Origin: a virus
Strand: one strand, 5' to 3'
Virus record (IMG/VR): IMGVR_UViG_3300017917_003388
Span: 32,001-96,000 of that record
Length of the DNA: 64,000 nucleotides
Part shown: one piece after another, positions 1 to 64,000 of the stretch
Layout of the letters: every line of letters starts with the position of its first letter
Position numbering within the stretch: position 1 is the stretch's first letter
Made by a program: the position numbers and the translations under genes
Notes under the pieces: generated by a model
Database searches by the model: none
Seen by the model: only the letters and a program-made list of their open reading frames with translations
What the model was told of the DNA's origin: nothing

Positions 1-158
1 TCTAAATTAGGGATTTCATCTATGTAGTCATATTGAATATTTTCTCCATATGTTTTTTTATGAGAAGATTTTCTTGAATTTTTAGTTTTACCTATATAAA
101 CTTTATTGGGATCTCCGTAACAGTTAGTTACAAGATAGATTTTTGTAATATGTATCAT
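1..158 (-). CDS. GIY-YIG homing endonuclease, N-terminus only (runs off the window)
   Basis: Manual translation MIHITKIYLVTNCYGDPNKVYIGKTKNSRK (IY...YIG motif); not in ORF track. Confidence 0.75.
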   Translation of the reverse strand, partial: MIHITKIYLVTNCYGDPNKVYIGKTKNSRKSSHKKTYGENIQYDYIDEIPNL

Positions 159-214
159 CGCAATATAAATTATTTGTCGATGATAAATATTGCAAAACAA
201 CAAAGAGCTGCATT

Positions 215-730
215 TTATGCAGCTTTCTTTGGTCTTCCCCGTCTTCCTCCGGATAACAAAGCACGTTTTGCTTTCTCAGCATCTCTAATTGCTTTCAATT
301 CGGGGTCCATTGGTTTACGTCCTCTTTTACCACCAGTAGGTTTATATTCTGGTTTAACTTTTAGTTCACTTGGGTCTTTACGAGGTCGTCCACGTTGTTT
401 TTTCTCACCAGTATGAATTTTCTCCTTAACAACACCCTCAGCTTTAGAAAAATATTTCATCATTCCCAATTCATATGGGTGTACCACCAATTGGTCCAAT
501 TCATAATTATAAACACTACCTTCAGGACCATATACTTCAAACCCACCATTTGGGAATGTTTGTTTATCTCCTGGTTGATACATTGCTTTTAAAGTAAAAT
601 TAAGTGATGGATCATCTATGTAATTTACAGGTAATACTCTACATCCTTTAACAAAGTGTGTAAATTTACTATCAACATCCACGAAATTTTTTCTTGGAGG
701 GAATACATCTGTATTTTCGAATACATTCAT
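215..730 (-). CDS. Hypothetical protein with C-terminal AT-hook repeats
   Basis: RGRPRK, RGRKP, RGRPKK motifs. Confidence 0.7.
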   Translation of the reverse strand: MNVFENTDVFPPRKNFVDVDSKFTHFVKGCRVLPVNYIDDPSLNFTLKAMYQPGDKQTFPNGGFEVYGPEGSVYNYELDQLVVHPYELGMMKYFSKAEGVVKEKIHTGEKKQRGRPRKDPSELKVKPEYKPTGGKRGRKPMDPELKAIRDAEKAKRALLSGGRRGRPKKAA

Positions 731-758
731 AACTTTTTATTTTTAATAAAGATAAAAA

Positions 759-782
759 AAAAGTTTGGTAATCCAAACTTTT
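759..782 (-). terminator. Intrinsic terminator-like hairpin
   Basis: AAAAGTTTGG-TAAT-CCAAACTTTT inverted repeat followed by a T-run on the minus strand. Confidence 0.6.
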
Positions 783-792
783 AATTAATTTT

Positions 793-933
793 TTATTTAC
801 CCTGCCCGCAATATAATTTCTTATAGTTTTTACTTGATTTTAAAACACTAACTTTTTTTTTACTATGCACACCAGGGCGTTTAACTCTTTTCTTTTTTAA
901 AAATTTTGATGATGATTCTTTTTTCTTAGCCAT
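793..933 (-). CDS. Small, very basic 46-aa protein ending in YCGQGK
   Basis: Manual translation MAKKKESSSKFLKKKRVKRPGVHSKKKVSVLKSSKNYKKLYCGQGK; ATATTTAT motif upstream. Confidence 0.7.
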   Translation of the reverse strand: MAKKKESSSKFLKKKRVKRPGVHSKKKVSVLKSSKNYKKLYCGQGK

Positions 934-974
934 AATTATAATTATTTTTAATTATAAATATGGTATGTTGTTTA

Positions 975-1319
975 TTATTTATTTTTTGTTTTTTTGGAGG
1001 TTAAAGGTTGTTTAACTTCTGATAATTCAGATATTATTTTTTTTATTTCATCACATTTTTCATATAATTCTTTTTCTTCAAAAAAAGGTAAATTATGTTT
1101 AAGTGTATTTAAAAAATATGATTTATCTAAAGTAACTTCAAATATTTTATTTTCTTCAATACATACTATTGAAAATAAATGTATTTTTTTCTTTCTAGAT
1201 TTTAAATTACTTAATATAGAATTAACCACAGTATCTCTAATTTCAAAATCAGCGCGTTCTATCAATGCTTTAAATTCTTGAGTTGTTTCAACCTCAAATA
1301 TGCGTGGTTTAGTTTTCAT
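975..1319 (-). CDS. Hypothetical protein with a UVR-like C-terminal helix
   Basis: ORF track; FEEKELYEKCDEIKK. Confidence 0.6.
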   Translation of the reverse strand: MKTKPRIFEVETTQEFKALIERADFEIRDTVVNSILSNLKSRKKKIHLFSIVCIEENKIFEVTLDKSYFLNTLKHNLPFFEEKELYEKCDEIKKIISELSEVKQPLTSKKTKNK

Positions 1320-1477
1320 TAAAAATATTTTAAGGATTTAAGTTTATTTAATTTTTTGTTTCTTAATTTTTCCATCTGTTCATGTTGTTTCAACATTTTA
1401 GATGCTAATTTTTCTAAATGTTTTGACTTTTGTGATTCATAATCATTGATTATACTATCATGAAGTTTATTTTTCAT
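1319..1477 (-). CDS. Hypothetical protein
   Basis: ORF track; start moved to MKNKLH to avoid overlap with the upstream gene. Confidence 0.55.
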   Translation of the reverse strand: MKNKLHDSIINDYESQKSKHLEKLASKMLKQHEQMEKLRNKKLNKLKSLKYF

Positions 1478-1481
1478 TTTA

Positions 1482-2123
1482 TTATAAATATGAAATAAAT
1501 TCAGAACCATCATCTTTTGGTGGCTCATATAGTCCCAACTTATTTAATTGTTCTATTTGATATTCATCTAATTGAAATTCTATCGCTTCACTAGTCCCAA
1601 ATGTAGGATTGTGTGTTTCTAGTTGATGTATATCCTTATTATTAAATATATCTCCCTGATATAAAAAGTAGCAATTATAGCATAAAAATCTAATATTACC
1701 TAGGTTATAATGATTTGGGTTATTATCTTTAAAATTTAATATTAATGGAATTTTATAATCGTTTACTCTTCTCTCATTAAACTTACAGATATCGCATTCT
1801 TCTTTTAAATATCCTTCTTTTACCATCCTTGCCTTTATTTCTTCAGGTTTAAAATGATTAGATGATATTCTACCTTCTATGACATCTTTAATATCCCATT
1901 GTGATGATTTGGGGGATTTAGTTAAAAATTTAGGAATACCTTTTCCACTTTGATTTTTATGTATATCAAATAAATTTCTGCCTCCTTCAAATTCCTGATA
2001 TCTTTTAGCCCATGTTTTATAATGTATGTAAGACACATTCAAATATCTTGCTGCTGCTTTATTTGACTTAGTCATACGCATAGCAAGAAGAATTTGATCT
2101 TTAGTTAGAGGTTTCGGTTTCAT
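1482..2123 (-). CDS. HTH plus HNH-like zinc-binding domain protein
   Basis: N-terminal AAARYLNVS helix; CDIC...NNPNHYNLGNIRFLCYNC. Confidence 0.65.
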   Translation of the reverse strand: MKPKPLTKDQILLAMRMTKSNKAAARYLNVSYIHYKTWAKRYQEFEGGRNLFDIHKNQSGKGIPKFLTKSPKSSQWDIKDVIEGRISSNHFKPEEIKARMVKEGYLKEECDICKFNERRVNDYKIPLILNFKDNNPNHYNLGNIRFLCYNCYFLYQGDIFNNKDIHQLETHNPTFGTSEAIEFQLDEYQIEQLNKLGLYEPPKDDGSEFISYL

Positions 2124-2429
2124 TTAGTCAAAATCATCTGGTAATTCTGGAATTGGAAGTTCAGGGTTTGAATCATCAGTGTCGGATATATGCTCGTCTT
2201 TTCTGTTGCCTTTAATTTTGAATTCCATTTCTTGAAGACGAATAAATTCGTCTCTTTCCATTATTATGGTTTCATTATATGTGTGATCTCCTTCTCCTTT
2301 TGTAACAGTAATTGCTGCTTTTTTACCAGTTGTTGAACATTTAACACATCTTTTTACATTAGGAAATATTTCTAAACGTTTAGGGTGAATAACCTCTCCA
2401 CATCCTAAACATAATACGTCTTTATTCAT
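2124..2429 (-). CDS. DksA/TraR-type C4 zinc-finger protein
   Basis: CLGCGEVIHPKRLEIFPNVKRCVKC. Confidence 0.7.
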   Translation of the reverse strand: MNKDVLCLGCGEVIHPKRLEIFPNVKRCVKCSTTGKKAAITVTKGEGDHTYNETIIMERDEFIRLQEMEFKIKGNRKDEHISDTDDSNPELPIPELPDDFD

Positions 2430-2826
2430 TTTTATTTTCTTCCTGTTCGTCTATTTCTTTGAAAAAATCCCATAATTCCTTAGCATTTTGTAAATAAATC
2501 TCTCTTTCAGTATCTACATATTGTACTAATAATGGGTATATTTCGTTATTTTCATTTACTCTACCAAAAATATACCAAAATATTATTTCTGTTTTCCATG
2601 TTCCATATTTGATTAAAAATGTATTTTCTATTATTCTATGATATGTAGATTCATATTCCAATAGATTAATTCCACATAATTCATATGTTTTTATAGAATT
2701 AGCCCATATTTCTTCAAATAATGAAATTGCTTCTATAAACAATTCTTCTTCAGATAATATTTTAGGTTGAGGAGTTTTTTCTTTTATTTGTAAATATTCT
2801 CCAAATTTACTCAGATCCAATTGCAT
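2422..2826 (-). CDS. Hypothetical protein
   Basis: ORF track; coupled to neighbours. Confidence 0.6.
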   Translation of the reverse strand: MQLDLSKFGEYLQIKEKTPQPKILSEEELFIEAISLFEEIWANSIKTYELCGINLLEYESTYHRIIENTFLIKYGTWKTEIIFWYIFGRVNENNEIYPLLVQYVDTEREIYLQNAKELWDFFKEIDEQEENKNE

Positions 2827-2989
2827 ATATTTTTAAAAAATTAATTGTTGACATGTTTTTTCTTTCACTGAAGTAATCTAAGGCATCTTCTTCAGATTGG
2901 GAATATATTCTATCTATTGCTTCTTTGTTTGGATCATTTTTAATATAGGAAAAATATTTTTTATAATTTTTAGATTCAAATGTATTCAT
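2807..2989 (-). CDS. Hypothetical protein
   Basis: ORF track. Confidence 0.55.
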   Translation of the reverse strand: MNTFESKNYKKYFSYIKNDPNKEAIDRIYSQSEEDALDYFSERKNMSTINFLKIYAIGSE

Positions 2990-3046
2990 AATTTTATTAT
3001 TTTTTAGTTTATTTAAAATAAAAAAAATTTTTTAAATTCCAAATTT

Positions 3047-4051
3047 TTATTTCCAAAAACTATAAATTCCTTTATCTAATTCATATTCAGACCATATATA
3101 TCTATCACGCATTGGTTGCTGTCGAGCCCAATCCCACATTTGTGTTAATCCATCTTTTAAAGATGTTTTATATTGATAACCTAATATATCAACTGATTTT
3201 TTCCAAGTAGGAATTGAATGTTTAACTTCATGTCTAGCTTCTTTAAAAACAATGTTCCCACCACCTATTACTTCTCTTAATGTATCACATGCTTCTAATA
3301 TTGATATTTCTTCAATTCCTCCAACATTTATGATTTCTTTAGAAGCTTGGGGCAACATTGCAGCATTCCAGAATGGTTCTAAATTATCATCTATGTAACT
3401 AAATGCTCTAGTCTGAGAACCATCTCCAAATATAGTCATAGGTTGATCATTCATATATTGATACATCCATATACCTAATACATTTCTATATTTATCCCAA
3501 ATGTTTTGTTTAATCCCATAAACATTGTGAGGACGAATAATACACCAATCTAAACCATGTTGTTCTCCTGCAATTTGAATATCCATTTCACATGCATATT
3601 TAGCTACTCCATATGGGTCAATAGGTTTAGGAATTTGATCTTCATCAAAAATTCCACCATATCCATGACCATATACTGCTAATGTAGAAGTAAAAATTAA
3701 ACGTTTAACATCATGTTTTATACATTCATTAACAATATTAGCTGTGGCAACTAAATTATTTTGATAATTGTAATTACGGATAAAAGGAGATAATCCTTCA
3801 GCAGCATATGCTGCAAAATGGAATACATAATCTGGATTATATTTATCAAATATCTGATTTAAAGTAATTTTATTAATTAAATTTGCTTCAACAAAATTAA
3901 CACTAGGATTAATGTTTTCAATATATCCCCCACTTAAATCATCAATACCTATAACTTTATATTCTGGTTTATTTTCGATAATCCAATCTGCTAATCTACT
4001 CCCTAATAATCCAGCTACCCCTGTTATTAAAATGGTTTTTTCTTTTTTCAT
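3047..4051 (-). CDS. NAD-dependent epimerase/dehydratase (extended SDR)
   Basis: TGVAGLLG Rossmann motif, YGVAK (YxxxK), RPHNVYG. Confidence 0.9.
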   Translation of the reverse strand: MKKEKTILITGVAGLLGSRLADWIIENKPEYKVIGIDDLSGGYIENINPSVNFVEANLINKITLNQIFDKYNPDYVFHFAAYAAEGLSPFIRNYNYQNNLVATANIVNECIKHDVKRLIFTSTLAVYGHGYGGIFDEDQIPKPIDPYGVAKYACEMDIQIAGEQHGLDWCIIRPHNVYGIKQNIWDKYRNVLGIWMYQYMNDQPMTIFGDGSQTRAFSYIDDNLEPFWNAAMLPQASKEIINVGGIEEISILEACDTLREVIGGGNIVFKEARHEVKHSIPTWKKSVDILGYQYKTSLKDGLTQMWDWARQQPMRDRYIWSEYELDKGIYSFWK

Positions 4052-4054
4052 AAA

Positions 4055-4852
4055 TTAATATTCTATTCCTTTAATAAAACTTCCTTTTGGTCTATGACTA
4101 TTATTTTTAAATAATTGTGGAGGTATCCCCCATTTATAATAAAATGTTTCAGCTGCTGGATGTTCGGTTGCTTTAAACATTTCACCTTCTTTACCATTCT
4201 TAGTTGCAGCACTTCCAAAATGATAAAAATGTAAATTATTCATTCTATAAAATTGTTTTCCATTTAAATCTAATTTAAGAAAAAAATCCCAATCACATAT
4301 AAATGGTGAATTATATAGTGTATCAAACCCACCTACAATCATGTAATCTTTTTTAGATATAACAAAAGGGAATATACCCCCATCACAAGTTAGTTGGTTA
4401 TTTCGTATAGTTTGTTCATATTCAATAAATTCATCATATCTAAATTCACTAGGTTGTTTACCTAAATTATTTACTGGAAAGTTGAATATACCAGGACCTG
4501 TGGGTTCAATTTGGTTGATTGTAAATATAAAATCTGGTTGATATTGTTCTAGAATTATTCTATCCCAATCTTTACATAGTACATTATCATCATTAATAAT
4601 AACAATACATTCATTATTTGCATTCATTACAGCAAGGTTTAATGCTGTTTGCATGCCTTTATTATTTACTAAATCCAATACAACAATATCATGAGCATAT
4701 TTCTTCAATATTTCAGCACTTTCCTCAAAAAAACCATCTACAGCTACAATAATTTCATTTTTATTTATTTGATTTTCTATAGCTGATTTAAGACATAAAT
4801 CTAAATATTCGGGATTGCGATAAGTGGGTATTATTAAACTTAATTTTTTCAT
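4055..4852 (-). CDS. Glycosyltransferase family 2
   Basis: SLIIPTY...VDG...NDD, GGFD...DWDF. Confidence 0.85.
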   Translation of the reverse strand: MKKLSLIIPTYRNPEYLDLCLKSAIENQINKNEIIVAVDGFFEESAEILKKYAHDIVVLDLVNNKGMQTALNLAVMNANNECIVIINDDNVLCKDWDRIILEQYQPDFIFTINQIEPTGPGIFNFPVNNLGKQPSEFRYDEFIEYEQTIRNNQLTCDGGIFPFVISKKDYMIVGGFDTLYNSPFICDWDFFLKLDLNGKQFYRMNNLHFYHFGSAATKNGKEGEMFKATEHPAAETFYYKWGIPPQLFKNNSHRPKGSFIKGIEY

Positions 4853-5544
4853 ATTTTAGACCAATCAGTTAAAGGTGATAACCAAGCTGTTTCTCCATGA
4901 GTTGAATATCCAGGTATTGGTGTTACTAGTCCACGTTGTTTTTCATTTCTTAAAGTTAAAAACATGTGGAAATCATTTGGATGTGTTCCTGATGTAAACT
5001 CTCTTAGAATTGCTTCGTCTTGTTTTAAAGTACTTACTTTGGCGGCAAATGTCATGGTTGTAGAGTTTGTTAGTTTCCAATGGCAAGAATCTGTTAACAT
5101 TAATCTTGTTACTTCTCCACCATCTTCTACAAATGGATTTGCTCCATTAATATATTTATCTGGATGATCATATAAAGATACATAATGGAATCCTAAACTA
5201 AAACCTTCTTCTAGTATTTTATCTGAGTTTGGTTTATGAAGATAATCATTTTCTAAAAAATAAACTATTTCATCATCTGGAAAAGTTAGAGCCATATCTA
5301 AGGCTAAATTAAATGTTCCTGCTCCATGACCTATAGAAACTTTTTGTATAGCATTTTTAGTAATATATTTGTTAATCATATCTAATGTAGGTTCACTACA
5401 ATTATCGGCTATAACATACCATATTGCTTTATCTAATTTCTCTACAGCATTTTTTAAACAATTTTCATTATTAATGTAATCTGGTTTTACTTTAGAATAT
5501 CCAGTGTCACTTATTCTATATATTATTCTTAATTTATTTTCCAT
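4849..5544 (-). CDS. GT-A fold glycosyltransferase-like protein
   Basis: IADNCS, YFLENDYLH; start moved to MENKLRIIYRISD. Confidence 0.7.
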   Translation of the reverse strand: MENKLRIIYRISDTGYSKVKPDYINNENCLKNAVEKLDKAIWYVIADNCSEPTLDMINKYITKNAIQKVSIGHGAGTFNLALDMALTFPDDEIVYFLENDYLHKPNSDKILEEGFSLGFHYVSLYDHPDKYINGANPFVEDGGEVTRLMLTDSCHWKLTNSTTMTFAAKVSTLKQDEAILREFTSGTHPNDFHMFLTLRNEKQRGLVTPIPGYSTHGETAWLSPLTDWSKI

Positions 5545-6360
5545 ATATATCCATATGCTGTTTTTCTTTTTCCATGGCAACATTCATTTATTGCTGCTGA
5601 GCCTTTAGGTTTATTTATTGTTATTGCGGCTTCTGTTTGTGATTTATATTTTTTTATGAAATTACCTTCTAAATCAAATTGTAAGACTGGTTTAGATTTA
5701 TTTATACTATTTTCCAATTTAAATTTTTCTGATCTGTTTTTCCCTAAATGTCCTTTGTTTGGGCTTGTTCTACCTTTATGAGCTTTTGATACTCCAGGTT
5801 TGGGAATACCCAAATGTTTTATTCTTCGTTTATAATTAGATTCTGGTGATTGTTTTTGATTTTTCTTTTTATTACTAATTTTAAGTCCAAATCCTTCTGG
5901 TTTAGGTTTTCCTTTGTTAGCCTTACTTATTTTTTGTTTAGTTTCTTTATTAATTGGTTTTCCTTTTAATTTTTCACTAGTTGAGGGTCGTTTTTGTCCT
6001 TTTCTTTTTTCTCTACTTTTTTCAATGGATTCTTTATTATGTTTAGTTAATCCACCTCCCCCATTATTCTTATTCTTTAAATCGAATCCCCAACTTCGGA
6101 ATAAACTTATATAATGTTTTTCCCAAAATTTCCATTCACCTATATTTACATAGTCAATTTCTTCAATTTTTAATTGTATTTTATTTGATTTCCATTTATG
6201 ATGACTTAATCTACGAGATATATTATTTGTTTTTCCTATATATATTGGTTTTTCTTTTTCTATTAAAACATATATATAACATTTTTCTTCTTTCATTTTA
6301 TAATAAATATTATAAAAACTATAGAGAGACCACCATATCACTTATTCTATATATTATTCT
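5507..6360. repeat. 23-bp perfect direct repeat (5507-5529 and 6338-6360) flanking the HEG
   Basis: tcacttattctatatattattct at both positions; covers the RIIYRISD codons on the minus strand. Confidence 0.9.
5529..6296 (-). mobile_element. Free-standing GIY-YIG homing endonuclease (NUMOD3/NUMOD1)
   Basis: YIYVL...IYIGKT; KPVLQFDLEGNFIK...KTAYGYIWK; flanked by 23-bp direct repeats. Confidence 0.85.
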
Positions 6361-7034
6361 CATTTTTTAACTAATGCTGAAGTTATACTTCTGAATTTAT
6401 ATTGGGGTTCTTGATTAGGATTAAATTTATTATGGATTTCAATAATATCTATATTTTCATTTAAATATCTATTTTGTTCTGGGTTCAAGTATATACTATT
6501 AAATGATTCCATTAAATAATATAAAGTTGTATTTTTTCTATTTTCATGAATATCTATATATTTCCCATATAGTGGATATCCATTATCAGCTAAAGATGTA
6601 TGTAAATCTTCTATAAAATATATCCCTTTAGATTTCAACAATGGAAATAAATAACCTAAAGTAATTTGTTGATCAAACATATGATGACTTCCATCATCTA
6701 ATATAACATCAAATTCATATCCTTTAGATATACATTCATTATAAAAATTAACAAGTTGGGAAGGTTGAGATTGATCTAATTGAAAAGTATATATTCTATC
6801 ATTATTATATTTACTTTTATCTTCAATATCTAATCCTATTATTATACTATTAGGTAAATATTCATACCACGTGTTAAGTGATTTACCATGACATACTCCT
6901 ATTTCTAATATTAGAAGGGAATTATTTTTTATAGGTTCTAAATATTTTTCATAAAACGAAGCATATGAATGTTTAGGACCTATTTCTGTACCTTTATCAG
7001 ATTGGTATTTATTAAATAAACTATTTAAATCCAT
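6360..7034 (-). CDS. Class I SAM-dependent O-methyltransferase
   Basis: LEIGVCHGKS, GLDI, ILDDGSH, IEDLH. Confidence 0.85.
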   Translation of the reverse strand: MDLNSLFNKYQSDKGTEIGPKHSYASFYEKYLEPIKNNSLLILEIGVCHGKSLNTWYEYLPNSIIIGLDIEDKSKYNNDRIYTFQLDQSQPSQLVNFYNECISKGYEFDVILDDGSHHMFDQQITLGYLFPLLKSKGIYFIEDLHTSLADNGYPLYGKYIDIHENRKNTTLYYLMESFNSIYLNPEQNRYLNENIDIIEIHNKFNPNQEPQYKFRSITSALVKK

Positions 7035-7035
7035 T

Positions 7036-7617
7036 TTATTTACTAGCTTTTATACAAAGTGAATCAAATGTACTCAGATTATATCCAAGTTCTACAAGAT
7101 ATTCAGTTATTTTTCTTAAATTTTCACCCCCATAGAATGGTCCATCAGAATGAGCTGCTTCAAATATTATATTTCTAAAATCATATTTTGAAAAATCAAT
7201 ACTAGCTATTATATGAACATCTAATCCTTCAGCATCTATGAATAAATAATCAACATATGTTAGATTATATTTATCCATTAATTGATTAATACTTAAACAC
7301 TGAACATCCATTGATAATACAGGATATTGTTCTAAAGAAGGACTATGGTATTTAGTATGATAATAATCAAATGAACTTACTTCATAATTACTATCTTTAA
7401 GATAATACAATTTAGTATTTTTAATAGTTTCATCATTAGATATAGCTATATTTTCTATAATTGTTTTACCAATGTTTTTATATTGGGATTTCAGATCATC
7501 AATAATAAAAGGAATTGGTTCTACTAATATTAATAATTCTAAATCATCTATATTTTCATTAACAAAATCATATACATGATCCTTACCATTATTAGCACCT
7601 ATTTGTATTATTTTCAT
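7036..7617 (-). CDS. FkbM-family methyltransferase
   Basis: QIGANNG, VEP, IDAEGLD. Confidence 0.85.
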   Translation of the reverse strand: MKIIQIGANNGKDHVYDFVNENIDDLELLILVEPIPFIIDDLKSQYKNIGKTIIENIAISNDETIKNTKLYYLKDSNYEVSSFDYYHTKYHSPSLEQYPVLSMDVQCLSINQLMDKYNLTYVDYLFIDAEGLDVHIIASIDFSKYDFRNIIFEAAHSDGPFYGGENLRKITEYLVELGYNLSTFDSLCIKASK

Positions 7618-7841
7618 ATTAGTTTACTATAGTAATTATTTTGTTTTTCTTGTTTTTCTATGGTTTTCGGATGATATAATGCATATTCTTCTAATTCTGG
7701 TAAATTAGCATATGTTTTATACCCATCTAATACTTCATGTATTTTATTTTTCCATTTAATTTCAGAAGTATTTTTATAAATACGCCATTGCATATCACTC
7801 CATTGAATAATTGGTTTGTAGTATTTTACTTTAATTTTCAT
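7614..7841 (-). CDS. C-terminal fragment of a split GT2 glycosyltransferase
   Basis: DMQWRIYKN...WKNKIHEVL...LYHPK is the usual continuation of the GT2 at 8541-9080. Confidence 0.75.
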   Translation of the reverse strand: MKIKVKYYKPIIQWSDMQWRIYKNTSEIKWKNKIHEVLDGYKTYANLPELEEYALYHPKTIEKQEKQNNYYSKLI

Positions 7842-7857
7842 AATTGAATATAATAAA

Positions 7858-8511
7858 TTAATTTTTGTATCTCCAAATATAGCCCCCAGCTGATTTATTT
7901 ACTCCGTTATTTCTGGCGTTCCCAGCGATTACGGATGGGTTAATTTTTAATTCAAAACTAGCATTTTTAACACTTTCCCATTCTTTAATAAGGTTTCCTT
8001 GTTTATCATACTGTAAAACAGGTTTAGAGTTCCTTTTAATTAATTCTTTCACAAAGGTTTCATTTCTTTTTTTTCCTTTATTGATTTTACTAATTTTTTC
8101 TCCAAATCCTTTAGGCTTAGGTTTAGAATTAGCTTTACCTATTTTTTTATTTCGTTCTTCACTTTTAATTTTATCTCCAAATCCTTTAGGTTTAGGTTTA
8201 TTTTTAGTAAAATTGTTCCATTTCTTTTTTATATATTCATATTCTCTAGAAGAAACAATGTATTTCGTTTTTTTATTTTTATTTATAGACATTAAAAATA
8301 AAGCATACCATAACTTTTGATTGTTTGGATAAATTTCACAAAGTAATTTATGACATAAAAAGTGTTCTCGTGCTGTTAGTTCTACTAAATTTTCTTCTTC
8401 ATCCAAACCACCCATACATCTTGGTATGATATGGTGGTTTTCTTTATAGTCTTCTAATTTACGAGTTTTAGCACGTTCTATAATTTGGTTGTAAATTTTT
8501 ATATATTCCAT
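7858..8511 (-). mobile_element. Free-standing HNH homing endonuclease (NUMOD3/NUMOD1)
   Basis: ENHHIIPRCMGG...NLVELTAREHFLCH; C-terminal NUMOD1. Confidence 0.85.
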
Positions 8512-8540
8512 ATAGATAATATTTATTATAAATATAACAT

Positions 8541-9080
8541 CTATTCGGAAGATATAACCCTTTCCTCAATAATTAAGTTATTTTGTTTTAGTAAATTATA
8601 CTCATCTAAATCTTTTGGATTAGATAAATCAAATACTTTTTCTTCTTTTATATTTTCTAATTTGCTTATTTTCCAGTTCCATTTTTGAACATGGGATAAC
8701 CCTATTCTTTCAACAGTATTTACTCTTGGTACTAAAATTACATCAGTTGTATTATTTTCCAGAATATATGGGATATTTTTTATCAAATATGGATTAGGAA
8801 TCTCATCTGCATCTAAATTTATTATTACGTCGCCTGAGCATAATGAATTTAATGTATTTTTCCAATTTGCGAAATGTCCTTCAAATTTTCCTTCATACCA
8901 ATTGAATTCTCCATTTACTGAGTGAGATCTTAGGTAATCTTCTACAGCATTACAATTTTTGGATTTATCAAATAATATTACAATTTCATCTTCTAAACGT
9001 TTATGTTCAAGTAAAAAATTAACTAAACGTTGAATTTCCATTATTTCATCACATACTGTGATCCCATATGAAATTTTCAT
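8541..9080 (-). CDS. N-terminal fragment of a split GT2 glycosyltransferase
   Basis: ISYGITVCDE, LDADE (DxD), VPRVN. Confidence 0.8.
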   Translation of the reverse strand: MKISYGITVCDEIMEIQRLVNFLLEHKRLEDEIVILFDKSKNCNAVEDYLRSHSVNGEFNWYEGKFEGHFANWKNTLNSLCSGDVIINLDADEIPNPYLIKNIPYILENNTTDVILVPRVNTVERIGLSHVQKWNWKISKLENIKEEKVFDLSNPKDLDEYNLLKQNNLIIEERVISSE

Positions 9081-9149
9081 ATAACTTAATTATTAATTTT
9101 ATATTAATTGAATATATATAAATTTTTTATAAACCCCAATTTAAAAAAA

Positions 9150-9605
9150 TTATTCAAATATCCCTATATATTCTAAAGCATCTATGAAATTATAAGTATC
9201 GAATGTTTCCATAGTAGTCATATCCATACGATATTCATAAAATTCTCCAGATTTTCCTTTGATTGGATATTTCTCTTTTTCTTCTTCGGTAATACGCACC
9301 GCTTTAACTGCTGCCCATTTTGCATTGTCTTTAGATGTACCATTGTAAAATATCATACCTTGATTTGGAATATTAATTGTTGTCGGCATCCATTCCAGAC
9401 CATTTTCATCTTTAAATATTACATCTTTGTAAAGTTCAGGAAGAATTTCTAATTGTTGTTTATAAAATTCTTCTCCTTCTTTCATTAAACTATTGGTTGT
9501 AAAACCACATCCAAAACAATTATATGTTTTAATTTCTGGGGTATTTTCTATTACATAACATGCATCTGATTTTCCACAGGGGCACATATTTAAATTATCT
9601 ATCAT
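9150..9605 (-). CDS. Hypothetical protein with an N-terminal Cys cluster
   Basis: CPCG...C...CFGCG. Confidence 0.65.
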   Translation of the reverse strand: MIDNLNMCPCGKSDACYVIENTPEIKTYNCFGCGFTTNSLMKEGEEFYKQQLEILPELYKDVIFKDENGLEWMPTTINIPNQGMIFYNGTSKDNAKWAAVKAVRITEEEKEKYPIKGKSGEFYEYRMDMTTMETFDTYNFIDALEYIGIFE

Positions 9606-9619
9606 TTTTATTTAATATT

Positions 9620-9817
9620 TTAAAGATTTTTTTCAATTATATTTTTGTATTCTTCTAATAATTTAGGATTTGGTTTTGAATTAAGTATGTTAGTTTTTAC
9701 AACGAATTCATTTAATTTTTTACCCAAAAGTCTTTCAGATGTTTTTTTATTTATTTCATCTAAAAGATATTTTTTGAAATATTTAAAATCTGAAAGAAAT
9801 GTTATCAGTTTATTCAT
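9620..9817 (-). CDS. Hypothetical protein
   Basis: ORF track; start moved to MNKLIT. Confidence 0.5.
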   Translation of the reverse strand: MNKLITFLSDFKYFKKYLLDEINKKTSERLLGKKLNEFVVKTNILNSKPNPKLLEEYKNIIEKNL

Positions 9818-10373
9818 TTTGGTTTTTTTTAATTTTGATTGAGATTTTATCTTTATTTCCATCAGCATGAGAAAAAACAACATGTGTTGGATGAAGATCA
9901 AATTCTAATCCATCCATTAAATTAGCATATTTATCTCCTTCTCCTGATTTAATATACCCTATGGTTAAATGTGGTTTATAATCTTTAAAGGTAGAAGTAT
10001 AAGGATATTTTTTTAAACTATTATTAATATTTATTAAATCACTAGTATCTTTTGATTCAAATTTTAACACATCATATTTATCATTTTTGAATAACGATGC
10101 ATTATTTATAGTATATTTTTCTTTAAATTCAAAACCATCTATTACTTTTTTAATATCATCTAAAGTAACTTCAGAATGTAACCCATATAGTAAAGTTATA
10201 TGAGGTTCATCTTCTAAACCATATGTTTTATCTCCATCTTCTATATATATATCCCATTCATTTATAATTTTATGGATAGTTTTAATTAAAGGAAAATCAA
10301 AATATAACATTACACATCCAAATTCATATGTACTTGATGAATTTTCTTTAAGTAAATTTGTTAATTTGATCAT
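9810..10373 (-). CDS. 2H phosphoesterase (Acb1/T4 57B-like or 2'-5' RNA ligase-like)
   Basis: Two HxT motifs: EPHITLLYG and KPHLTIGY. Confidence 0.8.
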   Translation of the reverse strand: MIKLTNLLKENSSSTYEFGCVMLYFDFPLIKTIHKIINEWDIYIEDGDKTYGLEDEPHITLLYGLHSEVTLDDIKKVIDGFEFKEKYTINNASLFKNDKYDVLKFESKDTSDLININNSLKKYPYTSTFKDYKPHLTIGYIKSGEGDKYANLMDGLEFDLHPTHVVFSHADGNKDKISIKIKKNQNE

Positions 10374-10376
10374 ATA

Positions 10377-11666
10377 TTATTGTTTTATTTTTTGTAATGT
10401 GGGAAGTATAAGTTGGGTTTGCTTGGGAAATTCAGGAATAATATCTAAATATTCTTTCAATTTTTCAGTCATTTTTTCAAATGAAAAATTTTGTTTAGCA
10501 AAAAATGATTGTCTTGTCGCTCCATCTTTATAATTTTTATAATTTTCAAATACATCTCTTAATATATTAAATACTTGATTTACATCAGGAGAAAACCATT
10601 TAGCTTCAGATAATAACATATTATTAGCAGCACTTGGATGAACATTTGTTAATTTGCCTCCAATTAATGGAGAAAATTCAGCTTTTAAAAAATCAATATG
10701 GCCACTCCAATTAGTTGTAATTATTGGTTTTTTACTTTGAGTAAATTCAAGTAATGGACGACCGAAACCTTCTCCTTTAGTTAATGACACCATTGCTTTA
10801 ACCTTAGGATGATTATATATATAGTTCATTTCAATATCTGTAAATTCTCCATGGAGTAAATATATATTTGGTAAATCAACAGAATTTACAGTTGAACGTA
10901 TAGATGATATTCTTTTTAAAATTTCATCTCTATCCATATAAGATGAACCAACTATCGATGTTTTTAAAATCAATGCAGGTTTTTGTTTTTTATTTTTAAA
11001 TGTTTCCAAAAATGTTTTTATTAATAAACCTACATTTTTACGATCTTCCCCTAAATTACCTGGAAGCCATGTTCCGCAGAATAAGAAACAAAAATCTTCT
11101 TTAATATCGTCTCTTAATGTTTTAACAACTGGGTTAGAAATATCTGGTAAAATCTTATTGTATGTATTTGTATCTATTCCTTCAAACAATACTTCCATTT
11201 TAGTTTTTAATTCAATAATTCCTTCAATCTGTTTAGTTTGATTATTGGTTTTATTAAATTTAGAATTTATAAAGCTTTGTTTTGAATGTTCTGATGATAC
11301 TAGTACTAAATCCATTCTATTACAACCTTCGATCCATTCTGCTGGTACTATATCTGTTTCTAATCCTGCAGTGATACCAATATTATATTTACCTATTTTT
11401 TGAAATTCGTTAGGTACTGTAATCCATATAAAAATATCAGGTTGAGATGTTAGAGGCCCACTATGTATGTATTTAGTTAGAAAATCCCATTCTTTATTTT
11501 CTTCAATATAACCATGGGGACAGTTTCCCCAGTTACATGGAATTATTTTTATATCCCATTCATTCTGTTTTAATTCAATTAATGATTTAACTATATCTCT
11601 ACTTCTTTGTGAATATCCACTATATACATCTATAGGACAATATATAAAACAACTATTTTTATTCAT
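10377..11666 (-). CDS. GT-B (GT4-like) glycosyltransferase
   Basis: DRKNVG, GEGFGRPLLE, TNWSG. Confidence 0.85.
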   Translation of the reverse strand: MNKNSCFIYCPIDVYSGYSQRSRDIVKSLIELKQNEWDIKIIPCNWGNCPHGYIEENKEWDFLTKYIHSGPLTSQPDIFIWITVPNEFQKIGKYNIGITAGLETDIVPAEWIEGCNRMDLVLVSSEHSKQSFINSKFNKTNNQTKQIEGIIELKTKMEVLFEGIDTNTYNKILPDISNPVVKTLRDDIKEDFCFLFCGTWLPGNLGEDRKNVGLLIKTFLETFKNKKQKPALILKTSIVGSSYMDRDEILKRISSIRSTVNSVDLPNIYLLHGEFTDIEMNYIYNHPKVKAMVSLTKGEGFGRPLLEFTQSKKPIITTNWSGHIDFLKAEFSPLIGGKLTNVHPSAANNMLLSEAKWFSPDVNQVFNILRDVFENYKNYKDGATRQSFFAKQNFSFEKMTEKLKEYLDIIPEFPKQTQLILPTLQKIKQ

Positions 11667-11672
11667 AATTTT

Positions 11673-12350
11673 TTAACTTATATTTATTTCTTTAACTTTT
11701 TCTATTGCTTGTGGTGGTATATTATTTAAGGTATAATATCCATGAATATAATTGGGGTCAGTATATAATTTCAGATAATCCCCAGGAACCATATATGTAT
11801 TTATTTTTAATATTGTCCAATTTTTTATTCCTGTTTTTTGGTAAAACATTTCTCCTAAACTTTCTATATCTTCTAAATCTTTAGATAAATAAACTCTATC
11901 AGGATGGTATGATGCTTTTGATCTTGACTTAGGTACTAATCCTATGCTTAAAATTTTATCTACATTTTGTGTTGGAGCAATATGATAGAGAACTTGAGGT
12001 ATTTTTTCAACTATTTCTTCATCAAATTTAGCTTCAAATCTTAATCTAATTCCACCTTCTTTAAAATATTTTTCATCCCATTTTCCTGTATATCCTTCAG
12101 TTTCCATAAATGAAGGAAACCATCCTAAAATATTAGCATCTTTGATAATATCATTTAAATTGTTAATATTTGTATGAAATGTTTTAACATAAAATGAATT
12201 TCTACTTTTTGTAAATATAAATTTAGATGAATATTTTTTCTCTAAGATATTAAGTGTTTTTCCAATATTAGTAGTTTTAATTAAACCTTCTTGAAGATTT
12301 AATTCATATTCTTCTTTATATATTTCTAATAGTATATTGAGTAATTTCAT
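11673..12350 (-). CDS. ADP-ribosyltransferase-fold (Tpt1/KptA-like) protein
   Basis: LYHIAP...ILSIGLVP...RVYLS...ILKI...NIPPQAI. Confidence 0.65.
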   Translation of the reverse strand: MKLLNILLEIYKEEYELNLQEGLIKTTNIGKTLNILEKKYSSKFIFTKSRNSFYVKTFHTNINNLNDIIKDANILGWFPSFMETEGYTGKWDEKYFKEGGIRLRFEAKFDEEIVEKIPQVLYHIAPTQNVDKILSIGLVPKSRSKASYHPDRVYLSKDLEDIESLGEMFYQKTGIKNWTILKINTYMVPGDYLKLYTDPNYIHGYYTLNNIPPQAIEKVKEINIS

Positions 12351-12351
12351 A

Positions 12352-13803
12352 TTAATAAACTAATTTATGATTTAATGTTTTTTTAAATACATGTTTAGTA
12401 TTAATAAGTTCAAACTTTTCACGGGGTACCCAAGTTTCGAATAAATCATCTAAGGTATTTATAATTTTTATTCCCATCTTCTCCCCAGTAAATCCAGCTT
12501 CATCTGATATAGCCCATTCTCTTCCTTTTAATCCTCTTTCAATACGTTCAGCTTTAGACATACTATATGCTTCTTTAATTCTAATAGATGCATCTTCAGG
12601 TGTACATCTATCATCCCAAATATAAGGTGTTATAGGTGAACCTTGAATTGAACGATTTGTTGGGTAAACAGGTAAAGCCCATTCTCCACATTCTTTAATA
12701 GTACCATTATGATTAGAAGGAAATTTATTATCAAACTCTACCCATTTTCCATCTTTAACAAAACGCATTTGATCTTGCATTCCTCCAGTTACATTTGCTA
12801 TAATCATTTTTCCAGCTAATAAAGCTTCAGTTAAAGATAATCCCCATCCTTCATTTGATGTTAATAAAATTTGAGTATCAGATATATTATATAAGTAATT
12901 CATATATTTAGGATCTAATACTTTATCTGAAAATATTATATTGTATTTATTACCTAATTCAAAACCAAAAAGAAATTCACATACTGCATTTAAATCTGTA
13001 CCATTATCATCTATAATTTGGGTATGTAATATAAAGGCACATTCTCTAGCTTTTTCTTCAGGTAATGAATCAATAAAATATTTATATGCTAAAAGAGTAT
13101 CAGGAATTTGTTTACGTCTAATGTTTCGTGAGTTGAAAAATAGAATAAAATCATATTCTTTTCCTTTAAGTATTGTATTCTTAAATTGGTTAAATTCTGC
13201 AGATTGTTTTTCATCTTCAGATAATGGTTTAAAAACATTATGATCTAATCCATGAGGAACATAAGTTATAATCTTAGAATTTTTATCAGGACCTAATACT
13301 AATTTATTTATGTTAACTGTTTGTTTAGAAATCCCCAATAATGCATCGCATGCTTCATAAAATGGTTTATTATACATAGGGGCAGGATAATTATCCCAAA
13401 TATTAAGATAAATTATAGGTATTTTACGACGAATTTCGTTTTCTATTTGGAATAACCACATAAAATATCTAGGATCAGTTATCAGAAATATAGCATCTGG
13501 TTTTTCAGTTTTTATTAAATGTCTTATTAGATTGGGGTCTCCATAACCATCTGTTGGATATAAGAATACAGACGAATCTGTTAATCCAGTTATTTCATTA
13601 GTATTTTGGGATAAATCTAATCGCTTTCCTTTTTCAGGATGATTAATAGCTCCAGAGATTTGTACCCAGTTAAAATGATGACATGTATTTATAACTATTT
13701 CTCTACCTACCGTTGCTACTCCGGAATGAACCCTAATATCATCTGATATTAAAAGTATTTTTTTACGTTGGGATTGGGGAAGGTATTTGAATTTTTCTTT
13801 CAT
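12352..13803 (-). CDS. GT-B (GT4-like) glycosyltransferase
   Basis: RNIRRKQ, NEGWGLSLTEA. Confidence 0.85.
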   Translation of the reverse strand: MKEKFKYLPQSQRKKILLISDDIRVHSGVATVGREIVINTCHHFNWVQISGAINHPEKGKRLDLSQNTNEITGLTDSSVFLYPTDGYGDPNLIRHLIKTEKPDAIFLITDPRYFMWLFQIENEIRRKIPIIYLNIWDNYPAPMYNKPFYEACDALLGISKQTVNINKLVLGPDKNSKIITYVPHGLDHNVFKPLSEDEKQSAEFNQFKNTILKGKEYDFILFFNSRNIRRKQIPDTLLAYKYFIDSLPEEKARECAFILHTQIIDDNGTDLNAVCEFLFGFELGNKYNIIFSDKVLDPKYMNYLYNISDTQILLTSNEGWGLSLTEALLAGKMIIANVTGGMQDQMRFVKDGKWVEFDNKFPSNHNGTIKECGEWALPVYPTNRSIQGSPITPYIWDDRCTPEDASIRIKEAYSMSKAERIERGLKGREWAISDEAGFTGEKMGIKIINTLDDLFETWVPREKFELINTKHVFKKTLNHKLVY

Positions 13804-13828
13804 AAACTTTTATTTTGTTATTTATTTT

Positions 13829-14020
13829 TTATAGATCTTTAATATCAGGGATATTATGATTGGTTATCAATTTTCTAAATTCAGAATCATTAAGATATAA
13901 ATCCATTGCTTTATTCACTAATTTATTTAGAGAAAATTTTCTTCGAACACATTCAATCTTAAAGTTATTAAACAATTCTTGATTTACTTTAACTGATGTT
14001 AATTGAGTTTTATCTTCCAT
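13829..14020 (-). CDS. Ribbon-helix-helix-like small DNA-binding protein
   Basis: LTSVKV strand followed by two helices. Confidence 0.55.
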   Translation of the reverse strand: MEDKTQLTSVKVNQELFNNFKIECVRRKFSLNKLVNKAMDLYLNDSEFRKLITNHNIPDIKDL

Positions 14021-14063
14021 ATTATTTATATAAATTTATTTATATATAAATATATTAAGATTT

Positions 14064-15038
14064 TTAATCTATTACAAATTTGAATTTAGATGTTTTTTTC
14101 TCTTTACCTTTATCACATAATTCAGGCATTTTATTAAACATACAATATTTACATGTTTTGGGATCAGGAGTAGGTTTATGTTCTATATTTTTATATGAAC
14201 CATCAATGTTGAATACATTTTCTATAAAATTCTCCAAATGTTTTCTTGCATTTTTTATCTTATTTTTTCCACTGATTGGAGAATATTCTTGAATTCTTTT
14301 AGAAAAAATAGATTCTTCCCATATTTTTCGTTTAAGTATAAAAAATTTAACATCAATTTTATCTTCAGATATACCAAATTGCTCGCTAAATATTGATTTA
14401 TATAATAACAATTGGTTTTGTTTATGAATATCTTTTTTATCTTTATCTGACCATCCTCTAGATGATGTTTTTATATCATATATAATAAAAGTATCAGTAG
14501 ATTCACAATATAATACTAGATCTATAAACCCACCAAATACTACATTTGGGAATTTAGGATTAGGTGATATAACTAATGGTATTTCTACACCTACTAAGTA
14601 ATAATCTTTTTTTATAAAATATTCTCTTCGTTTATCTTTGATAAATCTTAATATTTCTATACCATCATCAAAAAATTCAGACATTTCAGATGCATTACTA
14701 AAATGTTTAGATTTATTTTTTTCATATTGTTTATTATAATTATCACGAAATGAATTTTCAAAAAAGTTTTCAATATCAAATTCATCAGCTTGAACACTAT
14801 TTTCTTCATATAATATATGGAGAAAATGTTGTATAGTTTCATGTAATGCTGTTCCAAACACAGTATGTATGTTAGAGGTAAAGGCTTTATGACCTTCTTT
14901 ATATTGTAATGACCATTTTTTAGGACATGAAGCATACATAGACATTTGAGAGACAGATACGTTTTTTTGAAAACTATAATCTATCTCTCTATTTGGTATT
15001 GATTTAATTTTTTGAATTATTTCTGGGATCTGTCTCAT
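14064..15038 (-). CDS. PD-(D/E)XK exonuclease (PDDEXK_1/Cas4-like)
   Basis: CP...FGTALHE...GFIDLV...DIKTS...Q...Y...CKYC...C. Confidence 0.8.
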   Translation of the reverse strand: MRQIPEIIQKIKSIPNREIDYSFQKNVSVSQMSMYASCPKKWSLQYKEGHKAFTSNIHTVFGTALHETIQHFLHILYEENSVQADEFDIENFFENSFRDNYNKQYEKNKSKHFSNASEMSEFFDDGIEILRFIKDKRREYFIKKDYYLVGVEIPLVISPNPKFPNVVFGGFIDLVLYCESTDTFIIYDIKTSSRGWSDKDKKDIHKQNQLLLYKSIFSEQFGISEDKIDVKFFILKRKIWEESIFSKRIQEYSPISGKNKIKNARKHLENFIENVFNIDGSYKNIEHKPTPDPKTCKYCMFNKMPELCDKGKEKKTSKFKFVID

Positions 15039-15385
15039 TTATCGAGTAAATCAATTATTTTTTGTAAATATAATGATAAATCCATTGCTTCTTCTTGAGC
15101 ATGAATTAAATAATCCTTAATATTTAAATCTTCTCTATCTAGTGTTTTACCATATTTTTTTTCACCCATTTCTGCTCTTTTAATATATTTTTCTAAAACA
15201 GTTTGCACTATTGAATCGGGGGTGTAATCATTATATGTTATTTTAGGATATTGTTCTATTAATTTTAAAATCTCTTTTTCATTTTCTATAAATTGAAATG
15301 CTTTTATAGTTTCTTGATTGGAGATAGCCATTTCTTTTTGTTCCTGAATTAATTTTAGTTGAGATTTAAGTAATTCTAAACTCAT
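15035..15385 (-). CDS. MazG-like nucleotide pyrophosphohydrolase-domain protein
   Basis: RAEMGEKKYG...HAQEEAMD. Confidence 0.55.
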   Translation of the reverse strand: MSLELLKSQLKLIQEQKEMAISNQETIKAFQFIENEKEILKLIEQYPKITYNDYTPDSIVQTVLEKYIKRAEMGEKKYGKTLDREDLNIKDYLIHAQEEAMDLSLYLQKIIDLLDK

Positions 15386-15828
15386 TTTGATAATTTTTTA
15401 ATTTGATCTTTATCCAATCCCATAGAACTTAATATAGATTCAACCCAATTTTGATTAGTTAATTTAATATATTCTTCTGCTTCTTTTATAGAACATTCAA
15501 AATATTGAGCTATATATTGTGGTACTTCGGGTTTATATTTCTTATTTTTGGATTTAATATAAGGAGAATATGTGTTTTTAGATTGAGGTATTATAAAACA
15601 ATATAATTCATATAATTTTTTATTATCTTTTATATTCAATTTTTGGATATAATTCACTATATCTAAATATTTAGGATTCATACTTAATATCTTATGTATC
15701 ATAAAACCATTAAATATTTTATGTTCATCAGAATTAAATGAACTCCATGATTTTTTATAATCTATAATATTTTTTACCCAATCGAATATGGTAAATTGAT
15801 TTTTATATTTTGGAGTTATATTCTTCAT
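15382..15828 (-). CDS. Clamp loader small subunit (gp62-like)
   Basis: FMIHKILSM...IAQYFECSIKEAEEY; near the large subunit. Confidence 0.6.
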   Translation of the reverse strand: MKNITPKYKNQFTIFDWVKNIIDYKKSWSSFNSDEHKIFNGFMIHKILSMNPKYLDIVNYIQKLNIKDNKKLYELYCFIIPQSKNTYSPYIKSKNKKYKPEVPQYIAQYFECSIKEAEEYIKLTNQNWVESILSSMGLDKDQIKKLSK

Positions 15829-16054
15829 ATTCTTGACGTAATTCTTTGGGAAGTAAACTAGTTAATATTTTTCCTTCTTTATTTACAAATACTTGAATAG
15901 GAACAATAGCATCATCTGGAGTTCCTGTTAGGAATTTACTAATTTTTCTTAAAACTGTAGCTTCAAAAAATATTTGATTTCCATTATCATCAATAATTGG
16001 TGTAGATTGACTTATATCAATATTCATTTTTATTCCTTGTTGATTTGATTCCAT
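15803..16054 (-). CDS. Hypothetical protein
   Basis: ORF track. Confidence 0.65.
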   Translation of the reverse strand: MESNQQGIKMNIDISQSTPIIDDNGNQIFFEATVLRKISKFLTGTPDDAIVPIQVFVNKEGKILTSLLPKELRQEYEEYNSKI

Positions 16055-16080
16055 AAAATTTTATTTTATTTAATTTTAAA

Positions 16081-16659
16081 TTAATTGTTTATTTCTGGTT
16101 TTTTATAATATTTCCATACTTCATCTAATTGTGAAATATCCTTAACCCACATTATCCAATCATCTGGGTTTATTTCTTCTTCAATTACATCTATATAAAA
16201 TGTTTTAGGGGTGAATGGAAATCCTTTTATTTCTAATGAAGAACTAATTCTATTTTTATCATTTATTGCATCTTCTCTACTTAAATATAAAGGACCAGTC
16301 CATGTAGTCCCATTAGGGCATACTTTAACTATTGCTGAATTATATGTTATAATATTATTATTTTTAAATAACCCAGATTCTCTTTTATTTTGATACATAT
16401 TTTCACCCCCCCAAAGCCCGCTAATATCTACCCATTCATCATCTTCTCCAGTAATAGGTTGTAGAGGTTTAAATAAGGCTAATTTTTCAAATATACTAAT
16501 AACAATATTTGCAGACATTCCTGAATGACCCTGGTTGGAAAATACATCTATTAATTCTAATACTGCTTTTCCCGTAGCTCCTCCATAAAAATCTCCAGTA
16601 TCATCTAATAATCCAGCCATTTTTAATTCTAGGGTTGCAAAATCTTTTAAATTACCCAT
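16081..16659 (-). CDS. Hypothetical phage protein
   Basis: ORF track; FSNQGHSGMSA. Confidence 0.65.
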   Translation of the reverse strand: MGNLKDFATLELKMAGLLDDTGDFYGGATGKAVLELIDVFSNQGHSGMSANIVISIFEKLALFKPLQPITGEDDEWVDISGLWGGENMYQNKRESGLFKNNNIITYNSAIVKVCPNGTTWTGPLYLSREDAINDKNRISSSLEIKGFPFTPKTFYIDVIEEEINPDDWIMWVKDISQLDEVWKYYKKPEINN

Positions 16660-16665
16660 TTTTTT

Positions 16666-17586
16666 TTATTTTAATATTTCTAATATTTTATATATATATG
16701 CACAAAAATTTATTTCTTTATCTATAACAAAATTGGAATGATATAAGCCTTCTTCAATATTTATTATAATTAATCCTTCATTTCCCTTTCCATATTCTTC
16801 TATCCTATCATACAATGCTTTATATATATCTTCAAAATTACTTACATCTGAATCTGCTATTAATTGTCTTATATTATTAAATGATTTAGAATCAGGTTTA
16901 GCTAATATTTTTATAATAAGATCAATATACTCTTCAGAATTGTGGAAAGCACTATTTAATACTAATTTATCATTGACTATATATTTTTGACAATTATTTA
17001 TTATTTTTCTAAAATCAGGATAAAATTTATTTACTATTGTTGCTATATCTTCTATATTATATTTAATTTCTTCTATATCCAAGATATTTACAACATGTTC
17101 TGCTATTATTTTTTTAGATGGGGGTAACAAATCAAATTCTTGTAATCTACTTCTGAGGGGTTCTATTAATCTTTCAGGATAATTACCTGTTAATATGAAA
17201 CGAGTAGTTAAACTATATGTTTCAATCATATTTAATAATAATACTTGAGAAGCGGATAAAATATGTGTTGCTTCATCTAATATTACTATTTTAAGAGGTT
17301 TAAATGATCCAGCAGCTGCAAATGAACCTACTTTATCTCTCATTACATCAATTGATCGTTCATCAGTAGCATTTATATATAAATAATCACAGTCAATATT
17401 ATTTACTAATAATTTAGCTAATGTAGTTTTACCTGAACCTGGTTTACCAGCAAGTAAAATATGAGGAATATCTTGTTTATTAATAAATTCTTCAAATTTT
17501 TGTCTATATTCATCCCTACATATGAATCCCATCAATGTGTTTGGACGATATTTTTCAACTAAAATTGTATGTTCTTTTTTACTCAT
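16666..17586 (-). CDS. Clamp loader large subunit (gp44/RFC AAA+)
   Basis: VEKYRP, GKPGSGKT, LDEA, LRSR. Confidence 0.9.
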   Translation of the reverse strand: MSKKEHTILVEKYRPNTLMGFICRDEYRQKFEEFINKQDIPHILLAGKPGSGKTTLAKLLVNNIDCDYLYINATDERSIDVMRDKVGSFAAAGSFKPLKIVILDEATHILSASQVLLLNMIETYSLTTRFILTGNYPERLIEPLRSRLQEFDLLPPSKKIIAEHVVNILDIEEIKYNIEDIATIVNKFYPDFRKIINNCQKYIVNDKLVLNSAFHNSEEYIDLIIKILAKPDSKSFNNIRQLIADSDVSNFEDIYKALYDRIEEYGKGNEGLIIINIEEGLYHSNFVIDKEINFCAYIYKILEILK

Positions 17587-17597
17587 AATATTGTTTA

Positions 17598-17762
17598 TTA
17601 ATATTTTTCAATTTTACAATTAGGATATTTGTTTTTAACAAATTTTTCAGCTAATCTATATGGTAAATCATAAACTTCTATAAAATCTATTTCACCACTA
17701 GGTTTAGTAATTTGAAATTCAAATACGTTGATGTAATCGATATTCCTCTTTTTTTTACTCAT
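17598..17762 (-). CDS. Small 54-aa hypothetical protein
   Basis: Manual translation MSKKKRNIDYINVFEFQITKPSGEIDFIEVYDLPYRLAEKFVKNKYPNCKIEKY. Confidence 0.55.
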   Translation of the reverse strand: MSKKKRNIDYINVFEFQITKPSGEIDFIEVYDLPYRLAEKFVKNKYPNCKIEKY

Positions 17763-17774
17763 ATATTTTTTATT

Positions 17775-19394
17775 TTAATACATTTGCATTTCAGGTTTTT
17801 TATCTTCATTGTTTTTTTCAACAATTGCTGATTCAGTTAATAATATTAAACCAGCTACAGATGCTGCATTTTCTATAGCATTACGTGTTACTTTTGCTGG
17901 ATCTATTATTCCTGCTTCTTTCATATTGACAAAAGTTTCAGTTCTTATATTGTATCCTACCCAATTATCAGGTGTGTTTGTTAATCCACTTACTAATCCG
18001 TAACATTCTCCTTCACTATATCCAGCATTTGTTAATATTTTCATAAATGGTGAAGCACATGCTTCATAAACTATTGATTTTCCTATATTAAAATCATCTG
18101 AGTTATCTTTTGATTTAGTAATAGCTTCACTAGAATATAATAATGCCATTCCTCCTCCTGGAACAATTCCTTCTTCTAATGCTGCTTTGGTTGCATGCAA
18201 TGCATCGTCCACACGATCTTTCTTCTCTTTAATTTCTAATTCTGAATTTCCCCCAACATGAACTATAGCTACACCTCCTATAAATTTAGCTAAACGTTCT
18301 TGTAATTTCTCTTTTTCATAAGGAACTACAGATTTATCAATTTGAGATTGTAATTCTAAAATTCTTGTTTCTATTTTATCTGAATTTCCTTTTCCATCAA
18401 TAATTGTAGTTTGATCTTTAGTAATTGTAACTAAACGAGATTTACCAAACCAATCCCATGAAAATTTGTCTAATTTCATCCCTTTTTCATTTGAAAATAC
18501 TTCCCCACCAGTCATTATGGCTATATCTTCAAGAATTAATTTACGTCGTTCCCCAAAATCTGGGGCTTTAACAGCTGCTACCTTTAATGTGCCTCTCATT
18601 TTATTAACAATAAGAGTTGACAATACTTCTCCATCAATATCTTCAGCAATAATCAATAATGGTTTTCCAGTTCCTGATACATGCTCCAATACTGGAAGTA
18701 AGTCTTTGACTTGGGTAAATTTACGATCTGCTATCAATATAAATGGATCTTCTAAAGTACAAGTCATATCATTATTGTTGGTTACAAAAAAGTGAGATTT
18801 ATATCCTCTATCAAATTGCATCCCTTCTACAGTTTCAAGATATGTTTCTCCAGTTTTAGATTCTTCAATAGTAATTACTCCTTCTCTACCTACTTTATCC
18901 ATAGCTGTAGATATTAATTTACCAATTTCTGGATCATTATTAGCTGAAATTGTAGCTATTTGTTCAATTTGGTTTTCAGATGATATATCTTCCACTATAT
19001 TTTCTCTCATATAGTTTACTACTTCTTTAACAGCTTCATCAATACCTCGTTTTATATCTACAGCATTTGAACCTTTATCAATAAATGAAATTCCTTTATT
19101 AATCATATTTTGTGCTAAAAGAGTTGAAGTTGTTGTACCGTCTCCAGCATTGTTAGCTGTTTTTATAGATGCTTGTTTTATCATTTGAGCTCCTAATTCT
19201 TCAAAAGGATCTTCTAAATCTGAAATTTGTTTTGCTACTGATACTCCATCTTTTGTGGATTTAATTTCTCCAAATTCAGAATATATAACATTTCTTCCGT
19301 TAGGACCCAGAGTTGATGTAACAGCATTTGCTACTTTATCTATACCTGATATTATTTTTTTTCTAACTGATGAACCAAATTCTACTATTTTCAT
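17775..19394 (-). CDS. groL: Chaperonin GroEL
   Basis: [30 protein letters not shown]. Confidence 0.95.
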
Positions 19395-19425
19395 AAATTT
19401 TATTTTTAATTTTGTTTAAATTTTA

Positions 19426-19710
19426 TTATTCTATAATTGATAATACAAGAGTTTCATTACATACCCAATATTCTTGATTATCTTCTTCTACTTTTACAGG
19501 ACCTATAGGTGGTAATATCACTTTTTGTCCTTCTTTTAAGGAAGTATTAATAAAAGTACCATTAATTGAAAAATGGCCAGGACCTACAGATACAATTGTT
19601 CCTCTTAACCCTACTTCTTTTCCAGAATCAGGAACTATTATTGAACCATATTGTTTCTCATTTTCCTCTTGGGGTTTTACTATTATATTATTATGTGTCG
19701 CTCGTAACAT
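19426..19710 (-). CDS. groS: Co-chaperonin GroES
   Basis: GSIIVPD...GTIVSVGPG; adjacent to groL. Confidence 0.9.
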   Translation of the reverse strand: MLRATHNNIIVKPQEENEKQYGSIIVPDSGKEVGLRGTIVSVGPGHFSINGTFINTSLKEGQKVILPPIGPVKVEEDNQEYWVCNETLVLSIIE

Positions 19711-19723
19711 ATGTTTAAGTTTA

Positions 19724-19960
19724 TTAATTAGTTTTTTCTTCTATTAAATTATTTTCTTCTATTATTTGTGCATCGTCTATTTTATTTACAAAATAATATT
19801 TATGTTGTTTTTTTAACACTGTATCACAACCTAAATATTTTCTATATTCTTGTATTTCATCTTCATGTATTGTTTCTTCTTTAATAATTCTGTTAACAAT
19901 ATATAAGTTGTTTTTATAATTAATTATTATTTTATTCATTTCAAACATCTTTTTTAACAA
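19724..19960 (-). CDS. Hypothetical protein
   Basis: ORF track. Confidence 0.6.
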   Translation of the reverse strand: MLKKMFEMNKIIINYKNNLYIVNRIIKEETIHEDEIQEYRKYLGCDTVLKKQHKYYFVNKIDDAQIIEENNLIEEKTN

Positions 19961-20717
19961 TATAATATGTGCTACTTATATTACCTACATTAAATGAAAG
20001 TTTTAATAATCCTTCTAAATTTATATCCATATATGCCGATTCTGCATCTTTATTTACATTTAATATTTCTTTAAATAAATCAGAATTAAATCCTAACTTA
20101 AAATCAGACATGGGATCAATAAATGATTCTGATAAATTAATTGTTGAAAGATTATCTTTTATAAAATAACTAACTTTATTAGAATATTCTATATCTCCAC
20201 CAAATATTAATTCCAAACTATATTCAGATGAAAGTTCAATATCTGAATTACATTTTATCATTACTGTAGAACTATCATCTAATGCTGATTTTGCTTTTAT
20301 AAGAGATTGAATTATTTCTTTGTTTAGAATTGTTTTCAAATTATACTCTTCAGGACCATTATATTTTCCTGCTTTAGGAATTGTGATAGTATCAGCTAAA
20401 GTATATGAAACATTAAATTGATCATCAAATATATTTAATTTACTATATATATTACCATGTTTGGTTAAATCAAGATATACATCATTATTCATAATTGATA
20501 TAAGCTTATTTAATTGAGAAGTATTAAATATACCTATATTTGAATCACACAGATTAAAATTATTATGAGAAATAATACCTACCATTTCCCTGTTGGGAGA
20601 AGTAATTTTAATATTCAAATTTTTATTTTCTATATTCCATTCAACTGATTCTATTAATCCATTTAAATAATATTTATTTATAAGAGACTGAAATTCTGGT
20701 TTTTTGATTAGAAACAT
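19941..20717 (-). CDS. DNA polymerase sliding clamp (gp45/PCNA-like)
   Basis: Size, beta-rich pattern, INLEGLLKLSF...STYYIV ending, replication context. Confidence 0.65.
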   Translation of the reverse strand: MFLIKKPEFQSLINKYYLNGLIESVEWNIENKNLNIKITSPNREMVGIISHNNFNLCDSNIGIFNTSQLNKLISIMNNDVYLDLTKHGNIYSKLNIFDDQFNVSYTLADTITIPKAGKYNGPEEYNLKTILNKEIIQSLIKAKSALDDSSTVMIKCNSDIELSSEYSLELIFGGDIEYSNKVSYFIKDNLSTINLSESFIDPMSDFKLGFNSDLFKEILNVNKDAESAYMDINLEGLLKLSFNVGNISSTYYIVKKDV

Positions 20718-20906
20718 ATGGTTTTTTAATTTTAATTTAAATATAAAATAAATAATTTTATAATCCCAATTATAGTAAAGAAGGAATATCTTGAAGATTA
20801 TTAGCTAATTTTACATAGATTTGTGTTTCAACAAAATTTATATTTTTATTCATATAATTTATTAATTAATTAGAGAGTATTACGTCTAAGTATACGTTGT
20901 AGGCAA

Positions 20907-21134
20907 TTAGTTTGCTTTCTGTACTGCGTCTACCATTCCTTCAAGGCAATTATCACAGCAAGTCGGTTTAGCATCATCATTGCAATATTCGCAAACTAAC
21001 TGTTCGCTTCGCCCTACAACAGCGTGTTTACGCAATGCTTCTGCATACTCTTCTGCAAAATTCATAGCCATTTCTAATGTCCAATTCCTTGTTTCAACCA
21101 TTCGTGTTGATTTGTAATAATCTTTTGCTGTCAT
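20907..21134 (-). CDS. Cassette A hypothetical protein (MTAKDYY..., Cys-rich tail)
   Basis: ORF track; likely start at the ATG at 21134. Confidence 0.6.
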   Translation of the reverse strand: MTAKDYYKSTRMVETRNWTLEMAMNFAEEYAEALRKHAVVGRSEQLVCEYCNDDAKPTCCDNCLEGMVDAVQKAN

Positions 21135-21190
21135 TCTATTTAAGTTTTTAGTTGTTGAATCGCACTGCGTAAACACGCAAAACGTTAGCT
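21013..21190 (+). repeat. attC-like site 1 (long loop)
   Basis: CCTACAAC-A-GCGTGTTTACGCA ... TGCGTAAACACGC-AAAAC-GTTAGCT; 13-bp perfect arms at 21022-21034 and 21166-21178. Confidence 0.7.
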
Positions 21191-21394
21191 TCAATTGTCT
21201 AACCACCGCACACCTTTACCATCAAAAACATAAAATTCCTCATCTGAATTTACGTTTTTAAATTTCATCCCCCAACCAACATTTGTTAAGTCTGCACCCA
21301 TGCAAATTGCTGTTGCTTGGTAATGCGGATGGTTTTTATCAATTATCATTGCTTTTTTACCATCGAATTTTGTGTCTTGATGTTTCTGCTCCAT
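21191..21394 (-). CDS. Cassette B hypothetical protein
   Basis: ORF track; lies between GTTAGCTT and AAGCTAAC. Confidence 0.65.
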   Translation of the reverse strand: MEQKHQDTKFDGKKAMIIDKNHPHYQATAICMGADLTNVGWGMKFKNVNSDEEFYVFDGKGVRWLDN

Positions 21395-21434
21395 TTTATG
21401 TTTTTTATTAATTTAATCCAACGCAAGGAAACTA

Positions 21435-21518
21435 AAGCTAACAGCACCTACCAGCAATAGCTGCATAAAGCTATCGCACTACCAAAGCTACTGCAATGGT
21501 AGCTGCAAAACGTTATAT
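21435..21518 (+). repeat. attC-like site 2
   Basis: AAGCTAAC...CTACCAGCAATAGCT...AGCTACTGCAATGGTAG...AAAAC-GTTATAT imperfect palindrome. Confidence 0.75.
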
Positions 21519-21533
21519 TTAATTTAAAAATTT

Positions 21534-21647
21534 TTATGGATAGTATTGTTTATACCCCATCCATAAAAATATTATTATCGAACCTACCAACACTATTGCG
21601 AGTATTACATCTATTATTTGTCTGAAACTACCTTTGTAATCATCCAT
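21534..21647 (-). CDS. Cassette C 37-aa single-pass membrane peptide
   Basis: Manual translation MDDYKGSFRQIIDVILAIVLVGSIIIFLWMGYKQYYP. Confidence 0.55.
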   Translation of the reverse strand: MDDYKGSFRQIIDVILAIVLVGSIIIFLWMGYKQYYP

Positions 21648-21713
21648 GTTATTTGTATAAAAATTTTTGATATTAAATATAACAAAGAATATATGTAATA
21701 AATTTTTGTTTTC

Positions 21714-21849
21714 CTAATCTTTAATTCCTAAATCTTTCTTTAATTTTTCAAAAGACGATTGATCTACATGATATTTACACAAATGTGGTTTCTTAGGAGG
21801 AAGATAATTAGGATCACCCTTACGAATTTGTGGTTGTTTTTTTTTTCAT
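21714..21849 (-). pseudogene. Small ORF frameshifted in an A10 tract
   Basis: With A9 it would read MKKKQPQIRKGDPNYLPPKKPHLCKYHVDQSSFEKLKKDLGIKD. Confidence 0.4.
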
Positions 21850-21850
21850 T

Positions 21851-24436
21851 CTAAAATGTAAAAAATTTATTTACATTGGGATTTAATGATGGAAATTCCC
21901 AAGATAGATCATCATACAATGATTTTAATTTATTTGCTAACAACGATTCAAATATTTCCTCTATATTTATATATGTTTTAACAAATTCTTCAATTTCTGC
22001 AGGAATTTGGGCATTTGGTAAACCAATTGTTTCTAAATTATATGGGTTTTTCTTTAAATTAATAATGAATATCTTATCACCCTCAATAATAGATTCATAT
22101 TTTTTATCTAATTCTTTAAATTTAAGTAAATCATTATAACGTACTGCTGCTTTTGTATTACTTGGGGCTTTTAATTTAAATGAACTAAATATATCCCCTG
22201 TTCTAGCTGGTATCTGATATGCTGATATTTGTTTTACCCCCGTAGGTTTACCTAATTGTCTAGGATCTAGTGTTTTCAATGTTTTGTAAAAACCAATCAC
22301 ATCATTATCTATTTCGAATTTGGGTTTACCAAATAATATATTTTTAATAAAATTTTCTCCAAATTCTTTAAATAATTTATTCATATTGGACTTCATTAAT
22401 TCAAGTCCTTTCATATCTAGTTCTTCTACTGCAACACCTTCTTTGTTGGTAACATACATCGCATAACGACGTTTACCTGTTGTAAATACACCAGCACAAA
22501 TTACCTCTTGTTTTAATTGGAAATAATGAGTACCTGGTTTAATGTTGAATAAATTTTTACAAATAGTATCTAAATTAGCGTTTGATTCGTTTTGGATCTC
22601 AATAGCTAATTCTAGTATTTTATCATTTTTATCTTCAGGTTTAAGATTTAGAAATCTATGTTTAAGTAAATCCCCTAATACTATAAACATTGAATCAGTA
22701 TCTGAAAGACAAATGTGTTGTTTTTCTATTTTTAATTCAGTGTTTATTTTATTGTTTACAAAATTAATTGATTCACAAGTTAATCTTTGACCTGAGTTAG
22801 TGATAGCAGCACTACAAATTAAATATCCATCAGTGTATCTCCACCCGTTGATAGCAAAAGTCCCATAAAGTGCATTTTGGAGGATTTTAAAACTATGTTG
22901 ATATAAATCGTATAACTTATAGTTGGTCCAATCTTCGGCTTTACCTGCTATTTTCTTTAAACCACGATAATGTTCTCGTTTTTCAAACCAACCTTCTAGA
23001 ATTTTAGCAACTATGCTCTTTTCATCGGTTCTAAACATAGTTCCGGAAGCAGCAATTGTATATTCGTTTTTCTCAATTATATCAATTAAATCACCTATTT
23101 TAATAGTTGTAGATTTAAGTGTATAATTTACTTTATTTAACTTTTCAATAGTAATTATTTCATTAGGATCACGTTCTTTAAGTTTTTCTAATGAATGGTT
23201 TTGTTCATAAGTTGGATTGTGATCTACTTTAATCCTACCCACTAATGTTTCAATACCTAAATTCAATGATTTAATAATTGAAGGATATAGAGATGTAAAG
23301 TCCAAGTCAATTACATCAAAATATAGACCTGGAATTGGTTCTAATAAATATCCTCCAGCATAGCTTTCTTTAGTATTTTTTAGTATTGGATTATGAGTGG
23401 TAGGTTTATTTGGTGAAACAATACCTTCACGTTTAAGATATTTTAATATAGCACCCTCATTCATTACAGTATTGTAATAAATACTTTCATAAGGTATATT
23501 ACAAATATGTGAAATCATGATAGTTAACTCAATAAATTTAAGTTTTTCTTCTAATTTTTCAATAATTTCAACGTCTCGCAAGTTATATTCAATAAACGCA
23601 TTTAAATCATTTTTAAATAATGTGTTTAAATTACCTTCATATTCGATTTTACCTAATTCTACATATTTAATTCCAATATCTCCTAATTTATATGATGGTT
23701 CTTCCTTCATAATATATTTTTTATGAAGCAACATATAATCTAAGTGATTAACTCCACCAATTCGAATTTGAATCCCACCCGTAAATTCTGAGTAATCGAT
23801 TTTTCTAATTGGAGACATTCTTAGTAACTCATCAAGACCTACTATTTTCATAAGTCTAAAGTATAAATAAGGAATATCAAAATAAGCACTATTCCATCCA
23901 ATGATAATAGTTGGATCTAGTTCTTCAAATTTATCTAGAAATCGTTTTATTAATTCTTTTTCAGAACCACAAGGGATAATATGTTTACCATCTTGATTTG
24001 TTTCTTGTATTTCTTTACTTTTATCTACAATAAAACATATTTTTTGTTTTGTAGTTACATCTATTAAAGCAATAGAAGTAATAGGCATTGGGGCAGCCTT
24101 AATATATTCTGGTGTAAGTGCTCCCCCAATTTCGATCTCAATATCCAGATATAAAACATTATGCCAAGATGGAACAACATCATCAAATTTATAATAAAGT
24201 TCCCTCAATATAAGTAGTTCCTTATTAATATCCTTTTCTAATAAATTAGGATCTTCTTTATTGTATTTTTTAGTAGGTACAGCATATCCACCTGTTAAAA
24301 TAGGTTGAGCACCCTCTTCCCATTTATTAACACGTTTCCAATATGTTTGTTGATATTGAAATTGTAACCACCCTTTCACATCATCGCGTAAATGATATGT
24401 ATAATCACTGTAATCAAAATAGACTGATTGATACAA
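21851..24436 (-). CDS. Family B DNA polymerase
   Basis: DIE exonuclease, DFTSLYPS, KILQNALYG, SDTDS. Confidence 0.95.
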   Translation of the reverse strand: MYQSVYFDYSDYTYHLRDDVKGWLQFQYQQTYWKRVNKWEEGAQPILTGGYAVPTKKYNKEDPNLLEKDINKELLILRELYYKFDDVVPSWHNVLYLDIEIEIGGALTPEYIKAAPMPITSIALIDVTTKQKICFIVDKSKEIQETNQDGKHIIPCGSEKELIKRFLDKFEELDPTIIIGWNSAYFDIPYLYFRLMKIVGLDELLRMSPIRKIDYSEFTGGIQIRIGGVNHLDYMLLHKKYIMKEEPSYKLGDIGIKYVELGKIEYEGNLNTLFKNDLNAFIEYNLRDVEIIEKLEEKLKFIELTIMISHICNIPYESIYYNTVMNEGAILKYLKREGIVSPNKPTTHNPILKNTKESYAGGYLLEPIPGLYFDVIDLDFTSLYPSIIKSLNLGIETLVGRIKVDHNPTYEQNHSLEKLKERDPNEIITIEKLNKVNYTLKSTTIKIGDLIDIIEKNEYTIAASGTMFRTDEKSIVAKILEGWFEKREHYRGLKKIAGKAEDWTNYKLYDLYQHSFKILQNALYGTFAINGWRYTDGYLICSAAITNSGQRLTCESINFVNNKINTELKIEKQHICLSDTDSMFIVLGDLLKHRFLNLKPEDKNDKILELAIEIQNESNANLDTICKNLFNIKPGTHYFQLKQEVICAGVFTTGKRRYAMYVTNKEGVAVEELDMKGLELMKSNMNKLFKEFGENFIKNILFGKPKFEIDNDVIGFYKTLKTLDPRQLGKPTGVKQISAYQIPARTGDIFSSFKLKAPSNTKAAVRYNDLLKFKELDKKYESIIEGDKIFIINLKKNPYNLETIGLPNAQIPAEIEEFVKTYINIEEIFESLLANKLKSLYDDLSWEFPSLNPNVNKFFTF

Positions 24437-24443
24437 AATTTTT

Positions 24444-24947
24444 TTATTTTACGTTATTTAATTCTTCTTCTGTAAAAAATTGTTTTAAATCTGGTCTTTT
24501 ATATAGAATTGATTTAAGTACTTTTTTATCTCTAGTTCTATATACTATCCAATATTCACCCACTTTTTCATAATATGTAGGTTCACCAATTCTTTCCGCT
24601 TCACTTTTACAAGTAGCAATTGCTTCTTCTTCTGTTTTACAAGCTTTAGACATATTTGATGCTTGTACCTCAGCATATGCGTCCATAAATTTATTTTTCA
24701 AACCATGAAGTAAAACACCATTTCCTGTCGCAACATAAGTAATATCACAAAGTGCATCTAATACTTCTACAATATTTCCGGTTTCACATGCATGTTTATA
24801 TTCTTCTAATTCTTCAAGAATAAAATTGTATACAAACTCCCATTCTTTTCTTTCAGGAATATTTGGAGTATAGGTGTTGGGTTTCCCCATTGTTTCGTTA
24901 AATGTCTCTACCTCAGAGACAAAGGGTACATAATTTTTATTTTTCAT
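24444..24947 (-). CDS. MazG-like NTP pyrophosphohydrolase
   Basis: EELEE...EVLDALCD...EVQASNMSK. Confidence 0.85.
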   Translation of the reverse strand: MKNKNYVPFVSEVETFNETMGKPNTYTPNIPERKEWEFVYNFILEELEEYKHACETGNIVEVLDALCDITYVATGNGVLLHGLKNKFMDAYAEVQASNMSKACKTEEEAIATCKSEAERIGEPTYYEKVGEYWIVYRTRDKKVLKSILYKRPDLKQFFTEEELNNVK

Positions 24948-25070
24948 GTTTAATTATTAATTAAAATTTTTAATTATTTGAATATATAAAATAAATTATA
25001 AAATACCAAATTTTTTTCATAAGTTAATTATATTTATAATTAGATATAACACATTATAACATAAAAAACC

Positions 25071-25304
25071 ATGAAAAATTATTGGGCTCCTACTCCAAAA
25101 AAATGGAGAAAAATAGGAGATGCTTTATTAGCATCTTCAACTGTAGCATCCATAGGTGGAATGTGGCAATTTGAACATCTAAGAGAAATATTTACAGTTG
25201 GTCAAATAAAATGGTTAATTATAAGTCCAATTATTTTGGGTGTTATTGGTAAATTTTTAACTAACTTATTCACTGATTCTGAATCAGATGATATAAAACC
25301 ATAA
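25071..25304 (+). CDS. Putative holin
   Basis: Two hydrophobic segments; directly upstream of the lysin. Confidence 0.6.
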   Translation: MKNYWAPTPKKWRKIGDALLASSTVASIGGMWQFEHLREIFTVGQIKWLIISPIILGVIGKFLTNLFTDSESDDIKP

Positions 25305-25308
25305 TATT

Positions 25309-25926
25309 ATGAGTTTAAAACATTTTCAATCAAAAATAGGTGTTCAAGCAGATGGAGATTTTGGTCCAGGAACATTTTTAGCCGCAATGAAATATTTAAA
25401 ACTTACTCCAATTAGAGCAGCTCATTTTTTTGGTCAAACATCACATGAAACTAATGAATTTTTAATATTTACTGAAAATTTAAATTATTCTGAATCCGGT
25501 TTGAAGACTACTTTTGGTAAATATTTCCCTGGTAACTTAGCATCACAATATGCTCGTCAACCTGAAAAAATTGCTAATAGAGTATATGCTAATAGAATGG
25601 GGAATGGAAATGAAAATTCGGGGGATGGATGGAAATTTAGAGGTAGAGGTGCTATTCAATTAACAGGTAGAGAAAATTATTTAGCATTTTCTAAATATAT
25701 AAATAAACCCGAAATAATGGTTAATCCAGATTTAGTATCTAATGAGTATGCTTTTGAATCAGCATTGTTTTTCTTTGATAAAAATAAATTATGGAATATA
25801 TGTGATGGTGGAATTGACAAAAACACAATATTAAAATTAACTCAAAGGATAAATGGAGGTACCAATGGTTTATCGGATCGTGAGTCTAAAACTATAAAAT
25901 ATTATAGATATTATACTTTAGGTTAG
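25309..25926 (+). CDS. GH19 endolysin with an N-terminal peptidoglycan-binding-like motif
   Basis: DGDFGPGT; HET...ENLNYS; FRGRGAIQLTGRENY; INGGTNG. Confidence 0.9.
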   Translation: MSLKHFQSKIGVQADGDFGPGTFLAAMKYLKLTPIRAAHFFGQTSHETNEFLIFTENLNYSESGLKTTFGKYFPGNLASQYARQPEKIANRVYANRMGNGNENSGDGWKFRGRGAIQLTGRENYLAFSKYINKPEIMVNPDLVSNEYAFESALFFFDKNKLWNICDGGIDKNTILKLTQRINGGTNGLSDRESKTIKYYRYYTLG

Positions 25927-25952
25927 TTTGATAATGGTACTTTAATTGTTGT
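25923..25952 (-). pseudogene. Orphaned former thyA 3' end (TTIKVPLSN*)
   Basis: Matches the present thyA end PTIKLPLSN* on the other side of the HEG. Confidence 0.8.
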
Positions 25953-25962
25953 AATATAATAA

Positions 25963-26742
25963 TTATTCTTTGTATTTCCAAACATAATCAAAAGCGGTTT
26001 TTTGTCTTCCTTTTAAACAAGCTGTTATACATGAATTGTTGATTGATTTTCCAAAATATTCAAGAGCATCTTTAATAGATTTAAACTCCTGAATTATATT
26101 ATTTTGTTGATCAAGTTGAAGAATGGGTTTACTATTTTTTTCTCCTATTAATTTATGATCAATCCTTGATTTAATTAAATTTCCAAATCCTGGGGGTTTA
26201 GGTTTAGAATTAGCTTTACTTATTTTTTGCTTAGTTTCCTCAGAGATAGGTATTCCTTTATTACTATGAACTTTACTATGTTTTTTACCTTTATTTCCTT
26301 TGCTAATTTTTTCTTTCATTTCACCACTCATAAATCCATCAGGTTTAGGTTTACCTTTATTACCATGGATTCTTCCTTCAGGTATATTATATTTTTGTCC
26401 TGTTTTAGCTTGAACTATTTTTTGTTTTTGCTCTTCAGTAAATTTATTTCCTAAAGCAATAATCTCCCCTCCAATACTTTTGTTTAGTAATATACCATCA
26501 GGTTCTATTCCTTTTCTTCCATATTTAGCTATAAATTCCATCTCAAGAGAACATGCTTCTTCTTTAGTAAGATTTTCTTTAATTATATCTACTATAGGTT
26601 CACCATGTTTTTTAATATAATTCTTATAATGAGAATTCCTTCCTGAGATAAAATCCCATGCTCTTTTATTTGCCCCTATTCCAACATAGAATAACTCTTT
26701 AGTTAGTGGGTTTTTATGATGGTATAAATAATAATTTTCCAT
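25963..26742 (-). mobile_element. Free-standing GIY-YIG-like homing endonuclease (NUMOD3/NUMOD1)
   Basis: YLYHH...FYVGIG...RA; KPILQLD...KTAFDYVWKY. Confidence 0.85.
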
Positions 26743-26795
26743 AAGTCTATCAATATTCCGTTGATTATAAATATATGAAAAATATATTTTTTACA

Positions 26796-27908
26796 CTAAT
26801 TTGATAATGGAAGTTTAATAGTAGGATGATATTGATAACCAATTAATTCAAAATCACTAACTTTATAATGAGATATGTCATCAATATTACTATATATTTT
26901 TAATGTAGGTAATTCAAATGGTTTTCTATTTAATTGTTCCTTAATAGGTTCTACATGATCTAAGTATAAATGTACATCTCCTAAATTTCCTATTAATTCA
27001 TCTGGGATCATATTAACTTGTTTAGCAATCATTTCTAATAATAAACCATAAGATGCTATATTAAAACCTAATCCTAACCCAGTATCTACTGAACGTTGAT
27101 TCCACATTAATGATATTGCTCTACGAGGAATATTTATATCATCTAATTGCTTATGTAATTGTTCATCTTCATCAACTTTCGTAAAAAACTTTATGTTTAA
27201 TGATACTTCATAATGATTAGAACCAGCTATAAACCCTCTTTCTTGTAAACTTAATTCTCTAGTATAGAACTGGAAAAAGTTATGACATGGTCTTAATATC
27301 ATTTCATCCAACTCACCAACATTCCAGGCAGATACAATTATACCTCTATCATCTGGATTTGTTTTAAGTTTTTCAAGAGCTTCTTTAATTTGGTCAACAG
27401 ATTTTCTACTTGGGATTTCACCCATATACGACACCAATTCACCATATTCCCAACTTCTCCATTGCTTACCATAAATTGGCCCCAATTCACCCCACGTCTT
27501 AGCAAAGTCATCATCTGTTTTGATTTTGTTGATGAATTCTTCTTGTGTATATAAAGTTGCACCAGAATGACCATTATCTAATAAAACAGGTTTTAACCAT
27601 TTAGGATTAGAATTAAATTGATTATGTGTTATATAGTTCTTATAAGCATCACCATCCCAAATATGACAATTGTTATCAACAAGGAATTTGATGTTGGTAT
27701 CACCACGTAAAAACCATAGTAGTTCTGTTACAATTTGTTTCCAACCCATCTTTTTGGTTGTAAGAAGTGGAAACCCTTCACTCATTTTATGACGGATTTG
27801 TCTACCGAATACTGATAGGGTTCCAGTACCAGTTCTGTCTTTCTTTTCTACTCCATTGTCAAGAATGTCTTGAAGGAGTGCTGTATATGTTTTATCTAGG
27901 TTGTTCAT
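26796..27908 (-). CDS. thyA: Thymidylate synthase
   Basis: DRTGTGT, LGPIYGKQWR, RPCH, QRSVD...FNIASY. Confidence 0.95.
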   Translation of the reverse strand: MNNLDKTYTALLQDILDNGVEKKDRTGTGTLSVFGRQIRHKMSEGFPLLTTKKMGWKQIVTELLWFLRGDTNIKFLVDNNCHIWDGDAYKNYITHNQFNSNPKWLKPVLLDNGHSGATLYTQEEFINKIKTDDDFAKTWGELGPIYGKQWRSWEYGELVSYMGEIPSRKSVDQIKEALEKLKTNPDDRGIIVSAWNVGELDEMILRPCHNFFQFYTRELSLQERGFIAGSNHYEVSLNIKFFTKVDEDEQLHKQLDDINIPRRAISLMWNQRSVDTGLGLGFNIASYGLLLEMIAKQVNMIPDELIGNLGDVHLYLDHVEPIKEQLNRKPFELPTLKIYSNIDDISHYKVSDFELIGYQYHPTIKLPLSN

Positions 27909-28071
27909 TTTTTAAATAATATCTTTCACATTCAGGTTGAATACATCCAATAGACCGACCAAAAAATACAAATCTTTTTATTTCGGTAGATTTACATATT
28001 GGACAAGTTCCATAAGTACCTTCCGTTATTATTCTAGTTAGTGGTGGTTTTGGTTTATCTAGGTTGTTCAT
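27892..28071 (-). CDS. 59-aa zinc-ribbon protein that begins with the thyA start sequence
   Basis: Manual translation MNNLDKPKPPLTRIITEGTYGTCPICKSTEIKRFVFFGRSIGCIQPECERYYLKNEQPR. Confidence 0.65.
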   Translation of the reverse strand: MNNLDKPKPPLTRIITEGTYGTCPICKSTEIKRFVFFGRSIGCIQPECERYYLKNEQPR

Positions 28072-28256
28072 TCTTTAATTAATTTACTTCTTAAATCCTT
28101 AAGTATTATATACCAATTATTGGCTTGTTCTGTATTATATTTCATATCACGTTTTTCACCATAGGTTACTTTCATACTATAATGTTGAAAATTATTCCAA
28201 GTTGTTTTGTATTCTTGGAGGTGGTCTGTGTATGTTTTATCTAGATTGTTACTCAT
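28068..28256 (-). CDS. Hypothetical protein with a thyA-like N-terminus
   Basis: MSNNLDKTYTDHLQ versus ThyA MNNLDKTYTALLQ. Confidence 0.6.
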   Translation of the reverse strand: MSNNLDKTYTDHLQEYKTTWNNFQHYSMKVTYGEKRDMKYNTEQANNWYIILKDLRSKLIKE

Positions 28257-28270
28257 AACTTTCTATTGTT

Positions 28271-28417
28271 TTATTCGTTGTCGTTGATAATACTTTTAAG
28301 TTTTTTAATTTCTGCAATTACCTCATCACCCAATTCAATTTTAGACATCATTACTAGGTCCACTACTTGATTTTGTAGTAATTCAATTAGTGCGTCTTTC
28401 GCTTGTTCTTTATTCAT
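28271..28417 (-). CDS. Small 48-aa hypothetical protein
   Basis: Manual translation MNKEQAKDALIELLQNQVVDLVMMSKIELGDEVIAEIKKLKSIINDNE. Confidence 0.6.
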   Translation of the reverse strand: MNKEQAKDALIELLQNQVVDLVMMSKIELGDEVIAEIKKLKSIINDNE

Positions 28418-28435
28418 ATAAAATATATCAAATAT

Positions 28436-28861
28436 TTATTCCTTTGGTTTAATTATTATTTCTTCATCATTGTAATATACATGTGTTAGACCACGAATAT
28501 TATCATCTTTCCATCTAATAGGTCCTATTTTCATATTTAAAAACTCCTCGGAACTCATTTGTTCCTTCAATCGAATGTAGAATACAAGACAATGACCTAT
28601 ATCTTCAATTAGCGATTCGAAATTTTCTCTTGTAACAAGTCTTGCCAAATCTTCAATATTCCATATACGATGATAAATCTCTGTCGCAGAATTATCTACT
28701 AAAAGAGATTTATCTAATTCTTCTATATTATTTTCTAAAATAGTAGCAATTGCTCCAACTATTTCTTTTGGTCCAAATGAAGTTTTCCAATCACATTCTT
28801 CTGTAACGTTATCTACCCACTCCATATAGAGTTTATGTAGTTTTTCTCTATCAATTTCCAT
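28436..28861 (-). CDS. Hypothetical protein
   Basis: ORF track. Confidence 0.6.
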   Translation of the reverse strand: MEIDREKLHKLYMEWVDNVTEECDWKTSFGPKEIVGAIATILENNIEELDKSLLVDNSATEIYHRIWNIEDLARLVTRENFESLIEDIGHCLVFYIRLKEQMSSEEFLNMKIGPIRWKDDNIRGLTHVYYNDEEIIIKPKE

Positions 28862-28872
28862 ATGTATTTAAA

Positions 28873-29106
28873 TCACATTAATTTAGCATATTTAACAATA
28901 CCTGACATTTTTTTATTTTCAACAATGAAAAACTCAACTTCAGGATTAACATCAATCCTTGAATCCAAATTATCAAAATTACGTTCTAATTCTAATAAAT
29001 ATTCCACATCTTCTGAAATTAAGGGTAATTGTTTATCTGAATTATCAATATCCTTATATTTAACAGACCATATTTTATATCTATCTCTAACTAATATTCC
29101 TATCAT
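28873..29106 (-). CDS. Hypothetical protein
   Basis: ORF track. Confidence 0.55.
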   Translation of the reverse strand: MIGILVRDRYKIWSVKYKDIDNSDKQLPLISEDVEYLLELERNFDNLDSRIDVNPEVEFFIVENKKMSGIVKYAKLM

Positions 29107-29107
29107 T

Positions 29108-29746
29108 TTATTTTAATTGGGCTCCATTTAATGTTATAGCATGGAGAAATTCTTCACGAATTAAATTACCAGGTTCCATAAATACACCACTGAATTTATT
29201 GGTGGTCATAGTTGAAGTAGGATGCTTAATACCTCGATTTGAACAACACATATGTTTTGATGAAATACTAACTGCTACTGATTTACATTCTAGTTTATCT
29301 GTTAAAAAATCATGAATTTGTTGAGTTAATGATTCTTGCATTTGGGGGCGACGGGCAAACCAATCTACTACTCTATTTAATTTAGATAAACCAACTACTT
29401 TTTCCCCAGGAACATATGCTACTGAAGCATACCCTGTGAATGGAAGATTATGATGAGCACAAAGTGATACAACAGGAATACCAGTTTGAATTACTACACC
29501 AGTATAATTTTCTTCATTAGGAAACACTGTCATTGATGGTTCTTCTGTAATTGAGCCTAGTACTAGATCTTTTAACCAGGCTTTAGCTACACGACGAGGA
29601 GTGTCAATAGTTTGAGGATCAGCAGTATAATCAAACCCCATTGAATTTAAAAAGTTTCCATAATGTAGAGCTGCTTCTTTAATCATACTCTCAATTTCCT
29701 CAGGAGTACGAGGTCTGTTCTCATTTGCTTTTTGAATATATTTCAT
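29108..29746 (-). CDS. folE: GTP cyclohydrolase I
   Basis: TPRRVAK, SLCAHHNLPF, GLSKLNR, QE.LT, HMC...RG. Confidence 0.95.
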   Translation of the reverse strand: MKYIQKANENRPRTPEEIESMIKEAALHYGNFLNSMGFDYTADPQTIDTPRRVAKAWLKDLVLGSITEEPSMTVFPNEENYTGVVIQTGIPVVSLCAHHNLPFTGYASVAYVPGEKVVGLSKLNRVVDWFARRPQMQESLTQQIHDFLTDKLECKSVAVSISSKHMCCSNRGIKHPTSTMTTNKFSGVFMEPGNLIREEFLHAITLNGAQLK

Positions 29747-29749
29747 TTA

Positions 29750-30172
29750 TTATTTGTTTAATTGTGTTAAAATTGAGTTTAATCCTTTTAATTCATTTTT
29801 ATTAGAATGATCAGATATAGAAGATTGATATTTGGATATAAATCTATTAATAATTCTAAACATTAATTTACTAAAAAATGGATCCACATATGTTTCCATA
29901 AATAAATTATGATTAGACATTTTAATCATATTTCCTTTAATTATCACCGAATATTCCTTATCTTCGGTTTGCATATATACTTTTTTAATATTAGAATCCA
30001 AAGCTTCAGGATTAACTAATATTGATGATTTAGGATTAGATAATATTTTTACAACTATATTTTTTATAAGTTGTTCATTAGGATTTAATTTTCTATTACC
30101 ATTATAAGATTTTCTCATGCGGCTTTTTCTACGAAGATAAGACCACTTAAAAAACAATTTGACTTTTTTCAT
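29750..30172 (-). CDS. Hypothetical protein
   Basis: ORF track. Confidence 0.6.
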   Translation of the reverse strand: MKKVKLFFKWSYLRRKSRMRKSYNGNRKLNPNEQLIKNIVVKILSNPKSSILVNPEALDSNIKKVYMQTEDKEYSVIIKGNMIKMSNHNLFMETYVDPFFSKLMFRIINRFISKYQSSISDHSNKNELKGLNSILTQLNK

Positions 30173-30230
30173 ATAACTTATTTTGAGTTTGTTTTATAAA
30201 TATATAAAAAATAAAATGTAATCCTAGTTT

Positions 30231-31178
30231 TTAATCCGTAAAAAGTTCAACATTTATTGGATCACAACATGGTAACTCATTTACATATAAAGTATCACTA
30301 ATTTCAAATATAGGACATGTATATAAATAATTGACATTTATTATAGATGGAGCTGATATATTTTCAGATATATTATATCCTGTATTTATTAATACACCAT
30401 TTATAAACCATTGAGGTAAATTAATCGGACCATTAGGTGTAAATCTCCAAGCTTCTGGAGTATTGATAGTATACACACTTGTATTTCTGTTTACAGGAAA
30501 TGAAGCAATAGTACCTAAATTATTTTGTATACCTAAACAAGCTCTTCCTCCATTCCATGTATTACATGTTTGTTTTTTATTAACATATATGTCAATTATA
30601 TTAGTAAATTCATGTAATACTATTTGAAATGTAGATATTAAATTATTACATTGGAAATGTGGGATTTGATAAAAGCTTACAATTAACTTTCTATACGGAG
30701 ATACTCCTATTACACCATATCTAACAGTACCCCCAATTGATGGATCAATATCATGATATAAACCTATCATTGATCTTGGGAAGTTTGCAACATTTGTTGG
30801 TATAGATGCATTAAAAGCCCAAGGAGAAAACTGATTAGCATATGTTAGATTAAAACTTATAATACCATTAGTACTAATTACATATTTATTATAAGTTTGC
30901 CCATAAAAACAAAAATTAAATGGTAAATTTATTATTTGAGACCATACATCATCGATAGGGATGTTATATAAAGTACCGGTATTATAAGGATAAGGATTAT
31001 AAGGGATTGGTGATACTAAATAGGATGTAGTATTATATGTTATTGTATCTAAATCACAAGTTAAATTGAGAGAAATGTCACCACATATAGTAGTGTCATT
31101 TCCTCCCAATATATTAATTGTGGGTGTTTGTGAAAATAATAAATTAGATATTAATAGTAGTCCTAATAATAGTCTCAT
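30231..31178 (-). CDS. Secreted Bacteroidota-type surface/adhesin-like protein
   Basis: Signal peptide ending LFSQ; DDVWSQIINLPFNFCFYGQTY...STNG.ISF; EAWRFTP. Confidence 0.65.
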   Translation of the reverse strand: MRLLLGLLLISNLLFSQTPTINILGGNDTTICGDISLNLTCDLDTITYNTTSYLVSPIPYNPYPYNTGTLYNIPIDDVWSQIINLPFNFCFYGQTYNKYVISTNGIISFNLTYANQFSPWAFNASIPTNVANFPRSMIGLYHDIDPSIGGTVRYGVIGVSPYRKLIVSFYQIPHFQCNNLISTFQIVLHEFTNIIDIYVNKKQTCNTWNGGRACLGIQNNLGTIASFPVNRNTSVYTINTPEAWRFTPNGPINLPQWFINGVLINTGYNISENISAPSIINVNYLYTCPIFEISDTLYVNELPCCDPINVELFTD

Positions 31179-31357
31179 GGTTTTGGAATTCTTGATTCTT
31201 TAATACCCTTTAATTCTATAAGTGAATTTAATATAGATATAGACATGGGATTTCTATATAATTTATTTGATAACTCCATAAATTTAATTTGATCATCTAA
31301 TTTAGTTGAACTTATTGAAGGTAGTTCATTTAATAATTTTGACATTTGTTCTTCCAT
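31175..31357 (-). CDS. Hypothetical protein
   Basis: ORF track. Confidence 0.55.
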   Translation of the reverse strand: MEEQMSKLLNELPSISSTKLDDQIKFMELSNKLYRNPMSISILNSLIELKGIKESRIPKP

Positions 31358-31360
31358 AAT

Positions 31361-32071
31361 TTATACATTTAATGTTTTTAATTTTTCTTCAATATTGTCA
31401 TTATAAGATAATATAAGTAAATCAATATTGTTATCCAAACAATATTGCTTTTTTATTTCATCTCTTTGTTTAAGGTATTCAAATCCTTTTTCACCTCCAA
31501 AAAATGTAACTGGTTTATAATGTTGTAAACCATTATACTCAATTAACATATTATGTTTGGGTAAATAAAAATCATAATAATGATATGAATCTTTAATTTT
31601 TACTTGATATTGATAGATATATTCTATATTATTTCTATTTAACCAAATACCTACTTGTTCTTCTCCTTTATATATATTACATTCAGGACAGTTACTTTTT
31701 GCATATAAATGAATAGATGGTTTTTGAAAAAAAGATCCATGTTTTGAACATATAATTTCTACTTCCTGATAAAGATTTTGGTAGTTTATTTTAGAGTAAT
31801 CATATATGTCATTATGGATCTTTTTTGCTCTTTCTAAGAATTGTTCTTTTGTTATTTGTTTAGGATTAGGTCTTCGATTTTGACATTTTAAACACCCAAA
31901 TCCTTTATATAATACTGATGGTGGTTTGTTTTCTATATTTCCACAGTTTTTACATATCAATTTAACATTAGAATGAGCATCTTTATAAGATAATAAAGAA
32001 TAATCAAATTTATCTATACCAAATTTAGATTCTATTCGTTTTATGAAATCGTCTTGAGTTAACTTATGCAT
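31361..32071 (-). mobile_element. Free-standing endonuclease (zinc-binding repeats plus PD-(D/E)XK/DUF559-like domain)
   Basis: Two YDYS...C..C/H...C..C repeats; YDFYLP...IEYNGLQHY. Confidence 0.8.
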
Positions 32072-32106
32072 ATATTTTTATTATAAATATATGGAATAAA
32101 ACTCTT

Positions 32107-33012
32107 TTATACGTTAATTACACGATCCCAAGCTGAGATATGTAATCTTGTTAATCCTCTAAACATATATTTCTTACTCATTTCTAATACAAATTGAGTA
32201 CGTTCATGGAAGTCAGTTTGACTATCTAAACCTGGCATACAAACAATGTTTTTAAGTGGTATTTTAAATGGTTCAATAAAATCACGGAATATTTCCTTAA
32301 CATCATCTTCAGTTGAAATAACAAACTTAAATTGATAGTTATGGTGTTCCATAATACGTTGAATAGCTGCAGGAACTATTCTTTGTTTCTCAGTCATACC
32401 TGAGTTGGATAGCTTAGGTGAACAGTTGATTTGGTCTAGTAGACTAAATAGTGGATGGTCAATTATGATTGTACCATTAGTTTCTATTTCGTAATAAGGT
32501 CCGTTTTTAACATAGATAAAATTATTATAATCTTTTTTATGACCATGTAATGACGGATAATCTTCATATCCTACTATGTCAATCCCTTGATTGTCAATCC
32601 AATATTTAGTAAAATTAACAATGGCTTCTTGATGTCCTTTAATTGTAGGTTCTCCACCTGTCCAAATGATATGGATAGTACCATTTCTAATCTGTTCATA
32701 GATACCCTGCTCTTTCCATTGATCAATTAGGTATTGGAAATCTTTTTCTTCACCTCTCCATAACCATTGAGAAGTACTATCACAAGTCCAAGTTGCTTTA
32801 CCTTCTAACTCTAAATCGCCTTTGAATATTTCGCCATCTTCTAATGATTTTTCTTTAGCTAATTGGTTAGTAAACTTACGAGACATACCGCAAGTTAAGT
32901 TACAAATACCTAAACGAATGAAATATGATGGTATACCTGTTGAAAAACCTTCCCCTTGGACTGAAAAAAAATCACTTGATATGAGTAACTTGTTTGGATC
33001 TATTTTTGACAT
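32107..33012 (-). CDS. queE: 7-carboxy-7-deazaguanine synthase (radical SAM)
   Basis: FFSVQGEG, RLGICNLTC...CDS, TGGEP, IETNGT, SPKLSNSG. Confidence 0.9.
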   Translation of the reverse strand: MSKIDPNKLLISSDFFSVQGEGFSTGIPSYFIRLGICNLTCGMSRKFTNQLAKEKSLEDGEIFKGDLELEGKATWTCDSTSQWLWRGEEKDFQYLIDQWKEQGIYEQIRNGTIHIIWTGGEPTIKGHQEAIVNFTKYWIDNQGIDIVGYEDYPSLHGHKKDYNNFIYVKNGPYYEIETNGTIIIDHPLFSLLDQINCSPKLSNSGMTEKQRIVPAAIQRIMEHHNYQFKFVISTEDDVKEIFRDFIEPFKIPLKNIVCMPGLDSQTDFHERTQFVLEMSKKYMFRGLTRLHISAWDRVINV

Positions 33013-33039
33013 ATTTATTTTAATTTATTATTTATAAAA

Positions 33040-33630
33040 TCATCCTTTTTTGGATATATTTTGTTTTCTATCATCATACTCTATAATTCCTTTATTTAAT
33101 GCATATTGTGATATTTCATATCTTCTTTCTAAATTAAAAGCATTCCACTCTTTAGTCGAAATACTTTCTGCTAAACATTCAGTCCAACAATTTGGAGTTT
33201 CATAAATTGTTACTTTATGAATTTTTAAACCAGTTAAAGCGTCTTTATATAAAGTATTAGATAATATTTCCATTGCTAAAAATACTTCTTTAGCAATATT
33301 TTCTACTGATGGATTACAATATTCTCCTGCTCCATTTAAACTCATTAACCATAATTTAGTACCATATTCTTTTGTAGTCTCAATCAACTTATAATCATGT
33401 GGGTTTAAAATCATTCCATGATCTAAAATATCATCAATCCATTGGCAAAATACTCTTTTTATTTCTTTAAAATCAATAGCATACCCTATTTCTTCCATGT
33501 TTTCAAAACTAAAAGTTAATTCATATAAATAAGTATGCCCATGAATATTATAACATTTCATAAATTCATTCATAACTCTATGACCTGAATCAAAATTGCC
33601 TTTTCGACTTATGTATTGTATTTTTTTCAT
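33040..33630 (-). CDS. queD: 6-carboxytetrahydropterin synthase
   Basis: FDSGHR, CYNIHGHTY, LDH, NPSVENIA, ETP. Confidence 0.9.
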   Translation of the reverse strand: MKKIQYISRKGNFDSGHRVMNEFMKCYNIHGHTYLYELTFSFENMEEIGYAIDFKEIKRVFCQWIDDILDHGMILNPHDYKLIETTKEYGTKLWLMSLNGAGEYCNPSVENIAKEVFLAMEILSNTLYKDALTGLKIHKVTIYETPNCWTECLAESISTKEWNAFNLERRYEISQYALNKGIIEYDDRKQNISKKG

Positions 33631-33646
33631 AAATTAAATATGTTGA

Positions 33647-34306
33647 TTAATTTTTATATTTCCAAATATAACCATATGCTGTTTTTTGGATTCCTCTACA
33701 ACAAAAACATAAACCACTATTGTGGAAACCCAAATTTTTTGTAATATCTTTAAAAGATTCCCATTCTTTAATAAAGATTCCATCTAAACTATATTGAAGG
33801 ATAGGTAAACATCTTTTCCCTTTCATATTAATTTTTTTATCTTCAGGGAATTTTTTTCCTTTTTTAGATAATGATATTTTTAATTTTATTTCATCAGAAT
33901 ATTTTCTTCCTATAGCTTTAGAAGACATTTTTTGTTTAGTTTCTTCACTATGTTTTCTTCCTTTATTTCCTATCCCTATTTTCTTTCTATGTTCTTTAGA
34001 TTTTGGCCCTCCACCAACATCATATAAATTACAAAATAAAACTCTTTTCCAATTCCCCTTAGATTGATTAAGATAGTATTGTTTCCAATATATTTCTCGT
34101 TCATTTAATTGTTCATTAGAACATTCTTCAACTATTTCAAAAATATGATTTTCAGGGCCATATTTTTTAAGTGAATTATAAAGTTTGGGTTGTTGTTTAC
34201 AAGTTAAATTTTTATAACTATATTTCCATCTAATTTCTATATCTTTAGCTTGACCAATATATATTTTTCCTTTTGGATTTGTGATTTTATAAATTCCTAT
34301 ACTCAT
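33647..34306 (-). mobile_element. Free-standing GIY-YIG homing endonuclease
   Basis: IGIYKITNPKGKIYIGQ; NUMOD3 and NUMOD1. Confidence 0.9.
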
Positions 34307-34367
34307 AATTGTTATTTTATTATAAATATATAAAATCCAAAATCTACTACCCAGTTACAAAATATAT

Positions 34368-34616
34368 TTATCCATTAATTAAATTATTTAATTGTGATGA
34401 ATTTAATGCTCCAACATAACGACGTACTTCATTACCATTTTCTAAAATAATAGTTGTTGGAATACTTTTAACATTAAATTTACTAGTATATACAGCATCA
34501 TAATCTACATCTATTTTATTTATTTGGGTTCCGGATGTTGATGCTTGTTCTATAACTGGATTTGTTTTTTGGCAGGATGGACACCACCCTGCCGTAAAAT
34601 ATAATACTTGTTTCAT
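34368..34616 (-). CDS. Thioredoxin
   Basis: WCPSC, SIPT. Confidence 0.85.
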   Translation of the reverse strand: MKQVLYFTAGWCPSCQKTNPVIEQASTSGTQINKIDVDYDAVYTSKFNVKSIPTTIILENGNEVRRYVGALNSSQLNNLING

Positions 34617-34619
34617 TTT

Positions 34620-34934
34620 TTAAGATTTTGAATTCATTAATTGTTCTTTTTCTTTTTTTAATTGAGCTGCCTTCTCATAATCTTCAGATTTAACTGCAAT
34701 TTTAATTTGTTTATCAAGCTCAATTAATTTTTGTTTTGTTTCATCTATGATTGGGAAAGATTCAGAACTAGTAATTTTAGTTGTTCCATCACTAGATACA
34801 AATGTTCTTGTGATAGTTTTAAATCCATCTTTTTCTTCGGTAGATTCGGTTACAGTTCCTTGTTTTTTAAGAGCTTCCCAATCGTGTTCTGTGTTAAAAT
34901 TAAATGTACTGTTACTAAAAAAATCGAAAATCAT
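34620..34934 (-). CDS. UVR (UvrB/UvrC)-motif protein
   Basis: IKIAVKSEDYEKAAQLKKE. Confidence 0.7.
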   Translation of the reverse strand: MIFDFFSNSTFNFNTEHDWEALKKQGTVTESTEEKDGFKTITRTFVSSDGTTKITSSESFPIIDETKQKLIELDKQIKIAVKSEDYEKAAQLKKEKEQLMNSKS

Positions 34935-34997
34935 AATTTTTAATTTTTATGGGTTAATAATATTTGTTTTAAATATAAATAATATTTTAATGTAGTC

Positions 34998-35699
34998 TTA
35001 GTTTTTGAATTTCCAAATGTATTTATATGCTGTTTTTCTTTTTTCATTACAACATTCACTTATGGCAGAACTAGTTTTATTTAATGATTTTCCAGCTTCT
35101 GTAGCACTAATCCATTCTTTAATAAAATTTCCTTTTTTATCATATTGTAGAACAGGTTTAGTTTTAACCCAATCTACTTTTCTTCCTTCTAATTTAGATG
35201 ATATTTTCTTATTTCTTATAGACTCTTTTTTATAATGTTCCAAATTAGAAGTTTTTATTTTTTCTCCTCTTTTAGGATTTTTATAACATTCATGTTCTAT
35301 TTTAGAATTTTTTATTTTATCTTTAGTATTTTGTGATAGATTTTTTCCTTTAAATCTTTTACTAACATCAGGGCGTTTTATTCCTTTTAATTTTTTAGAA
35401 GTTTCAGGTCTTAAAGTATTTTTCATCTTATGTTTAGATTCTTCTGTGTGAAAGGATAACCCACCACCTCCATCATTTTTATTTAATAAAATAAAACCCC
35501 AACTTTTATAAAGTGATACATAATGTTTTTCCCAAAACTTCCAATCTTTTTCATTTATGTAGTCTAACTCAAATATGTTTAAATCTTTATTTAATCTACT
35601 TTTATGTTGGGATTCTCTTATTTTTAAACTATTTTTAGTTTTTCCTATATAAAAAGGAATATCTTTGTTATTTAATAAACAATAAATGTAAATTTTCAT
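34998..35699 (-). mobile_element. Free-standing GIY-YIG homing endonuclease
   Basis: IYIYCL...FYIGKT; NUMOD1. Confidence 0.85.
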
Positions 35700-35732
35700 A
35701 ATATATCAGTCTATGCGGTACGACTATAAATA

Positions 35733-36677
35733 TCATGATTTCTCACTTCTTTCCCATTCATCACAAATTTTTTCAACATATTCTTTAACAAATTCCCAAG
35801 ATACTAAAGTACCATCTTCTTCAGCATATTGAACTGGGTCTTCTAATCCTAATTTGATAAAAGATTCACAACGTTCAATACTAGAGCCTGATTTATAGTC
35901 TGAGTACCATATTTCTCTTTCTCCAGATTCTATTTCTTCATTAGGGAATGTTGATTTTAAACTTGGAAGAATTACTCTGATAGGAGCATAACTAGTATTA
36001 GTACGTTTATAAATTTCTTTATAATCTAGACCTAATTTTTCACAGCATTCAACCCCATCTTTTAATACTCCTGTTTTATCAGTAACATTATACGGAGCAT
36101 AATAATCTACTTTATCAGAATCCCAATTTCCTATTTTAAAAGCATGTTCAATAGCTTGTCTGAATTCTTCAGAGCAATCAGGATAAATTCCGCTTTGTTT
36201 TTTATTATTGAAATCACCCATATGGGTTCCTAAAGCTATATTACATGGTTCTCCTGTTTTTTTTACTATAGATAAAGCAACAGCATATGTAATGGCTGAA
36301 AATATCGCATTACGATTTGGAACTACAGTTGTAAGAGCATTTTCATGAGCATAATGTCCTGTTTTCATTTCCATAGAATTATTATCTACTAACCCACTTA
36401 CTAGTAAATTTGATAAACCATCTAATTTAATAATTTGATGTTTAACACAATGATAAGGAGGAGTATTTTGATCAATCCACTTAAATCCTCTTTCTCGTCC
36501 TTCATTAATATATTGTACTAACTCAGTAGCGCGTTCCAATTCAACTTTATGTTTTTGACCATAATCAAATGATAGTGCTGTTACTTCATAACCATTTGCT
36601 AATAGATGAAGTAACAATGTACTACTATCCATTCCTCCACTTAATGACAGTACAGCATATTTTTGTTTATTTTTCAT
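35733..36677 (-). CDS. queC: 7-cyano-7-deazaguanine synthase
   Basis: SGGMDS, FDYGQKH, VPNRN, YPDC. Confidence 0.9.
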   Translation of the reverse strand: MKNKQKYAVLSLSGGMDSSTLLLHLLANGYEVTALSFDYGQKHKVELERATELVQYINEGRERGFKWIDQNTPPYHCVKHQIIKLDGLSNLLVSGLVDNNSMEMKTGHYAHENALTTVVPNRNAIFSAITYAVALSIVKKTGEPCNIALGTHMGDFNNKKQSGIYPDCSEEFRQAIEHAFKIGNWDSDKVDYYAPYNVTDKTGVLKDGVECCEKLGLDYKEIYKRTNTSYAPIRVILPSLKSTFPNEEIESGEREIWYSDYKSGSSIERCESFIKLGLEDPVQYAEEDGTLVSWEFVKEYVEKICDEWERSEKS

Positions 36678-36921
36678 TTTTAATTAGATTTTTTATTTTA
36701 TTATTTGAAAATGCTTCTACCAAAAATTTATAAGGATATATTAAAATTCGTTTATTTTCATGATTACTCCAAGGAACTTGTTTTGATGAAATTTTTATTT
36801 TGTTTTTTTTAGATAATTTATATATTTCATATCCTAAATTTTTATCTATAGAACCTGCACTAGTTCCTCCTAAAAAATCATAAATTGATATAAACCCGTT
36901 ATTTTCAGTATTTTCATTCAT
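36667..36921 (-). CDS. Hypothetical protein
   Basis: ORF track. Confidence 0.55.
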   Translation of the reverse strand: MNENTENNGFISIYDFLGGTSAGSIDKNLGYEIYKLSKKNKIKISSKQVPWSNHENKRILIYPYKFLVEAFSNNKIKNLIKNEK

Positions 36922-37019
36922 TTTATATAACTTTTAAATAATTTTATATTTTGTAATATAAGTTCAATTTGTATGAAATCCAAATCTTTATCAAAAAATT
37001 CTTCAATTTTTTCTTCTCT
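36918..37019 (-). pseudogene. Orphaned former 3' end of the 37197-37991 gene
   Basis: REEKIEEFFDKDLDFIQIELILQNIKLFKSYIK* aligns without gaps to the present C-terminus. Confidence 0.75.
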
Positions 37020-37042
37020 TCATCTCAATCTTTAGCTAACAT

Positions 37043-37196
37043 TTAAATTTTGTATTTCCATATAAATCCATAAGCTTTTTTTTGTTGTCCTCTACAACAA
37101 GCTACTATTCCTGTTCTTTTTTCTTCAATATTGAATAATTCAATTGCTGCTTTTTAATGGATTCCCATTCTTTAATAAAATTTCCTTAAGGGAATA
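37043..37196 (-). pseudogene. Degenerate NUMOD1 relic of a lost HEG
   Basis: YSL/GNFIKEWESIK/AAIEL...IVACCRGQQKKAYGFIWKYKI* with two frameshifts. Confidence 0.8.
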
Positions 37197-37991
37197 TTAT
37201 TTGGGAAGGATTTTTTTAAATTCTTTTATATTAAATTCGATACATTCTAATTGTCTATTATTTGTTTTTTTATTAAACCAAACTTCTATTTTTTCTTCAG
37301 GTTTATTCCAACAATTATCAAATGTATATTTTAATTCTTTTAAACCAAAAATAATTGGATTACTAGTATCTATAGTTTTAATAAATGAATATTGTGGGTT
37401 TTGGTATGCTCTGAATTCTAAAAAATTTGAAGTACCCAACATATGATGATGTATGTGGTTTTGGATTATATTATTTTTTTTTAATTGATTTATAAAATAT
37501 ATTCTTCCCATCATTTTAGATACTGATAGATTTTCATGTGGGAAAAAATCTTGATATGCTGTTGAACTATGATTAAATGCAATAGCTTCAACTCCTAAAT
37601 CAACATATCGTTTATATAATGAAGAGCCTATTTCATAATCAGTACATTGGATCACAGCCATTAATTTAGTTGTTTCTGGGAGTGAATTTTTTATATTTAC
37701 CCAATGTTTAGCATTTTCTAAACTTAATAAAGCATCGTTCCATACATCTGGAATAACAAATATATCTGGTTGGAGTTCATTAATAAATTCAATTAATTGT
37801 TGTTCGGTAAATGAATCTCCTTCAAATAATCCATTATCTGCAATTATAAATCTACCATCTTTTTTAGCATTTTTATAATATTCCTTATATGGTTCAGATT
37901 TAAACCAATAGGTGGGTAGGCAAAATTCATAATCATTCCATTCCTTGCTTTTGTCCAAAAGACATAGAGGTAATTCGTGTGATACTTTCAT
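37197..37991 (-). CDS. TGT/DpdA-like TIM-barrel protein (candidate deazaguanine transglycosylase)
   Basis: IADNG, PDV, AVIQ, HMLG, IDTS motif order resembles TGT; upstream of queC. Confidence 0.55.
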   Translation of the reverse strand: MKVSHELPLCLLDKSKEWNDYEFCLPTYWFKSEPYKEYYKNAKKDGRFIIADNGLFEGDSFTEQQLIEFINELQPDIFVIPDVWNDALLSLENAKHWVNIKNSLPETTKLMAVIQCTDYEIGSSLYKRYVDLGVEAIAFNHSSTAYQDFFPHENLSVSKMMGRIYFINQLKKNNIIQNHIHHHMLGTSNFLEFRAYQNPQYSFIKTIDTSNPIIFGLKELKYTFDNCWNKPEEKIEVWFNKKTNNRQLECIEFNIKEFKKILPK

Positions 37992-38015
37992 AATAACTTT
38001 AATTTTTTAAATTTT

Positions 38016-38642
38016 TTAATCAAATATAACCTTTATTGTTGTATTTGATACAACTCTTGGTCCTAGATCATTATTAAATGTAGTCTGAATATATAAATAA
38101 GCTGTATCTCCCACCATTTGTTCGTCAAAAAAGAAATTTTGTTTAGGTTCATAATTATATTTACTATGAGTACCTATTAATGTTGGGGTATAAGGACAAT
38201 CTAAACACATATGTGGAGTAAGTTGATAACCAGCTATATTTAATGGTGGGTGAACTTCAGCTATATTTTGTAAGGTATAAGTTTGATTACCTATAGATAT
38301 GGGATTATTAAATTGTTTATCAGTATACCAACTAAGATATGAATACATAGCTGTTTGATATTGAAAGGTATCTAATAAAATCCAATAATTAGAATCAAAA
38401 TCTGTTTGAATTAAAGGAACACCATTTACTTCATAATAAGGATCTAATTTTGATAATTTACCCTTAACTGTAAAATAACCTAACCCATTGAATTTCACAT
38501 GTTTAAATCCGTTATTATCTAAAGAATCTCCAATAATTTCGAAATGTGAATAACAACCATCTGGGCATACTTTATCAGGATATGGGTTATCATCATCACA
38601 ACTGATTAAAAACAAACTTAATATAATTAATATATATCTCAT
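38016..38642 (-). CDS. Putative lipoprotein
   Basis: Hydrophobic leader with LISC lipobox followed by DDD. Confidence 0.65.
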   Translation of the reverse strand: MRYILIILSLFLISCDDDNPYPDKVCPDGCYSHFEIIGDSLDNNGFKHVKFNGLGYFTVKGKLSKLDPYYEVNGVPLIQTDFDSNYWILLDTFQYQTAMYSYLSWYTDKQFNNPISIGNQTYTLQNIAEVHPPLNIAGYQLTPHMCLDCPYTPTLIGTHSKYNYEPKQNFFFDEQMVGDTAYLYIQTTFNNDLGPRVVSNTTIKVIFD

Positions 38643-38669
38643 AATTTTTTAATAAAGATTAAAGATCGC

Positions 38670-40394
38670 CTAGCTTTCACATGCGACGCAATCAGCTAAG
38701 CGTTGTAGATTATCTCCTCTTAAAACAGATTCTGTTCTTAAATAATATAACGTTTTAATTCCTAATTTGTGGGCTTCTTTATGTACTTGAGAAATCCATT
38801 TGGGTGAATCATTAGGGTCAAAGCATAAATTTAATGAAATTGCTTGATCAACATATTTTTGGCGAATAGCATTTTGACGAACAATTTCTAATTGGTTGAT
38901 TTCTTTAAATGTTAGAAATATTTCTTTTTCTTCATCAGTCAAAATATAATCAGGTAAACCTAATACTGAACCTTGATCTTTTAAAATCTGTTCCCAAACA
39001 CTATCAATATTATATCCTTTTTTATCTAATAAATCTTCTAATATTTCATTACGCTTAATAAATACTCCTTTAGCTGTTTTCAAATTATAAACATTAGCTG
39101 GAATAGGTTCAATTGAAGGTGAAACACCCCCTGAAATATGGGCATTGGAAACTGTTGGAGCTATAGCAATATGATGAGTATGTCTTAAACCTGTACCTTT
39201 ACACCATTCTGGTTCTCCATAAAGTTCAGCTTGTTCTTTACTTGCTTTTATAGCTTCATTATATATAAATTCTGAAATAATTCTAGTTAAAGAATTGGAT
39301 TGAATACCAACAAATGGTAAATTTTTTGATTGGAGCAAAGTATGCCATCCTAAAACACCAATTCCTATAGCTCTACCTTTAACAGCTGAACGAACTGTGT
39401 TTTCCATGAATTTCATATTTTTAGCTCTATCAATAAATTCTTGTAATACACCTTCTAAAAACCAACATGTAAGTTCAGGTAATGTCATTCCATTTTCAAA
39501 TTTATAATCTTTCCATTCATCCCAACGGGCTAAATTTAATGATGATAGACAACAAATGAATGAATGTAATTCATCACTATATAAAGTTATTTCAGAACAT
39601 ATATTTGTAAATTCTACTTTCAGATTATTATTTTTATATGCTTGAGGAGTTTGATTATTTACATTATCACCAAACATTATATATGGTTCTCCTGTTTCTA
39701 AACGAGTTTTTAAAATTTCACCCCATAATTTTTTAGTTCTTACATCTCCATTTTCTAATCTTTGCATAAATTCATCATCAATTATTACACATTGATGTAA
39801 ATTTAAACATTGGCGATTAATATCACCTTTAGGTCTGCGAATTTGTAAAAATTCATCAATATCAGTATGATCCACATTTAAATTAACAGAAGCGGCTCCT
39901 CTACGAACTGAACCTTGATTAGTTGCTAAAATTGTTGAATCATATATCTTAGCCCAAGGTATTACTCCTTCAGATACACCATTATCTTTAATTTGTTTTC
40001 CTCTACCTCTAATACGAGATAAACCCATACCAACTCCTCCTCCTTGAGATGATAATCTCATCAATTCAGAATTAGCATCAGCTATTCCTTCAATTGAATC
40101 ACCTACATTAATACCAAAACATGAAATAGGCATTCCACGTTCTGTTCCCATATTTGATAATACAGGTGATGCTAAACATAACCAATTTTTAACCATCGCT
40201 TCATAAAAGTATGGTTGTAAATCTTTGCGTTTTAAACGTTTTGCTGCGGCTTTTGAAACACGTTTAAACGCTCCTAAAACATCTTCATCTGGTAATAAAT
40301 ATCCTTTGGATATCATCGATAATCCAATTTCTGTAAACCACATTGGGTAATTTTTTCCTTTAATCCAATTTGTTGTATCTACTTGTATACTCAT
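38670..40394 (-). CDS. nrdA: Class I ribonucleotide reductase alpha subunit
   Basis: ISCF, GGGVG, TNICSEI, APT, TLYY, C-terminal CVACE. Confidence 0.95.
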   Translation of the reverse strand: MSIQVDTTNWIKGKNYPMWFTEIGLSMISKGYLLPDEDVLGAFKRVSKAAAKRLKRKDLQPYFYEAMVKNWLCLASPVLSNMGTERGMPISCFGINVGDSIEGIADANSELMRLSSQGGGVGMGLSRIRGRGKQIKDNGVSEGVIPWAKIYDSTILATNQGSVRRGAASVNLNVDHTDIDEFLQIRRPKGDINRQCLNLHQCVIIDDEFMQRLENGDVRTKKLWGEILKTRLETGEPYIMFGDNVNNQTPQAYKNNNLKVEFTNICSEITLYSDELHSFICCLSSLNLARWDEWKDYKFENGMTLPELTCWFLEGVLQEFIDRAKNMKFMENTVRSAVKGRAIGIGVLGWHTLLQSKNLPFVGIQSNSLTRIISEFIYNEAIKASKEQAELYGEPEWCKGTGLRHTHHIAIAPTVSNAHISGGVSPSIEPIPANVYNLKTAKGVFIKRNEILEDLLDKKGYNIDSVWEQILKDQGSVLGLPDYILTDEEKEIFLTFKEINQLEIVRQNAIRQKYVDQAISLNLCFDPNDSPKWISQVHKEAHKLGIKTLYYLRTESVLRGDNLQRLADCVACES

Positions 40395-40528
40395 AATTTA
40401 TTTTTTATTAATTCAATTAAGTCATCAAATGTGACTATATTTTCTACTTCTTCGTCCTTTATCTCAATATTATATTTAGATTCAATAAGTTGAAGAATTT
40501 CTATCTTATATATTATATTTTCTCCCAT
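40391..40528 (-). CDS. Truncated acyl-carrier-protein-like ORF
   Basis: Manual translation MGENIIYKIEILQLIESKYNIEIKDEEVENIVTFDDLIELIKNKL; no DSL serine. Confidence 0.5.
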   Translation of the reverse strand: MGENIIYKIEILQLIESKYNIEIKDEEVENIVTFDDLIELIKNKL

Positions 40529-40715
40529 ATGAATATATCTGAATCTGTTGCTTCAGCTTTATTTGTATTTTTAAAATCTGGAAAGTGTTTTTTTTAAATA
40601 ATAATTGTAAAGTTTAATTCTAACATTACCATCTGCTCCATTAGAATCTAATTCTTCAGGAGAATATATATCTATTATTTCTTTCAATAGATTTGTTAAT
40701 TTAATCATTAGTGTA

Positions 40716-40838
40716 TTATTTATTTAAAAGATTTACAACAATTATTATTTGGATAATAAGAACTATTATCCCTATAATGGTTCTAATCAATTCCATTCGA
40801 TTTTTATATTTAGATAATTTTTGTTCTAAATTTTTCAT
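40716..40838 (-). CDS. 40-aa membrane peptide
   Basis: Manual translation MKNLEQKLSKYKNRMELIRTIIGIIVLIIQIIIVVNLLNK; ATGA overlap with the nrdB stop. Confidence 0.55.
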   Translation of the reverse strand: MKNLEQKLSKYKNRMELIRTIIGIIVLIIQIIIVVNLLNK

Positions 40839-41788
40839 AAATCATCCCAATCTCCAATAGATTTTGAATAATTTGTTACACGTGAAGCAAAAAAATCAGT
40901 ATGACTATGTCCGCTTGTTAAGTGACCAAACCACTCCATTTGTTTTAATAAATTAGGATCAATATCATTATATATTGCTTTATAACCTAATTCAATCATC
41001 TTTTCATTAGCTCGAGCTTTAATAAAATTTTTCAATTGATCTTTAGTTAAATTTTCTATATCACCCATTTCAAATGCTTTATCTATAAAATCAAATTCTA
41101 ATTTCACAGATAAATGGCAAGCTTCTGTAACTAATACTCTTAATTCATCTGTATTTAATTCAGATTGTTCTTCTAATAATGTTCTAAATAACCAACATCC
41201 TGCTTTTGAATGTAGTGATTCATCTCTAACACTCCATTCAACAATTTGAGCTGTACCTTTCATCATGTTACGAAGTTGAAATGACATCAATATTGCAAAT
41301 GATGAAAATAAATTAACACCTTCAGTAAACGCTGAGAATATAGCTAATGATAAAGCTTTTTCTTCTAATGTTTCGCCTGGTACTTCAATTAAACGATCAA
41401 TTTTGGCTTTTGCTTCTTCATCTTCTAAAAATGCTTTAAAATCATCTAAACCTAATTCTTCATTCAATCTAGAATATGCTTCAGCATGAATACTTTCAAA
41501 ATCAGCAAACACACGAGCCATAGCTTGAATTTCGGGTTTTGGAAACCAAACTGATACTTTTGTCGACCAATAGTCATTTACATGTACTTCAGTTTGTGCA
41601 AATGATTTTAATATGTTTCCTATTAAATTTTTTTCAGATTTTGTTAATTTTAATTTCCAATCGTTTAAATCAGAAGCAAGTGGTACTTCATCTGCTATCC
41701 AATGCGCTCTATGTTGATCTTTATAAAAATCAAAAGCTGTTTGATATTCAAATGGTTTATAATAAATTCTAGGTTCTAATATGTTCAT
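40835..41788 (-). CDS. nrdB: Ribonucleotide reductase beta subunit
   Basis: ESIHAEAY, EGVNLFSSF, RDESLH, DFF. Confidence 0.95.
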   Translation of the reverse strand: MNILEPRIYYKPFEYQTAFDFYKDQHRAHWIADEVPLASDLNDWKLKLTKSEKNLIGNILKSFAQTEVHVNDYWSTKVSVWFPKPEIQAMARVFADFESIHAEAYSRLNEELGLDDFKAFLEDEEAKAKIDRLIEVPGETLEEKALSLAIFSAFTEGVNLFSSFAILMSFQLRNMMKGTAQIVEWSVRDESLHSKAGCWLFRTLLEEQSELNTDELRVLVTEACHLSVKLEFDFIDKAFEMGDIENLTKDQLKNFIKARANEKMIELGYKAIYNDIDPNLLKQMEWFGHLTSGHSHTDFFASRVTNYSKSIGDWDDL

Positions 41789-41816
41789 AGATAAAATTTT
41801 GATATGATAATAAATA

Positions 41817-43199
41817 TTATAAATCCATTTTTACAAATTGATTTCTAAGAAATTCTTTTTCATCATCAAAAACGCCTATACTATCAGGTTTAGATGATGA
41901 TTTTTCATATATATCCAAATCTAACTCATCTTCATCTATCTCTATATGTCCTGTTTTAGTATCTATAGTTGAACTATATGTTACTCCATCTACTCCATAT
42001 CTATTTCCCATAATATGCCATCTTCCTGTTCCATTTAATCTATCTTTTCTTCCTCTAGCTAAAGATATAATTATATCACCGATCATTATCTTATCAAAAC
42101 TTCCAGCAATGTGGCTACTTTCTAATATATCTTTTTCTGCTCCTGATCTATTAGCTTGAGATGGGGATATTATAGGAATATCTAATTCTTTGGCTAATCC
42201 TTTAGCATCCGTATATACATCATCTATATCGTCTTTTCTTTCTTTTCTAGAATTTCTATTTTTCAATAAATCTAAATAGTCAATAAATACAGCATCTATA
42301 TTAAATGTTGAATCTTCATTTCTTTCTTGTTCTAATACTTGATTTATATGAGTTTCGATTGTTGATAATGAAGCTCGTTTTGGTGAATATCCCTTTATTA
42401 TTAATTTACCAGGAATAGATGACATTATTTCATCTACTTTATCTCTATGTTTATCAATTTCGTCGACAGGTATGCCTGTAAAATAAGCATCAAATCTTTT
42501 CCCAACATATGATTCCCCCAATTCTAATGCATAATAAATAACATTATATCCCAATCTCATAGCTTCAGCAGCCATAGCTACTATAGACCATGATTTACCT
42601 CCTTTAGGATTACCAAATATTAAAACCAAATCCCCCTTACCATACCCACCCTGGGTTATCTTATTGAAAGTATTCCAAGGAAATGGAATAGGAGAACGTT
42701 CTTCATCTCTATACCTAGTTTCAACATCTTTATTATATTCATGTCCTATATTTCTATCTTGTCCTGATTTCAAAGCATTATTAACAACACGTCTAATTGA
42801 GTCATAGTCTCCTTCTTTTAATAAGTCAACTGAATTTAATAATGCATTTTTTAATTGTTGGTTTTTACAAAAATTAGTAAATTCAGTTTTAATATATGGT
42901 AAGTCGTTACCTTCAGATAAAGAATAAGCTTCTTTAAGTTGTTCTTTTATTGATATCTGAAGGATATCATTTTCAACTCTTTTCAGTTCGGTTTTTAACA
43001 CATCCATTGTTGGATTACAATGGTATTTATTATAATATTTGATAGATTCATTAACTATCCATTTTTGAGCTGAATTTGAGAAATAATCTTCATTTAATAT
43101 ATCATTAACATTTTGTAAAAATGATTTATCTGTTAATAATGCAGATATAACCTTTGTTTGGAATGAAATTCCATAATTTTCTAAACTATTTAAAGTCAC
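41817..43199 (-). CDS. Replicative DnaB/gp41-like helicase
   Basis: GNPKGGKS, IDYLD, SQANR; GTG start. Confidence 0.9.
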   Translation of the reverse strand: MTLNSLENYGISFQTKVISALLTDKSFLQNVNDILNEDYFSNSAQKWIVNESIKYYNKYHCNPTMDVLKTELKRVENDILQISIKEQLKEAYSLSEGNDLPYIKTEFTNFCKNQQLKNALLNSVDLLKEGDYDSIRRVVNNALKSGQDRNIGHEYNKDVETRYRDEERSPIPFPWNTFNKITQGGYGKGDLVLIFGNPKGGKSWSIVAMAAEAMRLGYNVIYYALELGESYVGKRFDAYFTGIPVDEIDKHRDKVDEIMSSIPGKLIIKGYSPKRASLSTIETHINQVLEQERNEDSTFNIDAVFIDYLDLLKNRNSRKERKDDIDDVYTDAKGLAKELDIPIISPSQANRSGAEKDILESSHIAGSFDKIMIGDIIISLARGRKDRLNGTGRWHIMGNRYGVDGVTYSSTIDTKTGHIEIDEDELDLDIYEKSSSKPDSIGVFDDEKEFLRNQFVKMDL

Positions 43200-43216
43200 A
43201 ACTTTTTATTTTTTAA

Positions 43217-44260
43217 TTAATTAATTTTTAATTTATTATATCTATGTAGTTTTATCCAAGTATTTCTAAGCCAAAATTCTACATTTTTCAAAATGTGTCC
43301 TAATCCATCGCTGTTATATAAGCTAATAAATTTAGGAATATCTAATGTAGGATTTACAAAGTTAGATAAAATTAATATTTCTTTTTTTTCATCTTCATCA
43401 ATCATTGGGTTATCTAAACTCATTATTTTCCTATTTATTTTCAATTGTTCATAATTAAAAATTATTTTTGAATATAATATATGATCTTTATATTTGGATT
43501 CACAAATTTTAAATATATCTTCTAATGATATTTTATCACAACCAAAAATCTCAGGAAATAATTTTTCTATCTTTTTTTTACCTAATCCCTTAATACCTTC
43601 TATTTTATCTGAAGTATCACCAGTTAGTGTTCTATATGTTAGAAAATTATAAGGATAAACACCGAATCTATTTTTTAAATCAGCAGAATAATAAAATTTT
43701 TTTTCCATAGAAGCATACACAGTGATATTATCATCTATTAATTGAAAAAAATCTTTATCTGATGAAACTACATATACCTTATCTCCATTTTTTGATAATT
43801 CCTTACTCATAAAAGCTATAACATCATCTGCTTCAACTTTATCTAAAGAAATTATATTAACAGGAAGACATTTTAAATAATGAATTAATCTAGATATTTG
43901 ATTTAATTTGGATTCATCTTCATCTTCAATGTTATCAAAAACATATTTATTTACTCGAGTTGTATTTCGTCCTGATTTATATTCGGGGAGTAGGTTCTTT
44001 CTATTAATAGTAGAACCTACTCCATCAAATATAATTTGTACAGATGTTGGGTTAATCTGATTAACTAATGAACCTAAAGATCTAAGAAAACCCCCTAACC
44101 CACCAATATGAATACCATTTGTATTAACATAATTTAAAACAGCAAAATTTCTATAAAATAGATTTAAACCATCAATAATCAAAATACGTTGAGTATCATT
44201 TGGTGATAGACTGTCGTCTTTGATGTTTTCTAAAATTTTTAATAAATCTTTATGTTCCAT
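43217..44260 (-). CDS. 5'-3' exonuclease / flap endonuclease (T4 RNase H-like)
   Basis: IDGLN, EADD, SSDKD, GDTSDKIEG. Confidence 0.9.
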   Translation of the reverse strand: MEHKDLLKILENIKDDSLSPNDTQRILIIDGLNLFYRNFAVLNYVNTNGIHIGGLGGFLRSLGSLVNQINPTSVQIIFDGVGSTINRKNLLPEYKSGRNTTRVNKYVFDNIEDEDESKLNQISRLIHYLKCLPVNIISLDKVEADDVIAFMSKELSKNGDKVYVVSSDKDFFQLIDDNITVYASMEKKFYYSADLKNRFGVYPYNFLTYRTLTGDTSDKIEGIKGLGKKKIEKLFPEIFGCDKISLEDIFKICESKYKDHILYSKIIFNYEQLKINRKIMSLDNPMIDEDEKKEILILSNFVNPTLDIPKFISLYNSDGLGHILKNVEFWLRNTWIKLHRYNKLKIN

Positions 44261-44272
44261 ATAGTTATTTTT

Positions 44273-45346
44273 TTATTCCTCTTCTATTAAAGGAATAGAA
44301 TCTTTACTTTCTTCCCATTCTGAAGTATCTTCTATTAAGTCTACATCCACGCTACCTAATATACTAACCCATTCATTTGCATATTTTTTCTTATATGATG
44401 CTATATCTTGTTCATTGATAAAACCATGAATTGTAGCTATTACTGTACTTTTTGTTTGGAGTCCAGTAACGTGGTTTTTATCACAAGCCACTTTAGTACG
44501 AACAGCAAATTCAACTTCTTTTCCATTTTTAGTAGCTTTAATTTTACTAGTACCACTATTAGTAATATTACCAAATGTAAGCACAATCGAAGCATCTAAA
44601 AACATTGTCTCACCATTTTTCATTTTCATTTTGGGTTGAGCCATGATATTTTCAGCAGGAGCAACCCATATTTTATTAATAGCTACTAATGAATTTGTAT
44701 ATGGAGAGTTTTCTTTTCTTGATAAAGGAAAACGTTGATTAATAAAATTACCAAATTGCTGAGACATAGCTCCAGCATTCCACATTGGATTATTTTTGTT
44801 TGCTTCTACACTCATTTTACAAGGAATAGAACCTATTGAATCCCAAAAGAAACATAAATCATAAGGTAAATTACCTTTACGTTGTTCATCTAGTAAATCA
44901 GCTATAAATTCAGCTACATCTTCAATTGTATTTAAAGAACTTCTATCAGCATATATAAAAAATCCTTTATAATCTGTAACTTCTCCTGTATTTTCATCAA
45001 TTACATCTTCAATTTGGAATCCCATCTGTTTAGCATGTTCCCAAGACCATTTCATTTCAGTAATTATAAATACTGGTAATATTCCCATTTTCTGAGCACT
45101 AATTGCTAATTCAAGTAAAGCTGTAGTTTTACCTGTATTACTATGTCCTCTTAACAATGTAATATGACCTAATGGAGCACCAGGGATAGAAATAGAATCT
45201 TGTAATGCTTTTGAAAATTGAATCCATTTTTGCTCTTTAAACTTAACAGTTGAATTTAATGATTTTTTTTCTTTAAACTTATCAAGATTAAAGTCCGATT
45301 TCAGTTCAGCACTAACTGCTGCTGAAAGTGATGATTTTTTAGCCAT
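44273..45346 (-). CDS. uvsX: RecA/UvsX-like recombinase
   Basis: GHSNTGKT, WDSIG, KNH. Confidence 0.8.
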   Translation of the reverse strand: MAKKSSLSAAVSAELKSDFNLDKFKEKKSLNSTVKFKEQKWIQFSKALQDSISIPGAPLGHITLLRGHSNTGKTTALLELAISAQKMGILPVFIITEMKWSWEHAKQMGFQIEDVIDENTGEVTDYKGFFIYADRSSLNTIEDVAEFIADLLDEQRKGNLPYDLCFFWDSIGSIPCKMSVEANKNNPMWNAGAMSQQFGNFINQRFPLSRKENSPYTNSLVAINKIWVAPAENIMAQPKMKMKNGETMFLDASIVLTFGNITNSGTSKIKATKNGKEVEFAVRTKVACDKNHVTGLQTKSTVIATIHGFINEQDIASYKKKYANEWVSILGSVDVDLIEDTSEWEESKDSIPLIEEE

Positions 45347-45356
45347 AAAATTTTAA

Positions 45357-46190
45357 TTAATCTTTTTCGTCAAATAATTCTTCAAATTTTTTAGACGATG
45401 ATTTTTTACCAGAAGGTGGGGTTATTTTTTGTTGAGGATTTTCATTTATAAATGGAGACTCAGTTTCATCTGAAGTTTCATCATTTTCGGTTTCATCTGA
45501 GGTTTCATCTTCAGGATTTAACCAATTTTGTAAAATTCCTTTCATTTGATCAAAACTCATTTTAAATGTACTTTGAAAATCAAGAATATTAGTTTGTTCT
45601 TCTAACCATTTTTCAACTTCTGATTTATCTGTACTTAATGGGGAAGTTTTAGGTTTAATACGAATAGTCGATTTTAATCCTTTTTTTCCACCAATATCAC
45701 CAATAACTGCTTCAAGAGTAAAATCTCTACCATCTGTGATACTAGTATAATCACCATAATCTTCATCATCAGCAATTCCTAATAATTGCATGTATATCTC
45801 CTTCCCAAATTCCCAAAGACGTACTCCTTTATCTTCTTCACCTCTAACTATAACTGGAGCGAATACTCTCATTTTTGGTTCTAATTTTCTAGCTAAGGAC
45901 CAACTTTCTTTATCGTTAGTTGATTTAAGTTGTTTACAAAATTCTACAATAGGATCTTTTTCTCCCCAGTTTGTTAAAGCATATAATGGAAATTTAGCAA
46001 ACCCGTAATGAACAAACACTTCAGTAAATGGGTTGTTTTTGTCAAATTTTGAAGGAACAATACGAATTTGATATTTACCTTCTTGTTTTGGTTTCCATAG
46101 ATATTTACTATAATCTATTTTTTCTTTGTCTTTTTTCTGCCCTTGCGATTGAAGAGCACTTAATTTACTTTTTATTGATTTTAAATCCAT
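45357..46190 (-). CDS. Single-stranded DNA-binding protein (gp32-like)
   Basis: IRIVP, GVRLWEFGKEIY, DGRDF, acidic tail. Confidence 0.8.
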   Translation of the reverse strand: MDLKSIKSKLSALQSQGQKKDKEKIDYSKYLWKPKQEGKYQIRIVPSKFDKNNPFTEVFVHYGFAKFPLYALTNWGEKDPIVEFCKQLKSTNDKESWSLARKLEPKMRVFAPVIVRGEEDKGVRLWEFGKEIYMQLLGIADDEDYGDYTSITDGRDFTLEAVIGDIGGKKGLKSTIRIKPKTSPLSTDKSEVEKWLEEQTNILDFQSTFKMSFDQMKGILQNWLNPEDETSDETENDETSDETESPFINENPQQKITPPSGKKSSSKKFEELFDEKD

Positions 46191-46325
46191 AATTATTTGG
46201 TTTTTAAGTTACTTATTTAAATATATTACTTTTTATTTGAATGGCCAAATTTGAAAATTATAAAATTTTATACGACGAGCCTTATTATATGTAATGTATG
46301 TTCGAGTTAATGTTAATTTATCCTA

Positions 46326-46775
46326 TTATAGATTAATTATTTTATATAATGTAGTATTTAATTGTTTGAAATTTCCATGTTGGGTTAATAATATACTATT
46401 TCTATAGTTACCCCAATTTATAGGATATGAGACATCTAAATATCCATCATTTAATGTTTTGATTAATTCATTTAAAGCATTTATTGAATATAAAACATTA
46501 TATTCTTTTTTGCGGTGAACTAATATTGTGTTAGAAAGTATATTACTTATATTACCTTGTTCTACATTGTATGTAACAACATATTCGTTTGTATCTTTAA
46601 CAAATAAAATAAATAACTTATTATACATAATTTCATATTTAGAAATTAGGTGATCTAATAATTTATCTAAATTATCATTAGAAGTAAAGGTTGCAAATAA
46701 TCTGTTATTCATATTGTTATAATCGATATATAAATCATATTGATTATAAATATTATATTCTTCACATAAAGTCAT
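46326..46775 (-). CDS. Hypothetical protein
   Basis: ORF track. Confidence 0.65.
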   Translation of the reverse strand: MTLCEEYNIYNQYDLYIDYNNMNNRLFATFTSNDNLDKLLDHLISKYEIMYNKLFILFVKDTNEYVVTYNVEQGNISNILSNTILVHRKKEYNVLYSINALNELIKTLNDGYLDVSYPINWGNYRNSILLTQHGNFKQLNTTLYKIINL

Positions 46776-46776
46776 A

Positions 46777-48060
46777 TTAATTCAAAATCATAGAATTATA
46801 ATTAATCCCATTAGTTATTTTAATATCTAAGTTAAATTTTTTAAATATATCTAATATTTGTGATAAAATATCTTCATCTTGTTTACAAAAATCCAATAAA
46901 ATAGAATCATAAGTATATAATACTATTTTACTATTTCTATCGATTAATAGTTTCAAAATATCCCACATTATTAATATATTTGTTGATGTTTCTAAATTCT
47001 GCAATACATAATTAAATAACTTTTGTGGGGATAAATTTAAATTTTTATCAAAAATATCACCTGATATATCACATTTTATATAACCTTGTTTATTATATGT
47101 TTCCCACAATTCATTAATATAATTATGGGTTAAATTAAAAAATGGAATATCTTTATACTCATGGTTTATTCCTCCATATAATTGTTTAAACATTAGAATT
47201 TTAGCATCATTTACATCTATATTTGCTATTTCAGATAAATAAACATATGGATTTTTATTTTGAAAATCAAATTTTACCAATTGGGATACTAATGTTGGAT
47301 GATATGCTTTGATATCTATTTCTATAAATTTATCATTACTTGGGATAAATGATTCTCTACATCCATTATCTTTATTTAAGGCAGCAAAATTAATATTGTT
47401 AAATCGATTAGATGGTCTTCCGGTTGTGTTATACAAATTATACTGAGTGTATATAAAATCATCATTAATAGAAAAATGTGGGTTGTCTAATTTAAAATAA
47501 GTATTGAATATACTTGGATTTATTTTTATACCACTTTGTTCTATTAAATAGAAAACATTTATTCTTTTATTATTAAAAGATTTATTATTAACATAACAAT
47601 ATTTTTTTATTTTATCAAATATGTTTTCACATACTTCAAAATGTTTAACTAATGGGATTATTTTATTTATAGAAGGAACATATCCATATCTTTGAAAGAA
47701 TTTATATATTTGATAATTTTCTTCCATAATATCATCACCAACCATATTAAATGATATATCTATTATATTATTTAAACAAAAATGATATTTAAATGTTTTA
47801 GCATTTCTAACATATATATATTTAAAATTCTTAAATAAATTCTCTATATAATTTATATCAACAGAAAATGATTCAGAATGATCTACACATATTATGTAAC
47901 CTTTACTATCAACATTTATTGGTTTTAAATATAATAAGGATATACCATTAAATAATGGATGTAGGTTATTATCTAAATATATAGGTTCAATAAAAACTTC
48001 ACTATAATTTAAATCACAAAATTCATCTAATTGTTTACTATTTTCTATAATATAAAACAT
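46777..48060 (-). CDS. Compact, divergent family A DNA polymerase-like protein
   Basis: TTGRPS, motif A IDIKAYH, motif B K...F...YG, motif C YDS; start moved to MFYIIE. Confidence 0.7.
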   Translation of the reverse strand: MFYIIENSKQLDEFCDLNYSEVFIEPIYLDNNLHPLFNGISLLYLKPINVDSKGYIICVDHSESFSVDINYIENLFKNFKYIYVRNAKTFKYHFCLNNIIDISFNMVGDDIMEENYQIYKFFQRYGYVPSINKIIPLVKHFEVCENIFDKIKKYCYVNNKSFNNKRINVFYLIEQSGIKINPSIFNTYFKLDNPHFSINDDFIYTQYNLYNTTGRPSNRFNNINFAALNKDNGCRESFIPSNDKFIEIDIKAYHPTLVSQLVKFDFQNKNPYVYLSEIANIDVNDAKILMFKQLYGGINHEYKDIPFFNLTHNYINELWETYNKQGYIKCDISGDIFDKNLNLSPQKLFNYVLQNLETSTNILIMWDILKLLIDRNSKIVLYTYDSILLDFCKQDEDILSQILDIFKKFNLDIKITNGINYNSMILN

Positions 48061-48107
48061 AACTTTTTTCTTAAAGATAAATACAATAATTTTGTAAATC
48101 AATTTAT

Positions 48108-48182
48108 AAAAAAAAAAACACTCAAGGTAGCGAACAATGAGTGTTTTTACGTAGCCTAAACTACAACGGGTCCTAAGTCCGT
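48108..48182 (-). ncRNA. Candidate structured RNA (three hairpins, the last terminator-like)
   Basis: ACGG/CCGT, GTAGT/GCTAC and AAAAACACTCA/TGAGTGTTTTT stems; GC-rich relative to flanks. Confidence 0.5.
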
Positions 48183-48188
48183 ATATTT

Positions 48189-48800
48189 TTATGATTTATA
48201 ATATTTTACAAAATCACCAATATATTCTGATAATTTAGGGAGTTTTGATTGATATGATATTAATTCTGTCATATTTTTATTAGTTTTATATACTTGTTCT
48301 TTAATACCTGTTAATTTCCAAGGAATTAAAAATGGGGAATATAATTGATATAATATTTGTGAATTTTTAGATTTCAATTTATCATATGTTTCTAAATTTA
48401 TTTCTATATATATTAATTCATTATTTTTTTTACAAAAATATCTATTAAATTCTCCATTATTATAATCTTCAGCATTAGGTATATTAGGTATATATAAAGG
48501 TACCAATGGTGGTGGTGGTGGAGAAGTTAAAGTTATGTATATGTTAGTAGAAGTATTAAAGTTGTTATAATATGAATAATTATTATCTGTTGATATATAA
48601 TTTGTTGTATCCTCTTGATTTTCAATGTATTTAATAATTTCCTCATTCGGTAAACTTTGTGGAGTTTTACCAGTAAAAAATTTACCATCAGATGTTTTCC
48701 AATAATATCCAGAATATGGGGTATTATTAGATAGAAACACAAATTCCCCCCCATTAGTAAATAAATTACACGTTACTTGAGATAATGGATAATATGTCAT
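48189..48800 (-). CDS. Hypothetical protein (tail/baseplate module)
   Basis: ORF track; context. Confidence 0.65.
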   Translation of the reverse strand: MTYYPLSQVTCNLFTNGGEFVFLSNNTPYSGYYWKTSDGKFFTGKTPQSLPNEEIIKYIENQEDTTNYISTDNNYSYYNNFNTSTNIYITLTSPPPPPLVPLYIPNIPNAEDYNNGEFNRYFCKKNNELIYIEINLETYDKLKSKNSQILYQLYSPFLIPWKLTGIKEQVYKTNKNMTELISYQSKLPKLSEYIGDFVKYYKS

Positions 48801-50776
48801 GATATTAATTGAGGTATATTTTTAGGTGGAGGTAAAGCTGCTAATTTTCCTTTATCATATAATTGAGATTTCCCTGAATAATTCCAGAAAAATGTATTAC
48901 TAACATCTACTAATTTATTTTCATATAATATTTTGTCTCTTTTTATTTCACCAACAGCGTTTTTATTTTTAGGTGAATATGCTAAAAATTCAGTTCTTGA
49001 ACCTACAAATTGTTTAGAATTTAATTTTAAATTAGGGTTGGTTATAGCATTATACCCTATATCTATGTGTTGAGATGCAATTTCTTTTGAAATTTTTTTA
49101 GCATTTTGATATGCTATGATAGCGGTTTCCCTATCAACTATATTAGTCCAATCTTTATAATTTCTAAACACTGGTTCATATTGACCTGGACTTAATATTA
49201 TATCTTTTAATGTTTTTCCATAAGTCCCAGCATTTAATCTATTATATATAGATTGAGCTACATCTGATATTCCCTGTGGATAATATATATAATTTTCAGC
49301 TACACAAATTGCTATTAATGTCCATAAATCTTCATCAGGAGTAGATGAATAAAATGATTTTAATTGATCTATGGATGTGTTAGTTTTTTGATTTTTAGAT
49401 AAATTTAATGGATTGTTGTATATTTCATCACCTTTAGATATAGCTATAGATTCTATAGTTACTAACCATTCATTATTTTCGATCTTATGTATTATATTTT
49501 TTATTAAAAATTCAACATTATCTGAGTAATTAACAGGTAAAAATTCAGTATCAACTGAAAATTTATTGTATATTTTCATACCTGATAACCCATCCATTGT
49601 TAAAGATAAATTAAAAGGTATAAATCCAGTTGATGGGGAGAATATATTTGTATTTTTACCTTGTTTATTCAAATATGCTTGTTGCCATTGTTGTCTATAA
49701 TCTAATATGTTAGTTAATACATCTTTATATGTTTCTGCTTCTCCTAAAGTAAATTGACCTGGATTATTTGATAATTTACCTATGTATTTCAAATAACTAA
49801 GATAAGTCCCAGCATATTTATTTTTTATAGCATTATATTCTGCTTCTTTTAGAGTTTCACCAAATTTATATTTATTATTACCTATAGTAATAGTATTAGT
49901 TAATTCAGATATCCCGTTACTTTCTGTTTCTGATTTACCTTGAGTAATGTTTTCTTTAAATCTATCTACTAAACCTATATTAAATTTGGAAAAAGCTGTT
50001 GAATTTTCTCCTACTACTTCACTATTTGCAGTTGCACCTACTGTTAACATAGTGGATAATTCAGGAGTAATTTCAGTAGTTAATGAAAAATTCTTAATAA
50101 AAGATGCACTTCCAGTACCATTTATATTATTATAACCGTAAAGGTCAAATAATGCTATTTGGCTTGGGATGTTATATCCTTCACTATTTAATATTTTAAT
50201 AACTTGTTCTAAATGAGGTATAGGATTAGAATCTCTAACTATTATAGTATTAGTTATTTCATCTATAGTAGCTTCTAATTTAACATTTCCCCCTAATGCG
50301 CTATTAATATTAGATAATAATGAATTTAATAAATCTACAAGTACTACCTTATTAGTAGATGCATTTTTTAATTCATCTAATTTAGTTAATACCCATGACA
50401 TACTTATATATATGTTCATTATTCTACCATATACTGTATTAGGTATGGTTGATAATAATTGACTATCAAATAATTCACCTTTACCATGAGTTATACTACG
50501 ATTTACTTGAGAAAAATTTGAGTCTAAACAATTTATATTTCTATTTAAAACACATATAGTAGGATCAAGACTAGTTTGATCAGCATTTATATACATTATA
50601 TTAGATTCAATATCGTAATTAAATTTCAATAAAGGAGTAGAAATATTTTGAGTTTCAACTTGGTACATTATATCTGTTTCTAAAAACTCTAGAAATGCTC
50701 CTAATCGAACATAAAATATTTCTTGTTCGCCCCCATTATTATTTCTAAATGTTAGTGATATTGAATCTATTGCCAT
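48797..50776 (-). CDS. Baseplate hub-like protein with a C-terminal SleB/Hydrolase_2 cell wall hydrolase
   Basis: LSLTMDGLSG; VAEN...DVAQSIYNR...IILSPGQYEP. Confidence 0.65.
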   Translation of the reverse strand: MAIDSISLTFRNNNGGEQEIFYVRLGAFLEFLETDIMYQVETQNISTPLLKFNYDIESNIMYINADQTSLDPTICVLNRNINCLDSNFSQVNRSITHGKGELFDSQLLSTIPNTVYGRIMNIYISMSWVLTKLDELKNASTNKVVLVDLLNSLLSNINSALGGNVKLEATIDEITNTIIVRDSNPIPHLEQVIKILNSEGYNIPSQIALFDLYGYNNINGTGSASFIKNFSLTTEITPELSTMLTVGATANSEVVGENSTAFSKFNIGLVDRFKENITQGKSETESNGISELTNTITIGNNKYKFGETLKEAEYNAIKNKYAGTYLSYLKYIGKLSNNPGQFTLGEAETYKDVLTNILDYRQQWQQAYLNKQGKNTNIFSPSTGFIPFNLSLTMDGLSGMKIYNKFSVDTEFLPVNYSDNVEFLIKNIIHKIENNEWLVTIESIAISKGDEIYNNPLNLSKNQKTNTSIDQLKSFYSSTPDEDLWTLIAICVAENYIYYPQGISDVAQSIYNRLNAGTYGKTLKDIILSPGQYEPVFRNYKDWTNIVDRETAIIAYQNAKKISKEIASQHIDIGYNAITNPNLKLNSKQFVGSRTEFLAYSPKNKNAVGEIKRDKILYENKLVDVSNTFFWNYSGKSQLYDKGKLAALPPPKNIPQLIS

Positions 50777-50819
50777 TTTCTAATACTTTATATTTAATTT
50801 TGGGTTACTTATGATTCAA

Positions 50820-51851
50820 TTATTTATAATTATAAGATGCCTTTTTACCTATATTGATTACCTCATCTTGTTTTCTATTTTGTAAAGCTATATATTCTGA
50901 GGTTGATGTTATTTCTGATTTTAATTTGTAAAAATATTGACCTATTGTATTTTTATTTGCGTAAAGATCTATTATTTCAATGGGGGTTAGGTTTGTATCT
51001 TCATTATTTACTAAATTCGATGGATTATTTATACCATTTATTAAAGCGTTTACTTTAAATGATTCTACCACATCTCCTATACTTACTAAATTTAAAGTAA
51101 TATCATAACTACCATCAGGTAAAAATGACCATTGAAAATTAGATACTTTAGCAAACATAGCATCATAATTTCCATTACTTTTAATTCTTTGTTCTTGGAT
51201 TAAATCCAAAAATTTATCATAAGTTAAATATACAAAAGGACCTGGTTTTTTCCCCTCTAAAAAATAATCTGCTAAACTATTGTTAATATCTGAACCTCTA
51301 TTTAGAGTTCCAGTATTATCATAATACATTGAATGACCCCATTCTAATAACACATTGAATCCTAATCTTAAATATAGAATATCTATAATATCAAATTGAA
51401 TTTTATTAAATGCTTTAATTTTTACAATTGCTCTACGTATTGAACCTCTATTTTCATGTTTTACTTCAACAGATTGTATACCCATCATTGGTACTAATCC
51501 ATATTCATTTCCCCCTATTCCATATACTGCGTTTTCACCTAATATTGAATTATTCAATGATAAACCATGTCTTTGATTAGAAGGAGACTCATTAGTACCA
51601 TTAAATAATACAAATTGTTTAGCTAAACTATTTTTTCTGTCTATTTTTAATTTATTTAAAGATGTATTAATTAAATTAGAAGTAGAAACAACATCTACAG
51701 ATGATACTAGTTTACACCATGATGTATTACTATTTAAATACGATATTTCATCAAGATTTCTTCTTTCTATATATCCTGAACCATATATTTTTTGTCGTTG
51801 TTTTATTTGTTCTATAATGGTTTCATTAAATCCTTCACCTACTATATTCAT
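50820..51851 (-). CDS. Baseplate hub-like protein, N-terminal part
   Basis: GSIRRAIVKIKA...LYLRLGFNVLLEWG...VSNFQW. Confidence 0.6.
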   Translation of the reverse strand: MNIVGEGFNETIIEQIKQRQKIYGSGYIERRNLDEISYLNSNTSWCKLVSSVDVVSTSNLINTSLNKLKIDRKNSLAKQFVLFNGTNESPSNQRHGLSLNNSILGENAVYGIGGNEYGLVPMMGIQSVEVKHENRGSIRRAIVKIKAFNKIQFDIIDILYLRLGFNVLLEWGHSMYYDNTGTLNRGSDINNSLADYFLEGKKPGPFVYLTYDKFLDLIQEQRIKSNGNYDAMFAKVSNFQWSFLPDGSYDITLNLVSIGDVVESFKVNALINGINNPSNLVNNEDTNLTPIEIIDLYANKNTIGQYFYKLKSEITSTSEYIALQNRKQDEVINIGKKASYNYK

Positions 51852-51861
51852 AACTTTATTT

Positions 51862-52188
51862 TTATGCGTTATTTATTCTTCTAAATTCAGATACAACATT
51901 TGGGTAATTAGCTGGGATTCTAATCTGACATGCTTCTGGGATTATGAGTGAATCTTGGGGAAAATCAGATGGTAATGAAGTACCAGCTATCGCTGTATTA
52001 GCAATAGATATAACCCACCATAATGATTGATCTTTATAATATTGTAAAGATAAAGTATCAAATCTATCTCCTTGAGATGAATATACATATTCATCATTTT
52101 CTGAAAGTGGAACCTCAGGATAACGAGATGTTTGATATATTAATTTATTATCTATTTTTATAAGGGGTATTGATTGATATCTATTCAT
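51862..52188 (-). CDS. LysM-like baseplate wedge/tail protein
   Basis: GDRFDTLSLQYY...LWWVISIAN...QIRIP. Confidence 0.75.
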   Translation of the reverse strand: MNRYQSIPLIKIDNKLIYQTSRYPEVPLSENDEYVYSSQGDRFDTLSLQYYKDQSLWWVISIANTAIAGTSLPSDFPQDSLIIPEACQIRIPANYPNVVSEFRRINNA

Positions 52189-52197
52189 ATAAAAAAT

Positions 52198-54201
52198 TTA
52201 TTTAAAAGGAACAGGCCATGGATCATTATAATTATTATTTATTGCTTGTAATGATATATATTTTTCATTTACATTAACATCACCATTTCCTATAACTTTT
52301 CTAGGTACAAATTGATGAATAGGGATAAAGTTAAAACCTTTTACTCTAACAATATGTGGTAATTCTTTAACCGAATCATCTGATATTCCTTCTTCATTTA
52401 TACCTATTTCCCAAGTGTCATTTTCATCATTCATTTCATATGTAAATCCAGTAATTATCCCTGGTTGTTCATATAAATACCCCCCTATAGTTAACGTTAT
52501 TATATTTCCTCTCATATATCCATTAGCACTGTAATCTGGGGCACAAACTGAAGCTAGATAATTTAATTTTTTATACATAGGTATAAGCTCAATTTTAGAT
52601 TGAGCCGCTACTGTCCAAGATAATGAAATTTTTCTATCAAACAACTTATATTTATATAAATTTTCTCCTCTTCCAATATATTGATTAGTATTATATTCTG
52701 ATATATATTGATCTGAAATTTGGTCTAGAAATGCTCTAAAATGAATATATTTTTTACTCTGAGCATCTATATCATATACTCCGATTCTAAATTTAACTAA
52801 GTCATTTCCTATATTATCTGGATTTACTCCTTCTACTTGACTATCATATATTCTAATTGTGTTTATTTTGTCAAAAGAATTAAATGAAGCTGCTCCTGAA
52901 AATCCTCCACTAACATAAGAATCTAGGTTTTTACCAGATTTATATCCTGGATCACCTAATTTTACTCTTTGTTCTATATTTTTAAAATTATAGTCAGGAG
53001 CGTTAGATAAATTACCTATTTCTTTGGATAGATTTTTTTGATATTGAGTTAGATCAATATTATTTCTAATTATTTTTCTAAAATCTGAGGGTAATATAGG
53101 ACCTTGACTGTATAATTCTTCACTTCTAACACTACCTATTAAATTTTGATCATATGTTATAATTCCTTTTTCATAAGTTAAATTGGAAATTACATTTTTA
53201 TCCACAAAATCAGATAATGTAGAATCAGGAATGTTTAATTGTCCTACATTTCGAATATTACTATCTATCTCTCCTTCATTTGTAAATCCATTAGATTTAG
53301 AAGTAATAGGTATTACTGATGGAAAGTAATTATTATATTTATTACTTAATCCTAGTAATTTATTACCATTTATATATACTAATGGACGTTTAAATACAGA
53401 GTAATCTAAACTATATGTAACACTATCTACATTTTGAGGACCAAATTCACCATCATTATTCAATGAATATGATGTTTTAAAAAATCCTGAATTTTTTAGG
53501 TTTAAATTATTTAGACCTGTTCTTTGATCAGCAAATCTGATATTTGTTTTTCCTATACCCAGTTCAGAATCTGGTCCTCCAGGATATGACAATAATATAT
53601 TTTCATCAGGTGATATATTACTAATTTTAGCAAAATTATTACCTATAGAATCATATGAACCTGATATTTTAGATTGTTGTAATGCTACTAATCTATTTTT
53701 TAATATACCATCAGGAGAATTAGAAGCATCTTCATTATAAAGACGCATTCTAACAGCATATAAATTATCATTATTAGAATAAGGACCTGTTTCTTCAAAT
53801 GGATTTATTCCTTGTTTATTCAAATGAAGTCCAAATGCACTTACTCCTATTTGTGCTAAAGTATTTAATGGTGTGTATATACCTTCATTTAAAATTCCAC
53901 TAGTCTGTGTTTTAACTGCTGTTCTAGAAAGTAAATTTTGTTTTGCAGTAAATAAAAGACCACTTGGGTTTTTAAAATCTGTAAAATATTTTGTTAACCT
54001 TGCTATGTCATTTATTGTAGCTAAAGGAGCACCAACTGGTCCTCCACGTAAAATAAAATCATTCCCTAAAAAATCATAAACTGAAGGAAGGTCGAGATCT
54101 AATGGCTTTTGAATATAAGGCTGATTAGAAGACCCACCTCCAGGTTGATCTTTTCCAAATTTAAGAGATGTAAGGTTTGATTTTAAATTAATTAATGGCA
54201 T
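52198..54201 (-). CDS. Baseplate/tail tube initiator-like structural protein
   Basis: C-terminal FRAF...YIGRGE...LTIGGY; context. Confidence 0.6.
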   Translation of the reverse strand: MPLINLKSNLTSLKFGKDQPGGGSSNQPYIQKPLDLDLPSVYDFLGNDFILRGGPVGAPLATINDIARLTKYFTDFKNPSGLLFTAKQNLLSRTAVKTQTSGILNEGIYTPLNTLAQIGVSAFGLHLNKQGINPFEETGPYSNNDNLYAVRMRLYNEDASNSPDGILKNRLVALQQSKISGSYDSIGNNFAKISNISPDENILLSYPGGPDSELGIGKTNIRFADQRTGLNNLNLKNSGFFKTSYSLNNDGEFGPQNVDSVTYSLDYSVFKRPLVYINGNKLLGLSNKYNNYFPSVIPITSKSNGFTNEGEIDSNIRNVGQLNIPDSTLSDFVDKNVISNLTYEKGIITYDQNLIGSVRSEELYSQGPILPSDFRKIIRNNIDLTQYQKNLSKEIGNLSNAPDYNFKNIEQRVKLGDPGYKSGKNLDSYVSGGFSGAASFNSFDKINTIRIYDSQVEGVNPDNIGNDLVKFRIGVYDIDAQSKKYIHFRAFLDQISDQYISEYNTNQYIGRGENLYKYKLFDRKISLSWTVAAQSKIELIPMYKKLNYLASVCAPDYSANGYMRGNIITLTIGGYLYEQPGIITGFTYEMNDENDTWEIGINEEGISDDSVKELPHIVRVKGFNFIPIHQFVPRKVIGNGDVNVNEKYISLQAINNNYNDPWPVPFK

Positions 54202-54527
54202 TAACCTGGAAAGTTATTTAGGTATTGTCCTTGTGAAAAACTATCATTTATTGAAGGAATATTAGGGTCACTTAATGGACCTAATGGAACATCACCATTT
54301 ATATCTAACAATGATGGTTGAGGTAAAAAATTACCATATCCATCATTATATGATTGATATGCATCATTTACTTCTCCAAATTCAGAACCATCTAATGAAT
54401 ACCCAGGAGCATTCCCATTGGCATGTAATTTAGATTGAGCAGTAGCACCAGGATTTATAGAAGGAGTTTCTCCATTACCATATGAAAATGGTGATCCTTG
54501 ATTAATTAATTTGTTTAAAAGTCCCAT
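54201..54527 (-). CDS. Hypothetical structural protein
   Basis: ORF track; late-type motif upstream. Confidence 0.65.
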   Translation of the reverse strand: MGLLNKLINQGSPFSYGNGETPSINPGATAQSKLHANGNAPGYSLDGSEFGEVNDAYQSYNDGYGNFLPQPSLLDINGDVPLGPLSDPNIPSINDSFSQGQYLNNFPG

Positions 54528-54557
54528 GTTTGAATTTTTTATTATAAATATCTGATA

Positions 54558-56876
54558 TTATTGAATTTTATAAGTATTCATGGCAATAGATGTACCAAAT
54601 CTAGTACCATCAACTGAATTTTCAATTGTTATTGGTTTATTAATGTATCTAGATTGTTCTTGTCTTAATAATTTTATTTCATCTAATAATGGATTCATAT
54701 CTATATTAACTACGGGAGATGGTTTATTGTTTTTCCCCAAATTAGTTCCTGCAATTATTGTGTCTTCATTATTTAATGATATAGATCCTTTAGGAGTAAG
54801 TAAAGTTCTATTTCCATATCCCCCTTCAGATACCATATCATCTGCTTTTATTTGGTTTTGACTAGATACAATCATAGCCATCATTCCTGCTGTTGCAGCT
54901 GCTGCTATGCCTAATCCTACTGGGCCAAGAATAGCGCTACCAAAGAATATACTAGAAATAGCGGTTGCTATACTTTTTACAGCTAAACCGGTAATTACTG
55001 TTTGTAATGCTAATAAACCAACTTTAGTTTCAAGTATTTTAGATACTATAGATGAAAATGCATTTATTATAGGTAATATAGGTTGAATTAAACCAACAAA
55101 TGCTTCTTTTAATTTATCTACAGTCATCAACATTTTTTCTTGAATTGATTGTTGTTTTAATTGAGTAGCATATTGTTCATCTCCTAGCATTGTAACTGCT
55201 TTATCATATCCATATTTATCTACTAATATATCAAATTGTTTTTTAGCAGATTCAGCATCTTTAACTCCTATCTTAGATAATGCTTCTCTTTCAATTAATG
55301 AAGCAGCTAATTCTTCTCGACTCATACCTACAGCTTTAGCTAATGCTTCTTGTTGAATACGATTCATTTTAGTAAATTCAGATGAACCCTTTACTTGTTT
55401 CAAAATTTCAGCACTTGCTCCAGCTATATCACCATTTATTGCTAATAATCTAGCTCTTTCTAAATTCAAATTTTTACCAGTGATTAATTCAGCTGATAAT
55501 TCATTAGTTATTGATGATTCAAAATTTAATAAATTTTCTGCTATTTTATCAGCTTGATCTAAATTAATACCAAATTGTTTTGCTTGAAAAGCAGATTCAG
55601 CTAATCCTTTAGTTGTTCCACCAACTGATAATTTAATAGCAGCAGAAGTATTGGCTACTTCTTTTAACAATTGTTTTTCATTTATTGTTAATTTATTCTG
55701 CGCATTTAAAGCTGCTACTGTACCTAAAAATTGTTTAGTATTATCTTTTAAATTACCACCAGTTGATAGTGTTAATTTTTGTATACCAATTAATTCTTCA
55801 TTGGTATAACCAGCCATTTCTCTTAATTCAGTAAATGTTTCTAAATCTGCCCTATTTAAAACAGCATTAGACCCTAATGATTTACCTACAGCAACTAATG
55901 TTTCTTGTAAAGTTTTACTATTTAATGCTATATTGTTAGAATCAATACTAGATTTAGATAATTCATTTCTTAAATTAGAAGCTTGATTATATGTTAAATT
56001 AAAATCTTTAGCTAAATCCCCAGTAAGTTTATCTATTCCTATAAGAATATTTAAACCTTCTTTTAATAATGTTAAAGGACCAAAAGCTTTAATCAATAAT
56101 GGTCCTAATTCTTTAAGTCCAGCCATTATTGGGTTCATAGATTTTTCAGCGGCTGATGTAATACCTAAAGTTCTTGCCCTTGCAGCTGCTGCTGCTCCCA
56201 TTAATGTATTACCATTTCTATCTACTAAACCAAGTTGTTTAGCAAATTCTGCTGTTAATCCTCTCCCTGTTTTTAAACTTTGTAATTGAGCTTTAGTTAT
56301 ACCATTAGCATTCCCAAATGTTATCTGATTTTGAGTTGCCATTTTTTCAGCTGCTTGAGCTGCATCTTTAAATACACTTGAAAATCTATTTAAACCTGGA
56401 AGTTTAGAAGTTATATCTGATATTGCACCGAATATTTTGGTTCCTATATTTTCACTTATAGGTTTTAATTCATCTGATAATCTTCGAGTATTACTTATTA
56501 ATTCTTCTGAATTAAATATTAGATCATTATATGAATCTATTATTGATAATAAGGCTAATTTTTCAGCTCTAGTAGCTAATGGTAGTCTTTGTAGTAAAAT
56601 ATCTCTTTGACGAGTTAAACCTACTAATTCTTTTTGGACCTGATTTAGTTGAGTTTCTAATTTTAATCTATCTTTATAATTAGATAATGATTGTTTATTA
56701 GTTTTGGATAATTCTTCAGTTAATTTTTTAGTTTTAGAAATAGAAGGATCAAACCCCTTAGCAGCATCACCAGTAAGTTGTGCTAATAACTTAGCGTTAT
56801 TTTTAATTTGTTCTTGTAATGTTTCAAATGCTGATTTCAGTTCAGCAGCTGACTGACCTAAATTATCTAAATCCAT
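54558..56876 (-). CDS. Tape measure protein
   Basis: Long Ala/Leu-rich helical protein with a hydrophobic stretch, downstream of tube and chaperone. Confidence 0.8.
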   Translation of the reverse strand: MDLDNLGQSAAELKSAFETLQEQIKNNAKLLAQLTGDAAKGFDPSISKTKKLTEELSKTNKQSLSNYKDRLKLETQLNQVQKELVGLTRQRDILLQRLPLATRAEKLALLSIIDSYNDLIFNSEELISNTRRLSDELKPISENIGTKIFGAISDITSKLPGLNRFSSVFKDAAQAAEKMATQNQITFGNANGITKAQLQSLKTGRGLTAEFAKQLGLVDRNGNTLMGAAAAARARTLGITSAAEKSMNPIMAGLKELGPLLIKAFGPLTLLKEGLNILIGIDKLTGDLAKDFNLTYNQASNLRNELSKSSIDSNNIALNSKTLQETLVAVGKSLGSNAVLNRADLETFTELREMAGYTNEELIGIQKLTLSTGGNLKDNTKQFLGTVAALNAQNKLTINEKQLLKEVANTSAAIKLSVGGTTKGLAESAFQAKQFGINLDQADKIAENLLNFESSITNELSAELITGKNLNLERARLLAINGDIAGASAEILKQVKGSSEFTKMNRIQQEALAKAVGMSREELAASLIEREALSKIGVKDAESAKKQFDILVDKYGYDKAVTMLGDEQYATQLKQQSIQEKMLMTVDKLKEAFVGLIQPILPIINAFSSIVSKILETKVGLLALQTVITGLAVKSIATAISSIFFGSAILGPVGLGIAAAATAGMMAMIVSSQNQIKADDMVSEGGYGNRTLLTPKGSISLNNEDTIIAGTNLGKNNKPSPVVNIDMNPLLDEIKLLRQEQSRYINKPITIENSVDGTRFGTSIAMNTYKIQ

Positions 56877-56900
56877 TATTTATATTTAATTATAAATATT

Positions 56901-57201
56901 CTAATATTTAACCTTTTTTGATTTTGATAATTCACTCCAAGCTTGATGATTTATTTCCCCAGATGATTCCATAAGGATTGATTTAGATTTATTAGATTTA
57001 GAATTCAAATTTTCAATTTGTTCTGCTTCTTTTCTATAAAAATCATTTATTTTACTAAAAGTAAATTGACGTAACCATCTAGGCATGTTATATACCGTTT
57101 CCCAATCATATCCTCCTTTTCCATGAAAACAAATTTCATGAATTTGAGTAAATAGATTTGCTCTTACTACATCAACGTTTTTAGAATTCAGGCCAAAAAA
57201 A
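56901..57201 (-). CDS. Tail chaperone frameshift extension (gpGT-like)
   Basis: Overlaps the upstream gene at a T7 run; no convincing start of its own. Confidence 0.6.
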
Positions 57202-57900
57202 TCTAATCCCAATTGGGATATCGACTCTATTTTCATAACCATCGGGAAAAAAAGTAAGATCAACATCTGGTTGAACTTCTTTTATATATTTTCTTAATTC
57301 TTTAGAATCTCGAGCTAATAAATGATTATCTACAAATTCTCGAATTGTTTTTGTTTCTCGATCTCCATTAACTGAAGTAATCATATATTTCAGACGAGTG
57401 GATAATTCAGGAGATAATGTCTTATTAATTTTTTTTAACCCATCTAATTCTGCTTGAATTTTTTTTTCATCACCATGAGTTAAAATTTTAAAAGTAATTT
57501 CAGTTCCTGTTGATGGTAAAGTATATCTAAATTCATTTGAACCTTTATTATGATATTCAAACGGTTTGTTATTTATCTGACTTAAATCTACAGTATATTC
57601 TTGTCCATCATATTCAAATGAATAATCTTTACCATACCCTAAAATACGCGCAGCAACCATTATTGCATTTTTATCTCCTATAATTAAATCATCATAATTT
57701 ATTTTAGAAACAATAAGAGATTGTAATAATTTATCTAAAACTGTACCATTTTCAATATATGACTTATTTGTAAGTATATCTTCATGCTTAGCAGTCATGT
57801 ATCTCATTTCTATAACTCCTTTAGATAAAGGATTATCTAATGAATATAATAAACCTTTTGATGGTAATTCTATTTCTTCAGTTGCAAATTCTTTTTCCAT
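57181..57900 (-). CDS. Tail/baseplate assembly chaperone
   Basis: LPSKG...MTAKHEDIL...DK.AI..AAR..GYG; ends FFWPEF; between tube and tape measure. Confidence 0.7.
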   Translation of the reverse strand: MEKEFATEEIELPSKGLLYSLDNPLSKGVIEMRYMTAKHEDILTNKSYIENGTVLDKLLQSLIVSKINYDDLIIGDKNAIMVAARILGYGKDYSFEYDGQEYTVDLSQINNKPFEYHNKGSNEFRYTLPSTGTEITFKILTHGDEKKIQAELDGLKKINKTLSPELSTRLKYMITSVNGDRETKTIREFVDNHLLARDSKELRKYIKEVQPDVDLTFFPDGYENRVDIPIGIRFFWPEF

Positions 57901-57941
57901 AAATTTTATTTAATGTAACTTATTTTATTATAAATATAATA

Positions 57942-57975
57942 AAAAAAAGAAACTCATCAAGTTTAAATGAGTTCT
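57942..57975 (-). terminator. Intrinsic terminator
   Basis: AACTCAT...ATGAGTT stem followed by a T8 run. Confidence 0.6.
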
Positions 57976-58799
57976 CGTTTAAGTATTTCTATAATTTGTT
58001 GAGGATTATTTTTTATATCATTTTCCCAAAATCTAAGTAATTTAAAATCATTATCTTGAGCCCATTGATTTTTTTGTTGATCACGTTTAAGATTTTTTTC
58101 TTGAGTTTTACATATTGGACCATCTGGATATTTTATGGGATTACAATGGTAAAAATCTCCATCTACTTCAATAATAGTATTATATTTAGGTAAATAAAAA
58201 TCATAGAATGCTTTAATTTGTTTAACATAATATGAACGTATATTTTCTATATTTAATTTATCTAAAAAATTTTTTTGAAACTTATATTCTAATTTGGAAA
58301 TGTGTAATTTATCTTCTTTTACAATTCGGTTTATAGCCGAGTTGCTCATTTTTTCTTTGGTCTTTTTTGAGTGTTTTCTTCCTATACCAAATCCTTCAGG
58401 TTTGGGTTTAGGTATTCCTTTAGCTCCTTTAGATATATTTTTTCCTAAAGTTGGTTGTTTTCTATTTTCTTTAACAGCATTTCTGATATAATCATATTCA
58501 CCTGATTCGAATTTAGCTTTACGAGTTGATTTAATTTTATTTACTCTATCTGGATTGTTCCAATCACCCCAATGTCCTTCTTTTCTTGAATTATGACCTA
58601 CTATAAATTCAAAAAAATCCCCGTTTTTAGGATTATAATTTGTGAAAGACTTACAACCACATTCACATAACGGATTTTTCCCGTTATATTTAGTTTGGAT
58701 AAGATATTCTGGAAATTTTAGTTTATGGATAAAAGAAGTATGTTTACTTAACTTTTGTTGTTTATCGGTTTCGTAATCACATAGTTGACATTTAAGCAT
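57963..58799 (-). mobile_element. Free-standing endonuclease (Zn finger, NUMOD3, Vsr/DUF559-like)
   Basis: CECGC; YDFYLP...IEVDGDFYH...LRFWE. Confidence 0.8.
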
Positions 58800-58802
58800 A
58801 AA

Positions 58803-58841
58803 GAATTCCTTTCGTTTATTATAAATATTCGAAAGGAATTC
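58803..58841 (-). promoter_or_regulatory. 12-bp hairpin over the HEG translation start region, with the ATATTTAT motif in its loop
   Basis: GAATTCCTTTCG-AATATTTATAATAAA-CGAAAGGAATTC-TTT-ATG. Confidence 0.75.
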
Positions 58842-58870
58842 AAAATCGACTTGGACTGTTGTTTTTTTAA

Positions 58871-59359
58871 CTAAAAGTTCAAAATTGCGTAATCTAGTCC
58901 CAAGTTAACTGTGATTTCTTGTGCTGCTGCTTCATCATCCCAACTATAATCACCAAATTTAGCAGATTTAATAAATGCACCTTTGATAATCCATTCTGAA
59001 ATGATATCTCCTACAGGTCCCAAGATGTTAATAGTTACATCTTTTTTATAAAAATCTGAATAACCATCACGGCCTGTAACAGATTCGTGATGTAAACGTA
59101 CCCATTCCATTACAGCCTGAGCACCTGATGGTGTGATAGGATCAAATAGTGTCATTTCAATATCATCCCATAATGCTTTACCCTTGATTTTACGATAAAC
59201 ATTGATATGATTTAATTTTATTTCATCCATAGTAACCCCAACAGGGCTTACTTTTTTAATTGTATATGAAGGAATACCATCTACATACATAATAAAACGA
59301 TTTTTAACTTTCGGTTCAAATGCAGTAAAAAATATTTCATTCGGTGATAAAATTGCCAT
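58871..59359 (-). CDS. Tail tube protein
   Basis: EPKVKNRF...W..IEMTL.D...EW.IKGAF; follows sheath. Confidence 0.85.
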   Translation of the reverse strand: MAILSPNEIFFTAFEPKVKNRFIMYVDGIPSYTIKKVSPVGVTMDEIKLNHINVYRKIKGKALWDDIEMTLFDPITPSGAQAVMEWVRLHHESVTGRDGYSDFYKKDVTINILGPVGDIISEWIIKGAFIKSAKFGDYSWDDEAAAQEITVNLGLDYAILNF

Positions 59360-59399
59360 TTTCTTTTAATTTTTATTTTATTATAAATATGTAATGTTT

Positions 59400-59436
59400 T
59401 AAAAAATCTTCCCCCCATTTTCATAGGGAGAAGATA
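59400..59436 (-). terminator. Intrinsic terminator after sheath
   Basis: ATCTTCTCCC...GGGGGAAGAT followed by a T-run on the minus strand. Confidence 0.65.
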
Positions 59437-59449
59437 TTTTCATTTTTAT

Positions 59450-61549
59450 TTAAACTGGAAATGTTGCACCTGTTGGTGTAATATTAAAATCTAAATAAAC
59501 GAATTCAGCTGTTTTAGTAGGTTGTAAATATATTTGACCTACTAATTCTTGTCTATCTATTAAATCAGGAGTATTATTTGTATCATTCATTATTACTTTA
59601 AAAGCATATAATCCTTGACGTTGTTGAATACTAGTTAAATACGGATTTACTTGACTTAAGAAACTATTTCTTGTAGCTGTTGTATTTTGTTCAAATGTCA
59701 AATTAAGAGCAATTTGAGAAATATATGATTTAAGATCAATTAATAAACGACGAACATTTACTCTATCTAAAGCAGATGCTTTCAATTGTAGTGTTTTCTG
59801 ACCATAAACTACTATACCAGTTCCTGGAAATGTTGCTATTGGGTTTACTTTAGCAGAATATAGATCATTACGATTACCTTGGGATAATTTTTTTTCTGCT
59901 CTAATTACACCTGATAAACCACCTCTATTAATACCAGCAGGAGCAAACCAAGGTTCAGCTACATTATCGTTATATGCATAAACTCCACCAATCATTGTTG
60001 AAGCTGGAACCCAAACATATTCTCCAGTTGATGGTTCAACTACTTGTAACCAAGGCCAGTACATAGCAGCATATGATGTATCTTTTGTCCCAGCCTCAGT
60101 ACTTACTTGAGATATATTTGAATTAAATGCAACTGGATCAGGAATATATATAAAATCTCCTCTATCTTGAGCTACAGTAACTAAACTATTTATAGGACTA
60201 GAATAATCAGTATTATATAAACCTGGTGTTAATAATACTTTAAATTTATAATCATCAGTATTTGACAATAAATTAATCATATTAGTATAATCAGATCCTA
60301 CTAATCCCTGAGTATTTGTTGAGTTAATGTTTTGGTAAAAATTCACACCTCCTGGGATACTACCTATAGCTCCACCAAATGTTCCAGATGCATTTACTGG
60401 AATTGAAGCTGTGTATTGAGGTTTAAAATTTCCTGCATTATCAAAGAAGTTAGGTGTAGTATAATTAACTTGTTTAATTCTAACATAATTCGAACGATTA
60501 GGGAAAGAACCAGTATATATTAGTTGATTATTTAATGAATCATATTGTTCTTTAAAATCACCTATTACTCTAGAAATATAATTAGGACTATTAGGGTCTA
60601 ATGTTAAATTAGTCCATGTTTCTAATACAACGGGTTGGTTTGTATTATCATTTCCTCTTCTAATTAACAAATCAAATGTTCCTGATGATGATCTAGCATT
60701 TATTATTTGCCATCTCAAATTATCAGCTGAACCACTTGCTAAGCTTCCTCCTGCAGATTCAACACTTGTGCTGTTCATAATTATACCTTCAGAAAATGTT
60801 TCTAAAACAAATGCTTCTGAACCTATATTTGATGTTGCTCCACCAAAAGTAGCAACTAAAGTTCCACTATCTCCTACATAATCTATAGTATTAAGAGTAG
60901 CACCATTCACTGTTAAATCTCCAGCTGAACCAGATAATATTAATTTACTACCGCTATAACTAGCACTTACATATTGAGATAATTCAGACCAACCATTAAT
61001 AGCTTGAGAAGCTGATGCTACCCAATTTGAACCAGTATTAAAATATCCATAATCAAAAGCATCAGCATAAAATGTGGTCCCACCATATCCATTTAAGTAC
61101 CATGTATTGGTTCCAATGGTAAGAGAGAATCCTTTAAATGCTGAGCCCGTATCTGAAGCTGTGAAAGTATATGAAGCTGTAGCTGGATTCCCATTTATTG
61201 AAGATATATCATTATTTATAGCTGAACTAGATGCTGGACTATACGATGTTCCTGAACCTGAGACTACTCGAGTTACTAGTAAAGATTTACCTCCATTTGA
61301 AAAATAATTAAAAGCAGCTATAGATGTAAAATATGTATAATTTTTTTTATCGTTTGTGCTTCCACTTTCCAATGTTGTACCAAATATATTTTGGTATTGA
61401 TTCCATGTTGTTACTATTGTTGGAATTTCAACTGGACCCTTAACTGTGGGACCTATAATTGCAGTTCCAACAACAACTGGTCTTTTTTGAACAAAAGATG
61501 AATCATTTTCTCTTGCTAAGACTCCTGGTGAAATAAGTACTTCTGCCAT
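59450..61549 (-). CDS. Tail sheath protein
   Basis: SPGV, WFAPAG.NRG, YGQKT...RVNVRRL. Confidence 0.95.
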   Translation of the reverse strand: MAEVLISPGVLARENDSSFVQKRPVVVGTAIIGPTVKGPVEIPTIVTTWNQYQNIFGTTLESGSTNDKKNYTYFTSIAAFNYFSNGGKSLLVTRVVSGSGTSYSPASSSAINNDISSINGNPATASYTFTASDTGSAFKGFSLTIGTNTWYLNGYGGTTFYADAFDYGYFNTGSNWVASASQAINGWSELSQYVSASYSGSKLILSGSAGDLTVNGATLNTIDYVGDSGTLVATFGGATSNIGSEAFVLETFSEGIIMNSTSVESAGGSLASGSADNLRWQIINARSSSGTFDLLIRRGNDNTNQPVVLETWTNLTLDPNSPNYISRVIGDFKEQYDSLNNQLIYTGSFPNRSNYVRIKQVNYTTPNFFDNAGNFKPQYTASIPVNASGTFGGAIGSIPGGVNFYQNINSTNTQGLVGSDYTNMINLLSNTDDYKFKVLLTPGLYNTDYSSPINSLVTVAQDRGDFIYIPDPVAFNSNISQVSTEAGTKDTSYAAMYWPWLQVVEPSTGEYVWVPASTMIGGVYAYNDNVAEPWFAPAGINRGGLSGVIRAEKKLSQGNRNDLYSAKVNPIATFPGTGIVVYGQKTLQLKASALDRVNVRRLLIDLKSYISQIALNLTFEQNTTATRNSFLSQVNPYLTSIQQRQGLYAFKVIMNDTNNTPDLIDRQELVGQIYLQPTKTAEFVYLDFNITPTGATFPV

Positions 61550-61605
61550 ATTTATTTTTTATAATTGATTAATTTTATTATAAATATGAAAGAATTATTC
61601 AAAAT

Positions 61606-61857
61606 TTATTGCTTAATGAATTCTCCCTTTTCGATATTTATGGTTCCATCTCCATATTTTTGTTGAAGTTGAGAAGCTACATTATTTTCATATGTATTGA
61701 ATTCATCTAATTTAGATATTAAATAATTTTTTTGCTTATTTAATTCTTGAAGTTTAAATTCTATTATACCAAATTGTTCAATTAATTGTAATCTGGTTTC
61801 TTGAATTGTTTTTAATGATGATATTTCATCTTCAGTTAAAGAAATAACTTGTTGCAT
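61606..61857 (-). CDS. Hypothetical coiled-coil protein
   Basis: ORF track; KYGDGTINIEKGEF. Confidence 0.65.
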   Translation of the reverse strand: MQQVISLTEDEISSLKTIQETRLQLIEQFGIIEFKLQELNKQKNYLISKLDEFNTYENNVASQLQQKYGDGTINIEKGEFIKQ

Positions 61858-61877
61858 AATTTTATTTGTTTTATTAT

Positions 61878-62720
61878 TTATTGTTCAGATATTGATATTC
61901 TAGATATTCCTGGAATTTGGTGAGGTATTGTGATATCACGTTGGATGATATCTGGTATAATATATCCATTTAATTTTATAGAAAATGTACTACTTACTAC
62001 ACGTTCTTCATTATCTGATAATTCATTTTTTATAGCAAACGAATCTATCATTGCTCTAAATTGAAATCGAGATGGATCTCCCCAATATGAATCAGAAGCA
62101 TATTCTATTGCTTCTATTATTTTATTCATTTGATCCATATAATATGTGTTTATTGAACAACTATATGTTAATGTTATGTAATCAGGGATAACAACTATGT
62201 AATTTTGAAATTGAGGTTTTATATTGTTAAGCACATCAAAATTATCATATGTATTTTTTATACTATATTTTTGTTGATATAAAGCTATATTATTTGGATT
62301 ATTTGCATCTAATTTATTAGCTATAGTTCTTACTTTTTCTATATTATCTCTTTTAAACATAATGATCGGCATCATTATTCTTCCTTGAGCATCTCGTATA
62401 TAACCATATTTTTGAAATGAAGCCCATTTTTCTGGGGAACCATATATTACTGGTACATTTATTATATCTCCATTTTGGTTTATAGTAGGTTTTATAACAT
62501 TAATGAAATAATACATTATTGACTCATCAATATCTTGAATTCCTATATGAAATGGTTTAGTAGAATCATTTTTTGATGAAATTTGATCTGCTCTATTATT
62601 AGTTTCTAAGTTGTTAGGATTACCAACAGGTTGAAAACCAGGTCCATTTTGATCATATGGTAATTGTCTTGATATACTTATATCTCTTTGAGATTTAGGT
62701 GTTGGTTTTTTATTAGGCAT
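61878..62720 (-). CDS. Tail terminator/sheath stabiliser (gp15-like)
   Basis: VPVIYGSPEKW; context. Confidence 0.65.
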   Translation of the reverse strand: MPNKKPTPKSQRDISISRQLPYDQNGPGFQPVGNPNNLETNNRADQISSKNDSTKPFHIGIQDIDESIMYYFINVIKPTINQNGDIINVPVIYGSPEKWASFQKYGYIRDAQGRIMMPIIMFKRDNIEKVRTIANKLDANNPNNIALYQQKYSIKNTYDNFDVLNNIKPQFQNYIVVIPDYITLTYSCSINTYYMDQMNKIIEAIEYASDSYWGDPSRFQFRAMIDSFAIKNELSDNEERVVSSTFSIKLNGYIIPDIIQRDITIPHQIPGISRISISEQ

Positions 62721-62734
62721 GATTTTTGATATAA

Positions 62735-63250
62735 TTAAATAAGACGAGTAGGTTGTAAGTTAATACGATCACCAGGAACATAATGACATTCACATATTAT
62801 AGAAACATTATATCCAAACTTTTCTAATCCAGGATTAAGAGGATTTACATTATAAGGATAATCTGGGTCTTTACCAGCAAAAAATTGAGTTGAATTAGTA
62901 TTATCTACTTCCCAATATCCTTCTTGATATAATATAATATCTCCTATTTCAGGATGCAAATTAGCTTCAACTAAATCATCTCTTAAAAAAGCAAAAGTTA
63001 CAGGCCAATCAAAATTAACTCCAATATCACTAGTAGGACTAGTATTATCTCCAACTGTAATCAAAGCATTTAATATAACTGGGGGGTCAAAAGTGCGATT
63101 TTTAGATGCTTCCCCATACATATTAATTTTGGTTTCTTTTAAATTATATTTATAATATACACATTGTTGGGATATTATATTTCCCATCAATTCACGATTT
63201 AGTTTTCTTATAAAAGAAACATCTCTATTAGATCCAAATAAAGCACACAT
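62735..63250 (-). CDS. Neck/head-closure protein (gp14-like)
   Basis: NMYGE, PEIGDII; context. Confidence 0.65.
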   Translation of the reverse strand: MCALFGSNRDVSFIRKLNRELMGNIISQQCVYYKYNLKETKINMYGEASKNRTFDPPVILNALITVGDNTSPTSDIGVNFDWPVTFAFLRDDLVEANLHPEIGDIILYQEGYWEVDNTNSTQFFAGKDPDYPYNVNPLNPGLEKFGYNVSIICECHYVPGDRINLQPTRLI

Positions 63251-63253
63251 TTT

Positions 63254-64000
63254 TTATCCTATATATATTACTAGTGGAGTTTTATTTAATTCCTGCATTG
63301 ATGCATCACTTTCAGCTTTTTTTCTTTCTAATAAAGATTGACGAGATGTATCGTCTAAATATGTTCTTAATCTTTCAATTAATTTATTTTTATCATCAGT
63401 TGCTGATGTTATCAGATCATTTGAATTTAATGATATCTCTCTATTAGGAATAGGAATTGTATTTTGATATTTCCCTCGTATGTATCCTAACATTTCTTTA
63501 CATAAAGCTAAAGTATATTCAAATATCCATTGTCTTCCTATAGAATTTATTTGAGAGTATACAGGATTGGTAAAATTAACATTAGATGGATTAGTTACAG
63601 ATCCGGGAGTTTGAATTATGCTATCTCTAAATCTTTCTTCTAGTGATATATATTGAAACCATATATTGTGGTTATCTTCGGTTGGTATTGGGAATATTCT
63701 TAATTTATTATTTATTAATTCAAATGAATACCCAGATAATGCTACTTGTTCTTGCATTTCTATAGCTTGAGCTGTTTGCATTATTAAACTAGTTGGGTAC
63801 ATTAAAAAACCAGACGCACCAAATAAGCCATATGTTCCTACAGATGGTACCCCACCTAATCCAGAAAACATATTAACATTATATACTTGATTAACAGCAG
63901 GTACGGGTTCATAAAATACTCTTTTAATTTCTATACCCCCTGTTATATTATTATCTAAAGCCCATTGGTTTAAATCATAATCTTGAATAGAAGCTGTAGT
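63254..64000 (-). CDS. Neck/adaptor protein (gp13-like), 5' end outside the window
   Basis: Frame stays open to the window edge; WIFEYTLALCKEMLG..RGKY. Confidence 0.7.
   Translation of the reverse strand, partial: TTASIQDYDLNQWALDNNITGGIEIKRVFYEPVPAVNQVYNVNMFSGLGGVPSVGTYGLFGASGFLMYPTSLIMQTAQAIEMQEQVALSGYSFELINNKLRIFPIPTEDNHNIWFQYISLEERFRDSIIQTPGSVTNPSNVNFTNPVYSQINSIGRQWIFEYTLALCKEMLGYIRGKYQNTIPIPNREISLNSNDLITSATDDKNKLIERLRTYLDDTSRQSLLERKKAESDASMQELNKTPLVIYIG

Follow-up and report, generated by a model that had tools for sequence, protein, structure and literature searches.

How can an endonuclease gene occupy the end of a conserved gene, outside any intron or intein, and leave that gene whole? 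The question is raised by a 64,000-nt stretch of DNA (the window) from an uncultured T4-like phage with Bacteroidota-type hosts. The initial annotation had claimed that at four loci a homing endonuclease gene lies inside a gene terminus, that a second copy of the terminus completes the gene and that the displaced copy survives beyond the endonuclease. This layout was confirmed overall, and its interpretation, in which the carried terminus substitutes for splicing, is supported by the sequence comparisons described below.

Endonuclease genes of the window

Endonuclease genes were called with Pfam, PHROG and NCBIfam, and all those of the window are on the minus strand:

5529-6296, 25963-26742, 33647-34306 and 34998-35699, minus strand: ORFs with GIY-YIG and NUMOD domains
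7858-8511, minus strand: ORF with HNH and NUMOD domains
31361-32071 and 57963-58799, minus strand: Vsr/DUF559-like ORFs

A nuclease domain and a DNA-binding module are combined in the endonuclease ORFs, as in free-standing homing endonucleases; the Pfam domains comprise GIY-YIG, NUMOD1/3 and an I-HmuI NUMOD-like module, with a phrog_559 match at 1e-49. Vsr/DUF559 was found in ORF 57963-58799, and its paralogue 31361-32071 has the C-terminal domain in common with it. Since GIY-YIG, HNH and Vsr/DUF559-like genes were all found by family profiles, at least two nuclease classes are present, as initially proposed.

An Rfam scan of positions 4000-39000 returned no family at threshold and no group I intron, and the target genes close with their own stop codon ahead of each endonuclease ORF, which places these ORFs outside introns and inteins. 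The earlier claim that a replacement terminus repairs the gene without splicing is supported by thyA, queC, queE and the gene at 37197-37991: in each of them the foreign terminus keeps the reading frame and makes up a full-length ORF with a family-typical end.

Live and orphan termini at 3' ends

The gene linked to queC, its endonuclease and the two versions of its end are arranged as follows:

37197-37991, minus strand: queC-linked gene (phrog_19058), the last ~80 codons (about 37197-37436) being the endonuclease-linked allele
37043-37153, minus strand: remnant of a GIY-YIG/NUMOD endonuclease
36921-37019, minus strand: orphan 3' end of 37197-37991, its stop overlapping the ATG of the next gene (ATGA)

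Over its final 31 codons, 37197-37991 is 48% identical to 36921-37019 (z 8.2), and 0/300 shuffles were as good. In the endonuclease-free relatives L084-L090, the gene terminates with the version that is an orphan in the window and overlaps the gene that follows; the endonuclease-carrying L082 and L083 have the window's live version together with an intact 259-aa GIY-YIG gene. L082 and L085 are identical at 180/183 positions in the body of the protein and at 35/76 in the tail, and the tails of the window and L082 agree at 54/78. Body and tail group the relatives in opposite ways, and the tail is of mosaic ancestry. Presence/absence polymorphism is directly visible in the DNA of L082 and L085. 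Their identity is 98.6% as far as the left junction and 94.8% beyond the right one, the cassette being the sole difference: L082 has a 1032-nt cassette in place of 157 nt of L085, and retains 71 nt of the former gene end.

The initial annotation had placed a homing endonuclease inside the terminus of this gene, which it termed TGT-like. The duplicated 3' end was indeed seen, but of the endonuclease only the C-terminal ~36 codons (37046-37153) and the stop persist. The name stays a lead, because tRNA-guanine transglycosylases, although listed repeatedly by Foldseek, were matched only at E around 0.01-0.03, and searches of Pfam, NCBIfam and PDB sequences gave no match. The AlphaFold model is poor (pLDDT 57), and the fold comparison suggests that the product is possibly DpdA/TGT-like.

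A fifth locus, absent from the initial list, was found at the 3' end of queC:

35733-36677, minus strand: queC, with the endonuclease-linked live tail ...EYVEKICDEWERSEKS
34998-35732, minus strand: cassette H5, a leader and the GIY-YIG/NUMOD1 ORF 34998-35699
34940-34969, minus strand: orphan queC 3' end, KQILLTHKN and stop

The ...EYVEKICDEWERSEKS tail type also occurs in the endonuclease-carrying L200, with an orthologous endonuclease. The orphan is identical at 28/30 nt to the queC end of the endonuclease-free L084, and the ATG of the next gene follows after 5 nt in the window and after 4 nt in L084. This orphan was detected only by comparison with relatives and not by comparing DNA flanks within the window, a procedure that gave no repeat above shuffles at 7858-8511, 33647-34306, 34998-35699 or 57966-58904.

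At queE, the displaced copy is apparently a stub within the endonuclease ORF itself:

32107-33012, minus strand: queE, with live tail DRVINV and stop
31361-32106, minus strand: cassette Hx, with a leader, a promoter-like motif (32080-32090) and the Vsr/DUF559-like ORF 31361-32071
31361-31378, minus strand: probable orphan queE end

The live tail differs from the ancestral NKTLNV and stop at 8/15 nt past the conserved GCTTGG, and recurs with an orthologous endonuclease in L204. A search for a queE duplicate within the window, with DNA and protein against shuffles, stayed at chance level (z below 1.2). What revealed the stub was a comparison with endonuclease-free relatives: their queE genes end in a sequence that agrees at 17/18 bases, stop codon included, with the final 18 nt of the endonuclease ORF (31378-31361). 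From its sequence this segment, 18 nt only, looks like the orphan queE end, and its first codons may overlap the endonuclease's own C-terminal helix (compare L205, L206). Thus, of the four loci for which duplicated termini had been claimed, the 5' end described below, thyA and the queC-linked gene display them within the window, whereas queE has only this stub, found via relatives.

When empty alleles were aligned, a check proposed in the initial annotation, the outcome was as predicted there: the endonuclease-free relatives of the queC-linked gene, queC and queE were found to carry one terminus, identical in type to the window's orphan and with the same overlap or spacing to the next gene, and the endonuclease-carrying relatives had the window's live version. 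The orphan is the ancestral end: of the two copies, the native terminus kept past the endonuclease is the one that more closely resembles endonuclease-free relatives.

The thyA locus and its relatives

The same anatomy is found at thyA:

26796-27908, minus strand: thyA, the last 12 codons (26796-26831) being part of the imported cassette that L007 also has
25963-26795, minus strand: cassette H3, with a 53-nt leader, a promoter-like motif (26764-26774) and the GIY-YIG/NUMOD3 ORF 25963-26742
25923-25958, minus strand: orphan thyA 3' end, YITTIKVPLSN and stop, immediately past the H3 stop codon

The copies at 26822-26766 and 25949-25893 align with a score of 40 (shuffle maximum 32), and the orphan core (25949-25923) is off the family consensus tail at 2/27 positions. 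Identity between the window and L007 runs at ~38-95% per 60-nt block of thyA (mean roughly 68%) and, at exactly 35 nt ahead of the stop, steps up to 92-98%; this level persists through the endonuclease, whose protein is 89% identical to the L007 ortholog, and drops past the orphan. Against L002, the last ~240 nt of thyA are 97-100% identical and the body 73-87%. Co-conversion of flanks accompanies the presence/absence polymorphism, as seen in the L082/L085 pair, in the identity steps against L007 and L002 and in the incongruence of body and tail.

Behind thyA, 24/80 relatives have a GIY-YIG gene, and in 23 of these its start lies 54-64 nt from the thyA stop. Tail statistics were collected for 61 non-redundant loci (17 endonuclease-adjacent, 44 others). 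The conserved Ala of IKAP was lost in 16/17 endonuclease-adjacent tails vs 11/44 others (Fisher p = 8e-7, uncorrected for kinship), and the endonuclease-adjacent tails also departed from the consensus at more positions (Mann-Whitney p = 7e-5). Recoding of the tail goes together with the endonuclease, which suggests that the replacement terminus may destroy the cut site, as the initial annotation had it.

Orphan thyA tails occurred solely downstream and on the same strand (16 matches/276 kb vs 0/806 kb of control), and about half of the endonuclease-carrying thyA loci checked had no detectable orphan. In L040, L044, L072, L022 and L002, orphan tails flank non-endonuclease ORFs; in L010 the large orphan goes with an ORF of this type, and the endonuclease itself has left a footprint of 6 nt only. 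Endonuclease-free relatives carrying both copies, an outcome that would speak against the initial claim, were absent at the queC-linked gene, queC and queE but present among some thyA relatives, with other ORFs lying between the copies; the duplication is therefore not exclusive to endonucleases. Upstream of thyA in the window, two small non-nuclease ORFs begin with copies of the first thyA codons.

A duplicated 5' end

At one locus it is the start of the gene that is duplicated:

6338-6366, minus strand: orphan 5' end of gene 4849-5532, MRIIYRISD and 5 further codons, its intact ATG overlapping the TGA stop of the upstream methyltransferase gene
5529-6337, minus strand: cassette H1, a 41-nt leader and a GIY-YIG/NUMOD ORF with its ATG at 6296 and its stop (5529-5531) within the live 5' copy
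4849-5544, minus strand: target gene (227 aa conserved core), live 5' copy at 5507-5535

The name glycosyltransferase, initially given to the target gene, found no family support in Pfam, PHROG or NCBIfam searches. The copies at 6366-6338 and 5535-5507 are identical at 27/29 nt (score 48, best of 200 shuffles 35), and both encode RIIYRISD (z 6.9). Over 26 nt they are identical, start codon excepted; with the native and live copies so nearly the same, this locus has no recoding. TTA stands in the live copy where the native ATG was, so translation of 4849-5544 would have to begin at ATG 5544 or 5583, within the endonuclease 3' end. Relatives of the locus (n=80) have a single start each, no endonuclease and no duplicate end, and the nearest relative of the H1 endonuclease is only 41% identical. 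Among 11 distant homologs of this endonuclease, flanking repeats were clear at L193 (z 8.6) and weak at L194 (z 4.8).

Proposed mechanism and alternatives

It is likely, in our judgement, that free-standing homing-endonuclease cassettes invaded conserved genes within a few codons of one terminus and supplied a replacement for it. Each cassette is made up of a foreign version of the target gene's terminus, in most cases with strong divergence, then a short leader that bears this phage's promoter-like motif, and finally the ORF for the endonuclease. The endonuclease would cut the empty allele near the gene end, presumably at or near the junction, and the double-strand break would probably be repaired from the occupied genome, with homology arms formed by the conserved gene body and by the sequence on the far side of the insertion point. 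The recipient would gain the donor gene end, as a co-conversion tract, together with the endonuclease, and its own distal end would be displaced behind the cassette as a putative untranslated orphan. The gene would remain whole without splicing, and the recoded end could guard the carrier from self-cleavage.

Chance similarity in AT-rich DNA is hardly credible as the source of these repeats: the queE match is at shuffle level within the window, but the other loci beat all shuffles, orphans match the gene ends of relatives at the correct position, and chance is already refuted at 4/5 loci. A target-site duplication, in which transposition-like or microhomology-mediated insertion copies resident sequence to both sides of the insert, would suit the 5' locus, where the copies are 27/29 identical and no relative has this endonuclease at the site. 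It is nevertheless very unlikely, as the repeats vary in length from 6 to about 100 nt, their copies mostly differ strongly (48% identity at the amino acid level at 37197-37991), empty alleles match the orphan and not the live copy, and no transposase or terminal inverted repeats were seen.

General modular shuffling, with the gene end plus promoter as a portable short homology patch, ORFs swapped by homologous or unequal recombination in co-infection and endonucleases as passengers, is improbable rather than negligible. Promoter/stem-loop cassettes, to which such patches can be likened, are known in T4-type hyperplastic regions. Within 2.4 kb of L040 the thyA tail is present five times, every copy with the promoter-like motif and then a non-nuclease ORF behind it; in L072, two thyA tails enclose a 57-aa ORF and no endonuclease is present; the same cargo ORF families recur behind thyA across different phages; and the two ORFs upstream of the window's thyA open with thyA codons. 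However, the sole occupant of every 3'-end case in the window is an endonuclease or its remnant, the start offset behind thyA is fixed in 23/24 carriers, and strongly diverged live ends track the endonuclease across unrelated gene bodies, which unequal crossing-over between identical patches does not predict. Shuffling and homing can coexist if cuts mobilise cargo in trans.

The homing of cassettes with a replacement terminus also admits a bolder extension, which we regard as possible but doubtful: gene end and orphan together might form a portable landing pad, in which repeated invasions stack cassettes, each closed by an older orphan. With the orphan as downstream homology arm, possession of the gene would be enough to make a phage a homing target for a cassette, regardless of the sequence that follows the gene, and arrays might also take up non-nuclease cargo ORFs mobilised in trans by cuts. 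The L040 tails may be an example, as may the window's two small ORFs, each opening with a thyA 5' copy; if so, an array would record past invasions in datable form and would offer these phages a general way to gain genes.

Relation to known systems

The layout is known from fungal mitochondria, and we found no published description in phages; a literature search for duplicated phage termini beside homing endonucleases, with subscription journals outside its scope, returned mitochondrial and chloroplast papers only. The same architecture and the same inference have been published for mORF 'gene hybrids' (PMC3630166; PMC6279837), in Glomus atp6, atp9, cox2 and nad3 (PMC3630166), in Endoconidiophora atp6 and cob (PMC6279837) and, as cited in PMC3630166, in Allomyces macrogynus atp6 (Paquin, Laforest and Lang 1994). 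There too, an in-phase foreign C-terminus is followed by an endonuclease ORF (LAGLIDADG or GIY-YIG) and a leftover native C-terminus, and the native copy is closer than the inserted one to endonuclease-free relatives. The present cases differ in the phage host, the promoter-like leader and separate ORF, the additional Vsr-like nucleases, the 5'-end version and the much shorter stubs (6-100 nt).

The free-standing T4 endonucleases SegF, SegG, SegB and MobE spread by intronless homing and need a resistant allele in the carrier (PMC2988022). As here, free-standing GIY-YIG/HNH genes adjoin conserved genes and flanking markers are co-converted. However, the T4 elements occupy the space between genes whose order is the same in donor and recipient, and hence entail no duplicated terminus, whereas here the terminus is duplicated; the word stem 'duplicat' is absent from the T4 homing review (PMC2988022). 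Nuclease genes at phage genetic-exchange boundaries mark sharp identity changes between related phages (PMC10448857), similar to the steps seen here, but no duplicated or orphan termini are described there.

By carrying a spare gene end, endonuclease genes without intron or intein could settle in those intragenic target sequences that are best conserved and hence found in the greatest number of genomes, and such cassettes would account for the mosaicism at the ends of thyA and the 7-deazaguanine pathway genes of these phages. For annotators, short duplicated gene ends would be footprints, not errors. The arrangement may amount to a naturally occurring 'cut and rescue' system that resembles engineered gene drives.

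Landing inside coding sequence with function kept and no splicing is also a property of gene-splitting phage endonucleases, such as those of Aeh1 nrdA/mobE, T4 genes 39/60 with mobA and phage 25 gene 43 (PMC2988022), although there the gene is left in two pieces and here it is completed by a carried copy of its end. The window has its own example of a split gene, a GT2 gene with pieces at 8541-9080 and 7614-7841 around endonuclease 7858-8511.

Endonuclease genes in the window

The source record is a 174.7-kb phage genome with terminal repeats, of which the window covers bases 32001-96000; the window has a GC content of ~27% and carries almost all of its genes on the minus strand. The nearest named relative is Flavobacterium phage immuto (thyA DNA identity ~68%), and the closest thyA relative reaches 68% protein identity. 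Profile searches identified GIY-YIG/NUMOD, HNH/NUMOD and Vsr/DUF559-like genes, in line with the initial annotation, which had proposed at least two nuclease classes.

Endonuclease genes and remnant found by profile search, together with thyA
5529-6296, minus strand, intact GIY-YIG/NUMOD gene
7858-8511, minus strand, HNH/NUMOD gene
25963-26742, minus strand, intact GIY-YIG/NUMOD gene
26796-27908, minus strand, thyA, followed by a 53-nt leader and then endonuclease 25963-26742
31361-32071, minus strand, gene with Vsr/DUF559-like C-terminal domain
33647-34306, minus strand, intact GIY-YIG/NUMOD gene
34998-35699, minus strand, intact GIY-YIG/NUMOD gene
37046-37153, minus strand, endonuclease remnant (C-terminal 36 codons)
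57963-58799, minus strand, gene with Vsr/DUF559-like C-terminal domain

A further GIY-YIG gene at 3-275 (minus strand) extends past the start of the window, and the Vsr/DUF559-like endonuclease gene 57963-58799 is flanked by the tail tube gene on one side and the next structural gene on the other.

Replacement of gene 3' ends

The cleanest evidence of terminus replacement, as judged by sequence comparison, comes from a pair of relatives at the queC-linked gene 37197-37991. The DNA of L082, which carries an endonuclease, and that of endonuclease-free L085 is 98.6% identical as far as the left junction and 94.8% from the right junction onward; between the junctions, a 1032-nt cassette of new tail, leader and endonuclease stands in L082 in place of 157 nt of the old gene. 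L082 keeps the final 71 nt of that gene as an orphan, i.e. a displaced native end, and the endonuclease ORF stops inside it. The gene bodies of this pair are identical at 180/183 positions and the tails at 35/76, while the window's gene is nearest to L084 in its body (162/183) and to L082 in its tail (54/78), so that gene body and tail conflict. L082 and L083 both combine an intact 259-aa GIY-YIG gene with the live-type tail of the window. In the window itself, the last 31 codons of the gene are repeated at 36921-37019 (48% identity, z 8.2), beyond the endonuclease remnant, and the stop of the repeat overlaps the ATG of the next gene. In the endonuclease-free relatives L084-L090 the gene ends in orphan-type sequence with the same overlap.

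At thyA, the orphan YITTIKVPLSN + stop lies immediately 3' of the stop of endonuclease 25963-26742. The relative L007 carries an endonuclease 89% identical to this one. DNA identity between the two loci varies over the thyA body (~38-95% per 60-nt block, mean roughly 68%), rises to 92-98% exactly 35 nt upstream of the thyA stop, remains high across the leader and over most of the endonuclease gene, and disappears past the orphan. Compared with L002, an endonuclease-free allele that retains a recoded tail, thyA is 97-100% identical over its final ~240 nt and 73-87% identical, with indels, over its body, the identity stopping at the thyA stop codon; this shared tract is co-conversion-like. A GIY-YIG gene follows the thyA stop in 24 of 80 relatives, starting 54-64 nt past it in 23. 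Among 61 non-redundant loci, uncorrected for relatedness, endonuclease-adjacent tails depart more from the consensus tail than other tails do, and the conserved Ala of IKAP is changed to M, L, I or F in 16/17 of them vs 11/44 others (Fisher p = 8e-7, kinship ignored). Searches for orphan thyA tails gave 16 matches, all downstream and on the same strand, and none in three times more control sequence.

A fifth locus, absent from the initial annotation, was found at the queC 3' end. Past the stop of endonuclease 34998-35699, KQILLTHKN + stop is encoded at 34969-34940 (minus strand), differing from the live queC tail and matching the queC end of endonuclease-free L084 at 28/30 nt; the distance to the ATG of the next gene is 5 nt in the window and 4 nt in L084. 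Another relative, L200, shares the live queC tail type and the leader with the window, and its endonuclease is 70% identical and frameshifted.

The queE 3' end is rated a probable rather than certain case, since the stub there is short and part of it may belong to the C-terminal helix of the endonuclease itself. The queE of endonuclease-free relatives ends NKTLNV + stop, and endonuclease ORF 31361-32071 ends KTLNV + stop, with 17/18 nt equal to the relatives' queE end. The live queE ends DRVINV + stop, 8 of the 15 nt following a conserved GCTTGG being changed, and in L204 an orthologous endonuclease follows a queE with an identical DRVINV tail. The second queE terminus proposed in the initial annotation would be this stub, recognised by its match to relatives; no duplicate is detectable within the window.

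Thioredoxin and a QueD of 196 aa flank endonuclease 33647-34306 (region 33040-34380, minus strand); this QueD is not orthologous to the relatives' 154-172-aa QueD. Right behind the thioredoxin stop, 34375-34355 reads MDKYIL + stop, which may, tentatively, be a leftover of an ancestral queD start (cf. MARYIS.. in L084 and L200).

The 5' locus

At the gene downstream of endonuclease 5529-6296, positions 6366..6338 and 5535..5507 are identical at 27/29 nt. The upstream copy still has its ATG, overlapping the stop codon (TGA) of the methyltransferase gene before it, and continues RIIYRISD; M(R/K)IIYRISD starts the downstream gene in 80/80 relatives, none of which has a second 5' copy or an endonuclease there. 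The copy joined to the gene body has TTA in place of ATG and contains the endonuclease stop codon, and the gene must therefore start at ATG 5544 or 5583, within the last codons of the endonuclease gene. As the copies differ solely at the start codon, recoding is not evidenced here.

Taken together, the layout described in the initial annotation, with endonucleases at gene termini, is confirmed, the ends being duplicated at the 5' locus, thyA and 37197-37991. A replacement terminus that differs from the native one is seen at thyA, queC, 37197-37991 and, probably, queE, but not at the 5' locus.

Possible mechanism and known counterparts

The interpretation as terminus replacement, the cleavage and immunity step apart, is supported by these comparisons, and double-strand-break repair, with an occupied genome as donor, fits the data. 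In such a repair the upstream arm would be the gene body and the downstream arm the distal end of the gene. The recipient would acquire the donor's gene end and endonuclease, its own distal end staying behind as the orphan. This orphan could act as downstream arm in later transfers, which would explain the same cassette beside unrelated downstream genes (window vs L007). The recoding seen in live ends would be compatible with a protective role against self-cleavage. The remnant 37046-37153, the frameshifted L200 copy and the L002-type endonuclease-free recoded tails fit the familiar cycle of invasion, decay and loss.

In the window, 15 copies of the exact word ATATTTATAAT are present vs 1.8 expected (e.g. 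at 8525, 26764, 32080, 34319 and 58818), 13 of them on the coding strand. They often lie 10-25 nt upstream of a start codon, and four endonuclease genes are among those preceded in this way. The word is a probable phage promoter element, so the cassettes would carry a promoter of their own or lie behind it.

The same layout has been published for fungal mitochondrial mobile ORFs, in which an inserted C-terminus is followed by the endonuclease and the native C-terminus (PMC3630166, citing Paquin et al. 1994; PMC6279837), the native one being closer to endonuclease-free relatives (PMC3630166; PMC6279837). The phage literature covers intronless homing, co-conversion and gene splitting (PMC2988022; PMC10448857); among the open-access papers searched, these two give no description of duplicated termini. 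The window is a new, well-documented phage case of the layout known from fungal mitochondria.

Other cargo and a split gene

Duplicated termini also surround non-nuclease ORFs, and the duplication is therefore not exclusive to endonucleases. At 1238-3630 of L040, non-nuclease ORFs behind thyA are set apart by five thyA tail copies, each with the promoter-like motif after it. In L072 a 57-aa ORF is sandwiched by two thyA tails; L010 resembles L072 with an endonuclease added, and the footprint of that endonuclease itself measures only 6 nt. Upstream of thyA in the window, the small ORFs 27892-28071 and 28068-28256 (minus strand) begin with copies of the first 6-13 codons of thyA. The cuts may mobilise such cargo in trans; alternatively, repeated patches of gene end plus promoter may recombine independently.

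Of the two ORFs upstream of thyA (region 27868-28256, minus strand), one encodes 59 aa with a zinc-ribbon pattern (CxxC...C) and the other 62 aa; they are linked by ATGA stop/start overlaps and represent 5'-terminus duplications around non-endonuclease cargo. The ORF families behind thyA in L040 (MKKSELQQ.., MIRLKDLL.. and MENLQIKI..) recur in L002, L044, L072 and L010, and small ORFs at this position often terminate by out-of-frame reading of the orphan tail (..TPSN, ..TPNN).

The HNH/NUMOD gene 7858-8511 interrupts a family-2 glycosyltransferase gene (7614-9080, minus strand), leaving an N-terminal piece of 179 aa (8541-9080) and a C-terminal piece of 75 aa (7614-7841), a gene in pieces as in Aeh1 nrdA/mobE. 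The glycosyltransferase is a single ORF of 201-219 aa in the relatives L172-L181, and in L171 it is split in the same way, with a different GIY-YIG-like gene inside.

Follow-up and report, generated by a model that had tools for sequence, protein, structure and literature searches.

The replication region of this phage carries what is probably (we put it at roughly 80%) a decayed copy of a phage-encoded, integron-like platform, with its recombinase deleted in frame. The original prediction had described an integron-like array of attC cassettes; the array, the pairing of its R'' and R' boxes and its G|TT edges all held up, whereas canonical IntI and attC and a complete third unit did not. The window (the whole 64,000-nucleotide stretch of DNA that was analysed) comes from a phage genome of 174.7 kb, which is complete and has terminal repeats, and the array is located between the genes for a family B DNA polymerase and a sliding clamp (the polB-clamp interval; Table 1). 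By sequence alone, the clamp gave a weak match (E 0.14).

Table 1 Features of the array and of the genes on either side, in window coordinates
Feature	Position	Strand	Description
Sliding clamp (PCNA fold)	19941..20717	-	Left flank; predicted model against PCNA structures, E ~1e-8
Recombinase remnant, 27 codons	20770..20853	-	First 9 residues joined in frame to last 18; ~710 bp deleted
attI-like leader	20854..20898	+	7-base box 20884-20890, 5-base spacer 20891-20895, crossover G|TT 20896-20898
Cassette 1, 288 bp	20897..21184	+	Body 20896-21020 plus hairpin 1
ORF 1, 75 aa	20907..21134	-	No assigned function; chimera of hairpin-coded head and body-coded Cys-rich tail
Hairpin 1, attC-like, 177 nt	21014..21190	+	Model score 56.8
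Cassette 2, 328 bp	21185..21512	+	Body 21184-21442 plus hairpin 2
ORF 2, 67 aa	21191..21394	-	No assigned function
Hairpin 2, attC-like, 83 nt	21436..21518	+	Common AAC-AGCACC...GCAAAAC-GTT type; model score 43.7
Cassette 3, truncated	21513..21702	+	Body, then only the left arm of a short-type hairpin
ORF 3, 37 aa	21534..21647	-	One hydrophobic stretch
Family B DNA polymerase	21851..24436	-	Right flank; phrog_262, E 1.5e-137

Two complete cassettes and one truncated cassette follow an attI-like leader

The stretch consists of an attI-like leader, ending in G|TT at 20896, followed by two complete cassettes and one truncated cassette. All six predicted boxes lie where they had been placed, and both the window boxes and family-wide hairpin parsing bear out that the R'' and R' that pair belong to one cassette. 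The two boxes matched 7/7 within a cassette, a number for which the parser selects, and matched in full within a hairpin at 3/59 sites. In cassette 2 the complementarity covers 8 contiguous bases and 11/14 in all. Comparison of the repeats confirmed for both hairpins that the first two AAC ends open palindromes with a common GCAAAAC-GTTA close. Hairpin 1 has a perfect 13-bp stem with 1 versus 5 unpaired bases beside its R boxes and no extra base, and a pattern for the hairpin 2 type was matched in 100 viral stretches. As had been noted, units 1 and 2 are richer in G+C (0.385 for cassette 1 and 0.366 for cassette 2) than the genome (0.272), but unit 3, at 0.217, is not enriched. Each unit does hold one small ORF, in every case encoded by the minus strand. 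The start of ORF 1 lies within hairpin 1, whose loop encodes the first half of this ORF. None of the three ORFs matched PHROG, and a search for relatives of ORF 2 found none.

A chain of three complementary 8-mer pairs, as found here, was present in 28/100 block shuffles of the AT-rich genome, and we therefore rejected the non-significant chain as sole evidence. The array is significant because its hairpins score far above shuffles. We trained a hairpin model on 59 phage sites, none of them from the window genome. It gave four sites of the phage genome scores of 44-58, whereas the maxima in shuffled sequence were 15-25; the four are hairpins 1 and 2 and two hairpins in a second array outside the window. 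The third AAC, which has a left arm only, scored 11.5, a value near the bottom of the range of the training sites. This arm has an 82% match to a short-type site in the related phage L151 (over 21651-21702), and neither hairpin parsing nor the model found a right arm for it. The body of cassette 3 has 24-nt inverted ends (21512-21535 and 21660-21683). Folding of the bottom strand, a check proposed with the original prediction, gave z-scores of -2.3 for hairpin 1 and -2.8 (-2.84) for hairpin 2, and the bottom strand was the more stable fold in 53/59 family sites. The extrahelical bases that were also to be looked for are absent, with a left-arm extra base in 0/2 window hairpins. An Rfam search returned no matching family for the hairpins, and exact-match searches of viral and metagenome contigs with the leader motif and the start of cassette 2 gave no match. 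A separate assembly, made from sequencing run SRR5831666, matches the interval 20869-22040 at 100% identity, which speaks against an assembly artefact.

The second array (C1:28638-30010 of the phage genome, ~2 kb ahead of the window start) includes a further leader copy together with the initial 22 codons of the recombinase. Its hairpins are at 29089-29178 and 29402-29492, the latter resembling a hybrid of two hairpin types, and the non-matching ends of its first unit suggest a deletion. Repeats at 97.9-99.7 kb and 104.4-104.9 kb of the genome were considered as cassettes and rejected, since they are coding repeats. An AT-rich intergenic motif of 55-72 nt, present in many copies (C1:3773, 5844, 6547, 156730, 164136, 171010 and others), is probably a phage promoter. 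Genes for GroEL and GroES lie between the clamp and the clamp loader (window 17775-19710), an arrangement kept in relatives, and a 192-aa ORF (window 16081-16659) corresponds, by position and length only, to a gene of the related phage L101 that matches Pfam Tad3 (anti-Thoeris). By eye, window 25071-26742 contains two plus-strand genes resembling a holin and a glycoside-hydrolase endolysin, followed by a GIY-YIG-like endonuclease beside thymidylate synthase.

Cassettes come and go at G|TT and their genes face the insertion site

Cassette-precise gain and loss in related phages, the comparison suggested with the original prediction, supports the proposed edges at G|TT. The body of cassette 1 is 90-93% identical in L189 and L191, where identity begins exactly at C|GTT behind other hairpins. 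Across 29 pairs with a common cassette start, identity rose from background to 1.0 at GTT, and in pairs with shared hairpins it jumped from background to 1.0 at AAC. Near-identical hairpins had the left body in common in 20-30 pairs and the right body alone in 0 pairs; the pairs are non-independent events, and the training set overlaps the tested loci. This linkage of the hairpin to the left body indicates that the plus strand is the top strand and that a cassette is a body with the hairpin to its right. The opposite orientation, with the minus strand as top, is rejected by the same linkage and by the position of the leader.

Of 319 viral cassettes, 307 have their gene antisense to the top strand and thus directed at the insertion site, as are all three window ORFs, and 115 of the 319 have the gene start inside the hairpin. 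The small number of bacterial arrays that were scored had the same orientation as their enzyme and sense genes (4/4). The phage orientation may allow transcription of the cassettes as part of the operon around them. We also considered whether the hairpin loops contain a Bacteroidota promoter; this was unsupported, the -7 motif being un-enriched on the gene strand (28 vs 72).

The leader resembles the simple site of attI, with its arrangement of box, spacer and GTT; in the clade of the window phage the leader ends with a 7-base box, a 5-base spacer and GTT. At 41/42 viral loci the first GTT is 32-52 nt from the recombinase start codon. The 45-base leader stands, nearly unchanged, ahead of a different first cassette in L102, identical leaders precede different first cassettes elsewhere (for example L240/242/244, L200/201 and L255/256), and the two copies within the phage genome, the second at C1:28676-28755, part directly after GTT. 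Judged by sequence only, the leader is thus a primary site with a G|TT crossover, close to where the integrase gene begins, as expected of attI.

The array adjoins the scar of a recombinase that related phages keep intact

The original prediction had found no integrase in the window. No intact tyrosine or serine recombinase was found in the complete phage genome either; however, the 27-residue remnant had been missed. It lies 43 bases left of the first GTT, and its residues corresponding to 1-9 and 247-262 of the L102 enzyme (P0122) are 100% identical to that enzyme. On either side of the deletion scar, the DNA has 84% identity to L102. The presence of both ends of the L102 enzyme together with its flanking DNA indicates that the window phage once had the enzyme and lost ~710 bp of it.

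Related phages were located through clamp homologs by an alignment-based locus search. L101, L102/103, L110/111, L149/151 and L183 have an intact tyrosine recombinase of 264-267 aa directly upstream of the clamp, preceded by small ORFs; cassettes resolved at intact loci numbered 10 in L102, 4 in L110 and about 19 in L151. In 53 relatives the polB-clamp gap is empty, at 11-57 bp. The gap is a general insertion hotspot, with only part of its variation of the cassette type; in relatives it has many other inserts, homing-endonuclease-like or other genes, without hairpins. In L143 a truncated related recombinase (7770-7900) accompanies ~8 cassettes (5000-7700) at the same site, which is a separate loss of the enzyme. 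The recombinases of L101 (434-1231) and L102 (4161-4955) belong to two clades with only 45% identity, yet both genes occupy one and the same place ahead of the clamp gene. This suggests that recombinases arrived there independently more than once or replaced one another.

The recombinase has a Phage_int_SAM_4 plus Phage_integrase layout, conserves the catalytic residues R131, K156, H215, R218, H241 and Y250, and gives its best profile match to NCBIfam NF040815. Relatives are encoded by 295 viral stretches. Hairpins accompanied 60 of 80 viral recombinase loci, some of them redundant or part of the hairpin training set, and were always on the strand opposite the enzyme (same strand 0); most of the other 20 loci were short of upstream sequence. 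The cultured Polaribacter phage Leef_1 (L353; MT732473 ~26000-29000) has an intact enzyme (28136-28999), leader and antisense cassettes, the enzyme being annotated only as integrase. Its describers took its integrases as a sign of lysogeny and did not mention integrons (PMC8776804).

Among bacteria, close relatives of the enzyme occur mainly in Bacteroidota, and we therefore infer that the host of the window phage is a member of this phylum; the nearest named polB is only 32% identical. In Bacteroidota genomes, enzyme relatives lie beside hairpins of the phage family at 14/83 loci by the model, which, being trained on phages, under-calls bacterial sites and missed an array in L185 that is visible by eye. 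This array (L185:6001-12800, Catalinimonas alkaloidigena) is downstream of a co-oriented recombinase, has sense genes and lies beside a phage-like lysozyme region.

Hairpins and bodies also seem to be exchanged at the AAC box

The 75-aa ORF 1 protein had 83 matches. Its hairpin-coded head pairs with several tails and its body-coded tail with several heads, and the switch point is the Val codon formed by the R'' box (the AAC box). L192 has a copy of hairpin 1, 83% identical from AAC to GTTA, behind a different body, and in L191 body 1 is followed by a hairpin other than hairpin 1. In the collection as a whole, 24 pairs have the same body end and a different hairpin, and 58 pairs have the same long hairpin and a different body, with the break at AAC. 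Hairpins and cassette bodies thus seem to reassort. Hairpins shared between differing bodies occur in canonical chromosomal integrons too.

Extrahelical bases favour the bottom strand in integrons, where top-strand recombination occurs at lower rates (PMC5027507). Since the phage hairpins have no extrahelical bases, our preferred reading of the AAC-box switch is that it represents top-strand exchange by the enzyme. Several of the body/hairpin switches extend a few bases into the common left arm, and short-homology recombination in the common arms could be an alternative source of them.

Comparison with integrons and other known systems

The phage system resembles integrons (VchIntIA with VCR, IntI1) in that a tyrosine recombinase is head to head with a primary site and an array of AAC...GTT hairpin cassettes, with a G|TT crossover and with complementary R'' and R' boxes in each cassette. 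By TM-score, VchIntIA (PDB 2A3V) was the best fit to the predicted structure of the phage enzyme, with a TM of 0.76. In a midpoint-rooted tree with two Xer rows only, the phage enzymes group in separate clades with good support and are parted from E. coli XerC/D with support of 100/100; they fall on the IntI side, outside the IntI pair and away from XerC/D. Unlike IntI, the phage enzyme does not have the IntI-specific insertion (the I2 helix region), with 37 vs 85 residues across the gap against 2A3V and 53-54 residues between two catalytic motifs compared to 99-101 in IntI, and it scores 145-153 against the TIGR02249 cut-off of 265. The hairpins likewise depart from those of integrons: their right side exceeds the left by 3-4 unpaired bases, whereas Vibrio sites have an offset of 0, and a left-arm extra base is found in 1/59 phage family sites and in 9/14 Vibrio sites scored alike. 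R-box complementarity extends to 8-10 contiguous bases, unlike that of canonical integrons. Canonical integron genes are read away from attI from Pc, in contrast to the antisense phage genes, which often start inside the hairpin, and the phage system is moreover encoded by large phages. The recombinase that stands beside an integron array is present intact in the relatives; the window phage has only the 27-aa remnant. The phage platform would work like an integron, but falls outside the canonical class on the insertion, the hairpin geometry and the gene direction.

Qi et al. 2023 reported clusters of attC-like sites without an integrase (CALINs) in virulent phages and left the cognate enzyme for these sites unnamed; the complete phage integrons that they described had canonical IntI and were in temperate phages (PMC9892861). 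In their assay IntI1 recombined five of six phage attC sites, with P12002L_attC1 as the sole failure (PMC9892861). Our hairpin model found eight sites in Polaribacter phage P12002L, one of which is exactly P12002L_attC1. The membership of this site in the hairpin family, together with the failure of IntI1 to recombine it, provides one data point against a canonical host IntI. The eight hairpins of P12002L (L358) form two clusters, at 30009-32694 and 38880-39709, around a methyltransferase and small genes. The available text of Smyshlyaev et al. 2021 describes an 'integron-like' tyrosine recombinase subgroup with insertion-less members, for which it gives no function, substrate or cassette array, and terms the insertion essential for integron function (PMC8138268). 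The phage enzyme is like these insertion-less members, and differs from them, as far as that text goes, in having a substrate and cassette array proposed. Our literature search, of incomplete coverage, found no description of a phage-encoded integron-like platform.

A model for the platform and alternative explanations

We propose that the intact platform would comprise a gene for a 264-aa tyrosine recombinase head to head with the insertion site. At G|TT the enzyme would insert circular cassettes, each made up of a body and its right-hand hairpin, and would thereby push older cassettes away; the strand that it cuts is probably the bottom one, in folded form. Facing the insertion site, the genes would be read along the phage replication operon, such that an integron promoter would be unneeded. 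Strand choice would be looser than in integrons, so that hairpin and body would also be exchanged at the AAC box, joining new protein heads to new tails. The in-frame deletion of the recombinase would then have frozen the window array unless the enzyme is supplied in trans. The array of the window phage is probably no longer shuffled by an enzyme of its own.

The original prediction attributed the array to an IntI from the host or from outside the window. Our results contradict this, as the lineage encodes its own enzyme at the site, as a remnant here and intact in relatives, and both the enzyme and the hairpins are non-canonical. A phage-encoded enzyme, rather than a host IntI, is the likely builder, because related phages keep it intact at the same polB-clamp site with arrays.

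An insertion-less relative of the enzyme encoded by the host might instead build the phage arrays in trans, the phage copy being a passenger or having some other role. The Bacteroidota relatives, some of them beside the same hairpins, are what this explanation would draw on, as are the arrays that persist in phages without the enzyme (the window genome and P12002L), and for the deleted window phage in particular a supply in trans could apply. As a general account we find it improbable, since the phage enzymes form clades of their own with catalytic residues intact and stand at a fixed distance from their own leader, and the bacterial loci scored, unlike those of the phages, are co-oriented with sense genes.

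A second alternative compares the array to the PeSL promoter-stem-loop cassettes of T4-like phages, in which small genes parted by hairpin modules are shuffled among relatives. Homologous recombination would then exchange the hairpins, as modules for expression or as repeats of the MITE/REP kind, and the recombinase would be a lysogeny or dimer-resolution enzyme. We know of no recombinase or R-box chain for PeSL cassettes. Small genes separated by hairpins are common to both systems, hairpin families recur, many genes begin inside a hairpin, and the Leef_1 enzyme was itself interpreted as a lysogeny integrase. Yet the phage junctions, unlike those of PeSL, are site-precise with minimal homology, having merely 4-5 bases in common; the two ends of each cassette are complementary while its neighbours differ, and the hairpin gene strand is not enriched in the Bacteroidota -7 motif. 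Leef_1 also possesses a second integrase (PMC8776804). We consider it unlikely that such modules account for the array.

Canonical attC cassettes handled by a canonical host IntI, as first envisaged, are less plausible still. The R boxes, the chain complementarity and the attI-like simple site do fit integron rules, and IntI1 proved able to recombine the five other phage sites of Qi et al.; the deviant hairpin geometry, the refractory family member P12002L_attC1 and the non-canonical enzyme remnant adjoining the array all argue against it. Chance inverted repeats in AT-rich DNA, for all that shuffled sequence so often yields 8-mer chains, can be set aside almost entirely in view of the independent model scores, the homologous cassettes with precise edges and the adjacent enzyme remnant.

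Implications for phage and integron biology

In the prevailing view integrons belong to bacteria and archaea, and owe their function to the I2 insertion and the extrahelical bases. The joint origin of these two features has been described as a chicken-and-egg paradox (Escudero et al. 2016, PMC4792948). We tentatively suggest, with rather more doubt than confidence, that large phages may encode a proto-integron, in which an I2-less integrase would recombine either strand of hairpins without extra bases, and hairpins (carrying start codons and heads) and bodies (carrying tails) would reassort separately to build new small proteins. Such a system would be a living stage before the co-evolution of IntI and attC. 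Being widespread, with a relative of the enzyme in each of those 295 viral stretches, and having neither feature, it would make the question of that origin testable.

The window locus is a decayed example, and its deletion scar ties the array to the enzyme. It adds empty, full and decayed states at one syntenic site, along with a published failure of IntI1, and cultured Leef_1 with its intact copy offers a test system. If the platform works as proposed, phages of the virulent type would operate a gene-capture platform of their own, recombination would explain the origin of many small orphan proteins in phages, and current searches for integrons would overlook a large class in Bacteroidota and the phages that infect them.

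Follow-up and report, generated by a model that had tools for sequence, protein, structure and literature searches.

Integrons are bacterial platforms that move whole, promoter-less genes, and their classical recombination sites, attC, measure about 57 to 141 nt. In sedentary chromosomal integrons, the Vibrio cholerae repeats (VCRs) are long attC sites (about 120 nt) that are conserved within the lineage and surround unrelated cassettes. Sites located inside coding sequence are found in shufflons (Rci/sfx) and in the Gin/Cin tail-fiber switches of phages, where protein ends are exchanged in frame. T4-type phages carry PeSL cassettes, reportedly described by Arbiol and colleagues in 2010, in which small accessory genes of hyperplastic regions have conserved stem-loop motifs on their flanks and undergo modular shuffling mediated by these motifs.

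Virulent phages, one of them a phage of Polaribacter, have been reported to carry clusters of attC sites without an integrase (CALINs) (Qi et al. 2023, PMC9892861). One site of the Polaribacter phage, P12002L_attC1, is composed of TAAC, 6 nt, a perfect stem, 2 to 3 nt, and GTT, lies on the sense strand of the neighboring genes, and is the one phage site without verified IntI1 recombinants, while P12002L attC2 has the classical orientation and recombined with IntI1 (PMC9892861). In classical sites, the L box has two or three extrahelical bases, placed on the arm that faces the AAC of the bottom strand, which is the strand recombined (PMC5027507). Published bottom strands fold more stably than top strands by 2.1 kcal/mol, and IntegronFinder 2.0 reports a single complete integron in Bacteroidetes.

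Here, we describe a locus in a 64,000-nt stretch of phage DNA (hereafter, the window) taken from a complete record of 174,694 bp with terminal repeats, corresponding to a phage of ∼175 kb. We consider it reasonably probable that positions 20896 to 21190 are the recombinase-proximal cassette of a three-cassette, integron-like array (∼20896 to 21696) located between a DNA polymerase gene and the next conserved gene.

Results

A G+C-richer island of small genes downstream of PolB

The minus strand of the A+T-rich window carries the genes for GroEL/GroES, the clamp loader, and PolB. PolB ends at position 21851 and the next conserved gene (258 aa) occupies positions 19941 to 20717, with ∼1.1 kb in between. 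Within this interval, positions 20897 to 21514 form an island of 35 to 41% G+C, versus 17 to 26% in the flanks, the extent of which is exactly that of two hairpin-plus-gene units (Table 1). As read in the initial annotation, the three ORFs of the array are antisense and follow phage transcription: all lie on the minus strand, like the flanking PolB and 258-aa genes.

Pfam and PHROG assigned no family to ORFs A, B, and C. ORF A has 83 homologues at an E value of ≤0.01, with lengths of 60 to 114 aa, and since these begin with a conserved MTAKEYYKSTR, the ATG at 21134 is favored and the upstream GTG at 21206 is not required. The AlphaFold2 model of ORF A, computed with the mosaic alignment described below, was too poor for use (mean pLDDT, 62; pTM, 0.30). 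Relatives of the locus were recovered through PolB, while a blastn search with 5 kb against 50,697 phage records gave no match and a peptide-pattern search with the 258-aa neighbor recovered no relatives. The 23 matches of a 17-mer of front module A across IMG/VR were all due to chance, as were the only two matches (snoRNAs) returned by Rfam at a permissive threshold for positions 20000 to 22500.

Table 1. Features of the array and of its surroundings (positions in the window)
Feature	Position	Strand	Description
Tyrosine recombinase relic	20770-20853	-	MNKNINFVETQIYVKLANNLQDIPSLL; 27 codons, first 9 plus last 18; ∼237 codons deleted
A+T-rich spacer	20854-20895	-	From recombinase start to first cassette; candidate attI-like insertion region, judging by position
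3' conserved 20-mer	20896-20915	-	GCAAACTAATTGCCTACAAC (coding strand); closes back module; contains stop codon and terminal box CCTACAAC
ORF A	20907-21134	-	75 aa from ATG; front module (codons 1-38), joint, then Cys-rich back module
Invariant 30-nt joint	20991-21020	-	GTTGTAGGGCGAAGCGAACAGTTAGTTTGC (coding strand), read as VVGRSEQLVC
Hairpin site 1	21013-21190	-	Box, AAC, spacer, 13-bp stem, 131-nt loop, stem, spacer, GTT, box
Unit B	21184-21442	-	Box GTTAGCTT (coding strand, 21442-21435), leader, ORF B, box AAGCTAAC; 8-nt complementary boxes
ORF B	21191-21394	-	67 aa
Hairpin site 2	21440-21514	-	75 nt, imperfect
Unit C	21512-21696	-	12-nt boxes GTTATATTTAAT/ATTAAATATAAC around ORF C, plus 3' arm remnant of older hairpin (21684-21696)
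ORF C	21534-21647	-	37 aa, membrane ORF

A hairpin that encloses the start of ORF A

On the plus strand, site 1 consists of CCTACAAC (21013 to 21020), A, GCGTGTTTACGCA (21022 to 21034), the 131-nt loop, TGCGTAAACACGC (21166 to 21178), AAAAC, and GTTAGCT (21184 to 21190). With the outer boxes included it is 178 nt long, and the AAC-to-GTT span is 169 nt, which bears out the earlier estimate of ∼178 bp for a site longer than classical attC. The loop contains a leader, the ATG, and 32 codons of ORF A. The proposed start at 21134 does lie in the loop between the two arms, and the stem arm does serve as coding sequence, arm plus GTT being translated as A-L-R-K-H-A-V-V (LRKHA is the arm).

Site 1 is the only AAC...GTT hairpin with 12/12 stem pairs in the 64-kb window. 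A looser scan of this A+T-rich window, at 10/12 pairs, returned ∼100 matches versus ∼93 in shuffles; at that level, such hairpins are no commoner than expected, as would be the case if site 1 were an inverted repeat that had arisen by chance across an ordinary small gene. Against this reading stand the uniqueness of the 12/12 stem, its covariation over dozens of loci, the invariance of synonymous sites, and the chained boxes described below. Site 1 is above chance because its arms covary in other loci, and this covariation refutes the chance-repeat reading, the probability of which we regard as negligible.

The hairpin family is built into genes in a fixed phase

Orienting the related loci by gene direction, we assembled 27 nonredundant hairpins located between box-AAC and GTT-box. 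The coding strand of all 27 has the layout AAC, 3 to 6 nt, stem, loop, stem, T, GTT, and the longer spacer is in every one that on the 5' side (3 to 6 nt, G rich, first base G), the 3' spacer usually being T. The family spans 57 to 195 nt. In the 25 near-perfect stems, cognate arms pair at 11.5/12 positions versus 5.6/12 for noncognate arms, and RNAalifold recovered the stem from 12 hairpins, with compensatory changes in 7 of 11 pairs and three conserved G.U positions. The loops of the ∼120-nt hairpins in this 12-hairpin alignment also show a semiconserved ..AAAGCAC..AACT(A/T)(T/A).. (columns ∼45 to 70), which may be a promoter or a translation-start element.

We counted as GTT-crossing any ORF of at least 45 aa with a reading frame that continues across the 3' arm and the GTT. 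The start codon of such an ORF was found within the hairpin in 20 of 34 segments (19 distinct ORFs), and these start-bearing hairpins are the long ones (85 to 195 nt, nearly all >108 nt); in most of the other hairpins, chiefly short (57 to 90 nt), the gene starts 8 to 53 nt past the GTT. The GTT is in phase 0, and is read as Val, in 18 of 20 ORFs that cross a GTT, and still in 10 of 12 when the ORF A family is excluded (expected, one third; P ∼ 5e-4). Many units end with ..TAA/C, the stop codon being inside the closing TAAC box. The idea of a phage cassette class in which a recombination-type hairpin doubles as coding sequence, put forward from site 1, thus describes a recurrent design: coding through the site is a feature of the class and not an oddity.

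The stem pairs of the 27 hairpins, read on the coding strand, comprise 400 Watson-Crick, 36 G.T, 2 A.C, and 16 other pairs (G.T versus A.C, binomial P = 5e-9), and with DNA parameters the coding strand is the better fold in 25 of 27 cases (−14.7 versus −12.0 kcal/mol). A G.T bias would arise equally from mRNA folding. The hairpins might then act in mRNA only, as an open loop at the start or as processing marks, and the reshuffling described below would result from homologous or microhomology recombination between co-infecting phages at the 20- to 30-mers, with no site-specific enzyme. The G.U wobbles at fixed stem positions, on the transcribed strand only, fit this explanation, as do the start codons and A-rich leaders in the loops.

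Chained complementary boxes delimit the units

Each unit opens with GTT plus a box and closes with the complementary box plus AAC. The coding strand of the array reads GTTATAT, ORF C, ATATAAC; hairpin 2; GTTAGCTT, ORF B, AAGCTAAC; hairpin 1 with the ORF A front; and GTTGTAGG, the ORF A back, CCTACAAC, so that the chained pairs are GTTGTAGG/CCTACAAC, GTTAGCTT/AAGCTAAC, and GTTATATTTAAT/ATTAAATATAAC. Chained complementary boxes of this kind are the footprint of integron cassettes. Complementary boxes of 8 to 16 nt around ORFs amount to 228 pairs in the related arrays versus 127 expected. A jumbo phage (L005:1-8078; IMGVR_UViG_3300000931_000001, 265,845 bp) has 48 GTT-box...box-AAC pairs versus 11 expected, with boxes of 10 to 16 nt and a small recombinase ∼2 to 3 kb onward, across the contig ends.

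The boxes are difficult to reconcile with hairpins that act in mRNA only: complementarity across genes of 100 to 800 nt has no obvious RNA role and is the expected footprint of a circular intermediate, and at their junctions unrelated units have nothing in common but AAC/GTT, too little for homologous recombination.

The boxes of unit B bracket another gene in the related contig L090. The loop of site 2 contains a dead 17-codon ORF in frame through the GTT (..GAVSF.. and then a stop). The L090 hairpin at 2911 to 3033 shares the stem base of site 2 and GAVSF, and there the loop starts a live 77-aa ORF. Sequence comparison suggests that ORF B, which has its own start, replaced the original body between the same boxes.

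Unit C is considered an older cassette because it is A+T rich; 53 nt of it are homologous to an L090 hairpin arm and leader (83% identity; E value, 3e-8). The possibility that a third site is split between the two ends of the array was not borne out: on the right, the array ends with the 3' arm of this older hairpin; on the left lies the spacer that precedes the recombinase relic; and no complementarity was seen between them. The location downstream of PolB is variable among relatives: L088 has its next gene after 47 nt and no cassette, and L089 has an unrelated 85-aa gene. The divergence of these two loci was too great for the junction to be placed, and no nucleotide-exact empty site was recovered from them.

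Breakpoints at AAC and GTT and an invariant joint between modules

The hairpin bases are also where similarity between loci begins and ends. Hairpin 1 and front module A are common to the window and L040, with similarity running from (T)AAC/GTTTTGC to ..CACGCT GTT/, and similarity to the ORF B homologue in L092 runs to AGCTAAC and not one base beyond. The same back module is preceded and followed by differing hairpins. In L044 (2491 to 2697), a recombinant front module A has an upstream arm of the GTGTATGCGTA type and a mismatched downstream arm of the TTGCGCCAACCGCC type (as in L012), suggesting that exchange is possible inside a module too, breaking the stem.

The alignment of ORF A homologues is a mosaic in which one front occurs with many backs and vice versa: clustering of 60 distinct proteins gave 49 groups of fronts and 28 of backs, in 58 combinations, with counts for the two modules of ORF A itself inflated because the sample was seeded with ORF A. 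Over the 41 loci of these homologues, VVGRSEQLVC is encoded by one 30-nt sequence, the synonymous sites of which are invariant across ∼30 unrelated contexts, and the 20-mer GCAAACTAATTGCCTACAAC follows nearly every back module in any reading frame (39 unique joints), being read as ..AN-stop or lying just behind the gene's own stop, depending on the gene. The joint and the 3' element are therefore conserved at the DNA level. The two elements pair with each other, and their variants covary (GTTAGCAGT/ACTGCTAAC and GTTATAAGT/ACTTATAAC; TTAAATTG/CAATTTAA in Cellulophaga phage phi19:3). The resulting back-module hairpin, with GTT and AAC outside, was considered as an attC and rejected, the triplets being at the wrong helix end on both strands. 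The 30-mer is the longest stretch common to family members, as would suit homologous recombination without a site-specific enzyme.

The initial annotation proposed to test whether genes for proteins with [HD]xVVGRSEQL always have an upstream inverted arm ending in one given sequence. The association itself held: 29 of 35 joints of this type have a complementary arm upstream (at least 12 of 14 positions pairing with the codons before the GTT) versus 8 of 58 controls, and AAC plus 2 to 8 nt precedes the arm in 24 of these 29. The exact sequence, AACGTTTT, was present in only 5.

The heptamer d(GCGAAGC) is an unusually stable DNA mini-hairpin, and in the joint GCGAAGC forms a 10-nt bulge between two helices. 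GCGAAGC is also found at the tip of the aadA7 attC (PMC9892861 supplement).

Further occurrences of the joint are in 12 viral contigs, one prophage, and one CRISPR spacer. The spacer, 36 nt long, is in Haoranjiania flava (NZ_JAOTPL010000010.1; L084:6047-6082), in an array of 30-nt repeats adjoining cas3-cas4-cas1-cas2, and matches exactly the joint and the preceding "IHD" codons; this match suggests that a Chitinophagaceae host targets the one sequence that such phages cannot vary. The only other match among 185,579 species genomes is in Pelobium manganitolerans (Sphingobacteriaceae; NZ_MBTA01000003.1, L085:2422-2697), where a joint-bearing family member lies in a prophage-like region with terminase, DNA methylase, and PAPS reductase. 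Two cultured flavobacterial phages have the joint in genes annotated as hypothetical, Cellulophaga phage phi19:3 (gp032, L087:2385-2609) and Tenacibaculum phage Gundel_1 (gp62, L086:2379-2606), and phi19:3 has a 418-aa tyrosine recombinase directly behind its row of small genes.

A small Xer-like recombinase and its relic

L090 and L098 are one contig from a relative of the window phage (PolB, 66% identical), in which PolB is followed by two ORFs, at least eight cassettes, a 264-aa tyrosine recombinase, and a homologue of the 258-aa gene. A 27-codon ORF 43 nt from cassette A in the window is related to this enzyme: its residues 10 to 27 are identical (18/18) to the C terminus (residues 247 to 264) of the recombinase (L098:1195-1989), its residues 1 to 9 match the N terminus at 6 of 9 positions, and the DNA alignment spans both ends and the downstream spacer. 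These matches confirm the ORF as a relic of the array recombinase. At the position equivalent to the spacer, 44 to 80 nt of A+T-rich DNA with a TATA(T/C) motif are present in L098, L095, and L015.

Homologous recombinases (39 to 42% identical; 267 and 278 aa) are found in the 265-kb phage and in L015, downstream of the arrays and codirectional with them. In NCBIfam, these enzymes (264 to 278 aa) fall among Xer and integron integrases but below every cutoff; for TIGR02249, they score 150 to 168 bits versus a cutoff of 265, and the 315-position IntI profile is matched in two pieces. The associated recombinase is thus not an integron integrase by the NCBIfam cutoffs.

The complete genome of the window phage contains no tyrosine recombinase (no PF00589 match), Y1 transposase, or serine recombinase. 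This agrees with hairpins that act in mRNA only; the dedicated recombinase family at the array ends of three unrelated phages, together with the relic here, argues against them, and on balance we find that explanation rather improbable. Because the recombinase is here a 27-codon relic, the array would be frozen unless the enzyme were supplied in trans. IS200/IS605, REP/RAYT, and serine-recombinase readings were discarded, as the genome lacks a Y1 transposase and a resolvase and the box sequences vary.

Polarity of the sites

The initial annotation considered the plus strand as the possible top strand, in which case the genes are reversed relative to their sites. The position of the relic, the boundaries of whole cassettes, and fold stability favor this polarity, and the extrahelical-base rule speaks against it. 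The plus strand carries, in order, the recombinase relic, the spacer, G/TT, cassette A with a distal hairpin, and cassette B with a distal hairpin, an arrangement analogous to classical integron geometry with the genes reversed. Under this polarity, each unit is a complete gene with its leader, and hairpin 2 and its boxes indeed recur jointly around another gene in L090. By the fold rule, the genes would be on the bottom-like strand, since the coding strand folds more stably. The polarity check by extrahelical bases gave the opposite result from the one initially considered: it is the coding strand whose AAC arm has the extra unpaired bases, and this is a trait of top strands. The rule based on the extrahelical-base arm and the rule based on fold stability therefore point in opposite directions. 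Also at odds with reversed polarity are the stops in TAAC boxes, which is the classical arrangement, and the front/back reassortment, which needs a crossover on the GTT side.

With classical polarity, the coding strand would be the top strand and each hairpin the attC of the upstream gene, with a G/TT crossover on its 3' side, and the front module in the loop would be a start-codon donor fused in frame to the next cassette. This would account for the stops in or beside box-TAAC before each hairpin, as in classical cassettes, for the unpaired bases of the coding-strand AAC arm, and, through the G/TT crossover, for the phase-0 GTT and the free reassortment of fronts and backs; in Polaribacter phage P12002L, the IntI1-competent attC2 lies after its gene with the sense strand as top. 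Several observations conflict with it. Back module A is followed by a differing hairpin at every locus, and front module A is linked to back modules and not to upstream genes. The last unit of the window would have no site, the first G+C-rich element would lack a body and consist of a site alone, and the relic would sit at the hairpin-less end. In addition, the more stable fold is that of the coding strand. We consider classical polarity unlikely and lean towards reversed polarity, with the plus strand as top and the genes on the nonclassical strand. Both hairpin bases are likely used, since a unit keeps no stable linkage to its hairpin on either flank.

Comparison with integrons and other shuffling systems

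The sites resemble attC in being hairpins with AAC/GTT at the base, beside central spacers (site 1, CCTACAAC ... GTTAGCT; all 27 related hairpins), and the arrays resemble integrons in that they collect unrelated small genes. Likewise, the box at the start of a unit is complementary to the box before its site (cassette start TTRRRY versus its own R'' box; three box pairs in the window), and an Xer-related tyrosine recombinase stands at the array end in relatives. The architecture is that of P12002L_attC1, the look-alike that IntI1 failed to recombine, and the two hairpin sites in the window are 250 nt apart without a functional recombinase, which can be compared with the CALIN definition of at least two attC sites with no integrase nearby.

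The differences concern both sites and enzyme. In contrast to classical L boxes, the stems are perfect except for fixed G.T wobbles, and extra bases are found solely in the spacer of the coding-strand AAC arm. Spacers are asymmetric (3 to 6 versus 1 nt), boxes measure 8 to 16 nt, and sites reach 195 nt and contain start codons. Site 1 exceeds the classical length, and more than half of the segments hold a start and coding sequence where attC is noncoding. Instead of an adjacent IntI with its specific additional domain, the window genome has the relic only, and, unlike in integrons, the genes point towards a recombinase of 264 to 278 aa. Because they lack L-box extrahelical bases and their recombinase is below the IntI cutoffs, we regard the sites as integron-like and not as classical attC.

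The lineage conservation of VCRs is paralleled here by the invariant 30-mer and 20-mer; however, VCRs are noncoding and conserved end to end, whereas here conservation is confined to the stem bases, and a variable coding module occupies the loop. PeSLs combine an intergenic promoter with a stem-loop, recombine by homology, and are not known to have AAC/GTT chaining, a dedicated recombinase, or coding overlap. Shufflon and Gin/Cin sites are duplex and invert segments within one locus, whereas the sites here are hairpins and modules are traded between genomes. Our literature search found no paper that deals with the small recombinase, with the invariant joint, or with sites that overlap coding sequence in this way.

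Discussion

A cassette array with recombinase-driven exchange is, in our judgment, the best explanation of this locus, and one we hold with some confidence. We propose that each hairpin belongs to the gene that follows. Short hairpins lie within the leader. In long ones such as site 1, the loop encloses the leader together with the start codon and the front module, and the gene continues across the 3' arm and, in phase 0, across the GTT (Val) to reach its body. We infer that the catalyst is the small Xer/IntI-like tyrosine recombinase, which would exchange strands at AAC/GTT, at the base of a folded single strand, probably the one designated by reversed polarity. Exchange on the AAC side would move whole genes, and exchange on the GTT side would swap front and back modules in frame.

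More tentatively, and with the odds somewhat against so broad a statement, Bacteroidota phages may have their own integron analogue, in which a small Xer-like recombinase acts on coding-strand hairpin sites set in a fixed phase (entry at GTT, read as Val; exit at the TAA of TAAC), and gene movement and in-frame module swapping depend on one enzyme. Since the sites are built into the genes in a fixed phase, a single enzyme would both move whole genes and assemble new small proteins. The idea can be tested at the bench, as phi19:3 and Gundel_1, which have genes of the family, and Polaribacter phage P12002L, which has the sites, are cultured.

Integron logic in these phage genomes would differ from that of bacteria by a smaller, distinct recombinase, by a gene polarity reversed relative to the site, and by sites placed in coding sequence in a fixed phase. 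The host CRISPR spacer against the joint indicates that hosts exploit the conservation of the element. Were the mechanism true, it might also offer a compact tool for structure-guided recombination. Phages could then exchange accessory genes and also compose new small proteins out of swappable halves, so that prokaryotes would have a recombinase-driven equivalent of exon shuffling. Such a process would help to account for the hyperplastic regions, rich in small orphan genes, that are seen in phages of a phylum of major importance in the environment and in the gut.

Follow-up and report, generated by a model that had tools for sequence, protein, structure and literature searches.

A dual-coding repeat from the start of thyA bounds putative mobile gene cassettes in a large uncultured phage

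Introduction

The acquisition and exchange of small genes of unknown function by phages is a long-standing question, and the old 'linker' model of modular exchange counts few clear examples besides the PeSLs. Each of these intergenic elements, about 100 bp long, combines an early promoter with a stem-loop terminator (Arbiol et al., 2010, PMC2839356; Comeau et al., 2014, PMC4122927). The modular shuffling that PeSLs mediate in T4-type phages is the closest published analogue of the locus described here, an array of small genes stacked upstream of the thymidylate synthase gene thyA and headed by copies of its first codons (repeat S). In both cases plastic regions hold small accessory ORFs of unknown function between short conserved repeats, the presence or absence of an ORF is bounded by the repeats, and the exchange is proposed to be homologous, to proceed without a dedicated recombinase and to hand expression signals to the moved gene. 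For PeSLs, mini-circles have been demonstrated (PMC2839356, PMC4122927). S has neither a promoter (in a scan limited to the sigma-70 consensus) nor a stem-loop terminator, and the signal that it provides would be translational instead of transcriptional. It lies inside coding sequence, has its origin in the opening codons of a conserved enzyme gene and codes in two frames, for the stop of one gene and the start of the next, so that every cassette protein receives a chimeric N-terminus. A full-text literature search gave no description of thyA-start sharing.

Other systems share some of these traits. Integrons (IntI, attI, attC) also gather promoterless small cassettes of the same orientation beside a fixed platform gene, with varying order and content. 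However, no IntI-type tyrosine recombinase was found in the phage genome (no match to PF00589, which is present in 14 of 14 control genomes), and the cassette boundaries lack an attC-like imperfect hairpin, S being a direct repeat inside coding sequence. In CDI, Rhs and Maf loci, orphan toxin or immunity modules each follow a short stretch of homology to the main gene that allows homologous recombination; there the new C-terminus replaces that of the main gene, whereas here thyA is never altered and donates its N-terminal end. Fungal mitochondrial mORFs bring along a replacement for a gene end and give rise to hybrid genes, the old end being fused or stranded. Similarly, free-standing phage homing endonuclease genes duplicate the terminal coding sequence of their target upon insertion and leave the target intact (PMC2988022). 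This likeness holds exactly at the 3' end of thyA and conceptually for the 5' cassettes, which differ in having no endonuclease, in being as small as 41-62 codons, and in standing several in a row, each with its repeat.

Results

The array was studied in a window of 64,000 nucleotides (positions 32,001 to 96,000 of the IMG/VR record IMGVR_UViG_3300017917_003388) from the 174.7-kb genome of a large uncultured phage, many freshwater relatives of which carry the same kind of stacked genes. These relatives are all metagenomic contigs, and their loci are labelled with L-numbers (e.g. L029, L103). With no close relative available for the whole genome, the array of the window was compared cassette by cassette and not with a sister genome. 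The nearest isolate is Flavobacterium phage immuto, whose ThyA starts MNNLDK and which has no S-headed ORFs upstream of thyA. All array genes in the window lie on the minus strand. The anchor gene and the elements beyond its 3' end are:

26796-27908, minus strand: thyA, intact thymidylate synthase of 370 aa, the anchor gene of the array (ORF, Pfam PF00303)
25963-26742, minus strand: free-standing homing-endonuclease-like gene directly after thyA (NUMOD3, PHROG 314)
25923-25952, minus strand: second copy of the thyA 3' end, TTIKVPLSN and stop, just beyond the endonuclease gene

ThyA starts MNNLDKTYTALLQDIL and matches PF00303 at full length in a Pfam search (E 2.6e-96, residues 6-368 against profile positions 1-264 of 266). 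The gene that follows it matches Pfam NUMOD3 (E 1.3e-9) and the homing endonucleases of PHROG 314 (E 3.7e-20), and an N-terminal GIY-YIG-like motif was read in it by eye. While thyA itself ends in PTIKLPLSN and stop, the copy past the endonuclease gene reads TTIKVPLSN and stop. The end of the target gene is duplicated at this 3' side, and the 5' end is duplicated at each cassette.

S denotes the junction sequence from the thyA 5' end, and S1 to S3 its copies in the window:

27868-27908, minus strand: S1, thyA start codon and codons 2-14
27892-28071, minus strand: ORF2, 59-aa four-cysteine zinc-ribbon-like cassette gene with the head MNNLDK from thyA
28054-28071, minus strand: S2, exact 18-nt copy of the thyA start (19 nt with the preceding A)
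28068-28256, minus strand: ORF3, 62-aa cassette gene whose conserved body follows, in fusion, 15 thyA-like codons
28213-28256, minus strand: S3, ATGAGT and a 38-nt copy (84%) of thyA codons 2-14, MSN type

An earlier sequence-only reading had reported an exact 18-mer common to the starts of thyA and of the 59-aa ORF. We verified it, ATGAACAACCTAGATAAA, at both positions (27891-27908 and 28054-28071); the two copies extend to 51 nt at 80% identity, including about 18 nt before the ATG. The third copy, with 3 mismatches, lies at 28236-28253. There, the 23/25 match previously noted at 28226-28250 is correct and extends to 38 nt with 84% identity (28213-28250 versus 27868-27905). The starts read from the ORFs likewise agree with the description of three consecutive proteins that begin M(S)NNLDK and then diverge, ORF2 with MNNLDK followed by PKPPL and ORF3 with MSNNLDKTYTDHLQEY followed by KTT. 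Allowing up to 3 mismatches, the 18-mer gave 5 matches when 0.33 were expected and 0 of 100 shuffles reached five; the shuffles and the recurrence of the repeats in independent lineages rule out a chance origin. The motif AACAAYCTAGATAAA was found only at these three sites in the whole 174.7-kb genome. Shared heads as a genome-wide habit were ruled out as well, the thyA trio being the only neighbouring genes with a common N-terminus apart from two low-complexity pairs (one with a lysine-rich start, the other a signal-peptide pair). In related loci, other neighbouring gene pairs were also seen with common heads.

The first 17 nt of S1 are, in another frame, the tail and stop of ORF2 (KNEQPR and stop), which gives a 17-nt start/stop overlap where ORF2 ends at 27892 and thyA starts at 27908; S2 overlaps the stop of ORF3 (ATGA). 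S3, taken with the 6 bases before it (AAAGTT), is most similar to the MSN-type thyA start found in L017/L019 (38/48 plus 6/6, versus 34/48 for the window's own thyA). The claim that the heads reuse the thyA start thus stands for ORF2, an exact copy, but the head of ORF3, judging from these matches, was not copied from the resident thyA and comes from a different thyA lineage. Across loci, S copies are closer to the S of the resident thyA than to those of other genomes (13.66 versus 13.06 of 15 positions, permutation p 0.001), a difference partly confounded by shared descent.

ORF2 has 13 homologues, with C23, C26, C43 and C48 invariant (spacing CxxC and CxxxxC). It has no Pfam match and a single weak one by tblastn in 50,697 phage records; its AF2 model is poor (pLDDT 54), and the zinc-ribbon fold is putative. 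The 18 homologues of ORF3 (61-66 aa) all have a start resembling MNKLDKDYQALLQEY, and most end in KNEQTR and stop; the same 50,697 records gave no tblastn match to it. The AF2 model of ORF3 (pLDDT 91, helices at residues 2-31 and 38-61) predicts a two-helix hairpin. With a dN/dS of about 0.2 for the zinc-ribbon body and of 0.12-0.58 for the body of ORF3, both genes appear to be under purifying selection. No nuclease or recombinase domain was detected in ORF2, ORF3 or 10 cassette proteins from relatives, and no known domain in cassette proteins scored above the cut-offs. Homologues that start NNLDK in unrelated contexts, which would have counted against the earlier reading, were not seen. Away from thyA the homologues have other heads: the zinc-ribbon proteins of L022, L097, L232 and L233 start MIEKEDYL..., MKQKPAPPL, MIPPKPTPPL and MDKPKPPL, respectively, and in L102 the body of ORF3 has a distant homologue that begins with 40 unrelated residues.

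S is rich in A and lacks structure, with nothing resembling a Shine-Dalgarno sequence ahead of it. We found no hairpin or RNA structure in S, the three starts folding no better than shuffles (z -0.11, +0.97 and -0.59), and no inverted repeats at cassette boundaries. Between 26700 and 29200, a scan for the sigma-70 consensus only gave 16 promoter-like sites versus 18.1 expected, 0 of them at the three repeats; no terminator-like site was found. Hosts like Flavobacterium use no Shine-Dalgarno pairing, and such a start is what would be expected of an initiation signal in them; the copied sequence may therefore serve for initiation or re-initiation. These features, together with the conservation of the 17-nt overlap at many loci, would also fit a shared start that is kept or reacquired for its use, either as a translational operator or re-initiation site coupling the small genes to thyA or through a role of the N-terminal peptide itself, the footprints of recombination being secondary. 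In this sense, the residues that ORF3 derives from thyA make up the first half of a helix, predicted with confidence, which packs on helix 2, and this head is conserved across the 18 homologues. We consider such an explanation quite improbable, as S occurs nowhere else in the genome and is not a general operator, the copied length varies between 3 and 23 codons, third-codon positions are copied too, and the 99%-identical S-bounded cassettes in diverged genomes are left unexplained. A functional leader would moreover be compatible with cassette mobility and not an alternative to it.

The region upstream of thyA was variable in the relatives, as the sequence-only reading anticipated. It holds 0 to 4 unrelated small ORFs of at least 15 families, each starting M-N-[NK]-L-D-K, with copied thyA heads of 6 to 23 codons, and most S-headed ORFs end within the next repeat copy with the 17-nt start/stop overlap. 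Such ORFs occur, for example, in L029, L049, L061, L043, L092, L103, L106, L109, L137/L185, L143 and L153, and further in L202, L207, L210, L219 and L220; up to four S-headed ORFs follow in series in L103, L106, L137 and L220. ORF3 homologues directly precede thyA in L086-L091, L095 and L101; a different 71-aa ORF (MNKLDK followed by LIECG) stands between them in L092-L094 and L100, and the zinc-ribbon ORF occupies this slot in the window. The homologue of the L103 gene o86 in L109 starts MNKELNPKDIKYG versus MNNLDKTY followed by NLKDIKYG in L103. Survey matches above the reverse-strand control (control maximum 27) all lay directly upstream of thyA; one upstream match, in L051, was judged to be chance because it falls inside a 602-aa ORF. 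S-headed ORFs occur in at least 12 of 65 thyA loci chosen for carrying the pattern, and the 17-nt dual-coding overlap in 10 of 57 loci chosen on the ThyA protein only. Scans of IMG/VR and JGI metagenomes with the ORF3 and ORF2 alignments yielded 1, 3 and 4 loci only, and the majority of genomic contexts were obtained by exact-protein look-ups. A 6-codon match alone is weak evidence, because MNKLDK by itself also turns up in IMG/VR at about 40 single sites with no relation to one another.

Pairwise comparisons indicate how the slots change. L029 and L049 are about 99% identical upstream and differ by a clean 328-bp indel, bounded by 46-nt repeats (thyA codons 1-15). The indel is recent and comprises one copy of the repeat and the body of a 114-aa ORF. 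Past the junction, the two thyA genes differ more from each other than the upstream flanks do, which would be expected if the incoming DNA carried part of thyA. The ORF2 cassette of the window is 98.9% identical to that of L103 over 182 nt, with an identical body, and thyA just 72.7%; the near-identity sets in within the left S and breaks off at the final base of the right S, and the neighbours differ (ORF3, zinc-ribbon gene, thyA in the window; o86, zinc-ribbon gene, o93, thyA in L103). ORF3 of the window is 94.7% identical to its L099 counterpart, whose next gene is thyX-like instead of thyA. L185 and L220 share a 95% identical cassette beside thyA genes of 74% identity. Gain and loss of genes at the repeats, formerly a conjecture, is thus borne out by an S-bounded indel and by near-identical cassettes with distant thyA, and repeat-mediated gene capture at the thyA start is supported by these comparisons. 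Serial addition at thyA fared less well: the cassettes are repeat-bounded, but their orders differ and any two repeats may flank one.

The heads could instead be static scars, leftovers of local tandem duplication or of a past thyA replacement that chance has joined to open frames and that no longer take part in gene movement. A stranded older thyA start would be expected to look like the ORF3 head, of MSN-type lineage, and in L099 the ORF3 homologue keeps its thyA-like head though a thyX-like gene has replaced thyA as the next gene. We find this very improbable, since the ORFs belong to conserved families that purifying selection maintains, a given cassette turns up beside different neighbours and in varying order, and the L029/L049 indel is recent and repeat-bounded; the mosaic identities largely refute it.

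Junctions after codon 6 were found in at least 9 unrelated cassette families, and others after codons 8, 10, 15, 17 and 23. Exact joining after codon 6 by many independent families could also point to a site-specific cut, made by a dedicated enzyme that targets S, such as one of the homing endonucleases crowding thyA in these phages or the integron-like recombinase that relatives have elsewhere; cassettes would then spread through repair of the cut or through site-specific exchange. The thyA gene is a hot spot for homing, as seen from the endonuclease gene and the duplicated 3' end in the window; GIY-YIG or HNH ORFs split thyA in L086, L090, L095 and L101, and 23 of 82 loci have endonuclease-like ORFs within 3 kb of it. 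Flanking DNA is known to travel along when endonucleases make breaks (PMC2790892). Nevertheless, the cassettes checked contain no endonuclease or recombinase, S forms no hairpin, the genome has no tyrosine recombinase, and junctions also fall after the other codons named. In a crude tblastn test, array presence was not associated with a nearby endonuclease (5/14 versus 18/68, p 0.52). Site-specific mobilisation seems to us unlikely, and we ascribe the repeated joins after codon 6 to a constraint, the stop of the upstream gene ending there.

The earlier description of an array with no recombinase gene is right for the array itself and for tyrosine recombinases, of which the genome has none, but has to be qualified by one gene elsewhere in the window:

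44999-45217, minus strand: matched part of a 359-aa RecA/UvsX-like ORF, outside the array (PF00154; G000:C1:76999-77217)

It is the one such ORF in the genome, matches PF00154 with 27.3 bits, barely above the cut-off, and is a candidate general recombinase.

Discussion

Taken together, we favour, with reasonable though not full confidence, the explanation that S copies bound promoterless mobile cassettes, which homologous recombination shuffles at this thyA-derived, dual-coding junction. In one frame S encodes the start and opening codons of the gene that follows (M-N-N/K-L-D-K...), and in another it closes the preceding gene with its final residues and stop codon (..N-E-Q-x-R-stop). Because S is dual-coding, a cassette would consist of a gene body plus its 3' S, and be headed by the S already present. 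Every related phage has at least one S at thyA with a long homologous thyA beside it, so that a naive genome could gain a cassette by ordinary homologous recombination, with the left crossover in S (18-50 nt) and the right one in thyA or the next S; recombination between two S copies would lead to its loss. The presumed catalyst is the general recombination system of the phage (RecA/UvsX-like), as the array encodes no enzyme. We infer that the exchange is homologous and not site-specific; 18-22 nt is short for efficient homologous exchange. New cassette types may arise when a gene that precedes thyA in one phage is fused, by an illegitimate join, after thyA codons 6-23 of another, its own short head giving way to the thyA head; we propose this as the route of the first head fusions.

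Under this explanation the linker becomes explicit, a piece of 18-50 nt of a conserved metabolic gene in which one gene stops and the following one starts. Metagenomes show its footprints directly, and these give a simple rule for finding mobile accessory genes beside conserved anchor genes. Furthermore, they would show one route by which new proteins gain a borrowed N-terminal helix.

A second overlapping start/stop junction, type B, was also observed, and its vestige lies at the distal edge of the window array:

28257-28265, minus strand: vestige of junction type B (TAGAAAGTT before ATGA)
28271-28417, minus strand: ORF4, 48-aa conserved small gene, distal edge of the array

Junction B was ruled out as a general feature of this genome, which has 2 exact copies only. 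Among relatives, other cassettes are bounded by it. In L231, four starts in a row are of the type TAGAAAGTTATGA..., and the array built there on this second junction includes a zinc-ribbon gene starting MNNIDK, with no thyA within 2.5 kb downstream. It is conceivable, with the chances slightly against it, that S and B (TAGAAAGTTATGA) are universal recombination linkers of an undescribed recombinase-free cassette system in a large group of uncultured freshwater phages, probably of Bacteroidota, that transfers small genes as complete units among distant phages and creates chimeric proteins by supplying enzyme heads. ORF4 homologues adjoin thyA-start arrays in L210 and L219.

The thyA locus and its repeat copies

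In this region every gene is on the minus strand, and beyond ORF3 more small ORFs are followed by folE.

Features of the thyA locus (window coordinates)
25923-25952, minus strand: duplicate of the thyA 3' end, past the endonuclease gene (TTIKVPLSN* vs PTIKLPLSN* in thyA)
25963-26742, minus strand: homing-endonuclease-like gene after thyA
26796-27908, minus strand: thyA, 370 aa (Pfam PF00303, E 2.6e-96)
27892-28071, minus strand: ORF2, zinc-ribbon-like, 59 aa, four cysteines
28068-28256, minus strand: ORF3, 62 aa

The three shared starts noticed in the sequence-only reading are real: the 18-mer ATGAACAACCTAGATAAA is the exact start of both thyA and ORF2, and a diverged copy comes after the ATGAGT of ORF3, far above shuffles (5 matches to the 18-mer against 0.33 expected; 0/100 shuffles got 5). 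The repeat copy of ORF2 covers 51 nt (80% identity), reaching upstream of the ATG, and that of ORF3 covers 38 nt (84%). We name this junction repeat S; it serves as the start of one gene and the stop of the previous one. The C-terminus of ORF2 (KNEQPR-stop) is the thyA start read in another frame, with an overlap of 17 nt, and the ORF3 stop overlaps the ORF2 start as ATGA. The ORF3 head with its six preceding bases best matches the MSN-type thyA start of two related loci, L017/L019, and not the resident thyA, so that the three copies are not one local duplication.

The motif is confined to these three places in the genome record (174,694 bp, direct terminal repeats, 27% G+C), where no other neighbouring genes have a common head except for a lysine-rich start and a signal-peptide pair. 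Among cultured phages, Flavobacterium phage immuto comes closest (thyA DNA ~68% identical); its ThyA likewise begins MNNLDK, a start absent from the ORFs upstream of its thyA. Aside from a 9-nt periodic array at ~150640-150800, the longest repeat of the genome is an exact direct repeat of 87 nt that lies beyond the window (G000:C1:104450-104536 and 104819-104905, 369 nt apart).

S-headed genes in related phages

In 80 IMG/VR loci of related phages (L numbers; ThyA 54-68% identical) and the window, each ORF start was scored against the ThyA head of the same locus, and scores above the reverse-strand control maximum of 27 were found only in ORFs directly upstream of thyA. These were window ORF3, a 213-aa ORF of L061 and a 114-aa ORF of L029 (23 and 15 residues in common with their own ThyA heads), and an 87-aa ORF of L029 and L049. 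Scanning IMG/VR for the pattern brought further arrays, with one to three S-headed ORFs each (L131, L137/L185, L143/L183, L153, L202, L207, L210, L219, L220). S-headed upstream ORFs occur in at least 12 of 65 thyA loci selected by motif presence; of 57 selected by ThyA protein alone, the 17-nt dual-coding overlap is present in 10 and S-headed ORFs in 3 to 4. This survey, which the sequence-only reading had proposed, found varying S-headed ORFs upstream of thyA; away from thyA, homologues of ORF2 and a distant homologue of the ORF3 body begin differently.

Outer array ORFs at L185:6670 and L219:340 begin MIRLIK or MIKLIK with a 17-nt overlap with the preceding ORF, and may represent decayed S junctions or variants of S. 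Some ThyA proteins (L025:5977, L035:1790, L046:1364) have an N-terminal extension in which part of the head seems to be repeated in tandem, e.g. MKNIDIK-NNTLDKQY.

ORF2 and ORF3 are real, conserved genes with context-dependent heads. The four cysteines are invariant in the 13 ORF2 homologues, and the body has a dN/dS of ~0.2. Members adjoining the S junction (window, L103, L109) start MN[NK]LDK/PKPPL, the slash marking the end of the thyA-like head; away from it the starts are MKQKPAPPL (L097), MIPPKPTPPL (L232, where a dCMP deaminase gene precedes), MDKPKPPL (L233, where thyX follows) or a 31-residue extension (L022). The family adjoins thyA, thyX or dCMP deaminase genes in unrelated phages (L233:2501-3589, L232:2082-2665, L096:3001-3533), and these neighbours hint at a role in nucleotide metabolism.

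All 18 ORF3 homologues (61-66 aa) have a MNKLDKDYQALLQEY-like start, and most end KNEQTR, so that their stop falls in the next S. Among the fetched contigs they lie immediately upstream of thyA in L086-L091, L095 and L101, while in L092-L094 and L100 a 71-aa ORF starting MNKLDK/LIECG stands between. The close homologue in L099 (225-878) precedes not thyA but a thyX-like gene (motif HHTPFE), which has only its first three codons, ATGAACAAC, in common with S; an HNH ORF comes next. L102 holds a distant homologue of the body, with an unrelated head and no adjoining thyA. The body has a dN/dS of 0.12-0.58; the predicted structure is a two-helix hairpin (pLDDT 91), the thyA-derived residues forming the first half of helix 1.

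Cassette movement between genomes

Comparison of genomes indicates that each cassette travels as a unit, with S repeats as its edges. L029 and L049, ~99% identical upstream of thyA, differ there by one clean 328-bp segment, made of the 114-aa ORF body plus one repeat copy, with direct repeats of 46 nt (thyA codons 1-15) at its ends; past the junction, divergence in thyA exceeds that in the upstream flank. The window ORF2 segment (28072-27891) is 98.9% identical to that of L103, with an identical body, vs 72.7% for thyA; identity begins in the left repeat, extends to the final base of the right one and stops there, and the neighbours differ (ORF3-Zn-thyA in the window vs o86-Zn-o93-thyA, Zn being the zinc-ribbon cassette and o86 and o93 cassette ORFs of relatives). 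ORF3 (28250-28063) is 94.7% identical to its L099 homologue with a different downstream gene, and a 51-aa cassette is 95% identical in L185 and L220 vs 74% for thyA. L103 and L106 have the zinc-ribbon and o93 cassettes in common, L106 with two extra between them, one of which holds 17 thyA codons. S copies are more like the thyA S of their own genome than like those of others (permutation p 0.001, to which shared descent contributes). The variable upstream arrays, the repeat-bounded indel and these mosaic identities support the earlier proposal that the thyA start is a recombination anchor.

Proposed mechanism and comparison with known systems

Cassette shuffling by homologous recombination at the thyA-derived junction is, in our view, the probable explanation. 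S would be a dual-coding junction that doubles as a movable homology arm. Two crossovers, the first in S and the second in thyA, would bring 'S-body-S-thyA' from another phage into a genome that has thyA alone, and recombination between two S copies would delete the intervening DNA. This recombination step is an inference, as are the way the first fusions arose and the role of S in initiation. Many cassette families are joined after codon 6 of the thyA head, probably because this is the first position sparing the stop codon of the upstream gene. A less likely alternative, a site-specific cut at S, would also account for so many families joined at one position, and homing endonuclease genes cluster around thyA in this phage group (at most 3 kb away in 23/82 loci); however, the arrays are not enriched near endonucleases (p 0.52).

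As claimed in the sequence-only reading, the array has no recombinase of its own: searches of ORF2, ORF3 and ten cassette proteins of relatives detected neither a nuclease nor a recombinase domain. The whole genome has no tyrosine recombinase and one RecA/UvsX-like ORF, with a score barely above the Pfam cut-off. No hairpin was found at cassette boundaries, where folding is not above shuffles, nor promoter or terminator enrichment at the array.

The same recombination logic has already been proposed for the PeSL repeats of T4-type phages (PMC2839356). Shuffling behaviour is alike, but the promoter and terminator that define PeSLs are absent from S. This repeat lies in coding sequence, would act in translation and comes from an enzyme gene, and each moved gene thereby receives a chimeric head. 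Integrons differ in that their defining recombinase and attC are both absent here. Endonuclease insertions likewise duplicate gene ends, although the thyA-start cassettes carry no endonuclease. Our full-text literature search found no description of a thyA-start cassette system, and we class these arrays with repeat-mediated modular shuffling.

Split thyA genes and other junctions

With the thyA 3'-end copy beyond the endonuclease gene, thyA ends are duplicated on both sides; the ORF that follows thyA in L103 terminates in ..SHPTIKAPLSN. In L086:3182-5527, L090:3182-5404, L095 and L101, thyA is interrupted by a GIY-YIG/NUMOD or HNH endonuclease ORF that leaves it as two ORFs, either an intron-like arrangement or a gene fracture; the thyA of L087 is the same but uninterrupted.

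Four small ORFs in a row in L231:86-900 are each headed by another conserved junction, TAGAAAGTTATGA(A/G)TAA. It recurs at L103:332 and 537 and L106:2544 and 3001, with a vestige at window 28257-28265, the upstream ORF ending ..SYE* or ..RKL*. At its start, window ORF3 combines this junction with S. Other adjoining small ORFs in relatives (L003:8465/8802, L008:4525/5067, L041:1266/2676, L053:5300/5506, L078:8935/9155) are alike in 8-14 N-terminal residues (MKKSELQQIIREEI, MNKEQQELLDE, MSKQTAVEW) and then diverge; they may reflect the same process at other anchors, or paralogue families.
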